A stretch of 64,000 nt of DNA from an uncultured Thermoleophilia bacterium. Its GTDB lineage: Bacteria; Actinomycetota; Thermoleophilia; UBA2241. Under the pieces are notes generated by a model. The model was not told the DNA's origin. It was given only the letters and a program-made list of their open reading frames with translations, and searched no databases. Below, piece by piece: positions 1 to 64,000 of this stretch (within the stretch, counting starts at the first letter, position 1; the number at the start of each line of letters is the position of its first letter). The position numbers and the translations under genes are program-made. Location of the stretch: assembly GCA_963715985.1 (NCBI GenBank), contig CAVQSP010000014.1, positions 544,001 to 608,000 on the forward strand, read 5' to 3'.

Positions 1-2
1 CG

Positions 3-758
3 GGCTGCGCGCACCGCGGCGTGTTCGTGGCCCTGCGCCGCCTGCGCACCTTCGTCAGCGGCGACATCGGCTGCTACAGCCTCGCCGCGCTGCCGCCGTT
101 CGAGGCCATGCACTGCAGCACCTGTATGGGCGCCGGCATCAGCATGGCGCACGGCATGGCCAAGGTGCTCGACGAGGAGGCCGACCACCGCAACCGCCCG
201 GTGGCCATCATCGGCGACAGCACCTTCTTCCACTCCGGCATCACGTCACTCCTCGACATCGCCTACAACCGCAGCGACGTGCTCACCATCATCCTGGACA
301 ACCGCACCACCGCCATGACCGGCGGCCAGGAGAACCCGGGGATGGGGAAGACCCTGTCGGGCGCGCAGGCGCCGGACGTGGACATCCCCGCCCTCGTCCG
401 CGCCCTCGGCATCTCGCGAGTGAGGGAGATCGATCCGCTCAACGTGGCCGAGACGCAGGCGGTGCTCAAAGAGGAGATCGCAGCGCGCGAGCCGTCGGTG
501 GTCATCGCCACCTCGCCGTGCGTGCTGGAGTACCGCATCAAGCGCGAGGCCTACCGCGTCGACCCCGACCTCTGCACCGGCTGCAAGGTCTGCCTCAAGG
601 CGGGGTGCACGGCGCTGAGCCTGTACCTGAACGACGAGGGTGAACGGCGCGTCGAGATCGACCCCACCGCCTGCAGCGGCTGCAGCGTCTGCTCGCAGCT
701 CTGCAAGTTCGAGGCCATCATCGGTCCTGAGACCGCCGGCGGAGAGGATGCACGATGA
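3..758 (+). CDS. iorA: Indolepyruvate:ferredoxin oxidoreductase alpha subunit (5'-truncated by window edge)
   Basis: GCAHRG..., SGDIGCY, TPP motif GDSTFFHSG...DN, TAMTGGQ, C-terminal 2x CxxCxxC ferredoxin. Confidence 0.93.
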   Translation, partial: GCAHRGVFVALRRLRTFVSGDIGCYSLAALPPFEAMHCSTCMGAGISMAHGMAKVLDEEADHRNRPVAIIGDSTFFHSGITSLLDIAYNRSDVLTIILDNRTTAMTGGQENPGMGKTLSGAQAPDVDIPALVRALGISRVREIDPLNVAETQAVLKEEIAAREPSVVIATSPCVLEYRIKREAYRVDPDLCTGCKVCLKAGCTALSLYLNDEGERRVEIDPTACSGCSVCSQLCKFEAIIGPETAGGEDAR

Positions 759-1381
759 GCGCACGTCCGACCTTCAACATCCTCATCTCCGGCGTCGGCG
801 GCCAGGGCGTGGTGCTGGCCAGCTACGTGCTCAGCCGCTGCGCCCTGGCCGAGGGCTACGACGTCAAGCAGAGCGAGGTCCACGGCATGGCCCAGCGCGG
901 CGGCTGTGTGACCAGCCACCTGCGCTTCGGCGACAAGGTCTACTCGTCGCTCATCACGCCCGGCACGGTGGACGTGCTGCTCTCCTTCGAGTCCGTGGAG
1001 GCGCTCCGCTACGTGCACTGGCTGAAGCCCGGCGGCCTGCTGGTCTACAACATGACGCGCGTGAACCCGAGCACCGTCTCGTCCGGGGCCGAGGAATACC
1101 CGGAGGGCCTGGCCGAGCGCATCGCGGAGGCCTGGCCCAACGTGCGCGCCCTGGACGCCAGCGCGCTGGCCGCCGAGGCCGGCACCGTCAAGGCGGCCAA
1201 CGTCGTGATGCTGGGAGCCATGGCGAGCGCGCTGCCCTTCGCGCCCGAGACGCTCGAGGACATCATCCGCCGCTCGGTGCCTCCGAAGACGGTCGACGTG
1301 AACCTCAAGGCGTTCCAGCTCGGCCGCGCCGTGCAGTCGGGCACGAGCGACGAGGCCGTGCCGGCCGCCGCCGGCGCATGA
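755..1381 (+). CDS. iorB: Indolepyruvate:ferredoxin oxidoreductase beta subunit
   Basis: GVGGQG, SEVHGMAQRGG, ANVVMLGA; ATGA overlap with iorA. Confidence 0.93.
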   Translation: MSARPTFNILISGVGGQGVVLASYVLSRCALAEGYDVKQSEVHGMAQRGGCVTSHLRFGDKVYSSLITPGTVDVLLSFESVEALRYVHWLKPGGLLVYNMTRVNPSTVSSGAEEYPEGLAERIAEAWPNVRALDASALAAEAGTVKAANVVMLGAMASALPFAPETLEDIIRRSVPPKTVDVNLKAFQLGRAVQSGTSDEAVPAAAGA

Positions 1382-1475
1382 CGGCGAAGTCCGGCGGGCG
1401 GCCGCAGGTGCAGCCGCATCACGATAGCACCGGCCACCGCGTGGGCCGCAGACTGAGCGAAAGGACACCGCCGCC

Positions 1476-2100
1476 ATGAAGAGCACCACCTGGCAGGACG
1501 ACCACCCCTGGACCCACATCGACTGGGAGTTGAACGACGTCACCCCGTACCAGCTCAACTGGTTCTGGTGCAACATGGAGAAGGGCGACTACCTCTGGCA
1601 CCCCAACCAGCACAAGGGCTTCGAGTGGTGGATCAGCCTGGAGGAGGCCGGCGGCCCTCTCGGCAGCGTCCACATCGCGCCGCAGACGTGGAACGACGGC
1701 GTCAAGATCCGCCCGTACATCAAGTTCCCGCAGGCTTGAGGACGTCCCCGCCGAGATCAGGGACCTCATCAAGTACGACCACGTCGTCATCGCCGGCGCG
1801 ATCAGCATCCTCGGCGACAACGTGAAGCCCGACGATCCTGTGCTCGGCTACCGCGTGCACCAGTGGCAGAAGAGCGACAACGGCTGCGTCGGCATGTCCT
1901 CGGCCGTAGAGGCCAAGGAGAACGCGGCCGACGACGGGCTCATCTGGGCCGCTCACGCCAACGAGGAGGTCGGCAACTGGGAGGTCTTCCTGCCGACGCT
2001 CGTGCGCCTCTACCGAGTGATCACGGATCCCGAGATCGCCCCGTACTACTCCTTCCGGGTGGAGGGCGTGGGTCGCGAGGCGCGGTACGCAGAGCTCTGA
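1476..2100 (+). CDS. Short divergent DAPG-hydrolase (PhlG/phloretin hydrolase) family protein; frameshift near 1737
   Basis: VTPYQLNWFW, YLWHPNQH, C-terminal AAHANEE...FLPTL; ORFs 1476-1739 and ~1738-2100 join. Confidence 0.65.
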
Positions 2101-2234
2101 GAGACAAAGCGCCTGCAGCCAGCAGGAGGCGGCGACCGACAACGGAAGCTGCGGCGCCGTCGGCAAGCAGGAGGCGATGGGTGTGACCTGCAACGTGTCC
2201 CGATCCTGTAGAGGCCGGTGACTGGGGGTATGCG

Positions 2235-3104
2235 ATGCTGAAGTTCATGCTGGCCAGCCGGAGCAAGCCGGAGCACACGAAGGAGCGTTACTACTTCGAG
2301 TGGGGCATCATCCACGTCGCCCTGATGGTGACCACCCCCACGGTGGTGTCGACCTTTCGCCGGTACGCCCAGCACTTCGTCCCGGATGGGCTCGACGGAG
2401 ACAGACTGCTCTTCCCGTTCTCTGAGATGGGCTGGGAGAACATGGCCGACCACTGGCTCGAGACCTGGGACGACCTCGTCCTCCCGTTCAAGTCCGACGA
2501 CTATCCCAACCGCATGCAGCCGCACAACTTCGGCGACAGCACCTTCGACCTGCAGCTGATGACCGGGGAGGAGCTGTACGCGGACGACGGGTACTACGCC
2601 GGCGGCGTGAAGCTGGTGCACTTCCTGCACCGGCGGCCGGACATCAGCCTGGAGGACTTCAAGGCGAAGTACCGCGCGCACGCCGAGCTGCTGCTGGCGG
2701 AGGGCGTGGGCCGGGGGCTGGTGCGCAAGTGCGTGCAGAACACCGAGACGCAGGGCGACCCCAAGTACTTCAAGGGGACGCTGTTCGAGCTCGGTGGGGT
2801 GAACACGTACTCCGGGGTCGAAGAACTGTGGTTCGACGACGTGGGCGCCGTCTATGAGTTCTGCGGCGACCCTGAACGGCGGGCTGCCCTGCTGGAGAGC
2901 TACGCCGGCTTCGCCGACGAGCAGACCTACTCCATGGTGACGACCGAGCGCGTGGTGTTCGACTGGGTCACTCCGGGCCACATCAGTCCGCAGCCGGCGG
3001 TGCTGCAGGAGGGCACCCTGGAGGCCGCGATCGACGGGCAAGGCTACAGAGGCTGGAGCGTACCCGGGTGGGAGAAGCGGACACGCCAGAACCGCTCGAC
3101 GTGA
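2235..3104 (+). CDS. Duplicated EthD-domain (dimeric alpha+beta barrel) protein
   Basis: KFMLASRSKP...YFEWGIIHVAL...RRYAQH and KLVHFLHRRPDISLEDF...AHAELL...VQN...GVEELWFDD. Confidence 0.75.
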   Translation: MLKFMLASRSKPEHTKERYYFEWGIIHVALMVTTPTVVSTFRRYAQHFVPDGLDGDRLLFPFSEMGWENMADHWLETWDDLVLPFKSDDYPNRMQPHNFGDSTFDLQLMTGEELYADDGYYAGGVKLVHFLHRRPDISLEDFKAKYRAHAELLLAEGVGRGLVRKCVQNTETQGDPKYFKGTLFELGGVNTYSGVEELWFDDVGAVYEFCGDPERRAALLESYAGFADEQTYSMVTTERVVFDWVTPGHISPQPAVLQEGTLEAAIDGQGYRGWSVPGWEKRTRQNRST

Positions 3105-4247
3105 CGCAGGCGGGTCCTGCCGGGAGTCCGCCGCCCGCCGGTGCCGGTGACGCGCGTCCCGCGGGCCAGTCCGAGCTCAGCGGGGGTCGCGCAGACGCTT
3201 TCGCCGCGGTGCTCATGGCGTTCGTGGCCCTGCAGACCGTGGGCATCGCGCTCATCCCGGTGGTCACGCCGTTCCTGAAGGACCACTACCAGCTGAGTGA
3301 CGCGCAGATCGGTCTGCTCACCTCTGCGTTCGCTCTTGCGGTCGCGCTCACGTCGATCCCCATGGGCCTGGCCACGGCACGGTGGGGCGGCCGGACGCTG
3401 CTCATCGCGGCCGCCCTCTTCCTGGCCGGGAGCCTCGTGTTCGCCGCCGCCGACTCCTAATCTGGTTTCTGGTGGGTCGCTTCATCCAGGGCATGGGCGC
3501 CGGGACAGGCCTCGGCACGGTCGGCACGCTGCTCATCATGCCGAGCATCGCCGCAGCCGGCGGGTACCACGCCGTGTTCATCGCGGCGGCGGTCTTCGGC
3601 GTCGCGCTCGCGGCGGCGGCGGTCTCACTCAGGGCCCTGCGGTCGCGGCCGGCGTGGAGCGACGCCCAGACCGTCGGCGCACTGATGCGCGCGCTCGGCA
3701 GGGCGGCCCTCAACCCGGGCGTCCTCGTGATGGCCGTGATGAACCTGACCGTCGTGGCCGTGGTGGTCGGCGTGCTCACGTGGACGCCGCAGTTCCTGCA
3801 CGACATGCACGGCGCATCGCTGGCTGTGGCGGCGTATCTCACCGCCACCATCGGTCTCTCGCAGACGGTGGGCAACCCGGCCGGTGCTGGAGCCATGACA
3901 CGCTGGGGCAAGAACGCAGTGCTCGTCGTCGGCTTGGGGCTGCTGGCCGTCTCGACGGCGCTCGTCCCCCTGGGTCCGGGGATCGTCGCGACCTTCATCG
4001 CGGTCATCGTGACCACGTTCCTTGCGGGAGCGATGCTGCCGCCCAGCCTCGCCATCGTCGCCGACGTGGCTCACGGCAACGAGGCGGTGGGCGCTGTCAC
4101 CGGTCTCATCGGCCTGTTCAACGTGGTCGGCTCGATGATCGCGCCTTGGATGTTCGGCGTGCTGCTGGACACGTACGGCACGGCGCCTGCTACCTCACGG
4201 CTCTGGTGAGTCCAGCCGTTCGGAGACCTCCGCGGCGGTCTTCTTGA
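3101..4247 (+). pseudogene. MFS transporter, frameshifted with an apparent internal deletion (3' end approximate)
   Basis: TM helices, G-x3-ARWGGR motif A, GRFIQGMGAG; stop at 3458; the TM4-TM5 segment appears to be missing. Confidence 0.7.
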
Positions 4248-4440
4248 CCGCTGCCGCGTGCCGGCGCATCTCGGCTTCGCTGGACCGCTCGACGGGACGA
4301 CGACATCCCCGAGCACGGATCGACCTGCGATCTCGCCACATCGCCACGGAGTGCAGGCAGGAGCCGCTACGCCTGATCCCGGAAGCGCGCACTTGGGGCG
4401 GCAGGCTCAATGACGCGGGCGCCACCCTTACTGCATGAGA

Positions 4441-4474
4441 AGGGGCCCGCTGCCCTTGCGGGCAGCGGGCCCCT
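4441..4474. terminator. GC-rich hairpin between convergent genes
   Basis: aggggcccgctgccc-ttgc-gggcagcgggcccct, perfect 15-bp stem. Confidence 0.7.
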
Positions 4475-4505
4475 CTCGCGCCAGGGCAAGCCGTGGCGCG
4501 GTCTC

Positions 4506-4718
4506 TCAGACCGGCGGCCTGGACTTGGACGGAATGATCAACAAGATGATGATCGTTATCAGCGGGAAGAAGATCGCCAAGATGACCCAGAGGAGCGGAC
4601 TGCGACCCTTGCTCGCGGCGAGCAAGAACGTGAAGTAGATGAAGAGCATCCAGAAGACGATTGCGATGATCCACCACATCCACATCCAGAATGTGGTCGC
4701 CGCTATGACTCCGAGCAT
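4506..4718 (-). CDS. Small (70 aa) two-TM membrane protein
   Basis: MLGVIAATTFWMWMWW...AASKGRSPLLWVILAIFFPLITIIILLIIP; the KGRS..W..L motif is common in small membrane proteins; G-rich RBS. Confidence 0.7.
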   Translation of the reverse strand: MLGVIAATTFWMWMWWIIAIVFWMLFIYFTFLLAASKGRSPLLWVILAIFFPLITIIILLIIPSKSRPPV

Positions 4719-5063
4719 ACGTACCCCCCGACTACGAACCTTCATGACGCACGAAACATACTCACACCTGTGGCTGCTTTGGCAAGGATGACGTGCCAGA
4801 GCGAGTTGCCGGGAACGCTCACACGGACGCCGTTGCCACCGCGTCGCAGCAGCGGCTCCCTTGCTGGCACCCCGGAGCCTCCTCTGCGGTGAGGGCCTGC
4901 CGGCAGCAGAAGGGCGGCCCGTAGGTGCGATGCTCACGGGCCGCCCGAAAGATGAAACGGACGGCGAGGGGGGACGCCGCGGGTCAGCCTTGGAGGCAAC
5001 TCGTCGTCAAGGGGCCGGGCGGGCCCGATCAGTCGTGAGCGCCGGCGCCGCTATTGCGCGCGA

Positions 5064-5505
5064 CTACTCGGCCAGCGGCAAGATCGCTTGGAACGTGGGG
5101 CTCTCGAAGACCTTGCCGAGGCAGGCGCCGCTCTCCTGGAGCTTGGCCTTGCCCACCGAGTAGCAGACGCAGAACGCGACTTCCATGAGCTCCTCGTCGG
5201 TCGCGCCGGCCGCCTTGGCGTTGCACGCCTGCGGCAGCACGCCGTCCCCCAGTGGCCGTTCATCATGGAGAGGCCCACGAGCAGCGGGTAGCGCGTCTTG
5301 GGCTCGAGGATACCCCGGTCGAGCTGACCGGTGAGTCGGCTCTGCGCGAACGCGTGCAGCATGTCCGACCTGTTCTTGACCGAGAAGTCCAGGCTGGGAT
5401 CGTCCGCCGGCTTGCCGTACCCCGGCCGCTGCTTGGCCCACGACGCGAGGACCTCCTCGGCGGCCGTCCGCGCGTACGGTTCCGTTCGGGTCCGGTGCCG
5501 GTTGG
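5064..5505 (-). CDS. Carboxymuconolactone decarboxylase/AhpD-like protein; frameshift near 5250, start codon not visible
   Basis: GILEPKTRYPLLVGL...ACNAKAAGATDEELMEVAF; GAGGAG RBS near 5510 but no ATG after it. Confidence 0.6.
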
Positions 5506-5582
5506 GTACTCCTCGCAGCAGTGCCGGTGCGTTCGACCGGCGAGCAGCGCGGATCGGTCGGTCGTGTGGAAAGGAGCGCGAG

Positions 5583-5978
5583 ATGTCAGGCTGGGAGCAG
5601 GTCGCCGGGAGCGGCGAGAACGACCCCATCAAGCTCGCTGAGAGCGGAGAGAAGCAGCAGTGGTCCTTTCACGGCCACGTCTTCGAGTTCGAGTGCCGGC
5701 TCGCGCCGCACAAGTACCAGATGATCCCCAACGGCGTGCAGCTCGAAGTGAGCATCGCGGAGACGGCCGGCGGTGACCCGGCGAAGCCGATCGCGTGCAC
5801 GGAAGTGGCGACCCAGGGCGGTGAGGGAGCGGAGGTCGTGAGCGACTTCGACGAGTGGGCCCGGATCAACGCCCAGGCGAAGGTCAGGGAGATCTTCGCG
5901 TATGCCGGCAAGTGGGTGCTGGCACTCGAAGAGCTGGAGCGTATGGCGAACCCCGAGGCGCCGGCGGGAGAGGCCTAG
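5583..5978 (+). CDS. Hypothetical protein (131 aa)
   Basis: AAGGAG RBS at 5571; acidic globular composition; GC3-biased codons. Confidence 0.7.
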   Translation: MSGWEQVAGSGENDPIKLAESGEKQQWSFHGHVFEFECRLAPHKYQMIPNGVQLEVSIAETAGGDPAKPIACTEVATQGGEGAEVVSDFDEWARINAQAKVREIFAYAGKWVLALEELERMANPEAPAGEA

Positions 5979-6454
5979 CTCGTCGGGCTCTCCTGCTGCT
6001 GGCGAAGTACAGGAGTGCATACGTAAGTGTGTCGCCGAGGCGGGCCCTCGAGGCCGAACGGTCAGCGCGGAACAGGCCTGTCGAGTGATCGGCAGAAGCA
6101 CCGTCGAACAGGTCGGGCAGGAACAGGGATGCGAACCTCTGGGGAGCGTGTGATCGTCCGCGCGGACGTACCTCCACGGGGCACTGACGAACACGCCGTG
6201 GGCACCCCTTGCTGCGCGTGGACGTTGTCGGGAACACGGCTCCGCGCAGCTCGGACGATCCCGATCATCTCAGCCCGCGCCCTACAGGAGTCGTGTTGGA
6301 GCTCAGCGACGTCGAGTCGATCCGCGTGCCGGACGCGTCGGACGTCGTCGGCGAGGCCATCGGCGTGCTCACTCGCCGGTCCAGCGGGCCGAGTGCGCGA
6401 TGTCTCTCGAGCAAGTGGGAGCCGCAGACCGGCGTGGGCTCCCCTTTCGAGACG

Positions 6455-7668
6455 CTACTGAACGACCACGGTCCCGTGGTGGCACTGCGGACCCATCCAG
6501 CACTGCCATTCGTAGGAGCCGGGGGCCAGGCCGCTGGAGTGCCAGGTCAACGGGTCGGGATAAGCCCTGGTCTTGGTCAAGTCGCTCGCCGTCGTGAAGA
6601 AGATGGTCCTCCAGCACAGCATCCTGGCGCCGGTGAAGACGATGTCTACCGGCTTGTTCGCGGGCACCGTCGTCGTCGAGTCGAGGGGGTCCGAGTCGAT
6701 CGTCACTTGCTGGGCGGTCCGTCGACCACCAGCGTGCCGTAGTGGCAATCGTCCATCCAGCACTTCCAGGCGTAGCGCCCGTAGTCCAGGCCGGCCGTGT
6801 GCCAGATGAGGGGATCGGCGCTCGACTGCGCGAAGACACGGGAGTCGAACGCGATGCTCCGGTTGCAGCCCATGCCCTGGTCTGAGACGTCGCCGAAAGA
6901 GATGTCCGCCGGCAGGTACGGCAGGGCGTGCGTGTCGGCGTGGGAGGTCTGGGCGATGTCGATGTGCTGGGCGACGACCAGGCAGCCGGTGCCCCACTTG
7001 GGCATCGCGTCGCGCATCCAGTCGTAGCGCCCGGGGCGCAGACCCGAGGTGCGCCAGACCAGCCCGTCGGCGCTCACCTGCTCGAAGTCGCCCCAGATGA
7101 AGTGCGCGGCGCCGTTCTTCTTGGGGTCGTTGGAGGCCCAGTCGGCGGGGGTGCTGAACACGATCTCGAGCGGCGTGTCCGCGGGGGCCACGGTGTCCCG
7201 GAGCGCCGCCGTCAGCCACCCGTTGACGTTGGAGTCGATGGAGATGCGAAGAGCGGCCGGCTGGACGTCGAAGCGCGTCAGGGCGGACCTCTTCACGAGC
7301 TTGCCACCGCGATACTGGAACGCGCGGACGGCGTGTTCGCCCTCCGTCGGCACGGTGATCCGGCACGTGTACGCGGTCCCAGACGCGCCGTCGGGCGCCT
7401 TGGAGAGCGTGGCGCGGCACGTATCGATGACGTTCCACTGCCCGTCCGTGAGCTTGTACAGCTTGACGTCCACCGTGGCGCGAGACGACGTGGCCGACTT
7501 GGGCTTGATCACCCCGGAGACGTCGAAGGGTGCGCCTGCGACGGGCTCGGCCGAGACCTCCGGCTGGCTCACCGCGTAGGTGATCTTGGCGTTCGCCACC
7601 CCGGGCAGGCCGACGAAGAACGCCAGCACGAGTGCCGCCAGCAGCAGTCGCTTCACGGGACGTGACAT
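6455..7668 (-). CDS. Secreted protein with three tandem cupredoxin-like domains; frameshift near 6716
   Basis: Signal peptide MSRPVKRLLLAALVLAFFVGLPGVANA; repeats LxWxxxGLxxGxYxWxCWMxxxCHxGTxVV; GGGAGG RBS. Confidence 0.6.
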
Positions 7669-7720
7669 GGTTTCCCTCCCAACGTCGCGGCGCCGAGCGT
7701 GGCCCCGGCGCCTCCCCGGC

Positions 7721-7765
7721 GTCATAGTACATTATGTATAGGCGCACTTATAGCATTCTATGTAG
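7721..7765 (-). promoter_or_regulatory. AT-rich promoter region with TAGAAT/TATAAG -10-like boxes and a TACA-N3-TGTA palindrome (7728-7738)
   Basis: Only AT-rich patch upstream of the cupredoxin-like gene. Confidence 0.45.
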
Positions 7766-7923
7766 ATCCGTGCCGCCTGGCGTCATTGGCAGCCGCACTC
7801 GGCCGGCCCGCTGCCCGGAATCCTCGCCTCGATGGGCAGCCCGGGCGGCGCCGAGGACCGCCGCGGAGAGCGGCACGGCGACGATCATGGCCGAGATGCT
7901 GGAGAGGGAGCGCTTCCTGCAAC

Positions 7924-8030
7924 GGACTACCGTGCCTGGCGCCGCCTCGTCCTCGCGCACTATCGCGGTGATGGCGTCCTTGAACGGGGCCAGTTGGGAG
8001 CCCCCGGCGCTGCCTGCGCGGCGGCTGGGC
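7924..8030 (-). mobile_element. Possible IS21-family IstA transposase remnant
   Basis: RRAGSAGGSQLAPFKDAITAIVREDEAAPGTVV resembles the IstA N-terminal S-K-L-x-P-F-K-x-x-I...P-x-T-V segment; no IRs or istB found. Confidence 0.35.
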
Positions 8031-8114
8031 AAGTCCGGCAGACTCCCGCCGCCCGCTCTTTCTGACGCAGGGTGGCGCAAGCCTTCCCGCGGCGCCGGCG
8101 CGCGTGCGAGGCCG

Positions 8115-9048
8115 TCAGGGTGCCGCGTCTGGCGGAACCGGCGGGCCTTCGCTCCACGAGCCGGTCGATGAGGCGCGGTAGTCGTCCAGCCGCCCGGTGA
8201 CATCGCCCTGACACCGGTACGCCGCCTCCACGGCGAGGAAGAGGAAGACGTGCGTCAGCATGATGTCGCGCTGGTCGTACTGGTCGTCCCAGGCCGCGCG
8301 CATGGCGACCTGCTCGATGGCGCCGTAGAGGCTGTAGGCCATGAGCTCGTCGGAGACCGGGGGAGAGGCTGGCCTGGGCCGCAGCGCGGCGAGGTCGGCG
8401 GCGGGCCCGGCGGCGATGAGGCGCAAGCGCCTCCTGCACGGCGGCGCGGGTCTCCGCGTCTTCCTGAAGGGCCTCCGCGCGCGCCAGGCCGAGCAGGTCG
8501 GGGCTCAGGCGCTGCAGGCCCCAGAACGCGTAGGTCCGCATGATGAGCCGCACGACGGGGTCGGGCTCCTGCGCCAGCGGCGGCTCGATGAGGCCGCTCA
8601 TCCAGCGCACGAACACGTTGAACGACTCGATGAACAGCTGCCGCTTGGTGGCGAATTGCGTGTAGAACAGCGGAGGCGTGACGCCGGCCTCCGTGATGAT
8701 GTCGGCGAGGCGGGTGCGTTTGTACCCCTTGCGCGCGAACTGGCGCGCCGCCGCCTGCAGGATCGCGGCGCGCGTCTCCGCGGCGCGCCGCGCCACGAGG
8801 TCGGGCTCGGCCGCGGTCTGGCGCTCGAGGAGCGGGCGGATGCTCGTCTTGATGGCCTCGAGGTCGGCGCCGGCGTGCTTGAGCCGGCGGATCTCCCCGA
8901 GCAGCTCGACGTGCACATCGCTGTAGAGGGCGCGGCTGGCGGCGGCCTTCTGGGCGGCCGGCAGCAGGCCCTCGCGCACGTAGAAGTAGATCGTGCTGCG
9001 CGGCGTGCTCGTGGCCGCTTCGAGCTCCGTGATCGTGAGCGCCTTCAC
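8115..9048 (-). CDS. MerR-HTH + TetR fusion transcriptional regulator #1; frameshifts near 8425 and 8175
   Basis: LTITELE...RSTIYFYVREGLLP...RALY (MerR) followed by TRAAILQAAARQFARKGY..TRLADI...FYTQFATKRQLF (TetR). Confidence 0.85.
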
Positions 9049-9098
9049 CGCGATCTCCCTCCGGCGGCGGCTTCTGCGTGACCCGGGTCACGGCGACA

Positions 9099-9128
9099 TT
9101 GACAGGACGGACCGCGTAACTCTAGCAT
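9099..9128 (+). promoter_or_regulatory. Sigma70-type promoter of the flavoprotein/hydrolase operon
   Basis: TTGACA-N18-TAGCAT, followed by AT-rich ATGTATAGtccTATAGCA. Confidence 0.5.
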
Positions 9129-9222
9129 ACGAACCAGTGATGTATAGTCCTATAGCAGAGGTCGCTGCTCTGGTGGATGGACCGTCTGCGTGGATGCTCG
9201 AGCGGGGAGGTCCGGGTCTGCC

Positions 9223-9477
9223 ATGAACACCGTGACGATCGACTTCGAGGCGTGCACCGGCTGCAAGACGTGCTACCTGGCCTGCTTCGCCGACGTCATC
9301 CGCTGGGACGCCGAGGCCAAGCGGCCCATCGTCGCGTACCCGGAGGACTGCGTGCGCTGCAACGTCTGCGAGATCAACTGCAAGGATGAGGCGATCAACG
9401 TGGTCGCCGACTGGGACATGGACTTCCCGCCGGTCATCGAGCGCGGCTTCCCGTACACGGTAGGAGGCAAGCGATGA
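9223..9477 (+). CDS. 2x[4Fe-4S] ferredoxin, AprB-like
   Basis: CTGCKTCYLAC...YPEDCVRCNVCEINC; ATGA overlap with the next gene. Confidence 0.88.
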   Translation: MNTVTIDFEACTGCKTCYLACFADVIRWDAEAKRPIVAYPEDCVRCNVCEINCKDEAINVVADWDMDFPPVIERGFPYTVGGKR

Positions 9478-11190
9478 CCGTCCTCGAGGATCTGGGCCGG
9501 GTCGAGTCCGCCGACGTGCTCGTCATCGGCGGGGGCATCGGCGGGCTCGTTGCCGCGGTGGCCGCCAAGGAGAAGGACCCGGACGCCGACGTGCTGGTCG
9601 TCGAGAAGGCGAGCTCCGGCTGGGCCGGCCAGGCCAACAAGGGCGCCGGCGTGTGGTGGTACCTGGCGCCCGAGGACGATGTGGACCGCTTCGTGCAGTT
9701 CCACGTCGAGCACATCGGCCACTACATCGAGGACCAGGAACTGCTCGCCGACTTCGGCCGCCAGAGCCTGGCCACTCTGGAGCGCATGGACGGATGGACC
9801 GGCAAGTTCCAGCGCCGTGACGACGGGCAGTTCATCCACAAGCGCTTCAAGCCGTTCCTGCCCTGGAGCCTCACGGGCGCGGACCTCGACTTCATGCGCC
9901 CGCTCAAGCGCACCGCCCGCAAGCTGGGAGTGCGCTTCATCGACAAGACGTCGCTCACCGACCTGCTGACCGACGGCGGGCGCGTCGCCGGCGCCGTCGG
10001 GTTCAGTCTGCTGGACGGCAGCCCTCTCGTGGTGCAGGCCCCCGCCGCCGTCATCGCCACCGGCGGCCAGAGTTACCGCATCATGGGCATGTGGAGCTGC
10101 CAGCGCGGCGACGGGCTGGGCATGGCCTGGCGCGCCGGCGCGCAGATGCGCAACGCCGAGTGGGGGCCGTTCGCCCAGCTCGCCGGCAAGAAGGGCAAGG
10201 AGCCGCTCATCGGCTCCGAGGACGCGCTGTACAACGCCTGGCACGAGAAGCTCTCGCCGCGGTTCCGCGACGAGCTCGCGCCCGACGTCTGCGGCATGAC
10301 GAGCGCCGTGTGGTACCAGCAGATGGTGGCCGGCAACGGCCCGCTGGTGACGTTCCACCCAGAGAACTGGATGCTCGCCAACACCACGGAGGACCTGGAG
10401 GGCGGCACCGTGTGGGACCGCCCGGTGGCCATCAAGTTCTGGGAGACGCTCATCAGCCGGGTGCGCAGCGCCGACCCGCCGGGCGCCTTTCTCGAGGTGT
10501 TCCCGGCGGTCCTCGGCGAGCTCTCGCCGATCAAGGTGGATCACGGCATGGCGACGACGGTGCCCGGCCTGTTCGCCTGCGGCAACGCCTGCTACAACGG
10601 CTCCGGCTTGCCCGGCGCCGTGCCGGCCTCGCCCGGGCGCATGCGCGGGTCCGGCCTCTTCGGCGCCACCTGGATGGGCATCCGCGCCGGCGAGTCGGCG
10701 GTGGGCGCCGCCGGCGGCGCACAGGCCGACGCGATGCAGGCGGAAGCGCTCGTACGCGACGCGCTCGCGCCCCTCGAGCGCACGGACGGCGTGCCGGCGA
10801 TGGAGCTGGTGCGCGCCGTCCAAGACGGCCGTGAACCCGGTCGGCTACTCGATCTACAAGAGCGAGGAGCGCATGACCGAGGCGCTCCAGATGGTCCTTG
10901 ACGTCAAGGAGCGCCTCCCCCAAGTCGCGGCCACCGATCCGCACTACCTGGTGGCCGCCCACGACGCCCGCAACATGGCGCTGAGCGCCGAGCTCTTCTA
11001 CCGCACGGCGCTGGAACGCAAGGAGTCGCGCGGCTGGTTCATCCGCGAGGACTACCCCGAGCGCGACGACGCCGAGTGGCTCAAGTGGGTCAACGCCGAG
11101 CCCGACGGCGACGGGATGCGCATCTGGACCGAGGACGTCCCCGTCGCCGACTACCCGTTCCAGCCCGACCGCCCCCGAGAGGAGCTGAGC
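9474..11190 (+). CDS. FAD-dependent oxidoreductase, AprA/SdhA-Frd superfamily; frameshift near 10826, stop uncertain
   Basis: DVLVIGGGIGG, IATGG, RGDGLGMAWRAGA, TTVPGLFACG, ALERKESRG...REDYPERDD. Confidence 0.85.
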
Positions 11191-11193
11191 CGA

Positions 11194-12058
11194 ATGGCCG
11201 CCACGATGGAACGCCAGCCTCGCCCTCTGACCCCCGAGGAACAGGCGAAGCCCTACGCCAAGTTCTACACGATGGAGTTCCCGGGGCCGGACCCGGCGAC
11301 GGTGGCGCTCATGGCGCGTGACCGCCAGGTCCCGCAGGAGCAGATGCTCATGCCGGAGGACCTCAACAAGCTGCTCGACCCCGGCAACCTTCGAGACCGA
11401 GGTCGGCTGGGGCATGATGGACAACGGCGCCGGCTACATCGCCATGCGCCACGAGATGCCCGGCGTCACCGTCGAGATGGTCGACTGGTGGTTCGCGTGG
11501 CACCCGATCGAAGGCCTGCGCTACCGCATCTGGTACCCGCCGTACCACCTCGGCGTCCACGTCGACGAGTGGGCGCAGCCGCGGCTGCTCGACCCCGGCG
11601 TGCCCGTCCGCGACAAGTGCGAGAAGGTCGTCCACCACGTGACCGAGGACACCGGCGTGGGCACGGAGCACATCGACATCCACTTCCTCACGCCCGAGCA
11701 GATCGGCTTCGACATGAGCCGCTGGCACAAGCCGAACGTGGGCACCTTCGTCGGCGGCTTCGGGTGGAGCGTCAACGAACACCAGCCGCCGGAGATCCCG
11801 GCCGCCCCGGCCATCATGGTCCACTTCATCCGCGAGATGGAGGGCGGCGTCGAGTGGCGCACGCGCTTCTGGATGGGCTACACGATCCTGAACGGCCACC
11901 CGGTCCCCCTGCTGCCGCCGGGCATCCGCGTGCCCGAGGACGCCGTGTGCGGCCTCGCCAACCACAACATCTACGAGTACACACGGCTCAAGTCGCTGCT
12001 CCCGCTGGTCTACGCGGAGCTCGGCGGCACCGTACGTGTGACCGTACGCAGACGATGA
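11194..12058 (+). CDS. Phloretin hydrolase/PhlG family C-C hydrolase #1; frameshift near 11386
   Basis: MPGVTVEMVDWWFAWH...RYRIWYPPYH, VTED, RTRFWMGY, HNIYE; GAGGAG RBS. Confidence 0.85.
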
Positions 12059-12088
12059 CCGTCGCAGCCAGAGGGGAGAGGTGACCGC

Positions 12089-12871
12089 ATGCTCAAGAGC
12101 ATCGTGATGATGGACCTGCCCATCGACGACATCGCGCCGATGGAACGCTGGTACTACGAGTCGCACTCGTCGGAGATCTCGCGCCGGTACGGCCCGTGGC
12201 TGCAGCGCCACGAGAGCTACGTGGCGCTCGACGCGCCCGAGGACGCGCGCCGGTTCGGCTTCTACAACTGGCGCGTCACCGAGACCTACTGGCGCGAGAT
12301 GCCGGAGTCCGGGGCCAAAGGCGCGTACTGCTTCACGCCGGCCCCGGTCTGGAACCCCGTCGCCACCTGCACCGTCCCAGCGCAGCCGGACAACGACTTC
12401 TTCGGCTGGGACGGGTTCTCCACGGACGGCGCCAGCATCCGCTGGTACATCCTGTTCCGGTATCCCCTCGGGGTACGCCTCAAGGACGGCGAGGACTGGT
12501 TCGTCAACGTGCACGCCCCGGAGGTGTGCAGGCAGCCGGGGCTCAAGCGCTTCTTCAGCTACAAGGTCGAGCAGGCGGCGATCCCGCTGCCCGGCATGTG
12601 GCACCCGGACGCCACGCCGCCGCAGGACATGATGATGGTGCAGTGGGACCGCGTGGTGGAGCTCTGGTACCCGAGCTTCAGTGCCTGGCGCAAGGCGGTC
12701 ATCGAGGAGCCACCGGCCTACACGGCACCGGAATGGGCGACCGACGACTTCTACAAGGACGGCCATGCCACGTACCCGTTCTTCAAGCCGGGCGTGGACT
12801 TCGTGAGCACGTTCCTGCTCGAGCGCCCCGCCGACGAGTTCCTGCGCGACACGCGCTACTACCGGCCATGA
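12089..12871 (+). CDS. Bacterial chalcone-isomerase-like protein (Eubacterium ramulus CHI type)
   Basis: RWYYESH...RFG...TE..W, RYPLGV...GEDWF, VVELWY...W.K, PEWA...YPFFKP pattern matches recalled E. ramulus CHI. Confidence 0.7.
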   Translation: MLKSIVMMDLPIDDIAPMERWYYESHSSEISRRYGPWLQRHESYVALDAPEDARRFGFYNWRVTETYWREMPESGAKGAYCFTPAPVWNPVATCTVPAQPDNDFFGWDGFSTDGASIRWYILFRYPLGVRLKDGEDWFVNVHAPEVCRQPGLKRFFSYKVEQAAIPLPGMWHPDATPPQDMMMVQWDRVVELWYPSFSAWRKAVIEEPPAYTAPEWATDDFYKDGHATYPFFKPGVDFVSTFLLERPADEFLRDTRYYRP

Positions 12872-12932
12872 GCGCGCCGTTCGTGAGCCGCTCGCGTCCC
12901 GTTCCAGCCATCGCCACCCGGAGGTCACGCTG

Positions 12933-13772
12933 ATGGCCGTCAGGACACTCACGCCCGAAGAAGAGGCCAAGCCGTACGCCAAGTACTACCACCGCCCGGT
13001 CACGCCGCCGGACGCGGACATGATCGCGCTGATCCAGCCCGACGTGCAGATCGACCCGGCCCTGGCGCTGCCGCCGGAGCGCATCAGCGACCTGCTCGAC
13101 CCCGGCTACCACGAGGTCGAGACCGGCTGGTGCATCATGCCCAACGGCAGCGGCTACCTGGCCGTGCACAACCGCATGCCCGGCGTGACCGTCGAGATGC
13201 TCGACTGGTGGTTCTGGTGGCACTCCATGGCCAGCGTGCGCTACGGCCTCTGGTACCCGCCGGGCCACTACGGCATCTCGATCAGCAAGAAGTCGCGCGC
13301 CAAGCTCAGTGACCCGAGCGTGCCGGCCAAGGAGAAGATCTACGGCCGCACCGACCACGTGGTCGAGGACATCGGCACGGGCGCGGAGGACATCTACATC
13401 TGCTTCTGCGCCCCCGAGGAGATGGGCTTCGACATGAGCCGATTCCACGCGCCGAACGTCGCGGCCGTGTACGGCGGCTACGGCTTCGACCAGCCGCAGG
13501 GCGCCAAGCCGAGCGACATCCGGGCGCCCGCCATCATGTGTCACTTCATCCGTGAGCTTCCGGACGGGGACGGCATCGAGTTCCGCTCGCGCTTCTGGAT
13601 GGGCTACAAGCTCATCGAGGGGCAGCCCGTGCTCGCCATCCCGCCCGGTGAGTCGGTGCCGGCCGATGTGCCCTACGGCCTCGCCGATCACAACGTCAGC
13701 GAGTACTGCAACCTCAAGTCGCTGCTGCCGGAGATCTGGGCCGAGTTCAAGGACGCCGACCCGGCGCTGTGA
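12933..13772 (+). CDS. Phloretin hydrolase/PhlG family C-C hydrolase #2
   Basis: TPEEEAKPYAKYY, MPGVTVEMLDWWFWWH, RYGLWYPPGH, VVED, RSRFWMGY, HNVSE; intact ORF. Confidence 0.9.
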   Translation: MAVRTLTPEEEAKPYAKYYHRPVTPPDADMIALIQPDVQIDPALALPPERISDLLDPGYHEVETGWCIMPNGSGYLAVHNRMPGVTVEMLDWWFWWHSMASVRYGLWYPPGHYGISISKKSRAKLSDPSVPAKEKIYGRTDHVVEDIGTGAEDIYICFCAPEEMGFDMSRFHAPNVAAVYGGYGFDQPQGAKPSDIRAPAIMCHFIRELPDGDGIEFRSRFWMGYKLIEGQPVLAIPPGESVPADVPYGLADHNVSEYCNLKSLLPEIWAEFKDADPAL

Positions 13773-13794
13773 AGCCGGGCAGGGAGGAACCCCT

Positions 13795-14589
13795 ATGCCA
13801 ATGAAGCTGATGGCGGCGTCACGCCGCCGGCCCGGGCTGACCAGGGCCGAGTACTTCCGCTACATCGAGCACTACCACGGCACCGTGGCGCGCCTCGAGC
13901 GCTTCAAGATCGAGAAGTACATCCAGAACCACGTGATCGACGGCGCGTTCGGCGTGATCTCCGACGCGGGCGGCCACAAGAACAAGGTCGCCGACAGGGA
14001 CGCCGTCGTCGAGCTCCACTTCGACAGCTTCCGCGACATGCTGGCCACCCTCGAGCCCGAGGGCGTGACCGTGTCGCGCGCCAACCAGGACGGCCGTTTC
14101 TTCGCCGACGAGCCGACCAACATCATCGTGATGGCGGAAGAGACCGAGCTGCCCGTCGCCAAGCCCATGCCGGACTTCAACCCCGGGCTCGGCGAGCCGG
14201 GCAGGGGTGCGCTCAAGGTGATGCAGTACATCATGCGCCGGCCCGAGGTCTTCCCCCAGGACTTCCACCGGCTGTGGCGCCGCGCCCACGACGAGGCTCT
14301 GGCGGCGAGCCCCTACGCCAACGACATGTTCCGCAAGATCGTCGTGAGCAAGCGCTCGCGCGTGAACGACAACGACGCCGCGGCCCGCGCGCACTTCAAG
14401 ATGGTCGACCCGCCGGTGTACGACCTCGTGGTGTCGTTCGTCCTCGACAGCATCGAGCAGGCCGGCGCCTTCCGGCAGTACTTCGACGCCATCACCAGCA
14501 GCCCGCTGGTGTTCGCCGACTGGTCGGAGTCGTTCTTCCTCTACGTGAGGCCGGTGCGGATCATCGACGACGCGCCGCCGAAGGAGTAG
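13795..14589 (+). CDS. Duplicated EthD-domain protein
   Basis: RRRPGLTRAEYFRYIEHYH...KYIQNH...DAVVELHFDS...DGRFFAD; second repeat KVMQYIMRRP...WRRAH. Confidence 0.78.
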   Translation: MPMKLMAASRRRPGLTRAEYFRYIEHYHGTVARLERFKIEKYIQNHVIDGAFGVISDAGGHKNKVADRDAVVELHFDSFRDMLATLEPEGVTVSRANQDGRFFADEPTNIIVMAEETELPVAKPMPDFNPGLGEPGRGALKVMQYIMRRPEVFPQDFHRLWRRAHDEALAASPYANDMFRKIVVSKRSRVNDNDAAARAHFKMVDPPVYDLVVSFVLDSIEQAGAFRQYFDAITSSPLVFADWSESFFLYVRPVRIIDDAPPKE

Positions 14590-14593
14590 TGCC

Positions 14594-15502
14594 ATGCCGG
14601 ACATGACCAAGCCTGAATGGGCGGCCCAGAAGACCTACGACGAGAACCGGGCGTTCAGCAAGACCAAGGCCACCCGTCCGCCGCTCACGCCCGAGGAAGA
14701 GAAGCGCCCGTTCGCCAAGTACTACTACGACGAGATCCCGCAGCCGGATCCCGTGCACTACGCGATCATGGACGAGCCGATGGACCCGGCCGACGCGTTC
14801 TACCCGGAGGACATCAGCCGCCTCCTCGACGTGCCGGCGCTCGAGGCGGGGGTGGAGATCGGATGGTGCAACCTGCCCAATGGGGCCGGCTACATCGCCA
14901 ACCGGATCCACTACCCGGAGTTCACCGCCGACATGGTCGACTGGTGGTTCGCGTGGCACCCGCTCGAGGACCTGCGGTACCGCATCTGGTACCCGCCGCA
15001 GCACGCCGGCATCATGCTGAGCCCCATCGACCGTGCTCGCATCCTCGATGACTCCATCCCCAACCGTGAGAAGAACTGGGGCGTCGTCCACAACGTGACT
15101 GAGAACTGCGACAACGGCTACGAGAACATCGACATCGCCTTCCGCTCGCCGGCCGACGCGGGCTTCGACATGGAGAAGTTCGACAAGGTGGCGGCGACCA
15201 TGGCGGGTGGCATGGGCTGGGCCGTGACGGTCGACAAGACCGACGAGTCCATCACCGCGCCGGCGCTCATGGTCCACATGTTCTACGACGCTCCGGAGGG
15301 AGGGCTGATCCACCGCACGCGCTTCTGGATGGGCTACCGCTTCAACGAGGAGGACAAGCCCGAGCTGTGCCTGCCGCCTGGCGTGAGCGTGCCGGTCGAG
15401 GCCGTCCAGGGCCTGGCGCGGCACAACGTCAAGGAGTACACGCGGTGGCGCGAGTTCCTGCCGAGGATCTACGCGGAGCTGGGCCCGGGGATGTACTGCT
15501 AG
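14594..15502 (+). CDS. Phloretin hydrolase/PhlG family C-C hydrolase #3
   Basis: DMVDWWFAWHPLEDLRYRIWYPPQH, VTEN, RTRFWMGY, HNVKE. Confidence 0.9.
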   Translation: MPDMTKPEWAAQKTYDENRAFSKTKATRPPLTPEEEKRPFAKYYYDEIPQPDPVHYAIMDEPMDPADAFYPEDISRLLDVPALEAGVEIGWCNLPNGAGYIANRIHYPEFTADMVDWWFAWHPLEDLRYRIWYPPQHAGIMLSPIDRARILDDSIPNREKNWGVVHNVTENCDNGYENIDIAFRSPADAGFDMEKFDKVAATMAGGMGWAVTVDKTDESITAPALMVHMFYDAPEGGLIHRTRFWMGYRFNEEDKPELCLPPGVSVPVEAVQGLARHNVKEYTRWREFLPRIYAELGPGMYC

Positions 15503-15579
15503 GGGTATCCCGTCGGGCATCGACGATTGAGTTGACCGCGTGAGGGCGGGGGCCGGGGCCGGCGTGCAGGACGTGGCCG

Positions 15580-15610
15580 CCCGGCCCGTGGCAAACCACG
15601 GCGAGCCGGG
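15580..15610. terminator. Imperfect hairpin between convergent genes
   Basis: cccggcccgtgg-caaa-ccacggcgagccggg. Confidence 0.4.
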
Positions 15611-15614
15611 CATG

Positions 15615-16532
15615 CTAGGGTGTCAGCCAGCCGTGGGTGAGGTCCGGCGGCCGCTTCTCGGCACGTTCCGGCAGCGGCTCGCTCACGGGCCAGATGAGCT
15701 CCGTGGCGAAGTCCGCGGGGTCGGCCGTGTCCCGCTCGTCGCGGACGAAGCGCATCCGCAGCCGGCCGCGGAGGCCGCGGCCGCTGTCCGCGAGCCATTC
15801 GAGCTGTCTGGCGTAGGCGAAGCGGTAGCCGTCCTCGTAGAGACCTGAGAAGACGCTTCGCGCGAAGCGGCCGCCCTCGAGCTCGACGAGGTCCGCGGCT
15901 GGTGTGGTGGTCGCCTCTCCGGCCACGGGGAGGCAGAGCTCGTAGCGGAGCACGGTCTCGTCCCCGCCCGCGAGACCTTTGTCCGTCGGGTCGAGCAGTA
16001 CCACGTGTTCTCTCCCCGTCGGGGTGAGGCCGGACTCGGTGGCTCTATCGGCGAGCACGGCGGCGAGATCGATGTAGGACTCGTGGAACTCCGAGCGGGC
16101 CATCGTCCCCGACCAGCGCAGGCAGCGCTCCGGCGCGAGGTCGATGAGTTCGACGGCGGGAGCCGCGCGGAACATGGCGTCGAGCTCGTCGATCCTGCTC
16201 AAGAGCCGCAACGCCGCATCCAGGCGGGCCTGCTCCTGCTCGAGCCGCTGCTTCTGCTGCGTGAGGGTCTCTTCGAGACGATCCGTCGCAGCCGCGTCGA
16301 TGTACAGGCGCATCTCGTTCAGGGGTACGTCGAGCCGCCTGAGAAGGCGGATCATCTCGGCTGCCCGGATCGAGTGGACGTCGTAGGATCGGTATCCCGT
16401 CGCCTCGTCGACGTGCGCGGGCAGCAGGAGCCCGCGATCGGCGTACAAGCGAAGGGCACGATGGCTCAGCCCGGTCATGCGCGAGAAGATGCCGATCGGC
16501 ATCAGTCGCTCATCACCCCGTGGCGACCGCAT
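15615..16532 (-). CDS. BmrR-like MerR regulator with C-terminal GyrI-like ligand-binding domain (start could be 16502 or 16556)
   Basis: IGIFSRMTGLSHRALRLYADRGLLLPAHVDEATGYRSY; C-terminal ...ATELIWPV. Confidence 0.88.
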   Translation of the reverse strand: MRSPRGDERLMPIGIFSRMTGLSHRALRLYADRGLLLPAHVDEATGYRSYDVHSIRAAEMIRLLRRLDVPLNEMRLYIDAAATDRLEETLTQQKQRLEQEQARLDAALRLLSRIDELDAMFRAAPAVELIDLAPERCLRWSGTMARSEFHESYIDLAAVLADRATESGLTPTGREHVVLLDPTDKGLAGGDETVLRYELCLPVAGEATTTPAADLVELEGGRFARSVFSGLYEDGYRFAYARQLEWLADSGRGLRGRLRMRFVRDERDTADPADFATELIWPVSEPLPERAEKRPPDLTHGWLTP

Positions 16533-16628
16533 CTCCCGTCGTCCTTCCTGGTCCATGACGCCACTCTAGTCTCGGACGCGGAAGGTGGCCATCTTGCCGT
16601 CCGTCACCGCCCGCACGCGCGTCGCTCG

Positions 16629-16659
16629 TTGACTCTGACGCGGGTCAGTGTTCGAGACT
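16629..16659 (+). promoter_or_regulatory. MerR-type promoter with 19-bp spacer and dyad
   Basis: TTGACT-N19-GAGACT; spacer carries CTGAC-gcgg-GTCAG. Confidence 0.7.
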
Positions 16660-16732
16660 CTCTGAGCCGCGTCGCGCGCCGGCGCCGAGCACGCACTGTC
16701 TATCGCTACGGCCACTGTTCCAAGGGAGGCTG

Positions 16733-18248
16733 ATGAGTGTGAACGACATCGTCAATGGGCTCGCCGCGCTCGTCGGCCGCGACTACGTCGCGGCCGACCC
16801 GGCGAGCCTCCAGGAGTACGCGGGCGACGAGAGCTTCGTCCCGCGGCTGACGCCGTGGGCCGTGGCCCGGCCGGGCTCGGCCCAGGAAGTGCAGAAGGTC
16901 GTCGCCTGGGCCAACGAGACGGCGACGCCGCTCGTGCCGGTCAGCTCCGGCGGGCCGCACTTCCACGGCGACACGGTGCCCAGCGTGACGGGCGCCGTGA
17001 TGCTCGACCTGCGGCGGCATGGACAGGATCCTGCGTATCGACCGGCGCAACCGCATGGCGGTCATCGAGCCGGGCGTCACGTATCCCCAGCTGCAGGCCG
17101 CCCTGGCCGAGCAGGGCATGCGCGTGACGCCGCCGCTGCTGCCGCGGGCGAACAAGTCGGTCGTCGCGAGTCTGCTCGAGCGCCAGCCGACGCTCATCCC
17201 GCGCTACAACTTCCACCTGCCCGAGCCGCTGCGCAGCTGCGGCGTGGTGTGGGGAAACGGCGAGACCATGTTCACCGGCGAGGCCGGCAGCGGCCCCGAG
17301 TCGCTGGAGGCGCAGTGGCAGGCCGGCGGCGTGCAGGCCGACCCCAAGGGCCCGGCGCAGACCGACTTCTTTCGCCTGCTCACGGGCGCGCAGGGGACGA
17401 TGGGCGTCGTCACGTGGGCGGCGGTCAAGTGCGAGCTGCTGCCCGCCGCCCACGAGTTCGCGTTCGTGACGGCCGCCGACCTCGACGACCTGGTCGACCT
17501 CACCTACCGGCTCGACCGCATCCGGCTCGGCGATGAGGTGTTCATCGTCAACGACGCCTACCTGGAGCGGCTGCTTGCCTCGCAGCATGGGGGCAAGGTC
17601 GATCCCGACGAGCTGCCGGCGTGGACGCTCGTCCTTGGGTTCGGCGGGCGCGAGCACTTCGCCGCGGAGCGGGTCGCCGTCCAGAAGAAGGACGCGGCAT
17701 CGCTGGCCGGGGAGTTCGGCCTGACGCTGCAGCAGTCGATCCCCGGTGCGCTGACCGGTGACATCGCCGCCGCGATCGGCGCCTGCTGCGAGACGCCATG
17801 GAAGCTGGCGGCGGAGGGCGCCTGCGCCGACGTGTTCTTCGTGACCACTCTCGAGGAGGCGCCCGCGTTCGTCGAGATCGCGCACATCGTGGCCGACGGG
17901 TACGGGTACGCCGCGGAGGACGTCGGCGTGTACATCCAGCCCCAGCACCAGGGCGTGACGCACCACGTCGAGTTCAGCCTGCCCTACGACGGCTCGGACG
18001 CGGCCACCCGGGAGGACATGAAGGGCCTGTCCGACGACCTCGCCGCCAATCTCATGGCCGCCGGCGCCTACTTCAGCCGGCCGTACGGCTCGTGGGCTCA
18101 GCCCGTCTACAACCGCGATGCCGCCTCGCGCGACGCCCTGCGCAAGGTCAAGGCGATCTTCGACCCGGCCGGGAGTCATGAACCCCGGCAAGCTGTGCTT
18201 CGGGGCGCCGGATCGCGCCCGCGCGCGCTCGTCGAAAAGGAGGCCTGA
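16733..18248 (+). CDS. FAD-linked oxidase (VAO/PCMH family, FAD_binding_4); frameshifts near 17018 and 18172-18220
   Basis: ARPGSAQEVQKVV, VPVSSGGPH, MDRILRID...IEPGVTY, GAQGTMGVVT, KAIFDP...MNPGKL. Confidence 0.82.
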
Positions 18249-18249
18249 C

Positions 18250-19570
18250 ATGGCCCTCACCGACTATCGCGCCGACGCCATGCGCTGCACGCGCTGCAGC
18301 TACTGCAAGTGGATCCCCTTCGACCTCGTGAAGAGCCACCGCTTCGCCAAGGGCTGCCCATCGATCGAAGCCGGCAAGTTCCACGCCTACTCGGCCGGCG
18401 GCCGGCTCGTCACCATGCGCTCGCCTCCTCGACGGCCGCAGCGAGGTCACCGACCAGGTCGTCGACATCGCCTTCCGCTGCCAGCTCTGCGGCAACTGCG
18501 ACGTGGCCTGCAAGATGTGCCGCTACGACATGGAGCCCATCCTCGCGCTGCGCGAGCTGCGCGCGCACCTGGTCGAGATGGACCGGGTGCCGGAGTCGTA
18601 CCGGCCGCTCATCGAGCGCACCCGCGCCGGCCTCGCCGGCAAGGGCAAGACCCCGGCCGAGCGCAACGCCTGGGCTGAAGGGCTGGGCCTCGTGGACCCG
18701 ACCGTCGAGCCCGTCGACGTCGTCTTCTTCGCGGGCTGCAAGTACTCCCTCGAGGAGTCGCTGCGGGAGACCGTGCGCACGCAGGTGCGCGTGCTGCAGG
18801 CCGCCGGCCTCAGCGTGGGCATCATGCCCGAGGCCGGCTGCTGCGGCGGCCTCGCCGACAAGATGGGCTATCGTGACGAGGCCGCCAGGCCGGCACGAAG
18901 ATGCTCGAGCAGTGGGCCGCCGCCGGTGTGAAGACGGTGGTCACGCCGTGCGCCGACTGCCGGCACACGTTCACGCGCGCCTACCCGAAGTACGAGGGCG
19001 CGTCGGAGGACATGCCGGAGATCCTGCACACCGTCGAGTGCGTCGACAGGCTCGTGAAGGACGGGCGGCTCGAGCTCACCGCGCCCGTCCCGCTCACCGT
19101 CACCTACCACGACCCCTGCAACCTCGGTCGTCAGGGCGAGCCCTACACGCAGTGGGAAGGGGTCGAGAAGAAGATCTACGGCCAGGCGGTCGTCTACGAC
19201 CCGCCGCGACCGCGCCACAACGGCGCCAACGGCGTCTATGACGCGCCGCGCGACGTGCTCGCCGCCATCCCCGGCGTGGAGCTCGTCGAGATGGAGCGCA
19301 GCCGCGAGGCCGCCTGGTGCTGCGGCGCCGGCGGCGCCTGCCGCGAGGCGTTCCCCGAGTACTCGGCCGCGACGGCCGCAGAGCGCGTGGAGGAGGCGGC
19401 GTCGACCGGTGCTGAGGCGCTCGTCACCGCCTGCTCGCGCTGCGAGCTCAACTTCGCGGAGGCCGTGGCCGCCGACACCGCGTCGGGCGGCCCCGGCGCC
19501 GATCTGCAGGTCCACGACGTGCTGGAGCTCGTCGCGCTCTCCGCCGGCATCAGGGAAGGAGGCCTCATGA
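18250..19570 (+). CDS. Fe-S oxidoreductase, GlcF/HdrD-like (2x[4Fe-4S] + two CCG domains); several frameshifts
   Basis: CTRCSYC...CP, CQLCGNCDVAC, FFAGC, GCCG, TPCADC, YHDPCNLGR, WCCGAGG, TACSRC. Confidence 0.85.
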
Positions 19571-21269
19571 GCCCGAGCTACGCCAAGCCCACCACGCCGG
19601 CCGAGACGGCCGCCGCCTCGGCGCAGATCACCGACGAGGCCTACCGCGCCCTCGAGGACATCGTCGGCGCCGACAACGTCTCGCGTGACGCCGCCATCCT
19701 CGACACGTACGCGTTCCAGTGGCTCGCCGAGCTGGTGCGCCCCGACCAGAGCCACTACATGCCGCGTCCGGCGGCCGTCGTGCTGCCCGGATCGACCGAA
19801 GAGGTCCAGGCGATCGTCCGCCTGGCCAACAAGTACGGCCTGAAGGTGAAGCCGCACGGGACCGGCTGGTACCACTGGTCCGGTCCCATCAAGGACTCCG
19901 ACGCGACGCTGCAGCTCGACCTGCGCCGCATGGACGCCATCGTCGAGATCGACGAGCAGAACATGTACGCGGTCGTCGAGCCGTACGTGATCGCCGCGCA
20001 GCTGCAGGCGGAGATCCTCCCGCTGGGCCTCAACCTCAACATCCCCGGCGTGGGCTGCTCCAGCTCGATCGTCGCCAGCGCCTGCGCTTACCACGGCGCC
20101 GGTCCGGACACCTACTACATGGGCGGCAACGCCGAGAACGTGCTCGGCATGGAGTGGGTCACGCCCGAGGGCGAGATCGTCCGCACCGGCTCGCTCGGCT
20201 AGCGGCGACGGCTGGTTCTGCAGCGAGGGCCCCGGCCCGTCCGTGCGCGGCATCTGCCGGGGCACGCTCGGCAGCCGCGGCGGCCTTGGCGTGTACACGA
20301 AGTGCGCGGTCAAGCTCGCCCCGCACTTCGGCCAGACCGAGTGGAACGTCGAGGGCACGTTGCCCGCGTACCGCCTGCCCGTGCACGAGAACCTGCGCGT
20401 CTACACGCTCGCGGTCCCGGACTGGGACGCCTGGGCGGACATCTACTACAGGATCTACGACAACGAGATCGGCTACATCTTCCACCGCCAGTTCAACCTC
20501 GCCGGCGCCGACCTCGGCCCCGCGTTCTGGCTCATGTACAACGACGCATCCAAGGTCGCTCTCGGACGTGCCTGAGCTGGTCGCCGATCCGGAGGTCGCC
20601 GCGCTCACCGAGGAGATGCGCATCAGCTTCCAGCTCATCCTCGCAGGGCGCTCCAAGGACGACATCGAGCTGCAGGACAAGATCCTCGACGCCATCCTCG
20701 AGGAGGTCGGCGGCTGGAAGGTCGAGCGCTTCTGCGAGCAGGATATGGCCGAGTTCACCAACGTCTACCTGCAGCGGCTCGGCCACAAGCACGTCAACTT
20801 CGTCTGGGCCGGCGGCTACATCGGCAGCTGGATGCAGTTCGGCACGCCGGACTGGGTCAAGGGCTACGTGCCCACGGCCATCGACGGCCTTGCGCGGGAC
20901 GCCAAGGACGGTCTGCTCGTGCAGTGCGGGGGAGACGCGATGATGGGCTCCGGCAGCGGCATCCCGCTGGGCGGCGCCACCGGCCTCGAGCAGTTCGTCA
21001 GCTACGACCCGGACGACCAGGCCTCGACCAAGGCCGGCATCAAGCACATGGAGGACGCGGTCAAGGATGCCGCCTCCATCAGCTACCCGCCGGGCAAGGA
21101 GTTCCTCTACCTGCAGATCGGCTGGACCGACGAGCAGATCTGGGACGCGCTCGCGCACGCCAAGCAGCCGCAGGTGTTCCACTACCAGCGGCAGATCAAG
21201 GAAGCATTCGACCCCAACGACGTCGGCGACAGGATGTATCCCACGCTGCCGGCCGACCGGGGAGAGTGA
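19568..21269 (+). CDS. Second FAD-linked oxidase (VAO/PCMH family); frameshifts near 20200 and 20545
   Basis: PAAVVLPGSTEEVQAIVRLAN, DLRRMD.IVEIDE, EWVTPEGEIVRTGSLG, IKEAFDPN; AGGAGG RBS. Confidence 0.82.
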
Positions 21270-21297
21270 CCCTCAGGCGCTGACGCGGCGCCAGTTC

Positions 21298-21341
21298 CGG
21301 AGCGGGGCGGCCCGCACGTCCCCCAGGGCCGCCCCGCTCCG
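21298..21341. terminator. Hairpin between convergent genes
   Basis: cggagcggggcggccc-N12-gggccgccccgctccg, 16-bp stem. Confidence 0.65.
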
Positions 21342-21412
21342 CACGATCCTGGCGTGAGACCCCGCGCCCGATGCCGCGTCGCGGCGCGGGCACCGACGAG
21401 CCGAAGGGCGCG

Positions 21413-22531
21413 TCAGTCCCCGCCAGGGAGCCGCAGCCTGACGAGGTGGCTGCCCACCACGGCAGCCAGCATGCCGAGAAGCTGCGGTTCCCCGCTCCGG
21501 GCGGGTCTCGAAAGCGAGAGGGTCAGCGTCAGCTCGACAGGACCCGAGGCGTCGGTCGCGGTCAGCACGTCCGCACCCTTCAGGGTGAGTCGGCGGCGGC
21601 TCCTTTCTCCCTCTTCCACGCCCTCAGCGGCTTCGCCGGCGCGGCTTCTGGAGAAGCCGGCGCTCATGCCACCGGCCGCGGCGACGCAGCTCACGGCGGC
21701 GAAGGTCTCGCAGGCGGACCGAGCGGCGGCCTCCAGGAGGCCGCCGATGTCGGCGGCTCTGCCGAGGGCCGCGACGGTGTCGCCGGCCACGTCGATGGCC
21801 GCGCAGATCTCCTCGATCTCGCGAGTGGCGGCTCTCGCGTCGGAGTATGTCTGGGCGTTGTGCAGGGCGACCGCTGCCTGCCCCGCGATCCCACTGCAGA
21901 TCCTCAGCTCCTGCCGCGAGTAGCGGCGCTCGCGGAGGTGATCCATCAGTTCGAGCAGGCCGATCGAGTGACCGCCGTAGACCATCGGCACCATGAGGAG
22001 GCTCTTGTCTCCGTCTCGGGCAAGCTCTCGCAGCTCGTCCGGGTCCGCGGCGGGATCGCTGAGATTGACGACCGCCGTGACCTGCTCTTCGAGGACATGG
22101 CGCGTGAGCGGGTAGCGCGAGAGCGCGTAGGTCCCCCGGTCGGGCAGACGACGGCCGCCGTCGTCGAAGTCGGCGAGCATCGTCACCGTTTGGGACAGGT
22201 CGTCGTAGGCAGAGATGGCGCAGAACTGGCAGTCCATGAGGCGCGTGAGTCGCTTCGCTATCTCCTTCAGCAGGTCGGTCAGCTCGAGTCTGCTGACCAG
22301 CGCCAGGGACGTCTCGAGCAGCGTGTCGACCTCGCGCTCGCGGGCCCGGCGGGCGGCCATGTGGTTGCTGTCCCCGATCTGTTGGGCGAGCGCCTCCACG
22401 TCTTCTTCACGGATGCGCCTGTGCCCTCCGGGGGTCCGCGTGCACGGCAGAAGACCGCTGGCCGTCCATCGGCGGACCGTGTGGGGCGCCACTCCGAGCC
22501 GCAACGCCGCGCGCTGCACATTGAGGTACAT
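21413..22531 (-). CDS. Excisionase/BldC-like HTH fused to a GAF domain (one-component regulator)
   Basis: YLNVQRAALRLGVAPHTVRRWTASGLLPCTRTPGGHRR; GAF SLLMVPMVYGGHSIGLLEL...YSRQEL...AVALHNA. Confidence 0.8.
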   Translation of the reverse strand: MYLNVQRAALRLGVAPHTVRRWTASGLLPCTRTPGGHRRIREEDVEALAQQIGDSNHMAARRAREREVDTLLETSLALVSRLELTDLLKEIAKRLTRLMDCQFCAISAYDDLSQTVTMLADFDDGGRRLPDRGTYALSRYPLTRHVLEEQVTAVVNLSDPAADPDELRELARDGDKSLLMVPMVYGGHSIGLLELMDHLRERRYSRQELRICSGIAGQAAVALHNAQTYSDARAATREIEEICAAIDVAGDTVAALGRAADIGGLLEAAARSACETFAAVSCVAAAGGMSAGFSRSRAGEAAEGVEEGERSRRRLTLKGADVLTATDASGPVELTLTLSLSRPARSGEPQLLGMLAAVVGSHLVRLRLPGGD

Positions 22532-22712
22532 CTACCACCTCTCGCTTCGAAAAGTGTCAGGTTAGTTGAAGTTCTCGTCAGCACCTCTGTCAAGACCGTT
22601 GAGGAGATAGTCCTGTAAATCGGCGTGAAGCGTGACACGATTCGTCAAGAAACCCGCAGCCATTGATTCAAGTCGCGGAGGCTTGGGTGGCTGCTCTGGA
22701 AAGGTGTGAGTC

Positions 22713-23918
22713 ATGCGAGTACTGCAGTTGGGCGTTGGTTCCGTCGGCGAAGTGACGGCGCGCACCGTAGCCACGGAGCCCGAGGTGACCTCGGTCGTCC
22801 TCGCCGACATCGATGAGTCGCGGCTGGCCGCCGTGGCCTCCAGGCTTCCTGAGGGCAAGGCGACGACACTGCCGCTCGATGTGCGCGACAAGGATGCGCT
22901 CGTCAGAGCGTTGTCGGAGGTCGATCTCGTCATCAACGGCCTCATCCCCGAGGTCAACCTCGACGTCATGGCGGCCTGTCTGGAGGCCCGTACGAACTAC
23001 CTCGACATGGCCGCGGCCGGGCCACGTGACATCGTCGGCACCGCCGACGTCGACGAGGAGCTGGCGCTGCACGACGAGTTCAAGAAGGCCGGACTGACGG
23101 GTCTGGTCTTCTTCGGCATCGACCCCGGCGCGAGCGACGTCTTCGCGCGCAGCCTGTACGACCAGTTCGACACGGTCGAGCGCCTCACGGTGCTCGACGG
23201 CGACAACTCCAGCGCCGAGGGCGTCGACTACGCGCCGAGCTTCTCGCCGACCACCATGGTCGAGGAGTGCCTGATCCTGCCGCCCCACGCCTTCGAGAAC
23301 GGCAAGAGCATCCGCCGCACCTCGCTCTCGAAGAACTTCGACTTCACCTTCCCGGAGCCGGTCGGGCAGCTCACGGTGTGGAACGTCGACCACGAGGAGT
23401 CGCAGCTGATGCCGCTCTTCCTCGGCGACAAGGGCCTCAAGAACGCCGACTTCTTCATCGCCCTCGACCCGGACTGGGCGAACCTGCTGCTGGCCTGGCG
23501 TCGCCTCGGATTCGACCACAACAAGGAGATCGAGTTCGAAGGCGCCCGCTTCCGGCCGCTCGACCTGCTGGTCTCGCGCCTGCCCAAGTCGGTCGACCTC
23601 ATCGGCAAGATGCACGGCGCCGTCTGCGTCGGCACGCTGGCCGAGGGCACGATCGGCGGGAAGCGCGTGCGGCGCTTCATGTACCAGATCACGTCGCACG
23701 ACCAGGCGTTCGCGGAGCACGGCGTTCAGGGCACCGGCTGGCAGACAGGTGTGCCCGCCGCCTGCGCCGGCATCATGCTGGCGAAGGGGCTCGCTCCGAC
23801 GAACGGCGTCTATGCGCCCGAGCAGATCGACCCGGCGCCGTTCCTCGAGCTCATGACGAAGCACGGCACGCCCTGGGGTGTCGTAGACCTGCCCGCGGAC
23901 GAAGAACTGCCGATCTGA
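22713..23918 (+). CDS. Saccharopine dehydrogenase / carboxy(nor)spermidine dehydrogenase family protein
   Basis: GVGSVG Rossmann motif, NYLDMA, GIDPG.SD, VDHEE, WQTGVP. Confidence 0.85.
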   Translation: MRVLQLGVGSVGEVTARTVATEPEVTSVVLADIDESRLAAVASRLPEGKATTLPLDVRDKDALVRALSEVDLVINGLIPEVNLDVMAACLEARTNYLDMAAAGPRDIVGTADVDEELALHDEFKKAGLTGLVFFGIDPGASDVFARSLYDQFDTVERLTVLDGDNSSAEGVDYAPSFSPTTMVEECLILPPHAFENGKSIRRTSLSKNFDFTFPEPVGQLTVWNVDHEESQLMPLFLGDKGLKNADFFIALDPDWANLLLAWRRLGFDHNKEIEFEGARFRPLDLLVSRLPKSVDLIGKMHGAVCVGTLAEGTIGGKRVRRFMYQITSHDQAFAEHGVQGTGWQTGVPAACAGIMLAKGLAPTNGVYAPEQIDPAPFLELMTKHGTPWGVVDLPADEELPI

Positions 23919-23939
23919 GACCGAGTCGGGGGGCGGAAC

Positions 23940-25354
23940 GTGTCTGAGCAGCTCCGGAGGGTGCGGATACCACTCCTCACCGCCGTGGCCATGATCTTCA
24001 TCTTCGTGTCCTCGGGCGCCTTCGGCATCGAGGACATGGTGGGCAGCGACGGGTCAGGGCCGGGCCTGACCCTCCTGCTGCTCCTCGTGCTGCCCCTGGT
24101 CTGGGCGCTGCCGATGGCGCTCGTGTGCTCGGAGCTCGGCTCGGCGATCCCCGAGGAGGGCGGCTACTACGTCTGGACCCGGCGTGCTCTGGGCGAGTTC
24201 TGGGGCTTTCAGTGCGGCTGGTGGGCGTGGACCTGCCAGTGGGTCGACTCGGCCGTCTACATCGCCCTCGTCCAGGGCTACATCGCCACGTGGTGGCCGC
24301 AGCTGAACGCCTGGGAGATCTGGGGCATCGGCGCGATCCTGATCGCCGTGTTCGCCTACACCAACATCCGCGGCCTCAACATCATCGCCATCAGCTCGGC
24401 GATCTTCACGGTCATCATCGTCGCACCCTTCGTCGTACTCATCGTCCTGGGGTTCTCTCACTGGCACGGCTCGCCCCTGCAGCCGTTCATCCCTCCCGGC
24501 GAGTCGTTCCTGAACAGCCTCAACTACGGACTCGCCATCGGCGTCTGGATGTACTCGGGCTTCGACTCGATGTCGACCCTGGCCGGCGAGATGGAGAACC
24601 CCCGGCGCATCATCCCGAAAGCGCTGATGATCGCCACGCCGATCATCGTGGCGCTGTACTTCCTGCCGACCCTGGCCGGCCTCGCCGGCGTGGACGGCTG
24701 GGCGGACTGGGCGACGACGGGCGGTACGTCGTTCGTGGAGGTCGCGAAGTCGCTGGGCGGCCCGATCCTGGGCTACGCGATGCTCGGGGCCGCCGTGATC
24801 AGCAACCTGGCGCTCTATCAGGACTACCTCACCAGCGGCTCTCGCCCCGCCTACTCGATGGCCGAGGACAGGCTTCTGCCGAGGGTGCTCACCAAGGCGC
24901 ACCCGAAGTACGGCACGCCGTTCATCTCCATCCTGTTCCTCGCCGGCCTCAACCTCGTGCTCATCATGGGCACCTTCGCCAACCTCGTGGTCATCGACGT
25001 GATGCTGAACATGTTCTACTACCTGCTCATCTTCGTCGCCGCGATCCGCCTGCGACAGAAGGAGCCGGACCTGGAGCGGCCGTTCCGGATCTGGGGCAAC
25101 ACCGCGGTGCTGGCTGCGATCTGCGCGCCGGCGATCTTCATCGCGCTGGCGACGATCTACACCAACGCGGTGGACACCGAGACGAGTCATCTTCGGTCGC
25201 GCGAGCTTCACCGTTCTGGTAGTTACCTTCGGCTGGTACGGGATAGGCGGGCTTATCGGACTGCATCGCCGGACCGATCGCCTATCTGGTCTTCAAGCGG
25301 ACTCTCGGAGGGAGGTCCGACAAGCACGACAGGGACACGGCGGCCGCCGGCTGA
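23940..25354 (+). CDS. APC-superfamily permease, polyamine:H+ symporter-like; frameshifts near the 3' end
   Basis: IFIFVSSGAFGIED...GP...PLVWALPMALVCSELGSAIPEEGGYYVW...FWGFQCGWW; WMYSGFD; GSRPAYSMAED. Confidence 0.85.
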
Positions 25355-25387
25355 GTGTCCGCGCACGCTATGAAACGGGGGAGAACG

Positions 25388-27439
25388 ATGACGCGACGTC
25401 TTGGACCACTCTGTGTGCTCGTCGTCTGTGCGCTGGCGCTGCTTGCGCCGGGCGTCGCCGGGGCGGCGACACAGACCTACGATCAGGCCGTCGAGCAGCT
25501 GATCAGCGATGGCTACCCGCAGACCATCGAGACGTACCTCGACAGCCTGGGCGCGAACCCGCTCGGCTTCCGTCTTGCCGGCACCGATGCCGAGCAGGCG
25601 GCGAGCCGGTATCTCGCTGCGGAGCTCAAGGACATGGGCCTGAGCAACGTGCGCCTCGAGCCGGTGCCGGTCGATGCCTACGAGCTCCTCGGCGCGAGCG
25701 TCACCGTCGGCAGCCGTGCGATGACGGCCTCGCAGTTCCCGGGTATTCCCGGCACCTCGCCCACGGGCATCACCGGCGACGTCGTGTATGTGCACGACGG
25801 CACCGCTGCCGACTTCGACGCCGCCGGCGATGTGACCGGCAAGATCGTCCTCGTCGACACCTTCCTCGAGGACTTCTGGCTCAACTCGCCGGGCGCCGAG
25901 GCTACTCTCCGCGGCGCCACCGCCGTGATCGCCACGTACGGCCCTCACAGCTACCCGTGGTATTCGATCGCCCCGGACGCGCTGGGATCGAACGACGGTG
26001 AGTACATGGACCACTGGGTGCCGTTCGTCTACATCTCCCGCCAGGATGGGGACTGGCTCAAGAGCCGGCTCGAGTCGGGGACGGCCGCGGCGACCGTCAA
26101 GAGCGCCGTGGAGATCACCCCGCACGACTTCGACGACCCTGAGGCCGGGGGCGTGGGCTACAACGTGGTCGCCGAGCTGCCCGGCACCTCCGGCGACGAC
26201 GGGTTCGTCCTCGTCACTTCGCATCAGGACGCCCACTTCCGCTGCGGTCTCGACGACACGGGCGCCCTGGTCGCCGAGATGACCATGGCCAAAGCCATGA
26301 TGATGAGCGGCGCCAAGCCGAAGCGTACGGTCGTCTTCCTGCTCACGAGCGGTGAGGAGTTCGGCTACGGCAACTCCTACTTCGACTACCTCACCGGCGC
26401 CTGGTGGGCGATCAGCCACACGCATCCCGACTGGGCCGGCAAGGCGGTCGCGATGCTCAACCTGGAGTGCTTCGCGCGACCCGGAGCGGCGTCTGCGAAC
26501 ACCTCGCCCGAGCTGGCGCGGTGGCTGCGCCGGGTGGCAAAGGAGAACGACGACCTGTTGCCCTGGGGGATGAACGTGACGGCCGTCAAGAGTTCGTGGG
26601 ACGACGGCTGGCCGCTGCTCGCCTCCGGCGTGCCCTCCTTCACCATGTCGGCCGCGGGTGACGACTTCTGGGAGCGCTATCACTCCACGTGGGAGACCAA
26701 GGAGACCATCAGCTGGCAGTACCTCGGCAAGCTCACGCGCTTCGTGGGCGCCGTGCAACGCAAGCTCGACGGGGGCCTGCTGCCGTACGACCTGCCGAGT
26801 CGTGCTCAGAGCGTCCAGGCGTCGGTACAGGCGCCGTTGCTGCGTGCCGCCGGCGTCCCCGCCGCCGACGTGACGGGCCTCGTGCGCGCGGCAGACCGAT
26901 TCCAGGCGGCCGCCGGCCGCTTCGCCGCCCGCAAGGCGACTATCCCGACCTCCCGCCACGCCGCCGTCAACAAGCGCCTGCTTGACGTGGTGAGGGACAT
27001 CGACGCGAACCTCACGGGCCTCAGTGCCTTCGAGGAGACGGTGTACCCGCACCAGCAGGTGCTGTGGGACGTCCTCAGCCTCAACGCGACGCTGGCCGAG
27101 CTCGGGCGCGCCACGCCGCGGCCCGCCAAGGCGCTCAAGGCGCTCATCAACGTGGGCAAGACCTACTACGGCCTGGAGTTCAGCCCCGAGGTGTACGCCG
27201 AGGACCTCTCACGCCTCGAGCCGGACTACCCGCTGCTCACCTGGGGCGCCCTGGGTCATCTCGCGCCGCAGCTCAACGTCGTGGAGCAGTACCGTCTCAT
27301 CGAGAAGGGGAAGTACGCGGAGGCCGCGGCCGATCTGAAGCCGCTGCGTGACGGCGACCGTGTCGAGCTGGTGAGCCGGGTCAAGAGCCTGCGAGCCCTG
27401 CTGCAGCGACTCACGCCTCGCATCAACGCTCTGCGCTGA
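25388..27439 (+). CDS. Secreted M28-family metallopeptidase with PA domain
   Basis: Signal peptide; RLAGT..E, PA domain DVTGKIVL, SHQD, GLDDTG, GEEFG, YHS. Confidence 0.85.
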   Translation: MTRRLGPLCVLVVCALALLAPGVAGAATQTYDQAVEQLISDGYPQTIETYLDSLGANPLGFRLAGTDAEQAASRYLAAELKDMGLSNVRLEPVPVDAYELLGASVTVGSRAMTASQFPGIPGTSPTGITGDVVYVHDGTAADFDAAGDVTGKIVLVDTFLEDFWLNSPGAEATLRGATAVIATYGPHSYPWYSIAPDALGSNDGEYMDHWVPFVYISRQDGDWLKSRLESGTAAATVKSAVEITPHDFDDPEAGGVGYNVVAELPGTSGDDGFVLVTSHQDAHFRCGLDDTGALVAEMTMAKAMMMSGAKPKRTVVFLLTSGEEFGYGNSYFDYLTGAWWAISHTHPDWAGKAVAMLNLECFARPGAASANTSPELARWLRRVAKENDDLLPWGMNVTAVKSSWDDGWPLLASGVPSFTMSAAGDDFWERYHSTWETKETISWQYLGKLTRFVGAVQRKLDGGLLPYDLPSRAQSVQASVQAPLLRAAGVPAADVTGLVRAADRFQAAAGRFAARKATIPTSRHAAVNKRLLDVVRDIDANLTGLSAFEETVYPHQQVLWDVLSLNATLAELGRATPRPAKALKALINVGKTYYGLEFSPEVYAEDLSRLEPDYPLLTWGALGHLAPQLNVVEQYRLIEKGKYAEAAADLKPLRDGDRVELVSRVKSLRALLQRLTPRINALR

Positions 27440-27488
27440 GCCACGACGTCGCGCCCTGACGGGCGCTCGAGGCCGGGGAACCCGACGC

Positions 27489-27527
27489 GATCAGGCGGCC
27501 GCCGTCAGGCGGCCGCCTGATCCGTTT
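27489..27527 (+). terminator. Intrinsic terminator-like hairpin
   Basis: gatcaggcggccgcc-gtca-ggcggccgcctgatc followed by cgttt. Confidence 0.7.
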
Positions 27528-27749
27528 GTGGGCGCCGGCACGGGAGCAGAACGGGCAGCCGTCCGCTCGCAAGGAAGAAGCGTCGGTGGACGAGCTCATC
27601 CAACGGGGCGGCGGCTCTGAGGCGATGGCCGGACTCACATGCCCGGAGAGCGCGGTGGTCGCGGCGCAGGTCGGCGGAACTCCCCATGGCCTCGAGGGGC
27701 GCGTGCGTCCGCCGCCTCAGGGGCCGGGTCCCTGAGTCCGCAAGTGCAG

Positions 27750-27832
27750 TTGACAATTCCGCTAACTCTCATTTAGATATGTGGACTTCGCTGCGACGAC
27801 TAGCCTAGCTCTCGTTTAGTTGAGTGGACTTC
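27750..27832 (+). promoter_or_regulatory. Promoter (TTGACA...TTAGAT) overlapped by two 28-bp imperfect direct repeats, candidate operators
   Basis: CTAACTCTCATTTAGATATGTGGACTTC (27762-27789) vs CTAGCTCTCGTTTAGTTGAGTGGACTTC (27805-27832). Confidence 0.6.
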
Positions 27833-27856
27833 TGACCGGAGGATGGGGAGGACCGC

Positions 27857-28079
27857 TTGAACGCCATCCAGATCGACTTCGACGCCTGCACCGGCTGTCA
27901 GACGTGCTACGAGGCCTGCTTCATGGACGTCTTCCGCTGGGACGCCGCCGCGGAGAAGCCCATCGTCGCCTATCCGGAAGACTGCGTGGAGTGCAACAAG
28001 TGCGAGCTCGAGTGCCCGGAGGAGTGCGTCACGGTCGATCCCCGACTTCGCCGGCATGTACTGGCCGCAGGTGGTGTGA
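27857..28079 (+). CDS. 2x[4Fe-4S] ferredoxin, AprB-like, paralogue of 9223; frameshift near 28040
   Basis: IDFDACTGCQTCYEACFMDVFRWD...YPEDCVECNKCELECP; GGAGG RBS, TTG start. Confidence 0.85.
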
Positions 28080-28080
28080 C

Positions 28081-29803
28081 GTGGCGACGCTGGAATCACT
28101 CGGCACCGTGCTCTCCGCCGACCTCCTGATCGTCGGCGGCGGCATCGCCGGCCTCGCCTGCGCCATCCGCGCCAAGGAGGTCGATCCCGAGGTCGACGTG
28201 CTCGTCCTCGACAAGGTCGTCTCCGGCTGGGGCGGCAAGGCCAACAAGGGCGGCGGCAACATCGTCTTCATGGACCCCGCCGACGGCATCGACACCTTCC
28301 TCGACTTCCACCTGCACAACGTCGGCGAGTTCCTCGAGGACCAGGAGCTCCTGCGCGACTTCGCCAACGAGTCGCGCGGCAACCTCGAGCGCCTCGAGAG
28401 CTGGGGCGTGCACATCTACCGCGACGAGGCCGGCGAGCCCAAGTACGTGCGCTGGCTGCCCGAGCAGCCGTGGCGCATGGCCGTCCTCGACCAGGACCTC
28501 ACGCTCAACATGGCCAAGCACGCGCGCCAGCTCGGCGTGCGCTTCCGCGACCGCGTGGAGATCGTCGACCTGCTCAAGGACGGCGACGCGCGTCTGCGGC
28601 GCCGTCGGCTTCGGCATGCTCGAGGGCGAGTGCATCATCGTGCAGGCCGGCGCCGTCGTGCTGGCCAACGGCAACCAGTGCTTCAAGCTGATGCCGCGCT
28701 GGTCCAGCGCCGGCGGTGAGGGCATCGCCGCCGCCTACCGCGCCGGGGCCGCGATGCGCGGCGCCGAGTTCGGCAACTTCATCAACTGGGTGTTCACCGA
28801 TACCAAGGAAGTCTGCCAGGGCGCCGAGGACGTGCTCTACAACAGCAAGGGCGAGAACATCTCCAAGCGCGTGCGCCCCACCCTCGAGTCCGACGTGGCC
28901 TCCAAGGAGGTCGTCGAGTGGTGGCGCGAGATGCAGGCCGGCAACGGCCCCATCTGCGCCAACATGGCGGAGAACTACGTGAACAACGAGATCGTCCCCG
29001 CCTTCCACGAGGACAAGCTGGCCGTGCGCCCGGTCAGCATGAAGTTCTGGGGCCTGACGATCGGCAAGGCCATGGCCGCCTCCACGGTGCGCGGCCCCAT
29101 GCAGCCGGTGATGCCGGGCCTCAACGCCGAGCTCTCGCCGCTCAAGGTCGACCACGAGATGGCGACCAGCCTGCCCGGGCTCTTCGCCATCGGCGACGCC
29201 TGCTATGCGGGCTCCTGCCTCGCCGGCGCCGTGCCGGCTCCCCCCGGGCGCATGCGCGGCTCCGGCCTCGGCTTCGCCACCTTCTCCGGCGTGCGCTGCG
29301 CCCCGGCGGCGGTGGCGGCGGCCAGAGCCGGGGCGGCGACGCCCGACGCGGCGCAGGCGGAGGCGCTCAAGGCGCGCGTCTTCGCGCCGCTCGGGCGCAG
29401 CGGCATGGCGGCCCCCGAGCTGGTGCACGCGGTGCAGGACGTCATGGCGCCCGTGGGCTACAGCATCTACAAGAGCGCCGAGCGTATGAACGAGGCGCTC
29501 GAGAAGGTGCTGGCGCTCAAGGAGCAGGTGCCGCGGCTCGCCGCCCCGGACCCGCACTACCTGGCCGCCTGCCACGTCGCCGAGGCCATGGTCCTCGGCG
29601 CCGAGCTGTTCTACCGCGCCTCCCTCGCTCGCGAGGAGTCGCGCGGCTGGCACCTGCGCGAGGACTTCCCGGAGCGCGACGACGCCGGCTTCCTCAAGTG
29701 GATCGAGCTGCGCGACGCCGGCGGCGAGATGGCGGTGTCGCTGCACGACGTGCCGATCGAGAGGTATCCCGTGCAGGCAGACGGGAGCGAGGTCCCGGCT
29801 TGA
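28081..29803 (+). CDS. FAD-dependent oxidoreductase, AprA/SdhA superfamily, paralogue of 9474; frameshift near 28590
   Basis: DLLIVGGGIAG, SGWGGKANKGGG, PGLFAIGD, PGRMRGSGL, REESRG.HLREDFPERDD. Confidence 0.85.
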
Positions 29804-29862
29804 TGGACGTGCGGACCCGAGTCACCGTCCTCGGCGTCCCGGAGCTCACGGGGGGGTCCAGC

Positions 29863-30747
29863 ATGGGCGTGACCCAGTGGCTGCAGCTGCTGATCTCGGG
29901 CGTCGTGGCCGGCTCCATCTACGCGCTCGTGGGGCTCGGGTACGTGACCATCTACCGTACCTCCCGGGTCGTGAACTTCGCCCAGGGCTCCTTCGTCATG
30001 CTCGGCGCGCTGATCACCTACTCGCTGCTGACCGAGCGCGGTCTGCCGTTCTGGCTCGCGGGGATCCTTGCCGTGGTCGTGGTGGTGGCGATCGCGGTGG
30101 CGATGTACTTCCTGGTCATCGCCCCCATCATGAAGGTCTCGCTCGTCTCGATGATCCTCGTGACCATCGGCGTCAGCCTCTTGCTCGAGAACCTGGCTCT
30201 GGTGAAGTGGGGCGGCTATGGCCTGGGCATCCCGGCGTTCCCGGGCGACCGCACGCTGCATTTGTGGAAGCTCACCTTCGAGGTGCAGAGCATCTGGGTG
30301 ATCGGGGTCGCCTTGCTGCTCTTCCTGGGGTTGTACCTGCTGTCCAACCGCACCCGGGTGGGCAAGCAGATGACGGCCACGGCCAGCGACCCGCTCTCGG
30401 CCAGCCTCTCCGGCATCTCGACCACCCGGATGGTCGTGCTCGCGTTCGCGATCAGTGCGGCAATCGGCGCCATCGGTGGCATCTGCGTGGGCTCCATAAG
30501 CGCCATGAGCTACGCCTCGGGCGGCGTCCTCGGGCTGGCCGGCTTCATCGCCGCCATCGTCGGCGGCTGGGGCAAGAGCAGCGGGGCCATCGTCGGCGGG
30601 CTGACGGTGGGCATCGCCGAGTCCCTCGCCTCCGGCTTCCTGCCCGGCGGGTACCGAAGCGCCGTCGCCTACGTGCTGCTCATCATCATCCTGTACTTCC
30701 GGCCCTCGGGTATCCTGGGCACCGGGGCCGCGGAGGCCGACGGATGA
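29863..30747 (+). CDS. Branched-chain-type ABC permease (LivH-like)
   Basis: GSIYALVGLGYVTIYRTSRVVNFAQG; GFIAAIVGGWG; FRPSGILG. Confidence 0.9.
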   Translation: MGVTQWLQLLISGVVAGSIYALVGLGYVTIYRTSRVVNFAQGSFVMLGALITYSLLTERGLPFWLAGILAVVVVVAIAVAMYFLVIAPIMKVSLVSMILVTIGVSLLLENLALVKWGGYGLGIPAFPGDRTLHLWKLTFEVQSIWVIGVALLLFLGLYLLSNRTRVGKQMTATASDPLSASLSGISTTRMVVLAFAISAAIGAIGGICVGSISAMSYASGGVLGLAGFIAAIVGGWGKSSGAIVGGLTVGIAESLASGFLPGGYRSAVAYVLLIIILYFRPSGILGTGAAEADG

Positions 30748-33489
30748 GCGCCCGGGCGGAGCAGCCCGCCGCTCAGGCCGCGCCCCGCGGCGGCAACCGC
30801 TTCGTGTCCGCCGCGTTGTTCGCGAAGCTGGCCGTCATCGCGGTGCTGGCCGTGTGGCCATTCTTCTACAGCGATCTCTACACGCTCAGCTGGATGACCT
30901 TCGCCGGCCTGTCCCTGATGGTCGTGGTCAGCGTCTACCTCATCATCGCGCAGGCCGGTCAGCTCTCGTTCGGTCACGCCGCCTTCTACGGCGTCGGCGC
31001 CTACACGGCCGCGATCCTCTCGATGAAGTACAACGTTCCCACGCTCTTGGCGCTGCTGGCCGGCGCCGCACTTGCGGGTCTGATCGCGGTCGTCATAGGA
31101 CGCCCGGTGCTGCGCCTGCGCTACTTCTATCTGGCGCTGGCGACGATCGGCCTCGGCATCATCTTCAGTGCCCTCATCGTCGAAGCGCGCGGCGTGACCG
31201 GGGGCACTCTCGGCCTCGCGCCGGTGCCGCCCCTCGATCTCTTCGGGTTCAAGGTGGACACCTACATGCGCCAGTACTACGTCGTGTGGATCGTCGCCTT
31301 GCTCATCCTGCTGTTCACCGAGCGCGCCCTCGGCATGCGTGTCGGTCGCGCCCTGCGGGCCCTCGCGACGAGCGAGATCGCGGCGGAGACCCTCGGCGTG
31401 CGCACCGCGAACTGGAAGCTCGTGGCGTTCGTCGCCAGCGCCGTCTTCTGCGCCATCGCCGGCGCGCTGTACGCCTTCACGCTGGCGGCGATCACGCCCG
31501 GGGCGTTCGCCTTCGGCGCCGCCATCCTGCCGATCATCATGATGCTGATCGGCGGCGGCGGGTCCATCTGGGGCGGGCTGGTCGGAGCCGTGCTGATGAC
31601 GTGGCTCTCCAACTCGCTCTCCGGCACGCAGCAGTGGAGCGGGGTGATCTACGCCGCCATCATGATCCTCCTGCTCCTGTTCCTGCCGATGGGCATCACC
31701 GGGTTGTTCACGAAGCGCCGCCTGGTCAGCGTGAAGACCGCCTTCCGCCGGCAGAGCCGGGCCGAGACGCTCGAGTGCGCCACCGTGGCGGAGGCCGACG
31801 GTTCCACCGCAGCGTGCGAGACGCAGGTGGCGCTGCCGGTCTACGTGCCCGAGCACGCGAATCCCGCGCTCGACGAGGGTTCGCCGGGTACCCTGTTCGC
31901 CGACCTGCGGCGGCAGGGGTCGGGGAACGAGGGAGAAGAGCTGCTGAGGATCCGGGACGTCTCCGTCGACTTCGGCGGGCTGCGGGCGGTGAACGAGGTC
32001 TCCCTGGACGTGCGCACGGGGCAGATCGTCGCCCTCATCGGGCCGAACGGCGCCGGCAAAACGACACTGTTCAATGTGATCAGCAGGCTGCAGCGTGCCT
32101 CCGGCGGGCAGGTCTGGCTCGGCGGCGAGGAGATCACCCACATGTCGCCGGCGGCGAGCGCCCGCCTGGGGATGGCTCGTACCTTCCAGAACCTGCGCAT
32201 CTTCGAGAACATGGACGTCCTCGAGAACGTCCTCGTCGGGTGTCACCGGCACGAGAGGGCGGGGCTGATCGCGGGCGGGCTCGGCCTGCCGAAGCAGCGC
32301 CGCGAGGAGGAGGGCCTCCAGGGCCCGCGCCTTGGATGCTCTGCGACTGGTCGGCCTCGATGCCAACGCGCACCAGCCGGCAGCGAGTCTGCCCTACGGG
32401 CAGCAGCGCTTGGTGGAGATCGCCCGGGCGCTGGCGTCGGAGCCGCGCCTGCTCCTGCTGGACGAGCCGGCCGCCGGCATGAACGCGGCCGAGCGCGAGT
32501 ACCTGGTCGACCGCATCCGCCGCATCCGCGAAGCGGGCGTCACGGTGCTGCTCGTAGAGCACGACATCGAACTCGTGATGGGTCTGTGCGACTGGGTCAC
32601 CGTGCTCGACTACGGCCGGCTGATCGCCGACGGCGTGCCGGACGACGTGAAGAAGGATCCGGCCGTCATCGAGGCGTACCTCGGCGTGGGCCACGAGGGC
32701 GTGGGCGACGAGTGCGGCGACCTCAGCGCCGCGCAGGTCGCGATCGCCGCGAAGCTTCCGACACGCCGGCTGCCGAGGGCCTCCTGGAGGTCCGCGGCGC
32801 TCTCGACCCGCTACGGCGCCATCCACGCCCTTCAAGATGTGTCGCTCGACGTGTCCAAGGGCGAGATCGTCGCCGTCCTCGGAGCCAACGGCGCCGGCAA
32901 GACCACGCTGCTTCACACCATCTCGGGCGTGTTGCGCCCGAGCGCCGGATCCATCACCTACGCGGGCGCGAACATCACCAGGCTCGCCCCCTCGAAGATC
33001 GTCGGCCGCGGCGTCTGCCAGGTGCCCGAGGGACGCCGGCTCTTCCCGTCGCTCTCGGTCGAGGACAATCTGCTCCTGGGCGCCTCGGGGCGCCGCTCGC
33101 GAGACAGCGTGCCCGACGACCTCGCCTACGTCTACGACCTGTTCCCGGTGCTTGCGGATCGTCGCGCCCAGCACGCTGGGACGTTGTCCGGCGGCGAGCA
33201 GCAGATGGTCGCCATCGGCAGGGCGTTGATGGGCAAGCCCGACCTGCTGTTGTTGGACGAGCCGTCCATGGGGCTCGCTCCGCTGGCAGTGGAGCGGATC
33301 TTCGAAGCGCTCAAGGCGCTCAACGACCAAGGCCTCACCATGCTGATGGTGGAGCAGAACGCGGAGATGGCGTTTTCAGTGGCCGATCGTGCCGTCGTGC
33401 TGCAGACCGGATCGGTGGCCCTCACGGGTCTCACGACCGACTTGCGACGGGACGAGCGCGTGAGGGAGTGCTACCTGGGTCAGGCCTGA
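30744..33489 (+). CDS. Fused LivM permease + LivG ATPase + apparently LivF ATPase; frameshifts near 32310-32330 and 32750-32800
   Basis: AGQLSFGHAAFYG; GPNGAGKTT, ARTFQ, LPYGQQRLVE, EAYLG; then GANGAGKTT, VPEGR, LSGGEQQM, VEQN. Confidence 0.75.
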
Positions 33490-33535
33490 CCCGCAGCTCT
33501 TGTCAGTGAACAGGGAATCAACACAAGGGGGAGCG

Positions 33536-34788
33536 ATGAAGCAAACGCAAGTGGATGGTGGTGCGCTCGTGGCGCTGCTCGTGCATCGCCGGCCGGCCCT
33601 CGTCCTCGGCGGCTGCGGCAGTTCCGAGGGAGTCGGGTGACGGCTCGAGCGCGTCGGCGTCGCCGGCCGCCGCCGCGCACGCATGAAGGTCGGCTTCGTC
33701 AACTCCGCGACCGGCGTGAGCGCGGCGCCCAACCAGTCGATCGTCGGGCTCGACGAGGGTCGCGGTCGACCAGATCAACGGCAGCCGGCGGCATCGACGG
33801 CAAGATGGACGATCGAGCTCCTCAGCAAGGACGACGGCTCGGACGTCGCCAAGGCGTCCGCCGCGGTCACCCAGCTGATCCAGCAGGACAAGGTGGACTT
33901 CATCCTCCAGCCGTGGGTCGACTTCATCGCCCCCGTCGCGCGCGGCATCGAAGAGAAGGCCGGCATGCCCGGCGTGCTCTCCTACGCTCCTCAGAAGGGC
34001 AAGGAGACCGAGGCGTTCAAGTGGACGTTCAGCAACGCGCAGGGCGCCAAGGACAACGCCGACGCGCTGGTCAAGGTCTTCGCCGACAAGGGCTGGAAGA
34101 ACGGTGGTCGGGGCCGCCGACGTGCTCACCATCCAGCAGGAGACGCTCGACTACGTCGCGGAGATGGCCCCCGCCGCAGGCATCACGTTCACCAGGCTCA
34201 AGCGACCAGTGGCCGCTCGACCAGACGGACTTCAGCGGCGTCGCGTCCAAGGTCGTCGCTGCCTGTGACAAGGCCAAAGCGGACGCGCTCTGCCTGATGG
34301 TGACGGCGCCGCAGGCCGACGCCTTCATGAAGGCCCTCAAGGGCGCCGGGCTGGACATCCCGGTCATCAGTGGTCCTACGCTCGCGTCGGCCATCCCGCT
34401 CTTCGCCCAGGGCACGGAGAACGTCGACGGCATGAACTTCATCGCCACCGCCGTCACGGCCGGGCCTCAGCTTCCGGACAGCTACCCCGGCAAGCCGATG
34501 ATCGCCGGCATGTACGAGGCCGTCATGGCCGAGACCAACGCCCCGCCGGACACCTTCGCCGGGTGGGCCGCCGACGCCGTCAACCTGATGGCTGAGGCCG
34601 TCACGAAGGCCGGCAGCACCGACAAGGCCGCCGTCCGTGACGCCTTCGAGTCCATCACCGACTTCCAGGGCCTGTCCGGCGTCTATAGCTACTCCGCCAC
34701 CGATCACGTGGGCATCCACGGCCAGATGTGGCTGTTCCAGATCAAGAACGGCGAGTACGTCCTCCAGGGCGACGCACCCGTCAACTGA
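33536..34788 (+). CDS. Liv-type ABC substrate-binding lipoprotein; multiple frameshifts
   Basis: LGGC lipobox, KVGFVNSATG, DD.SD...LIQQDKVD, QTDFS, GSTDKAAVRDA...GLSG.YSYS..DH. Confidence 0.75.
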
Positions 34789-34797
34789 GTACCTGCC

Positions 34798-34832
34798 GGC
34801 TCCGGGAGGGCGCGATGCGCCCTCCCGGAGCC
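34798..34832. terminator. Hairpin after the SBP gene
   Basis: ggctccgggagggcgc-gat-gcgccctcccggagcc, 16-bp stem. Confidence 0.65.
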
Positions 34833-34904
34833 CCCATCGTGCCGCCGATCGACGCGCGGCACGAGGCCTGGCCGCAGGCATGACTGTCACCCAAAGGGAG
34901 CAAC

Positions 34905-35835
34905 GTGCGCGCGCTGACTATCGGGGAGCTTGAGCAGGAGTCCGGGGTCCCGAGGCACACGATCTACTACTACGTCCGCACGGGGCTGCTCCCGCCGGCG
35001 CAGAAGGCCAGCCCCAGCCGCGCCCTGTACACGGACGACCATCTGGAACTGCTGCGGGACATCGAAGCGCTCAGACGGCAGGGCCTGCGGCGGTCGGCCA
35101 TCAGATCGAGGCTCGAGCCCAGGCTGCGCGCCGCCGGCGAGAACGGCGTCGACCTTGTGGCCAGACGTGAGGAAGAGACCCGTCAGGCCATCCTGGCCGC
35201 CGCTGCACGCCGATTCGCCACCAAAGGGTACAGAGGCACGAGGATGCAGGACCTCGTAGCTGAGCTCGGCATCACACCGCAGGTCCTGTACGGGCAGTTC
35301 GCGACCAAGAGGGAGCTCTTCGTCGCCTGCTACAAGGTGGCCGTGTCCTATATGAACACGTTGCTGCGACCGCAGTTCGAGAGCGCGCAGGACCAGGCCG
35401 AGGTCCAGGTGTGGGGCATGTACGCCGACTCCGGCATCAAGGCGTTCGCGCCGAACCTCATGATGCTCGCCCTGGAGGCCGCGCAGCACGACGATGAGGC
35501 GCGGCGCGACCTGCGGGAGGCGTACGACACCATCCTGGCCAGTACGGTCGCGGACTTCCGAAGCATGCGCAGCTCGGAGACCGAACCTCCGTTCGCCGAC
35601 GAGCTCGTGACCCACGCCATCCTCGGCGCGTTCGAGCAGATGCTCGCCCGTGCCTCTCTCGACGACGAGTACACGTGGCGCGACTGCGTTCACAACGCTT
35701 TGGGCCTGTTTCTCGCGGTCAGGGCGGTCTACCAGGGCGAGATCGACCTCAGCTCGCTCACTGACACGCTATGGCGAGCTCCTCGACGAGGTAGCAGCAC
35801 TGCCTCCGCCGGTCCCGCAGGAGCTCAAGCCGTAG
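34905..35835 (+). CDS. MerR-TetR fusion regulator #2; frameshift near 35764
   Basis: LTIGELEQESGVPRHTIYYYVRTGLLP...; TRQAILAAAARRFATKGY. Confidence 0.87.
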
Positions 35836-35974
35836 AGGCGATGCGCCGGGCGGCTGCGGTCGCCTGCGGCCGCGGCAGCCGACCCACGGACCCACACTTC
35901 ACGCAGACGCACGGTGCCCCCGCGCACGCGAGGGACGCCATGAGACACAGCACCGACGACGGCAGGGAGGCCGC

Positions 35975-36627
35975 ATGTCCACCAGCTCACCGACGCCATC
36001 CTCGCCATGGATGAGCAGGGCGCGCTGAGGATCGTGAAGGAGCGTCTTGACGGGGGAGAGGCCCCCGAGGCGGTCCTCGACGACGCCCGCGCCGCGATGA
36101 CCACCCTCGGCGAGAAGTTCGCCTGCGAAGAGGCCTTCATCCCCGAGCTCATCATGGGCGGCGAGATCATGAAGGGCATCGCCGCCGAGCTCAAGCCGCG
36201 CATCACGACGCAGGACACGGCGGAGAAGCGCGGCACCGTCGTCATCGGCACGGTGCATGGCGACATCCACGACATCGGCAAGGACGTCGTCGTGATGATG
36301 CTCGAGGTCTCCGGCTACGACGTGCACGACCTCGGCGTCGACGTCCCCGTCGAGACGTTCGTCGCCGCGATCCGCGAGCACGCGGCGCAGGTCGTCGCGC
36401 TCTCCGGTCTGCTCACGCTCGCCTTCGACTCGATGAAGCACACGATCGACGGCATCGCCTCTGCCGGCCTGCGCGGCCAGGTCAAGATCATGATCGGCGG
36501 CTCGCCGGTGGACGCGCAGGTGTGCACCTACACCGGCGCCGACGGCTGGGGCCGCGACGCGGCCGCCGCCCTCGCGATGGCTGCCGAGTGGACCGCCGTC
36601 GCGGCGGGCCGTGGGGAGGAGTCGTGA
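35975..36627 (+). CDS. Corrinoid (B12-binding) protein, MtaC/OdmA-like; indel just after the start
   Basis: FIPELIMGGE cap domain; GTVHGDIHDIGK, DLGVDV, LSGLLT, IMIGG. Confidence 0.92.
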
Positions 36628-37883
36628 CCACGAACCTCGAGGGCACAGAGCTCGCCGCACGGCGTCTGAAGCTGTTCGAAGACGCGGTCGCCCTGCGCAA
36701 GCCGGACCGCGTCCCCCTGATGCCCCTGGCGCTCCAGTACTTCCACACCAGGGTGGCCGGCGTGTCGGACAAGGACGCCGGCTATGACGCGCAGCTGAAC
36801 TTCGCGTGCCTGCGCGACGCCACGGTCCGCTTCGGCTGGGACTGGGCACCTGGCATGGCGGTCCCGCCGTCCGGTTCGCTGCAGGCGCTCGGCTCCAGGC
36901 AGATCCGCTGGCCCGGCGGCGACCTGCCGGACGACGTGCAGTTCCAGTGGGTGGAGGGGGAGTACCTCAAAGCCGACGAGTACGACGCATTCCTCTCGGA
37001 CCCGACGCGCTTCACCCTGCACACGTTGTGGCCGCGCATCGCCGGCGCCTTCGGCGTGCTCGGCGAGCTGCCGCTGCCGCCCATCTGGTGGCTGAACACC
37101 ATGTACCTCCCGCTGGCCTGGGGGGCGCTGCTGGGAGCGCCCCCGATGACGGCGATGTTCGAGGCGCTGGCGGAGATGAGCCGGGACGCGGGCGCCTTCA
37201 TGGCGGCGTTCGGCCGCTTCATGGGGGAGATGGCGGCGATGGGCTATCCGGTGGCCTTCATCGCCGTCACCAAGGTGCCCTTCGACACCGTCTCCGACGA
37301 CTACCGCGGCCTGCGCGGCAGCACCACGGACCTGTACCGGCAGCCGGAGAAGCTGCAGGCTCTGATGGACATGCTGACGCCCATGGTCATCGGCCAGGCG
37401 ATCGGCGGCGCCAAAGGCAGCGGGAACCCACGGGTGTTCATCCCGCTGCACCGGGGCGCCGCCGGCTTCCTCAGTGACGAGCAGTTCGCCAAGTACTACT
37501 GGCCGGGGCTCAAGGCCGTCATCATGGCGCTGCTCGACGCCGGCCTGACGCCCTGCCCCTTCTTCGAGGGCGACTACACGCCGCGCCTCAAGTACCTCGC
37601 GGAGCTGCCCCCGGGCGTGGTGGCGGCGCACTTCGACCGCACCGACCGCAAGAAGTTCAAGGAGATCTGCGGTGACGTGCTGTGCTTCTGGGGCGACGTG
37701 CCCGGGTCGCTCATGGTCACCGGGAAGCCCGAGGAGGTCAAGGAGTACGTCAAAGGGCTGATCGACGACTTCGGCGACACCGGCGGGCTCATCATCGACG
37801 GCGCCAACTCGATCACCGAGGAGGCCAGGCCGGAGAACGTGATGGCGCTGCGCGAGGCGGTGGACGAGTACGGGATCCTCTGA
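36624..37883 (+). CDS. UroD-superfamily corrinoid methyltransferase (O-demethylase MT-I or MtaA-like)
   Basis: KPDRVP, VPFD.VSD.YRG, FIPLHRG, FLSDEQFAKYYWP, FFEGD, GDVP..L..G, ENV.A. Confidence 0.85.
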   Translation: MTTNLEGTELAARRLKLFEDAVALRKPDRVPLMPLALQYFHTRVAGVSDKDAGYDAQLNFACLRDATVRFGWDWAPGMAVPPSGSLQALGSRQIRWPGGDLPDDVQFQWVEGEYLKADEYDAFLSDPTRFTLHTLWPRIAGAFGVLGELPLPPIWWLNTMYLPLAWGALLGAPPMTAMFEALAEMSRDAGAFMAAFGRFMGEMAAMGYPVAFIAVTKVPFDTVSDDYRGLRGSTTDLYRQPEKLQALMDMLTPMVIGQAIGGAKGSGNPRVFIPLHRGAAGFLSDEQFAKYYWPGLKAVIMALLDAGLTPCPFFEGDYTPRLKYLAELPPGVVAAHFDRTDRKKFKEICGDVLCFWGDVPGSLMVTGKPEEVKEYVKGLIDDFGDTGGLIIDGANSITEEARPENVMALREAVDEYGIL

Positions 37884-37930
37884 GGAGCCGGCCCGGCGGT
37901 CCGGCCGCATCGCGCCGGTCCAACGACGAC

Positions 37931-37965
37931 AACGGGAGGGGCGCCGAGAAGGCGCCCCTCCCGTT
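37931..37965. terminator. Bidirectional hairpin between convergent methyltransferase genes
   Basis: aacgggaggggcgcc-gagaa-ggcgcccctcccgtt. Confidence 0.75.
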
Positions 37966-37994
37966 CTGCGGTCTGGACTCGGAAAGGTGCTGAG

Positions 37995-39119
37995 CTACTT
38001 TCCCTGTACCGAGTCCACCATCGCCTTGACGTTCTCGAACTTGGCGTTGGGCGGCAGCGCGCAGCCCATGGCCATGATGAAGCCGTCCGGTCCGACCTCC
38101 GTGAGCAAGCGGTCGCAGTAGGCCTTGACCTGGTCGACCGAGCCGAGCGTCAGGAGCGCGGGCGGCACATCGCCCATCAGGCACATGTGCCCGCGCAGGA
38201 TCTCCTTGGCGCGGAAGATGTCGGTAGCCCCGTCGGTCGCGAGGACGCAGGTGCGCGCGGGCAGCTCAAGCAGGCGCTCGATCTCGCGGTCCCAGCAGGC
38301 GTCGTAGTGCAGCATCGGGATGCCGCCCTCCTCCGCCACGATCTCCACGAGCTCCTTCATATACGGCCACACGAAGCGGTCCCAGAGCTTGGGGGAGAGG
38401 AACTGCGGCGCGGTGCGCCAGCTGCCGACCCAGTAGCCGAAGGGCCCGATGGCGCGGATCATCTGGCGGGTCTGCTCGCGCTTCTCGGCCATGATGGCCT
38501 GCATCGCCGCCTCGACCTTGTCGGGCCTGGTGAACAGGTCCACGGTGAATTCCTTGATGCTCCGCCCGCCGCAGAGGTGTTCGTAGGGGTGGTCGACGGT
38601 CATGGCGCTGAACACCACGTAGCCGCGTCCCATGAACTCGCCGACCCAGCGCGGCGCCTTCTCCTGCATCGCCGCGCCGGCCGCTGCCGCATCGCCCAGG
38701 TACTGGCCGAGGTACTGGCCGAACCAGGGCCCCCAGCCCATCTCGACGATCCGGTCGTAGTCCTCCGGCTGGATGCGCACCTGCTCGTCCAGCTGCCACA
38801 GGGCGTCATCGGGGAGGTCGCGACCGGGGAGCTTCATCGGCGCGAGCCAGAGCATGCCGAGGATGGCCGGGGCGTAGGAGGCCCACTGCACGGAGTCGAC
38901 GTCGCCGAGCTTCTCCGTGGCGGCGAGCATCGTCTGGCCGGCGACGTCCAGGTCGGCGACGAACTCCGAGTACTTCACGCCCATGGTGTTGCAGGCGAAC
39001 GTGTCGAGCACCAGCGAGAGCGGCACGCGGTCGGGAGTGCCGCAGTGGATCGCTGTCTGGATGCGGCCCATCCGCTCGAGGAAGAGCGGGTTCGGAGGCG
39101 GTCCTTGCATCTCGGCCAT
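37995..39119 (-). CDS. UroD-superfamily corrinoid methyltransferase #2
   Basis: TPDRVP, FLSPKLWDRFVWP, LHYD, TDIFRAKEIL.GHMCLMGDVP, GC.LP.NAKFENV. Confidence 0.87.
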   Translation of the reverse strand: MAEMQGPPPNPLFLERMGRIQTAIHCGTPDRVPLSLVLDTFACNTMGVKYSEFVADLDVAGQTMLAATEKLGDVDSVQWASYAPAILGMLWLAPMKLPGRDLPDDALWQLDEQVRIQPEDYDRIVEMGWGPWFGQYLGQYLGDAAAAGAAMQEKAPRWVGEFMGRGYVVFSAMTVDHPYEHLCGGRSIKEFTVDLFTRPDKVEAAMQAIMAEKREQTRQMIRAIGPFGYWVGSWRTAPQFLSPKLWDRFVWPYMKELVEIVAEEGGIPMLHYDACWDREIERLLELPARTCVLATDGATDIFRAKEILRGHMCLMGDVPPALLTLGSVDQVKAYCDRLLTEVGPDGFIMAMGCALPPNAKFENVKAMVDSVQGK

Positions 39120-39120
39120 G

Positions 39121-39754
39121 TCAGCTCACTCCCAGCACGTTCTTGGCGACGACGACGCCGTCCTGAGCGGTCCCGCAGTAGTGGTCTGCGCCGACGTACT
39201 CGGGCGGCCTCTTCGGTCATGGGGCCGCCGCCGACGAGGATCGTCACCTTGTCGCGAAGACCGGCGCGCTCGATCGTCGCGATCGACTCCCTCATCGAGT
39301 CGAAGACGGTGGTGAGGAGCGCGGACATGCCGACCAGCGTGGCGCCGCTCTCGTTGATGGCGTCGACCCACGCTTGAGGGTCGACGTCCACGCCGAGATC
39401 GACGACGCGGATGCCGTTGGACGACAGCACCGTGCCGGCGATGTTCTTGCCGAACTCGTGGATGTCGTTCTTGACCGTGCCGAGCACGATGGTGCCGACG
39501 GCGTTCTGCGAGGCGCTCGCGAGCGCTTCCTGCAGCGGGGCGCCGGCCTGCTTGAAGATCTCGCCGGCGAAGATGAGCTCCGAGAGGTAGTACTCGCCGG
39601 CCTCGAAGCGGTCGCCGACGGCGCCCATCCCGGCCTGGAGCTCGTCCAGGACGGCCAGCGGTGCTTCGCCGGCGGCCAGCTTCTCCTTGACCAGGTCGGC
39701 GGCCTCACCCGCCTGCAGGTCGCTCACCGCCTGGGCGAGAGCTGAGAGTGTCAT
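39121..39754 (-). CDS. Corrinoid protein #2; frameshift near 39200
   Basis: GMGAVGDRFEAGEYYLSEL; GTVKNDIHEFGKN, DLGVDV, MSALLT, VGGGP. Confidence 0.9.
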
Positions 39755-39938
39755 GGAACCTCCTTGATCGGTCACCCGGCTCTTGGTGGTAGTAGATGAA
39801 ATGTGAAATAGAATGCTACCATGTACACCGCTACCAGCTTGAAGGTCAACACGTGTTGTCGCGAGGAAGACGCGGCGGAGAATGGCCTCGTGACATCGTC
39901 ACGAGCGGTCTCGACGGTGACGGAGCCGGGGGAGAGGC

Positions 39939-40912
39939 GTGCGCGTCCTGACGATCGGTGAACTGGAGCGAGAGAGCGGGGTGCGCCGGCGGACGATCTA
40001 CTACTACGTCCGCCACGGCTGCTGCCGGAAGCGCAGAAGTCGAGCCCGAGCCGCGCGCTGTACACGGAGGACTACCTCGCGCTGCTGCGGGACATCGAGG
40101 CCATGCGCGGACAGGGTTTGAGGCCGGCGGAGGTGCGGTCGAGGCTCGCGGGGCGCGTGAGGGCGGCGGGCGACCACGAAGTGGACCTCGTCGCCCGCCG
40201 TGACAGGGAGACGCGGGACGCGATCCTGCGCGACTGCTACGCGCAGTTTCGCGCGCAAAGGGTACAAGGGCACGCGCATGGCCGACCTCGTGGCGGAGCT
40301 CGCCATCACTCCGCAGGTGCTGTACTCAGCACTTCGCCACGAAGCGGGACCTCTTCGTCGCCTGCTACAAAGTGGCCGTGAGGTACATGGCGGACTACTT
40401 GGCGCCACACTACGAGGACCTCGACGACCCCGGCGAGCGGCTGGTCTGGTACATGTACGCAGACTACGGCATCAAGGCGTTCGCGCCCGACATGTTCGCG
40501 CTGGCGCTGGAGTGCCGCCCAGCACGACGAGGAGGCTCGACGCGACCTGCGGGAGGCGTACGAGACGATCTTCCGCGAGCCGATCGCGGATCTGGAGCGG
40601 CTCCGCACGGTCCGACCGACGAACCCCCGATCTCCGACGAACTCATGAGCCACGGGCTCATGGGGGCGTTCGAGCAGATGCTCGCCCGCGCCACCCTCGA
40701 CGACAGGTACTCGTGGCGTGAGGTCGATGCGGACGGCGCTCGGCTTCTTCCTTGCGATGGCGGCGGCCTACCGGGGGGACGTTGGCCTGAGGGCGCTTCT
40801 CGCGCCGTACGACCAGCTTCTGGACGAGATCGCCGAGCTGCCGCCGCCAGTGCCGCCGGAACTCAGCAAGGAGCTTGACCAGTCGACCACTGCACACGCG
40901 AGGGAAGCCTGA
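39939..40912 (+). CDS. MerR-TetR fusion regulator #3; multiple frameshifts
   Basis: MRVLTIGELERESGVRRRTIYYYV; FARKGYKGTRMADLVAEL; MYADYGIKAFAP, GAFEQMLARA shared with #2. Confidence 0.8.
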
Positions 40913-40951
40913 TGCCCGTACCGCTCACCGACAGAGCGAGGGGAAGCCACG

Positions 40952-40975
40952 AAAAAGCCCCGCCGGGGCGGGGCT
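40952..40975 (-). terminator. Intrinsic terminator of rpmB
   Basis: On the minus strand: GC-rich gccccgcc/ggcggggc hairpin followed by TTTTT. Confidence 0.7.
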
Positions 40976-41021
40976 CACGTCACACGGGGACGAACCGGCG
41001 CAAGGCGCCGGCAACAGGCGA

Positions 41022-41213
41022 TCAGATGGCTTTGGTGACCTTGCCCGACTTGAGGCAGCGGGTGCAGACGTAGGCGTTCTGCGGGCGGCCGTCCTTGACG
41101 ATGCGGACGCGCTGCAGGTTGGGGTCGAAGCGGCGCTTGGTGTGGCGATGCGAGTGGCTCACGTTGTTGCCCATCGCGGGCCCCTTGCCGCAGGTCGAGC
41201 AGACTTTGGACAT
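41022..41213 (-). CDS. rpmB: 50S ribosomal protein L28 (Zn-ribbon type)
   Basis: [34 protein letters not shown]...[10 protein letters not shown]. Confidence 0.97.
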
Positions 41214-41328
41214 GGTGATTCCTCAGCTTGATTGGTCGACAGCTGCGCTAGTATGCTGCAGGCCGTCGGGCAACGCAAACGCGGGCCCACCTCACCGTCC
41301 GCACGAAGACCCGAACACGCGAGGCCGC

Positions 41329-41535
41329 ATGCCGACGTTCAACAAAGACATGTCGATCTTCGAGGCCCTCGCTTCCGACCCCCGCGCGCGGGCCGTCTTC
41401 GAGGGTCACGGCATGGCCTGCTGTCTCTGCCTCGGGGCCCAGTCCGAGAGCATCGAGGCGGGGGCCATTCTCCATCAGGTCGATCCCGAGGTCGTCGTGG
41501 GTGAACTCAACCGTCTCGGCAGCCAGGAAGCCTGA
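41329..41535 (+). CDS. DUF1858 / ScdA_N-like small Cys-containing protein
   Basis: FNKDMSIFEAL..DP....VF..HGMACCLCLGAQSESIE.GA..H. Confidence 0.8.
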   Translation: MPTFNKDMSIFEALASDPRARAVFEGHGMACCLCLGAQSESIEAGAILHQVDPEVVVGELNRLGSQEA

Positions 41536-41550
41536 CCGGGAGCGGCGGCG

Positions 41551-41916
41551 ATGTCCACCACAGATCTCAAGATCCCGTTCCGCTCACCCGACCTGGCCGG
41601 CGGCATCACCGTCGCCCATCAGGTCATCGCCAAGCTCGCGGGCAAGGCGGCACGCGCCACCTACGGCGTCGTCGCTATGCAGGAGCGGCCCATGCGCAAG
41701 CTCGCGCACCTGTTCCGCGGATCATTCACCGATGGCGTGGAAGTAGCCATCGAGGAGGGGAGGGCCAACATCGGCCTCCACGTGGTGATGGAGCGTGGCG
41801 TGAACCTCGCCCAGGTCACCTCGAACCTGCAGGAGCAGGTCCGCTACCAGGTCGGCCAGGTCTGCGGCGTGCCGCTCGGCGAGATCAGCGTGCGCGTCGA
41901 GGACCTCCAGGATTGA
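41551..41916 (+). CDS. Asp23/Gls24 family protein (YloU-like)
   Basis: GITVAHQVIAKLAG.AA..TYGVVAM; position upstream of the DAK2 gene. Confidence 0.85.
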   Translation: MSTTDLKIPFRSPDLAGGITVAHQVIAKLAGKAARATYGVVAMQERPMRKLAHLFRGSFTDGVEVAIEEGRANIGLHVVMERGVNLAQVTSNLQEQVRYQVGQVCGVPLGEISVRVEDLQD

Positions 41917-43544
41917 ACGTCCGGCTCACGACCATCTCCATCATCGACGCCTCGCTGGCCGCCATCGAGGCTGAGCGGGGCGTCATCAACGACCTCAACG
42001 TGTACCCCGTCCCGGACGGCGACACGGGCACCAACCTGGCCCTCACGGTCCGCGCGGTGCTCGACGAGCTGCAGCAGAGCGACGCCGAGACCGTGGCCGA
42101 CGTGGCCGCCGCTGTGACCAAAGGGTCCCTCATGGGTGCCCGCGGCAACTCGGGGGTCATCCTCTCGCAGATCGTGCGCGGCCTGTGCGACGTGTGGGGC
42201 CGCTCGCACAACCTCACCACGGCCGGCTTCAAGGCGGCTCTTGCGGAGAGCGCCTCCAGTGCCTACCGCGCCGTCAAGGAGCCCGTGGAGGGCACCATGC
42301 TCACGGTCATCCGCGAGATGGCCACAACGGCGCAGAGCGTGCCCGACACGTTCGGCTTGGACAAGCTGCTGGTAGCGGTGGAGGAGTCCGGCAGGGTGGC
42401 GGTGGAGAACACCACCGAGCAGCTGCCGGCGCTCAAGAAGGCGGGCGTGGTGGACGCCGGCGGCTACGGGCTGCTGGTGCTGTTCCGCGGCCTCTGCGCC
42501 GGCATCGTCGCGCTCATGCAGTCCGGCGCGAGGCTGCCGACGGCGCGCGTCGCCCTGCGCAGCGGGGAGGCGCGCGTGGCTCCGGCACCCGCGCCCGTGC
42601 AGCTCTCCGAACTGTCCGAGTACCGGTATTGCACGAGCCTGCTGATCAAAGGCGAGGGCCTGGACAAGGCCGCCTTCGAGGCGTTCCTGCTGCCCATCGG
42701 CGACAGCGCCCTGGTGGTGGGCGACGAGCGCATGATCAAGGTGCACGTGCACACCAACGACCCGGGCCTGGTGCTGTCCGAGGCCGTGAAGCTGGGGTCG
42801 GTCGGCGAGATCGAGATCAACGACATGCACGAGCAGACGCGGGCCCGGGACGAGCGCCTCGCGGAGCGGGGCGTGTTTCCAGCCGCGACCGGCACCGTGG
42901 TGGTCGCCGTGGTCGCCGGAGAGGGCAACAAGGAGCTCTTCCGCGAGCTCGGCTGTGCCGCCATCGTCGACGGAGGGCAGTCCATGAACCCCAGCGCCGC
43001 GCAGCTGCTGGAGGCGGTGGAGACTCTGGGTGCGGAAGAGGTCGTGCTGCTGCCCAACAACGGCAACGTCATCCTCACCGCGGAGCAGGCGGCGGGCATG
43101 AGCTCGCGCCACATCGCGGTGGTGCCCTCCACGTCCATCCCCGTCGGCATGGCCGCGATGGTCGCGTTCGACGTCGCCAGCGACGCGGTCGGCAACGCGC
43201 GCCTGATGCAGGACGCCATCGCCGAGGTCCACTCGGCGGAGGTCACGCGCGCCGTGCGCGACTCGGAGCTCGACGGTGTGGCCGTGCGCAAGGACCAGGC
43301 GATGGCCATCGTCGACGGCCGCCTGGTCACGGCCGCAGCTGAGATCGAGGACGCATTCGCCGGCGTGCTCACGGCCTTCGCCGGCGCCGGCGCGGAGTAC
43401 ATCACCGTGCTCACAGCCCTCAACGGCTCCGGCGTCACGCGCGAGCAGCTGGAGAAGCTCGCCACGGACCTTGCGCCCGAGGCCGAAGTGGTCTTCCATG
43501 AGGGGGGTCAGCCCCTGTACCCGATCCTTGCGAGCGCCGAATGA
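41913..43544 (+). CDS. fakA: Fatty acid kinase catalytic subunit (DAK2/YloV)
   Basis: INDLNVYPVPDGDTGTNL, GARGNSGVILSQ, PVEGTMLTV, KVHVHT, GGQSMNPS, GGQPLY. Confidence 0.93.
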   Translation: MNVRLTTISIIDASLAAIEAERGVINDLNVYPVPDGDTGTNLALTVRAVLDELQQSDAETVADVAAAVTKGSLMGARGNSGVILSQIVRGLCDVWGRSHNLTTAGFKAALAESASSAYRAVKEPVEGTMLTVIREMATTAQSVPDTFGLDKLLVAVEESGRVAVENTTEQLPALKKAGVVDAGGYGLLVLFRGLCAGIVALMQSGARLPTARVALRSGEARVAPAPAPVQLSELSEYRYCTSLLIKGEGLDKAAFEAFLLPIGDSALVVGDERMIKVHVHTNDPGLVLSEAVKLGSVGEIEINDMHEQTRARDERLAERGVFPAATGTVVVAVVAGEGNKELFRELGCAAIVDGGQSMNPSAAQLLEAVETLGAEEVVLLPNNGNVILTAEQAAGMSSRHIAVVPSTSIPVGMAAMVAFDVASDAVGNARLMQDAIAEVHSAEVTRAVRDSELDGVAVRKDQAMAIVDGRLVTAAAEIEDAFAGVLTAFAGAGAEYITVLTALNGSGVTREQLEKLATDLAPEAEVVFHEGGQPLYPILASAE

Positions 43545-44401
43545 GCACGCAGCTGAGCCTTGACAACACCGCGTTCGTTCTCGACTCCACGTCGGACCCG
43601 TCGGACGGCTTCTTCGACCGGCCGGGGCTCTACATGGTCCCGCTCAAGGTCCACTTCGGCGACGAGACGTTCCGCGACGGCGTGGACATGACCTACCAGG
43701 AGTTCTTCGCGAAGCTCGAGGCCTCGGACGTGCTGCCCACCACGTCGCAGCCTACGGTCGGCGAGTTCACCGCCGCCTATGAGGAGGCGCTGAGGAGCTA
43801 CGAGCACGTGTTCTCGCTGCACATCTCCGGCGAGATGAGCGGTACAGTGCGCGCCGCCCGCCAGGCGGCGGAGGCGTTCGACAACGTGTACGTCTACGAC
43901 CTCCGCACCGTGACCTCGGCGCTGTCCCTGGGCGGCGAGCGCCTGCGCGCGCACGTGGAGCAGGGCTGCACTCTGGATGAGGCCAAGGCCTACGTGGAGC
44001 ACTTCATCGGCAACTCGAACCTGCTCGTCCACGCCGCCACCCTCGAGTACCTGCGGCGCGGCGGCCGCATCGGGCGCGCCGCCTCGTTCGTGGGCGGCGT
44101 GTTCGACATCAAGCCGCTCATCATCGCCGAGGAGGGCACGCTCACGGGCTACGCCAAGGTGCGCGGCACCAAGAAGGCCCTGGCAGGCATGCAGCGGTTT
44201 GTGGAAGAGCGCAGCAAGCCGGACGACGAGCTGTACTTCTGTACCATCGACGCCATCAACTTCGAGGAGCCGCAGCTCATCCGCGAGATGATCGAGCGCA
44301 TCCGGCCCAACTCGCACTTCGTGCTGCACGGCCACGTGGCCGCCGTGGTCGGCACCCACATCGGCCCCGGGACCTCCGCCTTTGCCATGATCGCGGAGTG
44401 A
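43541..44401 (+). CDS. fakB: DegV family fatty-acid-binding protein
   Basis: DSTSD, PTTSQP, SGT, LEYLRRGGRIG, GTHIGPG. Confidence 0.9.
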   Translation: MSTQLSLDNTAFVLDSTSDPSDGFFDRPGLYMVPLKVHFGDETFRDGVDMTYQEFFAKLEASDVLPTTSQPTVGEFTAAYEEALRSYEHVFSLHISGEMSGTVRAARQAAEAFDNVYVYDLRTVTSALSLGGERLRAHVEQGCTLDEAKAYVEHFIGNSNLLVHAATLEYLRRGGRIGRAASFVGGVFDIKPLIIAEEGTLTGYAKVRGTKKALAGMQRFVEERSKPDDELYFCTIDAINFEEPQLIREMIERIRPNSHFVLHGHVAAVVGTHIGPGTSAFAMIAE

Positions 44402-46560
44402 CCGAGCCCGGACTCCCGCTCCGCTTCGGCGGCGGCCGGTACGACGAACGGCCGCCCACCCCGCGGCTCTTCTTCCGCCCTTCTTCGCTGACCAGACCAC
44501 TGGTCGAGCTCGAGCACGTCACGCCGTCGGTCGCGCGGCGTCTCGCGGCCTTCGGCCTGGAGACCGTGGGCGACCTCATCGACCACTTCCCGCGCCGCTA
44601 CGAGGACTTCCGCGATCGCAAGCTCATCCGTGATCTGAGGGTGGGGGAGGAGGCCACGGTACGCGGGGTGGTGAACCGGGTCAGCGCGGAGCGCACTGCG
44701 CGGCGGCGCGTGGACGTGGTGCGCGTGCTCGTGAGCGACGAGACCGGCGCCGTGGACGCCGTCTGGTTCAACCAGAAGTACCTCACCAGAGTGCTTGTGG
44801 AAGGCATGCGCGTCAGCCTGCGCGGCACGTACAGGCCGCAGGGCGGGCGCGCCTCGTTCGTGGTGCGCAGCCACGAGATCCTCGAGGGGGAGGACGGCGA
44901 CTCGCTGCACACCGAGGGCGTGGTGCCGGTGTACCCGGCCAGCGAGCAGGTCTCGGCACGCCTGTTGCGTGGGCTGCTACGCGCTGTGCGCCCGGAGATG
45001 CGCCGGCTCCCGGACCCGCTCCCGGCCTGGGTGCGGGCCCGCGAGCGCCTGCCCGGGCGCGCGGCAGCCACGCTGGCGGTGCACGCGCCGCGCGACGTGC
45101 GCGAGGCGCGGGCTGCACGTGCCCGGCTGGTCCTGGAGGAGCTCCTGCTGATGCAAACGGGCCTCCTGATGCACAAGGGGGAGCAGCGGCGGCGCGTGCA
45201 CGCGCCGGCGTTCGCTGCTCCCGCCGACCTGGCCACGGCGTTCCTGGACGGGCTGCCGTTCGAGCTCACGGTCCACCAGCTGGAGGCTCTCGACGAGCTC
45301 GAGGCCGACCTCCAGAGCACGGCTCCCATGCGGCGGCTGCTGCAGGGCGACGTGGGCTCGGGCAAGACGGTCGTCGCCCTCTACTGTCTGGTGCGCGCCG
45401 CGGAGACGGGCCTGCAGGGCGCGCTCATGGCTCCTACCGAGACGCTGGCCGCGCAGCACGCCGAGACCGCCGCGCGTCTGGTCGGCCCGCTCGTGCCCAC
45501 AGAGCTGCTCACGGCCTCGCTCACGGCCCGGGAGCGCCGCGAGGCGCTGGAGCGCATCGCGAGCGGGGCTGCCGGGCTCGCCATCGGCACGCACGCCCTG
45601 TTGCAGGAGGACGTCACATTCGCCCGGCTCGGGCTGCTGGTGGTGGACGAGCAGCACCGCTTCGGCGTGGAGCAGCGTGACGCCCTGGTGCGGCGCGCAG
45701 AGACGGAGGGGCGCGCGCCGCACGTACTCCACATGACGGCGACGCCGATCCCGCGCACGCTCGCTCTCACCGTGTACGGCGACCTGGATGTGACCACCGT
45801 CGCCGGGTCACCGGCCGGCCGCCAGCCCGTCGTCACGCGCCTCGTCGATGAGACGCAGCGCGCGCAGGGCTACGAGTTCGTGCGCGGGCAGATAGCCAAA
45901 GGCCTGCAGGTGTACGTGGTGTGCCCTGCCATCGACGAGTCCGACTCCATCTCCGCGGCGACGGCGCTCGCTGAGGCGGAGCGCCTGCAGGCCGGGCCGT
46001 TCCGCGACGTGCGCGTCGCGGTGGTCCACGGCCAGCTCAGGGCCGCGGACCGCGACGAAGTCATGCGCGCCTTCAAGGCCGGTGAGGTGCAGGTGCTCGT
46101 CGCCACGAGCCTCATCGAGGTGGGCATCGACGTGCCCAACGCCACCGTGATGATCGTGGAGGGCGCCGAGCGCTTCGGCCTCGCCCAGCTCCACCAGCTG
46201 CGCGGGCGCGTGGGGAGGGGCACGGCCAAGTCGTTCTGCCTGCTCTTCTCGAACGCAGAGACCGGCGCCTCCCAGGCCCGTCTGGAGGCGCTGCTGGAGA
46301 CCAACGACGGCTTCGTGCTCGCCGACCGCGACCTCGAGATCCGCGGCGAGGGGCAGGTGATGGGGGCGCGGCAGGCGGGCGTGCCCGACCTCAAGCTCGC
46401 CCGCCTGGCCCGCGACCGCGCGGCGCTGCTGCGTGCGCGCGAACTGGCTGCGGAGATCCTCGCCGCCGACCCGGAGCTATCGGCGCCGGTCAACGGGCCG
46501 CTCGCCGACGCCATGCGCGCGGCGTTCGGCCACGAGCTCGCCTGGCTGCTCAAGGCGTGA
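44398..46560 (+). CDS. recG: ATP-dependent DNA helicase RecG
   Basis: LQGDVGSGKT, DEQHRFG, MTATPIPRTL, AERFGLAQLHQLRGRVGR. Confidence 0.97.
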   Translation: MTEPGLPLRFGGGRYDERPPTPRLFFRPSSLTRPLVELEHVTPSVARRLAAFGLETVGDLIDHFPRRYEDFRDRKLIRDLRVGEEATVRGVVNRVSAERTARRRVDVVRVLVSDETGAVDAVWFNQKYLTRVLVEGMRVSLRGTYRPQGGRASFVVRSHEILEGEDGDSLHTEGVVPVYPASEQVSARLLRGLLRAVRPEMRRLPDPLPAWVRARERLPGRAAATLAVHAPRDVREARAARARLVLEELLLMQTGLLMHKGEQRRRVHAPAFAAPADLATAFLDGLPFELTVHQLEALDELEADLQSTAPMRRLLQGDVGSGKTVVALYCLVRAAETGLQGALMAPTETLAAQHAETAARLVGPLVPTELLTASLTARERREALERIASGAAGLAIGTHALLQEDVTFARLGLLVVDEQHRFGVEQRDALVRRAETEGRAPHVLHMTATPIPRTLALTVYGDLDVTTVAGSPAGRQPVVTRLVDETQRAQGYEFVRGQIAKGLQVYVVCPAIDESDSISAATALAEAERLQAGPFRDVRVAVVHGQLRAADRDEVMRAFKAGEVQVLVATSLIEVGIDVPNATVMIVEGAERFGLAQLHQLRGRVGRGTAKSFCLLFSNAETGASQARLEALLETNDGFVLADRDLEIRGEGQVMGARQAGVPDLKLARLARDRAALLRARELAAEILAADPELSAPVNGPLADAMRAAFGHELAWLLKA

Positions 46561-46619
46561 AGGCCCCGCAGGCGACCCCGCCGAAGGGGCGTGCCGCGGA
46601 CCTCCCGTATACTCCACAC

Positions 46620-49227
46620 ATGCGCACGCCCGAGCTCATCGCCACGCACACCAACACCGACTTCGACGCCTTCGCCGCCATGCTGGCGGCGCGCAAGCTG
46701 TACCCCGAGGCGTCGATGTGCCTGGGCGGAGCCGTGAACCGCAACGTGCGCGAGTTCCAGGCTCTGCACGCCGACCTGATCCCCGTGGTCGACCCCGTCG
46801 ACGTGGAGCACGAGAGCGTGCGCCGGCTCATCCTCGTGGACACCGTGCACGCCAACCGGCTCGGAGAGCTCGGCGATCTGTGCACGCGCGACGGCGTGCA
46901 GGTGGTGGCCTTCGACCACCACACGCATCTCGACGACCTGCCGCCGTTCATCAGCGAGGACAACCTCGTCACTTCCGCTGACGGCTCGCTCGTCTCGCTG
47001 CTCGTCCGCATCATCACGCAGCGCGGTCTCGCCATCACGCCGTTCGAGGCCACCGTGTTCGCGCTCGGCATCCACGAGGACACCGGCTCGCTCACGTTCG
47101 CCACTACCACGCCGGCCGACGCGGAGGCGCTGGCCCTGTGCATGCAGTGCGGCGCCGACACCGCGCTTCTGGAGAAGTGGCTGGCCAACGCCCTCACGCC
47201 GGCCCAGCGTCACACCCTTGCAGCCGCTCTTGACACCGCCGAGGAGCTGCCGATCGCCGAGGCCACCGTGCTGATGTCCGCCCTCCATCAAGACCTGTAC
47301 GTGGAGGGCGTCAGCGTGGTCGCGCACCGCGTGATGGACCTCACCGGCTGCGACGGCTTCTTCCTGCTCGTGGAGATGGAGAACCGCGTCTTCGTCACCG
47401 CCCGCAGCCGTGGAGGCCGCCTCGACGTAGCCCGCGCCCTGGCGGTTGATCGGCGGGGGCGGCCACCCGGCCGCCGCCTCGGCCGTGGTCAAGGACCGGC
47501 CGCTCGCCGACGTCGCCGCGCAGCTTGCCGCGGCGGTGCCCGCCTCGGTGATCCCTGTGCGCACCGTCGCGGAGGTCATGGGGCCGGCGCCGGCGTCGGT
47601 CGCGCCGACGACCAGTGTGGACGACGCCGCGCTCGCGTGCCGCCGCGGCGGACTCGCAGGGACGCTCGTGAGCGACGGCGGCATGGTGCTCGGCAAGGTC
47701 GCCCTCGCCGACCTCGAGCGCGCCGCCGGCCACGGTCTCGGCCACGCGCCGGTGAAGGCCGTGATGACCACTCGCGTCACCGTGCTGCCGGCCACCACGC
47801 CGGTGGAGCGCGCCGCCCTGAGCGTGGCGCAGGACCCCATCGGCTGGGTACCCGTCGCCACTGCCGGGGAGGACGGCCAGGTGGCCGCCGCCGCCATCCT
47901 CGGCGCCGTCACGCGGCGCTCGCTCTCCGGTGGCCCCGCGCCGGTCCCGGCCGCGCCCGTGCTGGCCAACCTCGCCGGCGAGCTGGGCCAGCTTGGCCTG
48001 GACGCGCTGCTGCGCCAGATCCAGGCAGTGGCCTCCGGCGTCCGCGGCGTCTACCTGGTGGGCGGAGCCGTGCGCGACGTGCTGCTCCGCCAGCCCGGCT
48101 TCGACGTGGACATCGCCGTGGAGGGCGACGGCATCGCCTTCGCCGAGGATCTGGCCGCGCGCCTCAAGGGACATGTGCGCCCTCACGAGAAGTTCGGCAC
48201 CGCCGTCGTGGTGGCGCACGGCGCCGACGGCACCCGCCAGCGCGTGGACGTCGCCTCCACACGTTCGGAGTCCTACGAGCACCCCGGGGCCTTGCCCAAG
48301 GTGGAGCACGCGAGCATCCGCAGCGACCTCGCGCGCCGCGACTTCAGCATCAACGCCATGGCGGTGTCGCTCAAGCCCGAGACCTACGGCGACCTGCTCG
48401 ACTACTACGGCGGCCTGGCCGACCTCGACGCCGGCCGCATCGTCGTCCTGCACAACCTGAGCTTCATCGAGGATCCCACGCGCGTGTTGCGCGCCATCCG
48501 CTACGAGAACCGCTACGGCCTGCGCATGGACGAGCACACCTTCAACCTGGCGCGTGCCTGCTGCGCCATGGATCTCGTGGGCGACCTCTCCTCGGCGCGC
48601 CTGCGCGACGAGCTGGTCGCCCTGCTGGAGGAGGAGAAGGCGGACTTCTCGCTGCGCCGTATGGACGAGCTGGGGCTCACGCCGTCCATCCACGGACGCC
48701 TGCGCGCCGGCCAGAAGACCCGCGAGCTCGTGAAGCGCGGCGACGGCCTGAGCGCGGCCCACCGTCTCGGGGCCGAGATGCCGCGCTGGCGTCTGCGTCT
48801 CATCTGGATGCTGCGCGACCTGGAGCCTGAGGAGATCGCCATCTGGACCGAGCGGATGCGCATCCGCCGCCTGGATGCCGATGTGCTGGAGCGCGGCTTC
48901 GTGCTCGGCCAACGGCTTGCCGGCCGTGTGCGGCGGGGCCCGAGCGAGGCCGACCTCTACGAGTTCGCGCGTGGCGAGCCGCTCGAGGCCGTCGTCGCCG
49001 CAATGACGCTGGACGAGAGCGGCATCGCCGCCGCCCGCCTGGGCGCCTTCCTCGACGTCTCGCGCCACGTGCGCCTGGACATCACCGGCGAGGACCTGCT
49101 GGCCATGGGCTACCCGTCCTCGCCGCAGATGGGCGAGGTGCTGAGCAGCGTGCTGCACCTCAAGCTGAACGGTGTGCTGCACGGCCGCAAGGAGGAGCTG
49201 CAGGCGGCCGCGAGGATGCGCCGGTGA
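46620..49227 (+). CDS. cca: tRNA nucleotidyltransferase with DHH/DHHA1 and CBS domains (A-adding/CCA type); frameshift near 47446
   Basis: H.NTDFDA, FDHH, GIHEDTG, GGGHPAAAS; GGAVRD...DVD, DLARRDFSINAMA, EDPTR. Confidence 0.85.
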
Positions 49228-49865
49228 CGGGCAACGAGCTCTTCCTGCGCTTCATCGTCACGATGCCGCTGCTGCTGTTCAGCCTCATGCTGCACGAGCT
49301 CGCCCACGGCTGGGTGGCCGACAAGCTCGGCGACCCCACACCCAGGCAGCACGGGCGCCTGACCCTGAACCCCGTATCGCACCTCGATCTATGGGGCACG
49401 GTCATCCTCGTGCTCTCGTTCGTGGGCTCGGGCGGGCAGTTCTTCTTCGGCTGGGCCAAGCCGGTCCCCATCAGCCCGTGGCGCTTCAAGGACCCGCAGC
49501 GCGGGATGATGCTCGTGGGGGCGGCCGGGCCCGCCGCCAACTACTCGCTGGCCCTCATCTCTCTCGGCGCCATCTGGCTCACGTACACCTGGAGCCTCTT
49601 CCTCGCGCAGGCGCTGCTGCTGTCGTTCATGCTCAACATCGTCCTCGGGACGCTGAACCTGGTGCCCATCCCGCCCCTGGACGGCTCCCGCGTGCTGGGC
49701 GGCTTCTTGCCGCGCAAGGTGTACCCGCGCTGGCTGGCGCTGGACAGGTACGGCAACTGGGTCTTCCTCGGCATCGTCGCGATCATGGTGGCGTTCCCCG
49801 CGGTCTTCGACGCCACCATAGGCGCCGTGCTGCGGTGGACGTACAACTTCCTCCCGGGCGGCTGA
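49224..49865 (+). CDS. Site-2 protease, M50 family (YwhC-like)
   Basis: HELAH, GDPT...GRLTLNP..HLD, AGP..N, NLVPIPPLDG. Confidence 0.92.
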   Translation: MTGNELFLRFIVTMPLLLFSLMLHELAHGWVADKLGDPTPRQHGRLTLNPVSHLDLWGTVILVLSFVGSGGQFFFGWAKPVPISPWRFKDPQRGMMLVGAAGPAANYSLALISLGAIWLTYTWSLFLAQALLLSFMLNIVLGTLNLVPIPPLDGSRVLGGFLPRKVYPRWLALDRYGNWVFLGIVAIMVAFPAVFDATIGAVLRWTYNFLPGG

Positions 49866-49866
49866 G

Positions 49867-50655
49867 GTGAGCGACGCCTTCGATCTGATCTGGCGTGAGC
49901 GTGACGGCTTGAGATGGCTGGCGTGGGAGGGCGGCGGAGTCACCGCCGCGTTCCCGACACGGGAGGGCGGCGTCTCACCGGAGCCCTACGACTCGCTCAA
50001 CCTCAGCCTCTCCGTCGCCGACAAGCCGGCGAACGTGCTCGAGAACCGGCGGCGCTACTCAGCGGCGCTCGGGCTGGATACGGGGCAGCTGGTGATCCCC
50101 GGCCAGGTCCACGGCACGACCCTCGCCTGGGTGGACGGGGCGGACGCCGGTCGCGGGGCCGTGTCACGCGAGACTGTGATCCACGACCACGACGGGCTGC
50201 TCACGGCAACCGCCGGTCTCGGCCTCGTGGTGAGCTACGCCGACTGCGTGCCGGTGGTGATCGTGGCGAGCGGCCCGCAGGGCCCCGCGCTCGCCACCGT
50301 CCACGCCGGCTGGCGCGGCATGATCGCCGGTATCGTCGGCAAGGCGGCCACGGAGCTGGCGGAGCGTGGCCGCCTCGTCGGCGCCGTGGTCGGCCCCAGC
50401 ATCGGGCCCTGCTGCTTCGCCGTCGACGACGCGCTCCGCGCCCGCTTCCAGTCGCGCTTCCCGGGCTCCGCCGGCGACGGGACCGTGGACCTGTGGACGT
50501 GCGCTCGCGAGGAGCTCGAGGCGGCCGGCGTGCCGCCCGCCGCCGTCACGGTGAGCGGGCTCTGCACGTCCTGCGACCGGCGCTTCTTCTCCCATCGCCG
50601 CGACCGCGGGTTGACAGGACGTCATCTGGCGATAGCTTGGCGGCACAGGCGGTGA
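49867..50655 (+). CDS. pgeF: Peptidoglycan editing factor / purine nucleoside phosphorylase YfiH-type
   Basis: TREGGVS, QVHG, ADCVP, HAGWRG, GPSIGPCC, CT...FFSHRR. Confidence 0.92.
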   Translation: MSDAFDLIWRERDGLRWLAWEGGGVTAAFPTREGGVSPEPYDSLNLSLSVADKPANVLENRRRYSAALGLDTGQLVIPGQVHGTTLAWVDGADAGRGAVSRETVIHDHDGLLTATAGLGLVVSYADCVPVVIVASGPQGPALATVHAGWRGMIAGIVGKAATELAERGRLVGAVVGPSIGPCCFAVDDALRARFQSRFPGSAGDGTVDLWTCAREELEAAGVPPAAVTVSGLCTSCDRRFFSHRRDRGLTGRHLAIAWRHRR

Positions 50656-50692
50656 GCGCCCGTGCGGCCGGGGCACGGGGAGGAGGAGAGGC

Positions 50693-51384
50693 GTGGTACG
50701 TCAGTTCGTCCCTCAGGTAGATGTGGTACGCGAGCGTCTCGCGGAGGTGCGCGGCAGGGTCGCCGCGGCCGCCAGGCGGCCGGTCGCGACCCGGCCGAGG
50801 TCCGCGTGCTCGTGGCCACCAAGTACGTGGCGGCCGAGCACCTGGGCGTGCTCCGGGAGGCCGGCGTCGACCTGATCGGTGAGAACCGCGCCCAGGACCT
50901 CGCGGCCAAGCACGAGCTCTACCCGGACGCCTTCGAGTACCACTTCATCGGCCACCTGCAGAGCCGCAAGACGAAGCTCGTCCTGCCGCTCGTCAGCCTC
51001 ATCCACTCGGTGAGCAGCTTGAGCGTCGTGCAGGAGATAGAGGCGCGCGCCGCGAACGCAACAGACGTGCTGCTCGAGGTCAACATCGCCGGCGAAGATT
51101 CGAAGAGCGGCCTTGCCCCGGGGGACGTGGACACGTTCCTGGACGAGGCCGCGGGCTTCCCCAAGGTCCGCTTCTGCGGACTGATGTGCATGCCGCCGCT
51201 GACCGCCGCCGCCGAAGACGCGCGTCCGCACTTCGCGCGCACGAGGGAACTGGCGCAACGGCTTTCGACATCGTGGCAGGGCACATATACTTTCCGGCAG
51301 CTTTCTATGGGCACAAGTGCCGACTACGAAGTGGCTGCGCAAGAGGGCGCGACCATCGTGCGGGTCGGCAGCGTGCTCTTCTGA
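50693..51384 (+). CDS. yggS: PLP homeostasis protein; frameshift near 50775
   Basis: VATKY, GENRAQ, HFIGHLQ, GLM, LSMGTS.D..VA..EGAT.VRVG. Confidence 0.9.
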
Positions 51385-51402
51385 TCCGGTAGGGAGGAAT
51401 CC

Positions 51403-51942
51403 ATGGGCCTGGGCGATACGTGGCACAAGGTAGCGGTGTACTTCGGTATCGCCGACGACGAGGACGACTACGACGAGGACGAGACACTCGCGCCGCAGGA
51501 GGAGCTCGAGCGCTCCTATCAGGAGCGCCCCAACGTGCGCAAACTGGACACCGGTCGCGGGCGCAATGACTACGACGATATCTTCGCCGACGAGCCGCGC
51601 CGCCGTACGAGCGCGCCTTCGTCGTCGCAGGTGGTGCGCGCCATCGAACCGGCCCGGCCGGCACGCGTCGAAGTCCACCTGGTCATCCCCAAGAACTTCA
51701 ACGACGCCCAGCAGATCGCCGACAAGTTCAAGGTCGACGTCCCCGTCATCATCAATCTGCAGGGCTCGGAGACGGACCTCGCCAAGCGCCTCATCGACTT
51801 CTGCAGCGGCCTCACCTACGCCCTCGACGGGGGCATGCAGCGCGTGGGCGACAAGATCTTCCTGCTCACCCCGCGCAACGTCGAAGTCTCGGCCGAAGAG
51901 CGCGCGCGCCTCATCGAGAAAGGCTTCTTCAATCAGTTCTGA
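51403..51942 (+). CDS. sepF: Cell division protein SepF
   Basis: YFG amphipathic N-terminus; PKNFNDAQ.IAD, AKRLIDFCSG. Confidence 0.95.
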   Translation: MGLGDTWHKVAVYFGIADDEDDYDEDETLAPQEELERSYQERPNVRKLDTGRGRNDYDDIFADEPRRRTSAPSSSQVVRAIEPARPARVEVHLVIPKNFNDAQQIADKFKVDVPVIINLQGSETDLAKRLIDFCSGLTYALDGGMQRVGDKIFLLTPRNVEVSAEERARLIEKGFFNQF

Positions 51943-51957
51943 CCGGGCGCGTCTGGG

Positions 51958-52743
51958 ATGATCGCCGGCTTCATCGGCGCCGGGCACATCGCCCACGCTC
52001 TCGCGGAGGGCTGGAGCCGGCCCGGCCTCACGGGTGCACCGCAGCTTCTGTTCTACGACGTGGACGCCGCGCGCGCGGCCGAGCTCGCCGCCGCCAGCGG
52101 CGGCGCTGCGGCCGCCGACCTCGGCGGCCTGGTCGCCGCCGCCGGCCTCGTGCTCGTCGCCGTACGGCCGCAGCACGTCGCAGCCGTGCTCGCCGACGTC
52201 GCGCCGATCCTCGGTGAGAAGCCGCTCATCTCCGTGGCGGCCGGTGTCACGCTCGAGCGCCTGCGCGCCGGGCTTGCGCCCGGCGCCCGCGTGGCGCGCG
52301 TGATGCCCAACATCGCCGCCGCGCTGGGGCTGGGCACGTTCCTGCTCGTGCCGGGTAGCCTGGGGCCGCACGTCGCCGAGGCGGAGCGGCTCTTCGGTCT
52401 GGCGGGCGAGGTCGTGGAGGTGGACGAGGGCCTGTTCGACGCCGCCACGGCCGTCGCCGGCTGCATGCCGGGCATGCTCGCCCGCCTCGTGGACGCGTTC
52501 GCCGACGCCGGTCGCGAGCACGGCATCGCCGAGGACGTGGCCCTGCGCCTGGCCGTGTCCGGCGTGCACGGCGCGGCGGCCATCATCGCCCGCGCCGGCG
52601 ATCCCGCCGCGGTCGTCACCGCGACGGCGACGCCGGGGGGCATGACGGCCGCAGCCGTCGACGCTCTCGACGAGCGCGAGCTCCACCTCGTGGTGCGCGC
52701 CGCGGTGGCCGCGGCCACGGCGCGCGCCAAGGAACTCGCCTGA
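51958..52743 (+). CDS. proC: Pyrroline-5-carboxylate reductase
   Basis: GFIGAG, SVAAG, RVMPN, TPGG.T; usual position after sepF. Confidence 0.88.
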   Translation: MIAGFIGAGHIAHALAEGWSRPGLTGAPQLLFYDVDAARAAELAAASGGAAAADLGGLVAAAGLVLVAVRPQHVAAVLADVAPILGEKPLISVAAGVTLERLRAGLAPGARVARVMPNIAAALGLGTFLLVPGSLGPHVAEAERLFGLAGEVVEVDEGLFDAATAVAGCMPGMLARLVDAFADAGREHGIAEDVALRLAVSGVHGAAAIIARAGDPAAVVTATATPGGMTAAAVDALDERELHLVVRAAVAAATARAKELA

Positions 52744-52824
52744 CGACGGCGCACTAGAAGCGAGAAGGTAAACAGGGCACACGACGACCCGCGAGCGGCA
52801 GCGCGCGGCCGAGGGGGGTTCCGC

Positions 52825-53679
52825 ATGAAGCTCACACCGCTGGACATCCGCCACAAGGAGTTCAAGCGCGCCATGCGCGGCTACGCCGACGTCGAGGTGG
52901 ACGAGTTCCTGGACGAGGTGGCCGACGAGTTCGAGCGCGTCTTCAAGGAGAACATCGACCTGCGGGAGCGTGTGGAGGGCCTCGAAGAGCAGGTCGCCAA
53001 CTACCGGCGCATGGAGGAGGCTCTCCAGAAGACCCTGATCTCCGCGCAGGCCAGCGCCGACGAGCTCAAGCAGAGCAGCGCCAAGGAGGCCCAGCTCATC
53101 GTGCACGAAGGAGAGTTGCAGGCTCGCCAGCTCGTCAACGAAGCGTACACGGAACGGCAGGGCGTGGAGCAGGCCACGGCGAGACTGCGCAGCGCAGAGC
53201 AGGACTTCCGCTTCAAGTTCAAGCAGCTGCTCCAGGGCTATCTCAATCACATCGAGCACGACTCCGAGCGCATCGTGCCGGAGGCGGCCGAGGAGCCGGA
53301 CAAGGCCGATTTCGCTCGCCAGGCGGAAGCCGTCAAGCAGGCTATCGAGCGTGAGGGTGCGCCGGCGACGCCGGAGGACGCTGAACTTGCGGCGGAGCCG
53401 GCGGCCGCCGAACCCCCGGTGGATGATCTTGCGGCCGAGGCTGCCCTCGCGCCGGATGCGAAGGCGCCGGACACCGAGGAGCGGGAGCCCCTCCTGCCCA
53501 GCCCTGACGAGGTGACGGCCGGGCACATCGCCGAGTATGTGCCTCCGGCCGACCCGCCGGCGGCGCCGGGCCCGGGCGCCAGCGCCCAGGCCGAGCGGGA
53601 GCGCACCCCGTTCGGGGAGGATGACGACCTGCTCGCCGACGTCGACAGCGGGGTGAACGAGAACGAGTTCAAGTGGTGA
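52825..53679 (+). CDS. divIVA: DivIVA domain protein with acidic disordered tail
   Basis: LTPLDIRHKEFKRAMRGY...EVDEFLD followed by coiled coil. Confidence 0.92.
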   Translation: MKLTPLDIRHKEFKRAMRGYADVEVDEFLDEVADEFERVFKENIDLRERVEGLEEQVANYRRMEEALQKTLISAQASADELKQSSAKEAQLIVHEGELQARQLVNEAYTERQGVEQATARLRSAEQDFRFKFKQLLQGYLNHIEHDSERIVPEAAEEPDKADFARQAEAVKQAIEREGAPATPEDAELAAEPAAAEPPVDDLAAEAALAPDAKAPDTEEREPLLPSPDEVTAGHIAEYVPPADPPAAPGPGASAQAERERTPFGEDDDLLADVDSGVNENEFKW

Positions 53680-53968
53680 AGACGGGCCGCTGAGGGGCTC
53701 GGCCGCCGGCGTCGACATCGCCGTGTGGGCCTCGCCCGGGGCCAGGCGCAGCGAGCTGGCGGGCGTCGCCGAGGGCCGCCTGCGCCTGCGCCTGGCGGCC
53801 CCCGCGCACGAGGGCAGGGCGAATGCCGAGCTCGTGCGCTTCCTCGCGGGGCTGCTGGACGTGCCCAAGAGCGCCGTCACCGTGGCGGCGGGCGCGAGCA
53901 GCCGCCGCAAGCTGGTCCGCGTGGGCGGGCTTACAGTGGACGAAGCGAGGCGGAGACTCCGCCTCTGA
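53676..53968 (+). CDS. yggU: DUF167/YggU family protein (start uncertain)
   Basis: PGARRS, LAAPA.EGRAN.EL..FLA, G.SSR.K. Confidence 0.85.
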
Positions 53969-53983
53969 CAGAGGGAGATCCTC

Positions 53984-54148
53984 ATGGCAAGACTCGCGTA
54001 CTGCAAGAAGTGCAGGGCGACGTACCCGCTCAACATCGTCTCCGGCGACGGCGGACGTTCGGGCAAGACCAGGGAGCCGGCGTGCCCGATGGGGCACACC
54101 GACATCGAGGAGCTGGACGCCCCGCGCAAGCCACGTGGCAAGAAGTAG
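53984..54148 (+). CDS. 54-aa putative zinc-ribbon protein (below the ORF-track cutoff)
   Basis: MARLAYCKKCRATYPLNIVSGDGGRSGKTREPACPMGHTDIEELDAPRKPRGKK*; GGGAG RBS; GC3-biased codons. Confidence 0.7.
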   Translation: MARLAYCKKCRATYPLNIVSGDGGRSGKTREPACPMGHTDIEELDAPRKPRGKK

Positions 54149-54584
54149 TAGCAGGCTCGGCGCGGCTCTGGCGGTCGCGGCGGGCGTGCTCGTCGCCGAC
54201 CAGATCGTCAAGTGGGTCGTGCGCGCAAACGCCGACCGTCTGCCGTACCGCATCCTCTCGTGGGTGCGAGTCGAGCTCGCCTACAACTCCGGGATCTCGT
54301 TCAGCCGCTTCGCCGGCGCCGGGTGGCTCGTCATCGCGCTCGTGGGCGCCGTTGCGGCCGGAGTCACGGTGGCGCTCTTCCTGGCGGCGCCGCGCTACCG
54401 CATCGCCCTGGGCGTGATCCTGGGAGGAGCGGTAGGCAACCTCGTCGACCGCTTCCGCTTCAGCGGCGCCGTGGCCGACTACCTGGCCGTGTGGAAGTGG
54501 CCGCCGTTCAACGTGGCCGACGCGGCCATCCTGATCGGCACCGTGCTGCTGGTCATCCAGGTGCTGCGTGCCACCCGGGAGTAG
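54135..54584 (+). CDS. lspA: Lipoprotein signal peptidase
   Basis: DQ..K, NSG.SFS, GGAVGNLVDR, V.D, FNVAD. Confidence 0.93.
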   Translation: MARSSSRLGAALAVAAGVLVADQIVKWVVRANADRLPYRILSWVRVELAYNSGISFSRFAGAGWLVIALVGAVAAGVTVALFLAAPRYRIALGVILGGAVGNLVDRFRFSGAVADYLAVWKWPPFNVADAAILIGTVLLVIQVLRATRE

Positions 54585-55500
54585 AGAGCGCTCCGGCCGG
54601 TTCAGTGTGCGCGCCGAAGAGGCCGGCACGCGCCTGGACGTCGTCCTGGCGGCGCGCGTCGGCCTCTCGCGTTCCGCCGCTCAGAAGCTCATCGATGAAG
54701 GGCGTGTCGCACTCGGCGGCGGCGCCGTGCGCAAGCGCCACGAGGTGAGCGCCGGCGACGAGGTGACGTGGGAGCTCGGCCCGGAGCCCGTCCCCCTGGA
54801 GCCCGAGGCCGTTCCCTACGCCCTGGTCTACGAGGACGACTGGCTGCTCGTCGTGGACAAGCCGGCGGGTGTGGTGGTGCACCCGGCGCCGGGCCACGAG
54901 CACGGCACTCTGGCCCAAGGCCTGGTGGAGCGGGGGGCGCACGGCGGCCATGAGAAGCGTCCGGGCATCGTGCACCGCCTCGACAAGGACACGTCGGGGC
55001 TCCTCATCGTGGCAAAGCGCGAGGATGCCTACACCGCCCTGGTCGCGGCTATGGAGCGGCGAGACATCGCCCGCGTGTACGTCACGCTGCTCCGCGGCGA
55101 GCTTCCCCAAGACGAGGGTGTGATCGATGCGCCCATCGGCCGCCACGTCCGCGACCGCACGCGCATGTCTCTGCACACCACGGCCGGCAAGCGCGCCGTG
55201 ACGCACTTCCGCGTGCTGGCGCGGGTGCCCGGGTTCTCGCTGGTCCGCGTGCAGCTGGAGACCGGCCGTACGCACCAGATCCGCGTGCACTTCGCGGCGC
55301 TCGGCTACCCCGTGGCCGGCGACGTCCAGTACGGGCGGCGGGAGCGCCCGGAGGGGCTCGACCGCCAGTTCCTGCACGCCGCCCGTCTCGCCTTTCCACA
55401 TCCGGAGGACGGGCGGCAGCTGAGCTTCGTCAGCCCGCTGCCGCCCGAGCTCGCGGCGTTTCTCGAGAGCCTGGGGCTGCCCCTCAGCCCACTCGCCTGA
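54568..55500 (+). CDS. rluD: RluA-family pseudouridine synthase with S4 domain
   Basis: RLD S4 domain, KPAG.VVHP, HRLDKDTSG, TGRTHQIRVH, QFLHA. Confidence 0.93.
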   Translation: MPPGSRERSGRFSVRAEEAGTRLDVVLAARVGLSRSAAQKLIDEGRVALGGGAVRKRHEVSAGDEVTWELGPEPVPLEPEAVPYALVYEDDWLLVVDKPAGVVVHPAPGHEHGTLAQGLVERGAHGGHEKRPGIVHRLDKDTSGLLIVAKREDAYTALVAAMERRDIARVYVTLLRGELPQDEGVIDAPIGRHVRDRTRMSLHTTAGKRAVTHFRVLARVPGFSLVRVQLETGRTHQIRVHFAALGYPVAGDVQYGRRERPEGLDRQFLHAARLAFPHPEDGRQLSFVSPLPPELAAFLESLGLPLSPLA

Positions 55501-55583
55501 GTGCGACGGGGCCCCCAACGGCCTCGCCGCTGCCCCGCGCAGCGGGGGCGCCGGCCGGCGGTCGCGCCGCTCTGGCCGGCTTC

Positions 55584-55613
55584 TTGACACGTTCCCAGAC
55601 GTCCGCATACCGT
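55584..55613 (+). promoter_or_regulatory. Putative promoter of the acyl-CoA synthetase operon
   Basis: TTGACA-N18-TACCGT; GTATAC just downstream. Confidence 0.4.
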
Positions 55614-55703
55614 TCACATCCCAAGCGTATACATCGGCGTCTGCTGAAGGTCCTACCCGCTGCTGGAACTCCTGCGCGTGGAGAGAGGAGTGCCCCGGAT
55701 CCA

Positions 55704-57077
55704 ATGAAGAGCGACGCTACTCTTGAGCGCATGCTCGGCGCGCGGCGCGTCGCGGTGGTCGGGGCCTCTACCGACTCCACGAAGTTCGGCCACTTCCTCT
55801 TGCGGTCGCTCATCAGCGGTGGGTTCAGCGGCGAGATCTTCCCTGTGAATCCGCGAGCAGACGAGATCTGCGGCCTGAGGTGCTATGCGAGCCTCGCGGA
55901 CATCCCTGGAACGCTGGACCTTGTCGTCGTCATCGTCCCCTCGCACGCGGTGCTCGGCCTCGTCGAACAGGCGGCGGACAAAGGCGCGGCCGGCCTGTTC
56001 GTGATCAGTGGCGGCTTCAAGGAGTCCGGGCGGCCGGACCTGGAACGCGCCCTCGTCGACGCGGCTCGGGCGCGAGGCCTGCGCTTCTTCGGGCCCAACA
56101 CCCAGGGCATCGCCTATGCTGCCAACCGGCTCTCGGCCGTCTTCTGGCCGGTGCTCACCACGCCGGGACCGGTGGCCGTGGTCGGCCAGAGCGGCACGGT
56201 CGTCGCCGCGATCACCGACTGGGCTCAAGACGAGGGCCTGGGGGTGAGCGCTTCGGTGAGTCTGGGCAACCAGGCCGACGTCTGCGAGTCCGACGTGCTC
56301 CGCTTCCTCGACGACGACCCGGGCACGCGGTCCGTCGCCCTCTACCTCGAGGGCGTCGGTGACGGGCCGCGTTTCGTCGCGGCACTTCAGGACGTCGCCA
56401 CACGCTTGCCGATCGTGGTGCTGAAGTGCGGACGCTCACCGCGCGGTCGTGAGGCCGTGGCGTCTCACACCGGCTCACTGGCCGGTTCCGACGAGGTCTT
56501 CTCGGGGCTGTGCCGCCAGTTCGGCGTGGTTCGCGCCGCCGACACGGAGGCTTTGTACGACGACGCCAAGATCCTCGCGACCATGCCGCTGCCGGCCGGC
56601 AACCGGGTCCTGATGATGTCGTCTTCCGGCGGGAGCTGCGCGCTGGCTGCCGACGAGGCCGACGTCCGCGGCCTGGAGCTGCCGGCGCCGACGGCCGCCT
56701 TCGTCGCGGCCCTCAGGGACCTGGAGCTCCCCGAGTGGGGGTCCTTCGCCAACCCGCTCGATCTCGGCGGCGTGTCCCTCGAGGGCTTTCGCGCAGCGGT
56801 CGAGCTGGCCGACGCCAGCGGGCTCTACGACGTGATCCTGCTCGTGTTCGGCGACCCTATCCCCGGTGCCGACGAGCTCGCGCTGGAGCTTGCGGGCACG
56901 ACGAAGGCGAGGATCTGCGCGGCCATCTTCGGCGGCGCGGCCGTCGAGAGCGAGCAGCGCTGGACCATGCAGCGTGGCGGCGTGCCGGTGTTCCCCTCTC
57001 CGGAGCGGGCGATCAGAGCCATCGGCGCGAGCTGCTGGTATGCCGCACGCCGGCGCGAGCTGGAGGCCCGGTCGTGA
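55704..57077 (+). CDS. Acyl-CoA synthetase (NDP-forming), alpha subunit
   Basis: VAVVGAS, PVNP, SGGF.E, GPNTQG, QSG, SLGNQADV, phospho-His SHTGSLAG, NPLD. Confidence 0.9.
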   Translation: MKSDATLERMLGARRVAVVGASTDSTKFGHFLLRSLISGGFSGEIFPVNPRADEICGLRCYASLADIPGTLDLVVVIVPSHAVLGLVEQAADKGAAGLFVISGGFKESGRPDLERALVDAARARGLRFFGPNTQGIAYAANRLSAVFWPVLTTPGPVAVVGQSGTVVAAITDWAQDEGLGVSASVSLGNQADVCESDVLRFLDDDPGTRSVALYLEGVGDGPRFVAALQDVATRLPIVVLKCGRSPRGREAVASHTGSLAGSDEVFSGLCRQFGVVRAADTEALYDDAKILATMPLPAGNRVLMMSSSGGSCALAADEADVRGLELPAPTAAFVAALRDLELPEWGSFANPLDLGGVSLEGFRAAVELADASGLYDVILLVFGDPIPGADELALELAGTTKARICAAIFGGAAVESEQRWTMQRGGVPVFPSPERAIRAIGASCWYAARRRELEARS

Positions 57078-57821
57078 GTGTGGAACGCCCCCGGGGCTCG
57101 CACCTTCTCTCCGAACCGGAGGCGGCCGTCCTCCTCGGCGACTACGGCATCACGTACGTCAGCCCACGAGGTGGCGACCTCGGCGGAGGCAGCCGGTCGG
57201 GCGGCCGCGCGCGTCGGCTTCCCCGTCGTGCTCAAGATCCTGTCTCCGGACGTCGTCCACAAGAGCGACGTGGGGGGCGTGGTGATCGGACTGGCGAACG
57301 CGGAGGCTGTCCACGTCGCCTTCGACGCCCTCATGGCGGCCGTGCGGGCCAGCCTTCCTGAAGCCGACCTGCTGGGCGCGCTGGTGTGCCGCCAGGAGCG
57401 CGGCGGTGCCGAGATGATCGTCGGTGCCCTACGCGATCCCACGTTCGGCCCGACGGTGATGCTCGGCGCCGGCGGGGTGCTCACGGAAGTCCTCGGCGAC
57501 GTGGTCTTCCGCCTCGCACCGCTTCATCAGGGCGACGCCTTGGACATGCTCCGTGAGCTGCGTGCCTTCACGATGCTCACGGGCTTCCGCGGTTCGCCGC
57601 CGGCCGATCTGGACGCCCTGGCCGCGACCGCCGTGAGGCTCGGCGACCTGATGTGCGACCGTCCCGACATCGCCGAGGTCGACCTGAACCCGGTGCTGGC
57701 GTCGGCGGCAGGGTGCATCGCCCTGGATGCCAGGATCGTCCTCGCCGGAGCGCGCCCCGTGGATGAGGGGCCAGAGCGAGAGTCCGATGGGCCGACAGCG
57801 AATGGAGACGGAACGAGATGA
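57074..57821 (+). CDS. Acyl-CoA synthetase (NDP-forming), beta/ATP-grasp subunit; frameshift near 57162
   Basis: LSEPEA..LL..YGI, GFPVVLK..S..VVHKSDVGGV, DPTFGP.VMLG.GG, EVDLNP. Confidence 0.88.
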
Positions 57822-58483
57822 CGGCTGCCAAATCACCGCGGATCGCCGAGCAGCGCGGTCGAACCAGCGATCGCGTGCTGATGGACCTGCGACGCATGAT
57901 CCTCACGCAGGAGCTGCCGCCCGGTTCGGTGGTCACGGAGGCGAGCCTCGTCGAGGTCCTGGACTGCTCGCGCACGCCGCTTCGTGAGGCGCTGCAACGC
58001 CTGAGCCACGATCATCTTGTGGTCGCAGTCCCCGGCCGTGGCGTCTCGATCTCCGACCTCGGCATCGTCCAGTTCGGCGTCGTGCTCGAGGCCGAGATCG
58101 CCGTGGAGAGCTCCCTCGTGCGACTGGCCGCTGAGCGCATCTCCGACGAGACCCTGGCGCATGTGGATGAGCTCCTGCAGCGGTCGCGGGCGGCCGCGGC
58201 GGTCGGCGACGTCCCCGAGGTCGTCGATTGCGACTACCTCTTCCACACCATGTGGGGGGCAGCGGCGGGCAATCACCTCCTGCTCGAGTTCCAGATGATG
58301 CTCTTGCGCTTGCTGGCGCGCTACGTGTACCTCGGGTTCAAACGCGCCGGCAATCCTGAGGGGGCGATCAGCGATCACACGCGGGTCTACGAGGCGCTGT
58401 GCCGTCGCGACGCCGACGCCGCCGAGGCGGCCATCCGCGCTCACATCGCCAACGGTCGCGAGCGCATGCGCAGCGCGCTTTGA
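57818..58483 (+). CDS. GntR-family (FCD) regulator
   Basis: LPPG..VTE, SRTPLREAL, D..FH...AGN, DH. Confidence 0.92.
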   Translation: MTAAKSPRIAEQRGRTSDRVLMDLRRMILTQELPPGSVVTEASLVEVLDCSRTPLREALQRLSHDHLVVAVPGRGVSISDLGIVQFGVVLEAEIAVESSLVRLAAERISDETLAHVDELLQRSRAAAAVGDVPEVVDCDYLFHTMWGAAAGNHLLLEFQMMLLRLLARYVYLGFKRAGNPEGAISDHTRVYEALCRRDADAAEAAIRAHIANGRERMRSAL

Positions 58484-58666
58484 TGACATGTGTGAGGGGC
58501 GTGGATACACCTTCGACAGCCCTCCCGGCACCTTGAACCTTTCTTCGGGGGAGCCTACTGTGCCGCACACATACCGCTCGCTGCACGCACGTGACTGCGG
58601 ACGGCGCGCGTTGGCTCGGCGAAGTCGCCGCCAGTTCCTGGCAGAGATCGGCAGACAGGGGGAGAG

Positions 58667-59893
58667 ATGAGAATCAACCGGTGGATGGTCTGGGCCGCGT
58701 GCATCGTTCTGGTGGCGGGTCTCAGCATGGCCTTGGCGAGTTGCGGATCCTCGGACACGAGCTCCGAGCCGACGGGCAGCAGCAGCGGCAGCACCGAGCC
58801 CATCGCCATCGGCGCCGCGATGGGGTTCACCAGCTTCATGGTGACGTGGGACGGTCCGGTGTTCGCGGCCGCGCAGCTCGCCGTCGAGGACACCAACGCG
58901 GCGGGCGGCGTCCTCGGCAGGCAGCTCGAGCTGGTCAAGGCGGACACCAAGTCTGACCCGGCGGTGGCGCCTCTCGCCGCGAGCCAGGTCCTGGACAGCG
59001 GAGCGCAGTCGCTCATCGTGTCGACTGACTTCGACGCCGGCAGTCCGGCCGCTCTCGTCGCCCAGAGCCAGGGCAAGATCTCCAGCTCCGGTGCGATCTC
59101 CCCGAAGTTCGGGGTGCAGGGAGTGGGCGACATGGCCTACTCCTTCAGCGACAGCTCTACCACCGAGGGTGCAGTCGGCGCGCAGTTCGCCTACAACAAG
59201 GGCTGGAAGAACGCGTACATCCTGACAGACGTCACGGTCGCCGCCGAGCGCGACTTCAGCAAGTACTTCACCGAGTCCTTCGTCAAGCTCGGCGGCAAGG
59301 TCATCGCCGAGGACTCCTTCAAGAACGACGACCAGTCGATCGCCGCCCAGATCACGCACTTCAAGTCCCTCTCGCCCCAGCCCGACATGATGGTGCTGGC
59401 GTCGTATGCCCCCGGAGGGCCCGCAGCGCTTCGACAGATCAGGGCCGCCGGGATCGACGTTCCCGTCGTCGGCGCCGACGACTGGGACGGTGTCTTCTGG
59501 CTCGACGCCGTGCCGGGCGTCAAGGACGTGTACGGGGTCGTTCCCGCGTCTCAGTTCGGCGACGATCCCAATCCGGCTGTCAATGAGTTCTTCGCCCGTC
59601 TGAGCAAGTCCCTGGGCAAGGACTTCGTCGACTCCTCTCTGGCCATCGGTGGATACTGCTGGATCCAGGTGTACGCGAATGCCGTCGAGAAGGCCGGAGG
59701 CGACGATCCGCAGGCGGTCAAGAAGGCCCTGGACGCCACGACGGACTTCCCGGCGCTGTCGGGCCCCTACACCTACACGCCCGAGGACCACATCCTCTAC
59801 GGTCGCCCCATGACGATCATCGGCTTCTGGGACGGCACCGGTCACTTCGTCGAGCGCGTGACGCCCACGTACGTGCCCGAGTACCAGTTCTGA
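58667..59893 (+). CDS. Liv-type ABC substrate-binding lipoprotein
   Basis: LASC lipobox, EPIAIG, NAAGGVLGRQLELV..DTKSD. Confidence 0.9.
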   Translation: MRINRWMVWAACIVLVAGLSMALASCGSSDTSSEPTGSSSGSTEPIAIGAAMGFTSFMVTWDGPVFAAAQLAVEDTNAAGGVLGRQLELVKADTKSDPAVAPLAASQVLDSGAQSLIVSTDFDAGSPAALVAQSQGKISSSGAISPKFGVQGVGDMAYSFSDSSTTEGAVGAQFAYNKGWKNAYILTDVTVAAERDFSKYFTESFVKLGGKVIAEDSFKNDDQSIAAQITHFKSLSPQPDMMVLASYAPGGPAALRQIRAAGIDVPVVGADDWDGVFWLDAVPGVKDVYGVVPASQFGDDPNPAVNEFFARLSKSLGKDFVDSSLAIGGYCWIQVYANAVEKAGGDDPQAVKKALDATTDFPALSGPYTYTPEDHILYGRPMTIIGFWDGTGHFVERVTPTYVPEYQF

Positions 59894-59901
59894 CGTGACA
59901 C

Positions 59902-59941
59902 TGTGCGGCCCGGCGCTGACCGCGCCGCGCCGGGCCGCACA
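59902..59941 (+). other. Intercistronic stem-loop after the SBP gene (mRNA stabiliser or partial terminator)
   Basis: tgtgcggcccggcgc-N10-gcgccgggccgcaca. Confidence 0.55.
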
Positions 59942-60010
59942 TCGCTCCCCGGCAGGCGAGAGGGAGATGTGGCGGCGCGGCTGCTGTGATGCCTTTGCAG
60001 GAAGGATGAG

Positions 60011-60733
60011 GTGGCAGACGTCTCGGTAGAATGCGTAAGCGTGGTCTTCGAGGGACTTGTCGCGGTCCGTGATGTCGATCTGGTCCTGGAGAAAGGCGAG
60101 ATCGTCGGGCTCATCGGCCCCAACGGCGCCGGCAAGACAACGCTGGTCAACGTGATGAGCGGCTTCCAGCGGCCCACGAGTGGAAGCGTCCACGTGTCTG
60201 GTGAGCGCATCGCAGAGTGGGTCCCGGAACGCTTCGTCAAGATGGGGGTCGCACGTACGTTTCAGGGCGGCAGGCCGTTCAAGGGCCTCACGGTCAGAGA
60301 GAACGTGGAACTCGGTGCGGTCGGTGCCGGCGCCCGTGCCCGGGCTGCCCGCGCGCTCGCCCGCGAGCTCATGGAGGTGCTCGACCTCGCGGATCACGCC
60401 AACGAGCTCTCCGGAGCGCTGCCCTTCGGCGAGGACCGGCGGCTCGGCATCGCACGCGCCTTGGCGACCTCCCCGGAGTTCCTCCTGCTGGACGAGCCGG
60501 CCGCCGGCATGAACGACGGCGAGACCGACACCTTGGTCAAGACACTGCGCGGGCTCCAGGCGTCGCACGGGTGCGGGATGCTCGTGATCGAGCACGACAT
60601 GCGCCTCATCCGCGAACTGCCTGAGCGCATCTACGTGCTCGACCAGGGTGCGGTACTGGCCAAAGGCCCTGTAAGAGAGGTCATGGAGGACCCGGCGGTG
60701 GTGGCCGCATACCTCGGCGAAGAGAAGCTGTGA
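60011..60733 (+). CDS. ABC ATPase, LivG-like
   Basis: GPNGAGKTT, ARTFQ, LLLDEPAAG, IEHD, AYLG. Confidence 0.92.
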   Translation: MADVSVECVSVVFEGLVAVRDVDLVLEKGEIVGLIGPNGAGKTTLVNVMSGFQRPTSGSVHVSGERIAEWVPERFVKMGVARTFQGGRPFKGLTVRENVELGAVGAGARARAARALARELMEVLDLADHANELSGALPFGEDRRLGIARALATSPEFLLLDEPAAGMNDGETDTLVKTLRGLQASHGCGMLVIEHDMRLIRELPERIYVLDQGAVLAKGPVREVMEDPAVVAAYLGEEKL

Positions 60734-61463
60734 CCCCGCCCATGATCGAAGTCAGGAATCTCCGCGTCCTCTACGGGCGCACGCCCGCGCTGCAGGATGT
60801 CTCGATCAGCGTGCGCGCCGGCGAAGTGGTCGGCATCGTGGGCACCAACGGTGCCGGCAAGTCGACGCTCCTCCTCAGCATCCTCGGCGTCGTCAAGCCG
60901 GCTCACGGCGAGATCCTCCTCGACGGCACTGCCCTGACGAACGTCGCCCCCGAGGACATCGTCCGCAGGGGGGTGGCGCTGGTCCCGGAGCGCCGGCACA
61001 TCTTCCACGGGATGACGGTCGAGGAGAACCTGAGGCTGGGCGGCATCTTCAGAAAGGACAAGCAAGGGCAGCAAGCCTCGATGGCGTACGTCCTCGAGCT
61101 CTTCCCCAGACTCCGGCAGTACCTCCCGAACCGTGCCGGCGCGCTTTCTGGTGGAGAGCAGCAGATGCTGGCGCTGGGGCGTGCGCTGATGGCGGACCCG
61201 CGTCTCCTGCTGCTCGACGAACCCTCCCTCGGACTGGGCCCGCTCATCATCGACCGGCTCTTCGACGACCTGCTCCGCCTGCGCGACGGCGGACTGACGA
61301 TCCTCCTCGTGGAGCAGAGCGTGGACCGACTCCTGGCCGCCTCGGACCGCGCCTACGTGCTGCGCTCCGGCACGGTCGCCCTCAAGGTGACGCCGGCACC
61401 CTGTCCCGGGCGGATGTACAGGCCGCCTACTTCGGGCTCGAGGGAGCGGAGGCGGGATCATGA
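60730..61463 (+). CDS. ABC ATPase, LivF-like; frameshift near 61385
   Basis: GTNGAGKST, VPE.R, LSGGEQQMLA, DEPSLGL; corrected end ...VQAAYFGLEGAEAGS*. Confidence 0.9.
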
Positions 61464-62344
61464 CGACAGTGCTTCAGTACCTCGTGGACGCCGTCACCCT
61501 GGGGTGCCTGTTTGCCCTCGCCGCCCTCGGCGTGGGAATCGTGTTCGGGGTCATGCGACTGGCCAACTTCGCCTCCGGCGAGCTCATCATGATCGGCTGC
61601 TACGCGATGTATGCCTTCACCTTCCTGCCCTGGCCGATCGCGTGGTCGCTCGCCATCGGCCTCGTCGCGGTCGTGGCGGTACTCACCGAACGCGTGGCCT
61701 TTCGACCTTTGCGCTGGGCCGATCCGTCGACGCTCCTCATCGCGTCCTTCGCCGTTGCCATCTTCCTGCAGAACGTGATCGTCCTCATCTATCACTCGAG
61801 GGCCCGAGCGGTGTCCCTTCCCCCGTTCGTCAACAGATCCCTCTCCTTGTTCGGTCTCCAAGTGCAGGTCGTCAGTGTCATGACCATCGTCATGACAGTC
61901 GTCGTCCTCCTGGCGCTCGTTGTCTTCTTCAAGAGAACGGACCTCGGTCTGCAGATGCGTGCGGCGGCGGAGGACTTCCGCATGGCGCAGCTTGTGGGGA
62001 CACGCGCCAACCGGGTGGTCGCCTCGGCGTTCGCGATCAGTGGGGTCTTGGCCTGCCTGGTCTCGATACTGCTCACCAGCCGCACCTCCACGATCACGCC
62101 GACCATGGGGCTGACCCCCATCCTCTATGCGTTCGTCGCCGTGACCATCGGCGGCCTCGGCAGTCTGATGGGTTCAGCCGTCGGCGGCTTTGTCGTCGGG
62201 TTCATCACCGTCGCCATGCAGGCGGTGCTGCCGCCGAGCATGTCGCCGTACAGAGACGCCTTCACGTTCGCGGCCGTCATCGCCATCCTGATCTTCCGGC
62301 CCCAGGGGTTGGTGTCCACCGTCAAGATCGAAGAGCGCGTGTAG
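61460..62344 (+). CDS. ABC permease, LivH-like
   Basis: FGVMRLANFA.GE, G.QMRAAAE, IGGLGS, FRPQGL. Confidence 0.92.
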   Translation: MTTVLQYLVDAVTLGCLFALAALGVGIVFGVMRLANFASGELIMIGCYAMYAFTFLPWPIAWSLAIGLVAVVAVLTERVAFRPLRWADPSTLLIASFAVAIFLQNVIVLIYHSRARAVSLPPFVNRSLSLFGLQVQVVSVMTIVMTVVVLLALVVFFKRTDLGLQMRAAAEDFRMAQLVGTRANRVVASAFAISGVLACLVSILLTSRTSTITPTMGLTPILYAFVAVTIGGLGSLMGSAVGGFVVGFITVAMQAVLPPSMSPYRDAFTFAAVIAILIFRPQGLVSTVKIEERV

Positions 62345-63429
62345 TGCCAGGCCTGGCCGGCAGACTCAAGAGCGAGGAGTTCTGGAAGGCCGTGTCGCCG
62401 GTGGTCGGCCTGGTCGCGCCGCTCTGCGCGGTGGTCCTGCTGGCGACTGCGTTCGCGAGCCACGGTATCCAGCGCGTCATGATCATCACGATGCTGAACA
62501 TCATCCTCACCGTGGGCTTCTACGTCTTTGCGGGGAATTCCGGCATCCTGTCCTTCGGACACATCGGTTTCGCCGCCATCGGGGGGTACGTCGTCGGTCT
62601 GCTAACCGTGCCGGTCCTGATGAAGGCGGTGCTGCTGCCGAACCTTCCTCACACGATCGCCTCCATGGCCATGGCAACCATCCCTGCCATGATCATCGGC
62701 TTGCTCTGCGTGGCCGCGTTCGCGGCCGTCGTCGGCTACCCGATCGTTCGCCTGAAGGGCGTCGCGCCGAGCATCGCCCTCCTGGCCATGCTGGAAGTGA
62801 TCCATCAGGTCATCGCAAACTGGAAGTCGGTGACGGGGGGCGACAGTGCGTTCGTGGGCATGCCGATCGACAGCACGCTGTTCACGGTCCTCTGGTGGAC
62901 GGTGGCCGTGATCGTGGTTGCCTACCTGTATCAGGTCAGCCGCAGCGGTAGGCGGCTGCGCGCGGCGCGCGAGGACTACGAGGCCGCCCGGTCCGTAGGC
63001 GTGCACGTCACGCTTGAACGGTACAAAGCCCTCATCCTGAGCGCCGCCATCATGGCCGTCGGCGGCGGGCTCTACGGCCACTACCTCGGGAGCCTCAGCC
63101 CGAAGGTCCTGTACCTGGGCCTCGGCTTCCTGGGGATCGAGATGGCGATCGTGGGGGGGCTCCACAGCCTCTCCGGCGCCGTCACCGGGGCGACCGCGAT
63201 GTCCCTCGTCAGCGAGCTCCTCCGACGAGGCGGTGACGCTGCGTTTCCGGGCGGCCTTCCCGGACTGCAGGAGGTCATCCTGGCCGTCCTGCTGCTCATC
63301 GTCCTCGTGCGGCTTCCGGCAGGCATCACCGGCGGGCGAGAGGCGAATCTATGGGTGTTCACGCGGCTCTGGCGACGACGACGCCGGAGGTCGATGCCAG
63401 CCGGCCAAGCCGAAGAGGCCGATGCCTGA
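62344..63429 (+). CDS. ABC permease, LivM-like
   Basis: GNSGILSFGH, RL.G, GRRLRAARED..AA.S.G, VGG..S..G. Confidence 0.9.
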   Translation: MPGLAGRLKSEEFWKAVSPVVGLVAPLCAVVLLATAFASHGIQRVMIITMLNIILTVGFYVFAGNSGILSFGHIGFAAIGGYVVGLLTVPVLMKAVLLPNLPHTIASMAMATIPAMIIGLLCVAAFAAVVGYPIVRLKGVAPSIALLAMLEVIHQVIANWKSVTGGDSAFVGMPIDSTLFTVLWWTVAVIVVAYLYQVSRSGRRLRAAREDYEAARSVGVHVTLERYKALILSAAIMAVGGGLYGHYLGSLSPKVLYLGLGFLGIEMAIVGGLHSLSGAVTGATAMSLVSELLRRGGDAAFPGGLPGLQEVILAVLLLIVLVRLPAGITGGREANLWVFTRLWRRRRRRSMPAGQAEEADA

Positions 63430-63590
63430 GGCGACGGCGTTCGGGTCGCCGAGGGTCGCCGCGCTCGCCGCGGGTACGTGACGGTGGTGTGGCGGTCCGA
63501 AGCCGGGGTTCTCGCCGGCGAGACGCCCGCATTCGCCGTCGCGAGACGCACGCCGCTGAGAAAGCCGGTGCAAGCCGAGGGATGGGAGTG

Positions 63591-64000
63591 ATGATGCGGT
63601 TCGCGATAGACACTGGAGGGACCTTCACCGATCTGGCGGTCGAGGACGAGACCGGCAGGCTGCATCAGTTCAAGTCGCCCACCACTCCAGACGATCCTGT
63701 CCGCGGGCTGCTCGACGTGCTCCAAACAGCAGCCGAGCACTTCGAAACGACCCGGGAGGAGCTACTGGGACGCGGCGAGATGCTCATCCACGGCACCACC
63801 CGCGCCATCAACGCGGTGGTCACCGGAACGGTGGCCCGGACGGCCTTCCTCACCACATGGGGACAGCCGGAGATCCTCGTTGACCGCGAGGGCGGCAAGA
63901 CCAAGCCGTTCGACGCGTTCCAGGAGTTCCCCGAGCCGTACGTGCCGCGCGCCCTCACTTTCGAGATCCCCGAACGGGTCGCCTACGACGGGCAGATCGT
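63591..64000 (+). CDS. Hydantoinase A/oxoprolinase (acetone/acetophenone carboxylase-related) family, 3'-truncated
   Basis: RFAIDTGGTFTD, KSPTTPDDP, IHGTT.AINA, TAFLTT.G. Confidence 0.88.
   Translation, partial: MMRFAIDTGGTFTDLAVEDETGRLHQFKSPTTPDDPVRGLLDVLQTAAEHFETTREELLGRGEMLIHGTTRAINAVVTGTVARTAFLTTWGQPEILVDREGGKTKPFDAFQEFPEPYVPRALTFEIPERVAYDGQI

Follow-up and report, generated by a model that had tools for sequence, protein, structure and literature searches.

The window, that is, the whole 64,000-nucleotide stretch that was analysed, comes from a genome with a completeness of 88.8% and a contamination of 7.3%. Its first 41 kb or so carry the following features (coordinates, strand, description):

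3–758, +, C-terminal part of iorA, the gene being cut by the window edge (TPP_enzyme_C and Fer4; IOR_alpha E 1.5e-76)
755–1381, +, iorB (POR domain; NCBIfam IOR_beta 252.6 bits, cut-off 237)
1476–2100, +, p207, remote PhlG-family member of 207 aa, one frameshift near 1734
2235–3104, +, EthD-domain protein 1 (EthD E 4.3e-10)
3068–4209, +, MFS transporter, frameshifted (MFS_1 matches in two overlapping frames)
7960–9048, −, MerR-TetR dual-HTH regulator 1 (Pfam MerR_1 and TetR_N)
9190–9477, +, 2x[4Fe-4S] ferredoxin 1 (Fer4 families; 86% identity to the G013 orthologue)
9474–11188, +, FrdA/SdhA-superfamily flavoprotein 1, about 570 aa (FAD_binding_2 and Succ_DH_flav_C)
11194–12058, +, PhlG-family hydrolase 3 (PhlG3), frameshifted near 11389 by one extra base (DAPG_hydrolase E 5.7e-63; tblastn frames)
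12089–12871, +, bacterial-type chalcone-isomerase (CHI)-like protein of the lid-less subfamily, 260 aa (Pfam Chalcone_N 36.5 bits, cut-off 25)
12933–13772, +, PhlG-family hydrolase 1 (PhlG1; DAPG_hydrolase E 1.3e-71)
13795–14589, +, EthD-domain protein 2, 264 aa, tandem alpha+beta-barrel (EthD E 4e-13)
14594–15502, +, PhlG-family hydrolase 2 (PhlG2; DAPG_hydrolase E 5.3e-63)
15615–16556, −, MerR and GyrI-like regulator (Pfam)
16629–21254, +, VAO-type flavoprotein (536 aa), Fer4_8 and 2xCCG iron-sulfur protein (439 aa), VAO-type flavoprotein (568 aa)
27857–28036, +, ferredoxin 2 (tblastn with G013 proteins; Pfam)
28081–29803, +, flavoprotein 2, one frameshift near 28577 (tblastn with G013 proteins; Pfam)
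29854–34788, +, Liv-type ABC importer, frameshifted (permeases, two ATPases, Peripla_BP_6 binding protein; Pfam)
34905–36014, +, MerR-TetR regulator 2 (Pfam)
36007–37883, +, corrinoid protein, then UroD-like methyltransferase (B12-binding_2 and B12-binding; URO-D)
37995–39775, −, second UroD-like methyltransferase and corrinoid protein (Pfam, NCBIfam)
about 39928–40912, +, MerR-TetR regulator 3, several frameshifts (tblastn pieces in alternating frames; TetR_N fragment)

All components claimed in the initial annotation were located, namely the CHI-like gene, the PhlG family, two EthD genes, two flavoprotein/ferredoxin pairs, iorAB, two corrinoid/UroD pairs, the VAO/Fe-S trio, the Liv importer and three MerR-TetR regulators. 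Its island of about 41 kb is in part unrelated DNA, as the segment at 21.4–27.8 kb is an insert (GAF regulator, saccharopine-dehydrogenase-like gene, amino-acid permease, M28 peptidase) that lies outside the cluster in the related genomes G013 and G015. By its sequence, iorAB is an arylpyruvate/indolepyruvate:ferredoxin oxidoreductase. An ADP-forming acyl-CoA synthetase-like ORF (CoA_binding, Succ_CoA_lig and POR_N) lies directly upstream of the window, where further related genes are also found. The suggested Thermoleophilia-like lineage agrees with the nearest loci, which belong to uncultured Thermoleophilia bacteria, and the suggested anaerobic character with the ferredoxins, IOR, W-type AOR, Mo transhydroxylase-like enzyme and corrinoid methyltransferases of the region and its relatives. 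Related DNA was contained in 21 wetland metagenome runs and one soil run (27–44% of the sampled words).

The CHI-like protein matched Eubacterium ramulus CHI (PDB 3zph) in three segments with an E value of 6.4e-11. A Foldseek search with its AF2 model (pLDDT 89.7) returned 4c9s/3zph at E 8e-19 and TM 0.75–0.80; among the matches listed, all through rank 10 were E. ramulus CHI chains, and the next fold appeared at 9e-5. Similarity to CHI, on which the earlier proposal had been staked beforehand, was significant both in sequence and in fold. Residue H26 aligns with His33 of the E. ramulus enzyme, the catalytic residue according to PMC9694015, and is conserved at 90% or more in an alignment of 35 sequences. 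Identity to E. ramulus CHI is only about 21%, most of the lid (residues 106–130) is absent, and Thr stands in place of His73.

Three of the four genes assigned to the PhlG family proved canonical (DAPG_hydrolase, 213–241 bits), and the fourth, p207, is a short, remote member. A Pfam search with p207 gave no match, hhalign aligned it with PhlG at a probability of 90% (E 1.5e-6), and PF18089 was present in 30/30 of its Atlas matches; it retains three of the four Zn-ligand positions, and its orthologues in G013 and G015 are unbroken at 207 aa. In PhlG1, H112, E145, H253 and E257 align with the Zn ligands of Pseudomonas PhlG (2,4-diacetylphloroglucinol (DAPG) hydrolase, 3hwp), which shares PF18089, and are invariant in 7/7 sequences. 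The best solved relative of PhlG1 is the phloretin hydrolase of another actinobacterium, Mycobacterium abscessus (5xey/5xe5; 5xey E 6e-38), against 5.8e-28 for PhlG, and PhlG2 matched 5xe5 (E 1.5e-28) and 3hwp (E 9e-28) about equally. Since their score for the NCBIfam PhlG equivalog, about 100 bits, is below the cut-off of 600, the window hydrolases are not PhlG orthologues, and in contrast to Pseudomonas they have no phl biosynthetic context. PMC10470551 associates the M. abscessus enzyme with phloroglucinol pathway genes; that system is not described with CHI, flavoprotein or EthD partners, and its hydrolase bears only a distant resemblance to the window paralogues.

Both pairs annotated as AprAB-like were located as flavoprotein/ferredoxin pairs, but the flavoprotein is not AprA (aprA model, 61 bits, cut-off 642). 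The FrdA/SdhA-like PRK08275 fitted best (158 bits, cut-off 587), and among the curated families no cut-off was reached; going by sequence, the flavoproteins are divergent FrdA/SdhA-superfamily members. FAD_binding_2 and Succ_DH_flav_C are common to them and to the fumarate reductase/succinate dehydrogenase/AprA superfamily, which includes soluble flavin reductases of gut anaerobes and whose typical chemistry is on C=C bonds conjugated to a carbonyl. Unlike FrdA/AprA systems, they are paired with a small 2x[4Fe-4S] ferredoxin in place of FrdB/AprB, and they occur coupled or fused to PhlG. Alignment with E. coli FrdA found no conserved His at the positions that we take to be those of covalent FAD attachment and fumarate binding.

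In the assembly, flavoprotein 1 carries a single surplus base at each of two sites, near 10828 and near 11166, and its true stop is the TGA at 11186–11188; homologues in short-read data are unbroken, with 568–575 aa and the C-terminus ...ERS*. The ATG of PhlG3 follows this stop after 5 nt. A flavoprotein gene likewise adjoins a PhlG gene in Holophaga foetida, and 14 protein clusters (803–836 aa, at least 98% of the query covered) contain true fusions of the two, with 418 matching stretches in metagenome contigs; the fusions occur in other anaerobes, gut metagenomes included. Neighbours of the fused genes comprise an SDR and a cyclase (locus L143) or a 3HCDH and an SDR (L154), and of 63 ORFs inspected next to 12 fused genes, none had Chalcone_N. 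The predicted complex of flavoprotein and PhlG3 reached an ipSAE of 0.75 (best control 0.00), a value attained by 116/157 solved complexes and 2/215 mismatched pairs, counts that are only approximate here because the complex was predicted from alignments of our own. At least 97% of the contacts were common to three runs, and partner pLDDT was at least 90. We regard the flavoprotein as a candidate non-OYE chalcone reductase and as a new lead. Flavoprotein 2 has no adjoining PhlG gene; in G013 it is followed by the orthologue of EthD protein 1.

EthD protein 2 shares 96% identity with G013, and its AF2 model (pLDDT 74) resembled coproheme decarboxylase, chlorite dismutase and bacterial CHI in Foldseek at TM 0.4–0.5. 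The nearest solved relatives of the VAO-type proteins are 4-alkylphenol oxidases, eugenol oxidase and p-cresol methylhydroxylase; each gene of the trio has two frameshifts in the window, and the G013 orthologues are unbroken. Like the acetogen corrinoid methyltransferases (O-demethylases; cdmBCA), the modules near the end of the cluster pair a UroD-like methyltransferase for the substrate with a corrinoid protein, and acetogen CdmB (PDB 9rui) was the sole solved relative found for the methyltransferase (E 2.2e-24, G013 orthologue of the methyltransferase at 36007–37883).

To survey gene neighbourhoods, we compared 79 loci around CHI-family genes, 22 at 71% identity or more and 57 others. All 22 close loci, which are orthologous and in which the CHI-PhlG-EthD-PhlG module recurs, carried two to four PhlG genes and a MerR-TetR regulator, together with EthD (20/22), VAO (11/22) and flavoprotein (10/22) genes, and PhlG lay near the CHI-family gene in 5/57 remaining loci; the wider CHI-like family (<60% identity) mostly has no adjoining PhlG. 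Across 201 genomes of the class, DAPG_hydrolase occurred in 23/26 genomes with Chalcone_N versus 8/175 without it. Co-occurrence of the modules in other genomes, likewise named in advance as decisive, was thus found in both surveys. In 12 of the 22 core loci (CHI, PhlG and EthD; other Actinomycetota), no flavoprotein lay within 10 kb and AOR, Zn-ADH and VAO genes were present instead; therefore, the reductase step may be carried out by other means or be dispensable.

The reported lack of an OYE gene in the window extends to the whole 88.8%-complete genome, in which PF00724 had zero matches. A phloroglucinol pathway gene set, whose composition we took from PMC10470551, is present twice in the genome (contigs C13, 488–493 kb, and C14, 503–512 kb), once about 36 kb upstream of the window. 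Each set co-locates an SDR, a cyclase, a 3-hydroxyacyl-CoA dehydrogenase and a BKACE with a thiolase and a CoA-transferase. These are the same four families as in the Clostridium scatologenes pathway (PGR, DPGC, TfD, TAL), a likeness at family level, and the copies here lie outside the island coordinates. The SDR had no link by name to phloroglucinol reductase, and a search for solved relatives of the cyclase found none. A pyrogallol-hydroxytransferase-like gene lies on C14 at 536–540 kb.

Taken together, family membership, catalytic residues, fold, synteny, fusion elsewhere, the predicted complex and genomic context incline us to the reading that the window covers most of an island with which an uncultured Thermoleophilia bacterium of wetlands breaks down flavonoid-type polyphenols anaerobically. 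Flavonoids are the putative substrates, methoxylated flavonoids more tentatively so. We infer every enzymatic step of the route. Aromatics would be imported by the Liv-type ABC system and the MFS carrier, and O-methyl groups removed by the corrinoid protein and UroD-like methyltransferases. The C-ring of flavanones or flavanonols would be opened to the chalcone by the lid-less CHI-like isomerase, and the chalcone C=C reduced by the flavoprotein, fed by its own ferredoxin, a step for which gut Firmicutes use an OYE-type Fcr/enoate reductase. PhlG3, the predicted flavoprotein partner, would then split the dihydrochalcone into phloroglucinol and arylpropionate, while variant acylphloroglucinol intermediates may fall to the EthD proteins and the remaining PhlG paralogues. 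Phloroglucinol would enter the SDR/cyclase/3-hydroxyacyl dehydrogenase/BKACE pathway, and B-ring-derived aryl acids would be processed by the VAO-type/Fe-S trio and by IOR with the ADP-forming CoA synthetase.

Eubacterium ramulus and Flavonifractor plautii cleave the flavonoid C-ring with CHI, Fcr/enoate reductase, the phloretin hydrolase Phy and the flavone reductase FLR. Common to their pathway and the proposed one are the bacterial-type CHI fold with its catalytic His, Phy-family Zn hydrolases, the anaerobic setting and the expected release of phloroglucinol, for whose breakdown the genome here has genes. The differences are the lineage (Thermoleophilia rather than Bacillota), the divergent CHI, the flavoprotein and ferredoxin coupled to a hydrolase in a genome with no OYE-type reductase, the 3+1 hydrolase paralogues, the conserved EthD partners, the VAO/Fe-S trio and the corrinoid methyltransferases.

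The island may instead serve acylphloroglucinols that do not derive from flavonoids, such as microbial DAPG/MAPG or plant and fern compounds, with the CHI-like and EthD proteins catalysing other isomerisations and the flavoprotein reducing unsaturated acyl side chains ahead of C-C hydrolysis. DAPG is a substrate of PhlG itself (PMC8003664), PhlG2 is about as close to PhlG as to phloretin hydrolase, the CHI-like protein is distant, the fusions occur with no CHI neighbour, and any acylphloroglucinol would fit the phloroglucinol pathway context. However, the catalytic His of the flavanone-opening enzyme is kept, CHI is the sole close fold match among the matches listed, PhlG1 is clearly nearer phloretin hydrolase, CHI and PhlG co-occur tightly, and the O-demethylase-like modules and pyrogallol-transhydroxylase-like gene point to plant polyphenols, so that we consider these substrates unlikely. 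It is more doubtful still that the flavoprotein/ferredoxin pairs act outside C-ring cleavage, as reductases or dehydrogenases, soluble or of respiratory type, that work on aryl-acid products (e.g. cinnamate to arylpropionate) in the manner of FrdA-like flavin reductases from gut anaerobes, the ring being opened to a hydrolysable ketone with no dedicated chalcone reductase. Anaerobes reportedly reduce a wide range of unsaturated acids with FAD_binding_2 enzymes (bioRxiv 10.1101/2022.12.26.521950), and both the 12/22 loci with no nearby flavoprotein and the position of flavoprotein 2 would suit such a role. The true fusions in protein clusters and many metagenome loci, the 5-nt spacing, the predicted interface and the unconserved FrdA His positions argue against it and for a part in C-ring cleavage.

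At least 14 frameshifts occur within about 41 kb, affecting p207, the MFS gene, flavoprotein 1, PhlG3, the three VAO/CCG genes, flavoprotein 2, LivK and regulator 3. They could be real mutations of a decaying, non-functional remnant, in which the 6.4-kb insert and rearrangements have come between modules that adjoin one another in G013 and G015, but this we regard as very improbable. Short-read wetland contigs have exactly one base fewer at the two frameshift sites listed in the read table, 10825/10827 and 11388; for the extra base at 11166, no listed read difference covers the site. The same genes are frameshifted differently in G013 and G015, the flavoprotein homologues from short reads are intact, and the genome also has frameshift-split genes elsewhere (an AOR, a cyclase). 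Most of the frameshifts are probably long-read indel errors. The CHI, PhlG1, EthD2 and PhlG2 genes are unbroken and share 86–97% identity with their G013 orthologues.

The window (positions 544001-608000 of contig C14 in the source genome G000) has a G+C content of 69%, and its ORFs were called by third-position G+C, with 76 of them scanned against Pfam and 39 against NCBIfam. These calls and scans recovered each component that the initial annotation had listed for a candidate flavonoid-catabolic island, whose right end lies near 41 kb, where Asp23, FakA/DegV and RecG start. The reading as a flavonoid-cleavage island is supported by sequence, fold, synteny and context, the substrate being a presumed one. 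The new lead is the couple of a flavoprotein and a PhlG-type hydrolase, in an otherwise already known kind of pathway.

Features of the island in the window
1476-2100 (+), p207, fourth PhlG gene of the initial annotation
7960-9048 (-), MerR-TetR regulator
9190-9477 (+), ferredoxin 1
9474-11188 (+), flavoprotein 1
11194-12058 (+), PhlG3
12089-12871 (+), chalcone isomerase (CHI)-like gene
12933-13772 (+), PhlG1
13795-14589 (+), EthD2
14594-15502 (+), PhlG2
16629-21254 (+), VAO/CCG trio (VAO-type flavoprotein, Fe-S protein, VAO-type flavoprotein)
21413-27439, interrupting segment with GAF-HTH regulator, saccharopine-dehydrogenase/carboxynorspermidine-synthase-like gene, APC permease and M28 peptidase
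28081-29803 (+), flavoprotein 2
34905-36014 (+), MerR-TetR regulator
36007-37883 (+), corrinoid/UroD pair
37995-39775 (-), corrinoid/UroD pair
39928-40912 (+), MerR-TetR regulator

The claimed similarity of the gene at 12089-12871 to CHI was borne out by both sequence and fold. In a phmmer search of the PDB, all entries returned were E. ramulus CHI (E 6.4e-11, in three collinear segments), and Chalcone_N (PF18232) scored 36.5 bits against a gathering cut-off of 25 (38.5 bits in the genome search). An AlphaFold (AF2) model built from a 35-sequence alignment (pLDDT 89.7) has a two-domain ferredoxin-like fold and matched E. ramulus CHI chains (4c9s/3zph) in Foldseek with E 8e-19 and TM 0.75-0.80; the matches listed through rank 10 were all E. 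ramulus CHI chains, and the next fold followed at E 9e-5. According to PMC9694015, His33 is the catalytic base of E. ramulus CHI, and a lid-deleted variant keeps activity. In the CHI-like protein, H26 aligns with His33 and is at least 90% conserved (35 sequences), Glu29, acidic but longer, aligns with Asp36, which polarises His33 via a water molecule, and is nearly invariant in the family, and Thr66 aligns with the non-catalytic His73. The lid (residues 106-130) is largely deleted, as query residues 70-88 span chain residues 77-132 with ~37 residues missing. On present evidence, drawn from sequence and model, the protein probably has a CHI-type function, though it represents a distinct lid-less subfamily. 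We found 132 proteins of this subfamily, which is widespread in environmental bacteria, and CHI-family loci occur in MAGs of Proteobacteria, Acidobacteriota, Desulfobacterota, Chloroflexota and Bacillota. Separately, some genomes of the class, those of family f4 (e.g. G027:C9:92815-93111 and G102:C4:439080-439379), encode proteins that Chalcone_N matches with 90-100 bits (E 1e-26 to 1e-28). Their similarity to the E. ramulus-type CHI is far greater than that of the window's protein, so the class contains two CHI subfamilies.

Four PhlG genes had been proposed. Three of them match DAPG_hydrolase (PF18089) at 213-241 bits (cut-off 22.7), while the fourth, p207, has no Pfam match; its link to the family comes from a profile-profile alignment (hhalign against PhlG, 90% probability, E 1.5e-6) and from the protein atlas, whose 30 hits all carry PF18089. 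Among solved structures, PhlG1 is closest to phloretin hydrolase 5xey (E 6e-38; PhlG, 3hwp, 5.8e-28), and PhlG2 is about equally similar to phloretin hydrolase and PhlG. Scores for the NCBIfam equivalog of PhlG/DAPG hydrolase (NF047887) were 101.8 and 100 bits, below its cut-off of 600. We take the Zn ligands of PhlG to be His129, Glu160, His270 and Glu274. On 3hwp, H112, E145, H253 and E257 of PhlG1 align with these residues, and the constant offset of +8 to the chain supports this numbering. The four positions are invariant in 7/7 proteins, comprising the three window paralogues, their orthologues in the same-genus relative G013 and two fused proteins; p207 retains three of the four.

The EthD2 protein is unusually conserved (65-94% identity across phyla). 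Its model (pLDDT 74) is a tandem alpha+beta barrel of the architecture shared by CHI, chlorite dismutase and coproheme decarboxylase, with no specific match. A role as a second CHI was rejected: Foldseek finds coproheme decarboxylase and chlorite dismutase at least as near as CHI (TM 0.45-0.49), and the model's pLDDT is only 74. One protein cluster, P0254 (406 aa), is 93% identical to EthD2 and joins EthD and DAPG_hydrolase domains; it may be a real fusion or a long-read indel artefact.

Among 41 relatives searched, the CHI-like protein was present in 10: G000 itself, eight of the 24 genomes of its genus, and G027, which belongs to another family. The same-genus G013 and G015 have a more compact cluster without the window's 21.4-27.8 kb, and the segment 21413-27439, from GAF regulator to M28 peptidase, lies outside the cluster in both. 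Synteny was surveyed by tblastn with 20 G013 proteins in 79 loci around CHI-family genes; with several loci short, so that absences there are weak, and with relatives that are not independent, all 22 loci of at least 71% CHI identity carried 2-4 PhlG genes and a MerR-TetR regulator, joined by EthD in 20, VAO in 11 and the flavoprotein in 10, and the remaining loci had PhlG in 5/57 and p207 in 15/57. In a 201-genome sample of the class, DAPG_hydrolase was found in 23 of the 26 genomes with Chalcone_N and in 8 of the 175 without. The co-occurrence of these modules in other genomes, whose absence the initial annotation would have taken as a refutation, is seen at both scales. Gaiellales-type loci show the core followed by LysR, a tungsten-type AOR, ThiS, Zn-ADH, the VAO/CCG trio and a pyrogallol-hydroxytransferase-like Mo enzyme, and both the flavoprotein and an OYE (Old Yellow Enzyme-type) enzyme are absent from them.

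Using intact G013 proteins in tblastn, we located frame changes in p207, flavoprotein 1, PhlG3, all three VAO/CCG genes, flavoprotein 2, LivK and the third MerR-TetR regulator, and the Pfam scan revealed another in an MFS carrier, giving at least 14 frameshifts in ~41 kb. Sites of this kind include 1734, 10828, 11166, 11389, 17018, 18423, 18887, 20203, 20556 and 28577. Nucleotide alignment of 9100-21300 with G013 contained 57 indels, 49 of them not multiples of three, and those inside genes were mostly single bases in short homopolymers. The same genes are frameshifted differently in G013 and G015, and split genes occur elsewhere in G000 too (an AOR, a cyclase). Short-read wetland contigs have exactly one base fewer at 10825/10827 and at 11388, the sole two frameshift sites covered by the read table. 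Taken overall rather than site by site, the frameshifts are probably long-read consensus errors.

An apparent flavoprotein-PhlG fusion in this genus was weighed in the same light. An 840-aa ORF in G013 joins the flavoprotein to the PhlG domain, and frame 1 of the window likewise has no stop at this junction. The indels at the junction differ, with an extra G in G013 at window position 11116 and an extra C in the window at 11166, and close flavoprotein homologues in other assemblies, including short-read ones, are 568-575 aa long and end in '...ERS*'. When the extra C is removed, the stop codon of flavoprotein 1 falls at 11186-11188, leaving a gap of 5 nt to the PhlG3 start at 11194, which is preceded by a GAGAGGAG ribosome-binding motif. 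We therefore rejected the fusion in this genus as an artefact of differing single-base indels and treat flavoprotein 1 and PhlG3 as adjacent genes.

The label 'AprAB-like' held for these flavoproteins at the level of the FrdA/SdhA/AprA/NadB superfamily (best PRK08275, 157.8 bits against a cut-off of 587) and failed for AprA itself, since the equivalogs were not reached (aprA 61 bits against 642; aprB 21.7 bits against 136). The score stays below the curated cut-off for every family of the superfamily, fumarate reductase and succinate dehydrogenase included. Aligned to E. coli FrdA, the flavoprotein has no counterpart of the 'RSH' His, which we take to be the covalent-FAD His, or of the His at the 'AHYTMGG' position, presumably part of the fumarate-binding or substrate site. 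Because both are without counterpart, fumarate appears an unlikely substrate from the alignment. The initial annotation had also recognised no OYE-type reductase in the window, and the same holds for the whole of G000 (88.8% complete), where PF00724 (Oxidored_FMN) gave no match while 13 of 14 control genomes were matched.

True fusions of the two proteins exist elsewhere. Fourteen protein clusters of 803-836 aa, 36-39% identical to the query and covering at least 98% of it, carry PF00890, PF02910 and PF18089. Metagenome contigs yielded at least 418 matching stretches, from which we retained 69 loci, some of them in records whose titles name human gut or bioreactor metagenomes. In the cultured Holophaga foetida DSM 6591, flavoprotein and PhlG genes are adjacent and several further paralogues of each are present. 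PhlG paralogues number about six in this organism, which has a CHI-like gene as well. Around 12 of the 69 kept loci we inspected 63 neighbour ORFs: LysR is adjacent to the fused gene in 5/12 loci and NMO-family genes are so in 3/12; an SDR and a cyclase follow the fused gene in L143, 3HCDH and SDR precede it in L154, and an SDR lies nearby in L156. Chalcone_N was found in 0/63 of these ORFs. In low-G+C gut-metagenome loci the fused gene has an NMO-family FMN enzyme (PF03060) and MFS carriers as its neighbours, and one of these loci, L169, has an extra stand-alone PhlG gene besides the fused one.

NMO/fusion loci in gut metagenomes
L169:12860-13828
L173:8982-9962
L175:8773-9753

For the unfused pair, a flavoprotein 1-PhlG3 complex was predicted with a median ipSAE of 0.75 over three runs, and the best of three controls gave 0.00; in calibration, 116 of 157 solved complexes reach this mark, as do 2 of 215 mismatched pairs, counts that hold only roughly since custom alignments were used. 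Between runs, at least 97% of contacts are shared, and the partners have a pLDDT of 90 or more. The predicted interface comprises residues 253-259, 287-288, 294 and 332-338 of flavoprotein 1, and on the PhlG3 side includes residues 144-146, near the Zn-ligand Glu151. We know of no solved complex of the flavoprotein-PhlG type.

Taken together, the adjacency, the fusion, the predicted interface and the lack of an OYE are read most economically as a chalcone or enone reductase supplying the PhlG hydrolase, and we infer this role for the flavoprotein. A bolder proposal, which we hold to be less likely than not, is that the flavoprotein and its PhlG partner may form an unrecognised two-step 'reductive C-C cleavage' enzyme and a second widespread anaerobic route for flavonoids. 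Ferredoxin would drive the ene-reduction of a chalcone-type enone, and the product would be channelled straight into Zn-dependent hydrolysis to phloroglucinol; the two proteins have separate genes in Thermoleophilia and Holophaga and form a fusion in many gut, rumen and digester anaerobes. Such a route, if true, would be missed by current annotation schemes because OYE-type reductases are sought. To our knowledge, the enzymology of anaerobic flavonoid breakdown is known only from a few gut Firmicutes. The island offers a candidate reductase step for organisms without OYE enzymes, and since the fusion also occurs in human-gut metagenomes, cloned genes would allow a direct test of the idea. The known CHI/Fcr/Phy/FLR scheme and polyphenol-gene surveys of peat MAGs are covered by PMC10470551, PMC9694015, PMC8003664, PMC11153144 and PMC11868195; in the available portions of this literature we found no link of PhlG-family hydrolases with FrdA-like flavoproteins or EthD, and the surveys' supplementary gene tables could list such.

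The anaerobic phloroglucinol pathway comprises PGR, DPGC, TfD and TAL genes according to PMC10470551. G000 has two co-located sets of SDR, cyclase, 3-hydroxyacyl-CoA dehydrogenase and BKACE that match at family level only. A solved-structure search gave no decisive match for the SDR as phloroglucinol reductase, and zero matches for the cyclase as DPGC. A molybdoenzyme pair lies just upstream of the window, and the same pair adjoins the CHI/PhlG core in a Gaiellales genome (L018:14856-18313).

Candidate phloroglucinol and upstream genes in G000
C13:488-493 kb (L116), SDR, 3-hydroxyacyl-CoA dehydrogenase, cyclase, cupin and BKACE, then Liv transporter and IclR regulator
C14:503-512 kb (L117), ~36 kb upstream of the window, 3HCDH, BKACE, SDR, thiolase, cyclase and CoA-transferase
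C14:536200-540400 (L118:12224-16391), just upstream of the window, pyrogallol-hydroxytransferase-like molybdoenzyme (PF21423) and Fe-S subunit

An ORF running from L118:17435-19996 into window positions 3-758 encodes ADP-forming acyl-CoA synthetase domains and then the IorA N-terminus. Either a run-through caused by a frameshift or a genuine fusion would account for it; in G013 the acyl-CoA synthetase and IorA ORFs overlap yet are separate.

The solved proteins closest to the VAO-type ones are 4-alkylphenol oxidases, eugenol oxidase and p-cresol methylhydroxylase, which suggests that the trio may act on para-hydroxyphenyl products, the CCG protein serving as electron outlet. We also considered the trio as a GlcDEF-like 2-hydroxyacid (aryl-lactate) dehydrogenase that would feed IOR; this was downgraded to a minor possibility, because D-lactate and glycolate enzymes are not its nearest solved relatives. 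A corrinoid-dependent O-demethylase consists of a corrinoid protein, a UroD-like methyltransferase, an activating enzyme and a methyl-THF transferase. The first two, which the analysis covered, are both present twice in the window, and their context points to O-demethylation as the presumable role. The sole solved relative found for the methyltransferase (G013 orthologue) was CdmB, which belongs to the cdmBCA system, with which an acetogen carries out corrinoid-dependent methyl transfer (PMC13222342). The Rfam scan of the window returned no RNA family and hence no cobalamin riboswitch there.

Sampled words from 9100-16600 were present at 27-44% in 21 wetland-metagenome runs and one soil-metagenome run. 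Contigs from RNA run X24 cover parts of the cluster at 92-99% likeness and were rejected as a sign of expression, DNA carry-over or a different organism being possible sources. As a gene set the island is conserved and testable, and it comes from soil and wetland Actinomycetota that are abundant but uncultured. Anaerobic flavonoid breakdown in peat and wetlands bears on the 'enzyme latch' debate, which concerns polyphenol persistence without oxygen (PMC10470551, PMC11153144).

A secreted-looking protein of ~340 aa at 6458-7725 (-) has no family match, and a self-match downstream at 31-35% identity marks an internal repeat. A small conserved gene at 5073-5473 (-), frameshifted near 5247 and without a Pfam match as called, has 82% DNA identity to a stretch of the Gaiellales genome G027. 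The three MerR-TetR regulators of the island combine MerR-type and TetR-type HTH in single proteins of ~310-400 aa, an unusual dual-HTH architecture that also appears at L018:12-1049, L039:6916-8130 and L042:7168-8100. Such a regulator adjoins the CHI/PhlG core in 22/22 orthologous loci, and its ligand may be the pathway substrate.

What the first reader, a model, noticed from the sequence alone, without database searches (positions are those of the whole stretch)
12089..12871. Divergent bacterial chalcone isomerase homologue between two hydrolase genes
Seen: intact 260-aa ORF. Compared with my recollection of E. ramulus CHI, His26 in RWYYESH matches the catalytic His33, TEHHW becomes TETYW, the long lid insert is absent, and the second domain has its own His (WFVNVHAPE). 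Automated pipelines are likely to miss or mislabel it. Inference: a CHI variant with altered chemistry or two active sites.
Basis: partly seen in the sequence, partly recalled or inferred. Interest (0 to 1): 0.7.

Follow-up and report, generated by a model that had tools for sequence, protein, structure and literature searches.

The report
Orphan chalcone-isomerase cousin beside phloretin hydrolases
This intact gene encodes a relative of the gut-bacterial chalcone isomerase from a published sister branch reported not to cyclise chalcones, and its rebuilt active site and steady place beside carbon-carbon hydrolase genes suggest it likely opens or rearranges a different plant flavonoid during oxygen-free breakdown.

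Summary
The sequence observation holds: an intact 260-aa ORF under purifying selection, Pfam Chalcone_N above cut-off, and a predicted fold that superposes on Eubacterium ramulus CHI (Z 24.9). His26 matches His33, His73 is Thr66, the lid is gone, and His142 is real. It is not a new family. It is 78% identical to OFW59574.1, listed in branch B (sub-branch 17) of Meinert et al. 2021, who report no chalcone-cyclising activity for branch B (data not shown; chalcones only). Only 3 of 14 mapped pocket residues match CHI, so it should not be filed as a CHI. Added here: His142-Glu145 is the internal-repeat twin of His26-Glu29, kept in 65/72 clade members and 0/120 branch-A proteins; Tyr48 becomes His41; all 24 close relatives have a phloretin-hydrolase-like gene directly downstream. 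Best reading: a His-base ring-opening isomerase, most likely for flavanonols/auronols, feeding those hydrolases. The substrate is inferred. Two working active sites are possible but less likely. The scan held no look-alike note on other DNA; notes on neighbouring genes agree.

The parts
12089..12871 (+). CHI-fold protein P0001 (PF18232; Meinert branch B, sub-branch 17). Tandem EthD-like repeat with His26-Glu29 and His41 in domain 1, His142-Glu145 in domain 2, no lid, and a clade-specific LPGxW loop
11194..12058 (+). Upstream phloretin/DAPG-hydrolase-like gene (PF18089), frameshifted between about 11380 and 11500 in this assembly; its 3' end also differs from relatives
12933..13772 (+). Downstream phloretin/DAPG-hydrolase-like gene (PF18089); best PDB match is phloretin hydrolase 5xey, E 6e-38
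13795..14589 (+). Tandem EthD protein (PF07110, two stretches), present in 21 of 24 close loci
14594..15502 (+). Third phloretin/DAPG-hydrolase-like gene (PF18089)
9223..9477 (+). Small ferredoxin (Fer4 families), AprB-like by position
9474..11178 (+). AprA/SdhA-like flavoprotein (PF00890 + PF02910), frameshifted in this assembly; candidate reductase (inferred)
7960..9048 (-). Divergent MerR-HTH/TetR regulator
770..1333 (+). 2-oxoacid:ferredoxin oxidoreductase beta/gamma subunit (PF01558), end of an ACD-IorAB-like operon that starts before the window; context only
1461..2097 (+). Short PhlG-like hydrolase family member, frameshifted here; context only

Best explanation
The protein is a chalcone-isomerase-fold member of the published but uncharacterised branch B, and it likely works as a histidine-base ring-opening isomerase on a flavonoid other than the plain chalcones, most likely a 3-hydroxy flavanonol or an auronol. 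Shown: the fold, the His26-Glu29 pair at the His33-Asp36 positions, a rebuilt pocket (His41 for Tyr48, Arg62 for Gln69, Arg33 for Gln40, Thr66 for His73, no lid), and an operon with three phloretin-hydrolase-like genes. Inferred: His26 removes the C3 proton, the heterocycle opens to an alpha-hydroxychalcone/1,2-diketone, and His41 and the arginines steady the enolate. The open form is then either split by a neighbouring hydrolase to phloroglucinol plus an arylpyruvate, or first reduced by the AprAB-like flavoprotein. The arylpyruvate would go through the nearby IorAB-like enzyme and CoA ligase to arylacetate. Domain 1 is probably the main site; His142 is an ancestral repeat residue with at most a secondary role.
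For: Membership: the L010 protein is OFW59574.1, 78% identical, in sub-branch 17 of Table S1. IQ-TREE puts P0001 in that clade at 100/98 and separates branch A, which holds assayed CHI2 and CHI10, by a 1.44 branch at 100/100. Catalytic pair: His26 72/72, His plus i+3 acid 71/72; Palm 2022 says Asp36 polarises His33. Pocket residues fixed in the clade: His41 69/72, Arg62 71/72, Arg33 72/72, against Tyr 120/120 and Gln 111/120 in branch A. Context: a PF18089-like gene directly downstream in 24/24 loci at >=70% identity and on both sides in 20/24. A PhlG-superfamily gene lies in the fetched flanks of 14/41 mid and 8/14 far loci; IOR alpha in 0/24, 9/41 and 4/14. Among 60 relatives, 12/12 genomes with the gene have PF18089, against 4/48 without it (kin are not independent). 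A pyrogallol transhydroxylase homologue lies about 5 kb before the window (E 1.5e-262). The published negative assay used chalcones only. Arylpyruvate is the proposed product of alphitonin cleavage.
Against: No activity was measured, and the substrate rests on gene context alone. IOR is absent from all 24 close loci and lies 11 kb away in this genome. Most of the mid-identity clade members (27 of 41) have no PhlG-like gene in the fetched DNA, although many of those loci are short. The sister sub-branch 16 shows almost no hydrolase link (PhlG profile in 1 and short-form profile in 2 of 36 loci of 5 kb or more, a set that also holds other branch-B members). Branch B is reported to lack CHI activity, which may mean the ring-opening chemistry is lost altogether. 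No coordinates were available, so pocket size and geometry were not measured.
Confidence: 0.42

Rival explanations
1. It is an ordinary but slow chalcone isomerase: it opens flavanones to chalcones, the AprAB-like flavoprotein reduces them to dihydrochalcones, and the hydrolases cleave these.
For: His33 and Asp36 equivalents are kept. His73 is described as non-catalytic and a lid deletion cost only five-fold. The genome has no PF00724 (Fcr/enoate-reductase-type) match (88.8% complete) and only this one PF18232 gene. The flavoprotein is present in 11/24 close loci.
Against: Branch B is reported without CHI activity (data not shown, and the proteins tested are not named in the text I could read). 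Only 3/14 pocket residues match. Branch-16 genes sit beside high-scoring, branch-A-like PF18232 genes in L084 and L090, which suggests non-redundant jobs.
Confidence: 0.18
2. It uses the same His-base chemistry on another scaffold or on stereochemistry: ring opening of isoflavanones toward O-desmethylangolensin-type products, or a two-base (His26/His41) epimerase/racemase of flavanones or flavanonols.
For: The pocket is rebuilt and has a second fixed His in domain 1 (69/72). Three paralogous hydrolases suggest several acyl-phloroglucinol substrates. VOC-family genes occur in 6 distant loci. The C-ring cleavage step to O-DMA is described without an enzyme in the review passage seen.
Against: No isoflavone-pathway gene was identified nearby. 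The arylpyruvate-type neighbours (IOR/ACD, a TPP enzyme, AOR) fit 3-hydroxy flavonoids better. The VOC-racemase link is recalled, not tested.
Confidence: 0.17
3. Both domains are catalytic: His26-Glu29 and His142-Glu145 run two steps or two substrates, for example ring opening and then tautomerisation or re-closure.
For: The two halves align at probability 98.3, E 2.4e-14, with H26 = H142. His plus i+3 acid in domain 2 is found in 65/72 clade-17, 66/89 other branch-B and 0/120 branch-A proteins. Three relatives have Lys at 26 but keep His142. A 70/72-conserved LPGxW loop is inserted in domain 2.
Against: The Tyr48-equivalent in domain 2 is Phe (63/72). Lining positions 121, 123 and 190 are conserved at 0.36, 0.51 and 0.25, against 0.94, 0.75 and 1.0 for their domain-1 twins. 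His142 is lost in 3/72 and 19/89, His26 in 0/72 and 3/89. R188, E191 and W193 are invariant in branch A too, so they look structural.
Confidence: 0.13
4. It is a non-isomerase EthD-type protein (dehydratase, cofactor-free oxygenase, metal-binding hydrolase) or a ligand-binding helper in the same pathway.
For: The next-best folds are EthD/ABM-type proteins. 54/57 clade members outside this subclade have His at position 8, which would give a His8/His26/His41 triad. Branch B is reported inactive as CHI.
Against: This subclade has Met8 in 15/15. The CHI fold stands far above the rest (Z 24.9 vs 12.1). The His-acid pair is intact.
Confidence: 0.1

Closest known systems
Branch B, sub-branch 17 of bacterial CHI-like proteins (Meinert et al. 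2021, PMC8361940; OFW59574.1, OJX04627.1, WP_105292327.1)
   Same: 78% and 54% identical to two of the three listed members; same clade at 100/98; same missing lid helices and extra domain-2 loop that the paper describes.
   Different: Nothing fundamental. This subclade has Met instead of His at CHI position 14 and is tied to long PhlG-type hydrolases. Table S1 prints H14 and Y48 for OFW59574.1, whereas the stored sequence has M and H. The text read does not discuss the second His or gene context.
Eubacterium ramulus chalcone isomerase CHIera (PDB 4d06, 3zph; Pfam PF18232) and assayed branch-A CHIs
   Same: Two-domain ferredoxin-like fold (Z 24.9, rmsd 2.5 A), His33, Asp36-type acid, Thr71 and Trp75; role upstream of a phloretin hydrolase (inferred here).
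   Different: About 23-24% identity. No lid, Tyr48 to His, His73 to Thr, Gln69 to Arg, Gln40 to Arg, Phe50 to Ser, Ser37 to Ile. It has a His-Glu pair in domain 2 that 0/120 branch-A proteins have.
EthD family (PF07110) dimeric alpha+beta barrel proteins
   Same: Each half resembles an EthD module: domain 2 matches 2ftr at Z 9.1, and some relatives hit PF07110 weakly or above cut-off.
   Different: P0001 itself has no PF07110 hit at E<=0.01; it is a fused tandem repeat.
Gut flavonoid pathway FLR-CHI/Fcr-Phy of E. ramulus and Flavonifractor plautii
   Same: CHI-fold gene with phloretin-hydrolase homologues and phloroglucinol-pathway genes nearby.
   Different: Thermoleophilia-type host (closest relatives), three hydrolase paralogues, an AprAB-like flavoprotein, a tandem EthD gene, and no PF00724 reductase found in this 88.8% complete genome.

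Membership tests
Pfam PF18232 Chalcone_N / bacterial CHI fold | HMM score above gathering cut-off | tested here: met
   36.5 bits vs 25; 38.5 in the genome search
Pfam PF18232 Chalcone_N / bacterial CHI fold | Two ferredoxin-like domains superposable on CHIera | tested here: met
   Predicted model: Foldseek E 2.8e-18; VIA Z 24.9, rmsd 2.5 A, 235 residues
True bacterial CHI (Meinert branch A) | Catalytic His33 with polarising Asp36 | tested here: met
   His26 and Glu29
True bacterial CHI (Meinert branch A) | Conserved pocket Tyr48, His73, Gln69, Ser37, Phe41, Phe50 | tested here: not met
   His41, Thr66, Arg62, Ile30, Tyr34, Ser43; 3 of 14 mapped positions match
True bacterial CHI (Meinert branch A) | Lid region (CHIera 106-130) and helices alpha3-5 | tested here: not met
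   34 residues between W68 and D103 vs median 70, range 64-83
True bacterial CHI (Meinert branch A) | Falls in the clade with assayed CHIs | tested here: not met
   Branch A 100/100 on a 1.44 branch without P0001; anchors CHI2 and CHI10 identified
True bacterial CHI (Meinert branch A) | Chalcone-to-flavanone and taxifolin-to-alphitonin activity | not testable with these tools
   Literature reports no chalcone activity for branch B, data not shown; flavanonols were not in the assay described
True bacterial CHI (Meinert branch A) | Hexamer | not tested
   No complex job was run
Meinert branch B, sub-branch 17 | Clade with OFW59574.1 and OJX04627.1 | tested here: met
Meinert branch B, sub-branch 17 | Extra loop in domain 2 and loss of lid helices | tested here: met
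   30 vs 13 residues between S157 and R188; lid absent
EthD family PF07110 | HMM score above cut-off | tested here: not met
   No hit for P0001 at E<=0.01; 20.9 bits vs 22 for the 78% orthologue

The most novel reading that the evidence does not exclude
Branch-B proteins are the ancestral, two-site form of the bacterial CHI fold, with a working His-Glu pair in each repeat. This one opens flavanonols or auronols and hands the open diketone to its neighbouring hydrolases, supplying the unassigned alphitonin-to-arylpyruvate step of anaerobic flavonol breakdown in soil and sediment bacteria. True CHIs would be a derived, lidded, single-site offshoot.
Probability: 0.13. Interest if true: 0.72.

Novelty: new member of a known kind. 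Interest (0 to 1): 0.42.

Why it matters
Branch B was set aside in 2021 as 'no CHI activity' and I found no later characterisation in my searches. Its members here span Actinomycetota, Proteobacteria, Chloroflexota, Desulfobacterota, Acidobacteriota and Bacteroidota records. The enzymes that take alphitonin to arylacetates are still described as hypothetical in the passages read. This locus names a testable set: one CHI-fold protein, three hydrolases, an EthD protein and a flavoprotein. It also warns that 'CHI' calls in soil and peat Thermoleophilia may be branch B and not chalcone isomerases. If both histidines work, it shows how a lidded single-site enzyme arose from a tandem repeat.

Tried and rejected
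1) Folding domain 2 alone from a single sequence failed (pLDDT 37.5) and was not searched. No model coordinates were available, so cavities were not measured. 2) A flavoprotein-hydrolase fusion (840 aa in L004) is rejected as a likely frameshift artefact, because the two genes are in separate frames or end in a stop in L003 and L008. 3) RNA evidence: the 7 runs listed held only 5-11% of sampled words. Contigs about 90% alike cover the gene in 3 of the 4 laid runs in the pieces shown; these are relatives, and DNA in the libraries was not excluded, so this is not counted. 4) ORF clustering of all six frames chained into one cluster and was replaced by direct profile and tblastn counts. 5) Pairwise BLAST of the short hydrolase family against the window's hydrolase was not significant (E 0.15); the profile comparison was (97.2%). 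6) Sub-branch 16 contexts, examined to test the isoflavone idea, showed mostly transporters and regulators and decided nothing. 7) NCBIfam gave no hit. 8) Literature: searches showed no paper characterising a branch-B protein; one search was swamped by chitinase papers, and subscription journals are mostly absent. Braune 2016 and a paper on methylmuconolactone methylisomerase could not be retrieved, so nothing rests on them directly. 9) No complex prediction was run because no binding claim is made.

Full report
Observation. Window 12089-12871 (+) is an intact 260-aa ORF, P0001. GC by codon position is 0.60/0.46/0.96 and dN/dS against eight relatives is 0.10-0.16. It hits Pfam PF18232 at 36.5 bits, cut-off 25, and nothing in NCBIfam. 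Its only significant PDB sequence matches are E. ramulus CHI chains (E 6e-11). A profile of 83 sequences (P0001 plus 82 of the 120 listed hits) reaches CHIera over its full length at E 7e-35. The AlphaFold2 model (pLDDT 92.3) matches 4d06 at Z 24.9, rmsd 2.5 A over 235 residues, with the next fold at Z 12.1 (Foldseek E 2.8e-18). His26 aligns with His33, TEHHW with TETYW, the lid is missing and His142 is present. The claim that pipelines miss it is only partly true: Pfam finds it, NCBI calls close relatives hypothetical, and some branch-A proteins carry the name acetyl-CoA hydrolase.

Placement in the literature. Meinert et al. 2021 (PMC8361940; whole main text read; supplement parts 1-4 of 5; figures not visible) split 88 CHI-like proteins into branch A, assayed active, and branch B. 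They describe branch B as having an extra loop in domain 2 and lost helices alpha3-5, with no CHI activity, 'data not shown'. The assay described follows chalcone loss at 384 nm, with five chalcones and no flavanonol. Which branch-B proteins were tested is not in the text I could read. Their sub-branch 17 lists OFW59574.1 and OJX04627.1. The protein of locus L010 is OFW59574.1 and the L038 cluster holds OJX04627.1; they are 78% and 54% identical to P0001, against 24% for assayed CHI2 and CHI10. In an IQ-TREE run on 40 chosen rows, P0001 lies in a clade with both (100/98) and branch A stands on a 1.44 branch (100/100). So the protein is a new member of a published, uncharacterised clade. Table S1 prints two residues for OFW59574.1 (H14, Y48) that differ from the stored sequence (M, H).

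Active-site anatomy. I aligned 286 proteins of 235-320 aa and dropped 5 with under 85% core coverage, leaving 120 branch A, 72 clade 17 and 89 others (two of the 'others' sit at the base of branch A). His26 is His in 120/120, 72/72 and 86/89. With the i+3 acid, the Asp36 that Palm et al. say polarises His33 (PMC9694015, parts 1-2 of 4 read), the counts are 119, 71 and 79. The rest of the pocket is rebuilt: Tyr48 is His41 in 69/72, Gln69 is Arg62 in 71/72, Gln40 is Arg33 in 72/72, and His73 is Gly, Cys, Thr, Ala or Ser. P0001 matches CHIera at 3 of 14 mapped pocket positions; CHI2 matches at 12. The W68-D103 span is 34 residues against a median of 70, and the S157-R188 span is 30 against 13, with an LPGxW motif in 70/72 clade members and in no other group. 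Against over-reading these losses: His73 is described as non-catalytic and deleting the lid cost only five-fold.

The second histidine. The two halves of branch-B proteins align at probability 98.3, E 2.4e-14, with H26 = H142, E29 = E145, H41 = F155 and R62 = R188. His plus acid in domain 2 occurs in 65/72 clade 17, 66/89 others and 0/120 branch A. Since it is the repeat twin of the universal His, the simplest inference is that it is ancestral and was lost in true CHIs; the tree is unrooted, so this is not shown. It is not peculiar to this protein. For a second site: the intact pair, and three relatives that have Lys at 26 but keep His142. Against: Phe at the Tyr48 position in 63/72, weak conservation at lining positions 121, 123 and 190 (0.36, 0.51, 0.25 against 0.94, 0.75, 1.0), and more frequent loss (3/72, 19/89). 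No coordinates were available, and a single-sequence model of domain 2 failed.

Context. The gene sits in a same-strand run: ferredoxin, AprA/SdhA-like flavoprotein, PF18089 hydrolase, P0001, hydrolase, tandem EthD protein, hydrolase. The flavoprotein and first hydrolase are frameshifted in this assembly and intact in relatives. The downstream hydrolase's best PDB match is phloretin hydrolase (E 6e-38). The genome scan confirmed 111 stretches, kept the best 80 and returned 79 loci; the closest are Thermoleophilia records. All 24 loci at 70% identity or more have a hydrolase within 300 bases downstream, and 20 have one upstream too; in L006 the upstream gap holds a divergent regulator-like ORF. 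Counting a short PhlG-like family (profile match 97.2%), a hydrolase is present in 14/41 mid and 8/14 far loci; IOR alpha in 0/24, 9/41 and 4/14; the CoA ligase in 6, 9 and 3. Loci range from 3 to 17 kb, so absences may be truncation, and kin are not independent. Among 60 related genomes, the 12 with this family all have PF18089, against 4 of the other 48. In the window's genome an ACD-IorAB-like operon ends at window 1333, followed by the short hydrolase and another EthD gene. A pyrogallol transhydroxylase homologue lies about 5 kb before the window. The genome, 88.8% complete, has one PF18232 gene and no PF00724 match. Loci fetched with a sub-branch-16 alignment rarely carry these partners, and two of them also hold a branch-A-like gene.

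Mechanism. Established: CHIera uses His33 to remove the C3 proton, which opens flavanones to chalcones and contracts taxifolin to alphitonin. Phloretin hydrolase cleaves the bond next to the A ring (passages). Alphitonin cleavage to phloroglucinol plus arylpyruvate is hypothetical (PMC11170127 section 19; 10.1101/2024.10.22.619724 passages). Inferred: P0001 keeps the base and changes the pocket, so it likely runs the same ring-opening chemistry on another substrate. The arylpyruvate-handling neighbours point to 3-hydroxy flavonoids. I give this 0.42, an ordinary slow CHI 0.18, isoflavanone opening or epimerisation 0.17, two working sites 0.13, and a non-isomerase role 0.10. A role somewhere in anaerobic flavonoid-type breakdown is much safer than any one substrate.

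Novelty. The family, fold and clade are in print. In paper searches I saw no characterisation of a branch-B protein, nor mention of the second His or the hydrolase link; subscription papers, including Thomsen 2015 (not read) and Braune 2016 (not held), may say more. Other papers seen as passages only: PMC8398226, PMC13515148, PMC11868195, PMC11572103. A peat study lists one Thermoleophilia gene as CHI, at low expression with and without catechin (PMC12203004, one supplement searched, cut when stored); I could not see its sequence. The scan's notes held no look-alike of this protein. Notes on neighbouring genes agree with links I had already found. Verdict: real, correctly spotted, a new member of a known but unexplained clade; interest 0.42.

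Noticed in passing
window 1461-2097 (+); L049:8996-9616; L038:14823-15440: A short (~207 aa) PhlG-like family, mostly below the Pfam cut-off, recurs beside clade-17 genes and IOR/ACD across phyla; profile match to the long hydrolases 97.2%.
   Followed up: partly
L048 and L049 (same contigs as L008 and L004): Close relatives carry a second clade-17 paralogue (53% identical) directly after IorAB; this genome lacks it at that spot and has only one PF18232 gene.
   Followed up: partly
window 16733-21269 (+): Two FAD_binding_4 subunits with CCG/Fe-S domains, frameshifted, found in 11/24 close loci. Could be an aryllactate dehydrogenase or a benzylic oxidase for catechin-to-taxifolin; speculation.
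   Followed up: no
window 28081-29776 (+), with a ferredoxin-like ORF near 27839-28012: A second AprA-like flavoprotein, 45-49% identical to an intact orthologue of the first, ahead of an ABC importer and B12-binding/URO-D-like genes.
   Followed up: no
clade 17 outside the P0001 subclade, e.g. L038:8001-8756: 54 of 57 members have His at position 8, giving a possible His8/His26/His41 metal-binding triad; the hydrolase-flanked subclade has Met in 15/15.
   Followed up: partly
proteins P0088, P0100, P0104: Three branch-B relatives replace the otherwise universal catalytic His with Lys while keeping the domain-2 His.
   Followed up: no
proteins P0147, P0155-P0158, P0195, P0221, P0249: A distant sub-family has N-terminal extensions that look like signal peptides, suggesting exported members; not tested with a predictor.
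   Followed up: no
L090:4840-7986 and L084:2969-7783: Sub-branch-16 genes lie in the same cluster as a branch-A-like PF18232 gene, in L090 with an SDR and a VOC gene.
   Followed up: partly
L038 and L040: In two proteobacterial loci the gene follows DUF1302-DUF1329-YCF48-like-MMPL genes and precedes EthD, MFS, a flavin oxidoreductase, SDRs, SnoaL and the short hydrolase.
   Followed up: no
G000:C14:527800-539000, before the window: Several molybdenum enzymes, one matching pyrogallol transhydroxylase at E 1.5e-262.
   Followed up: partly
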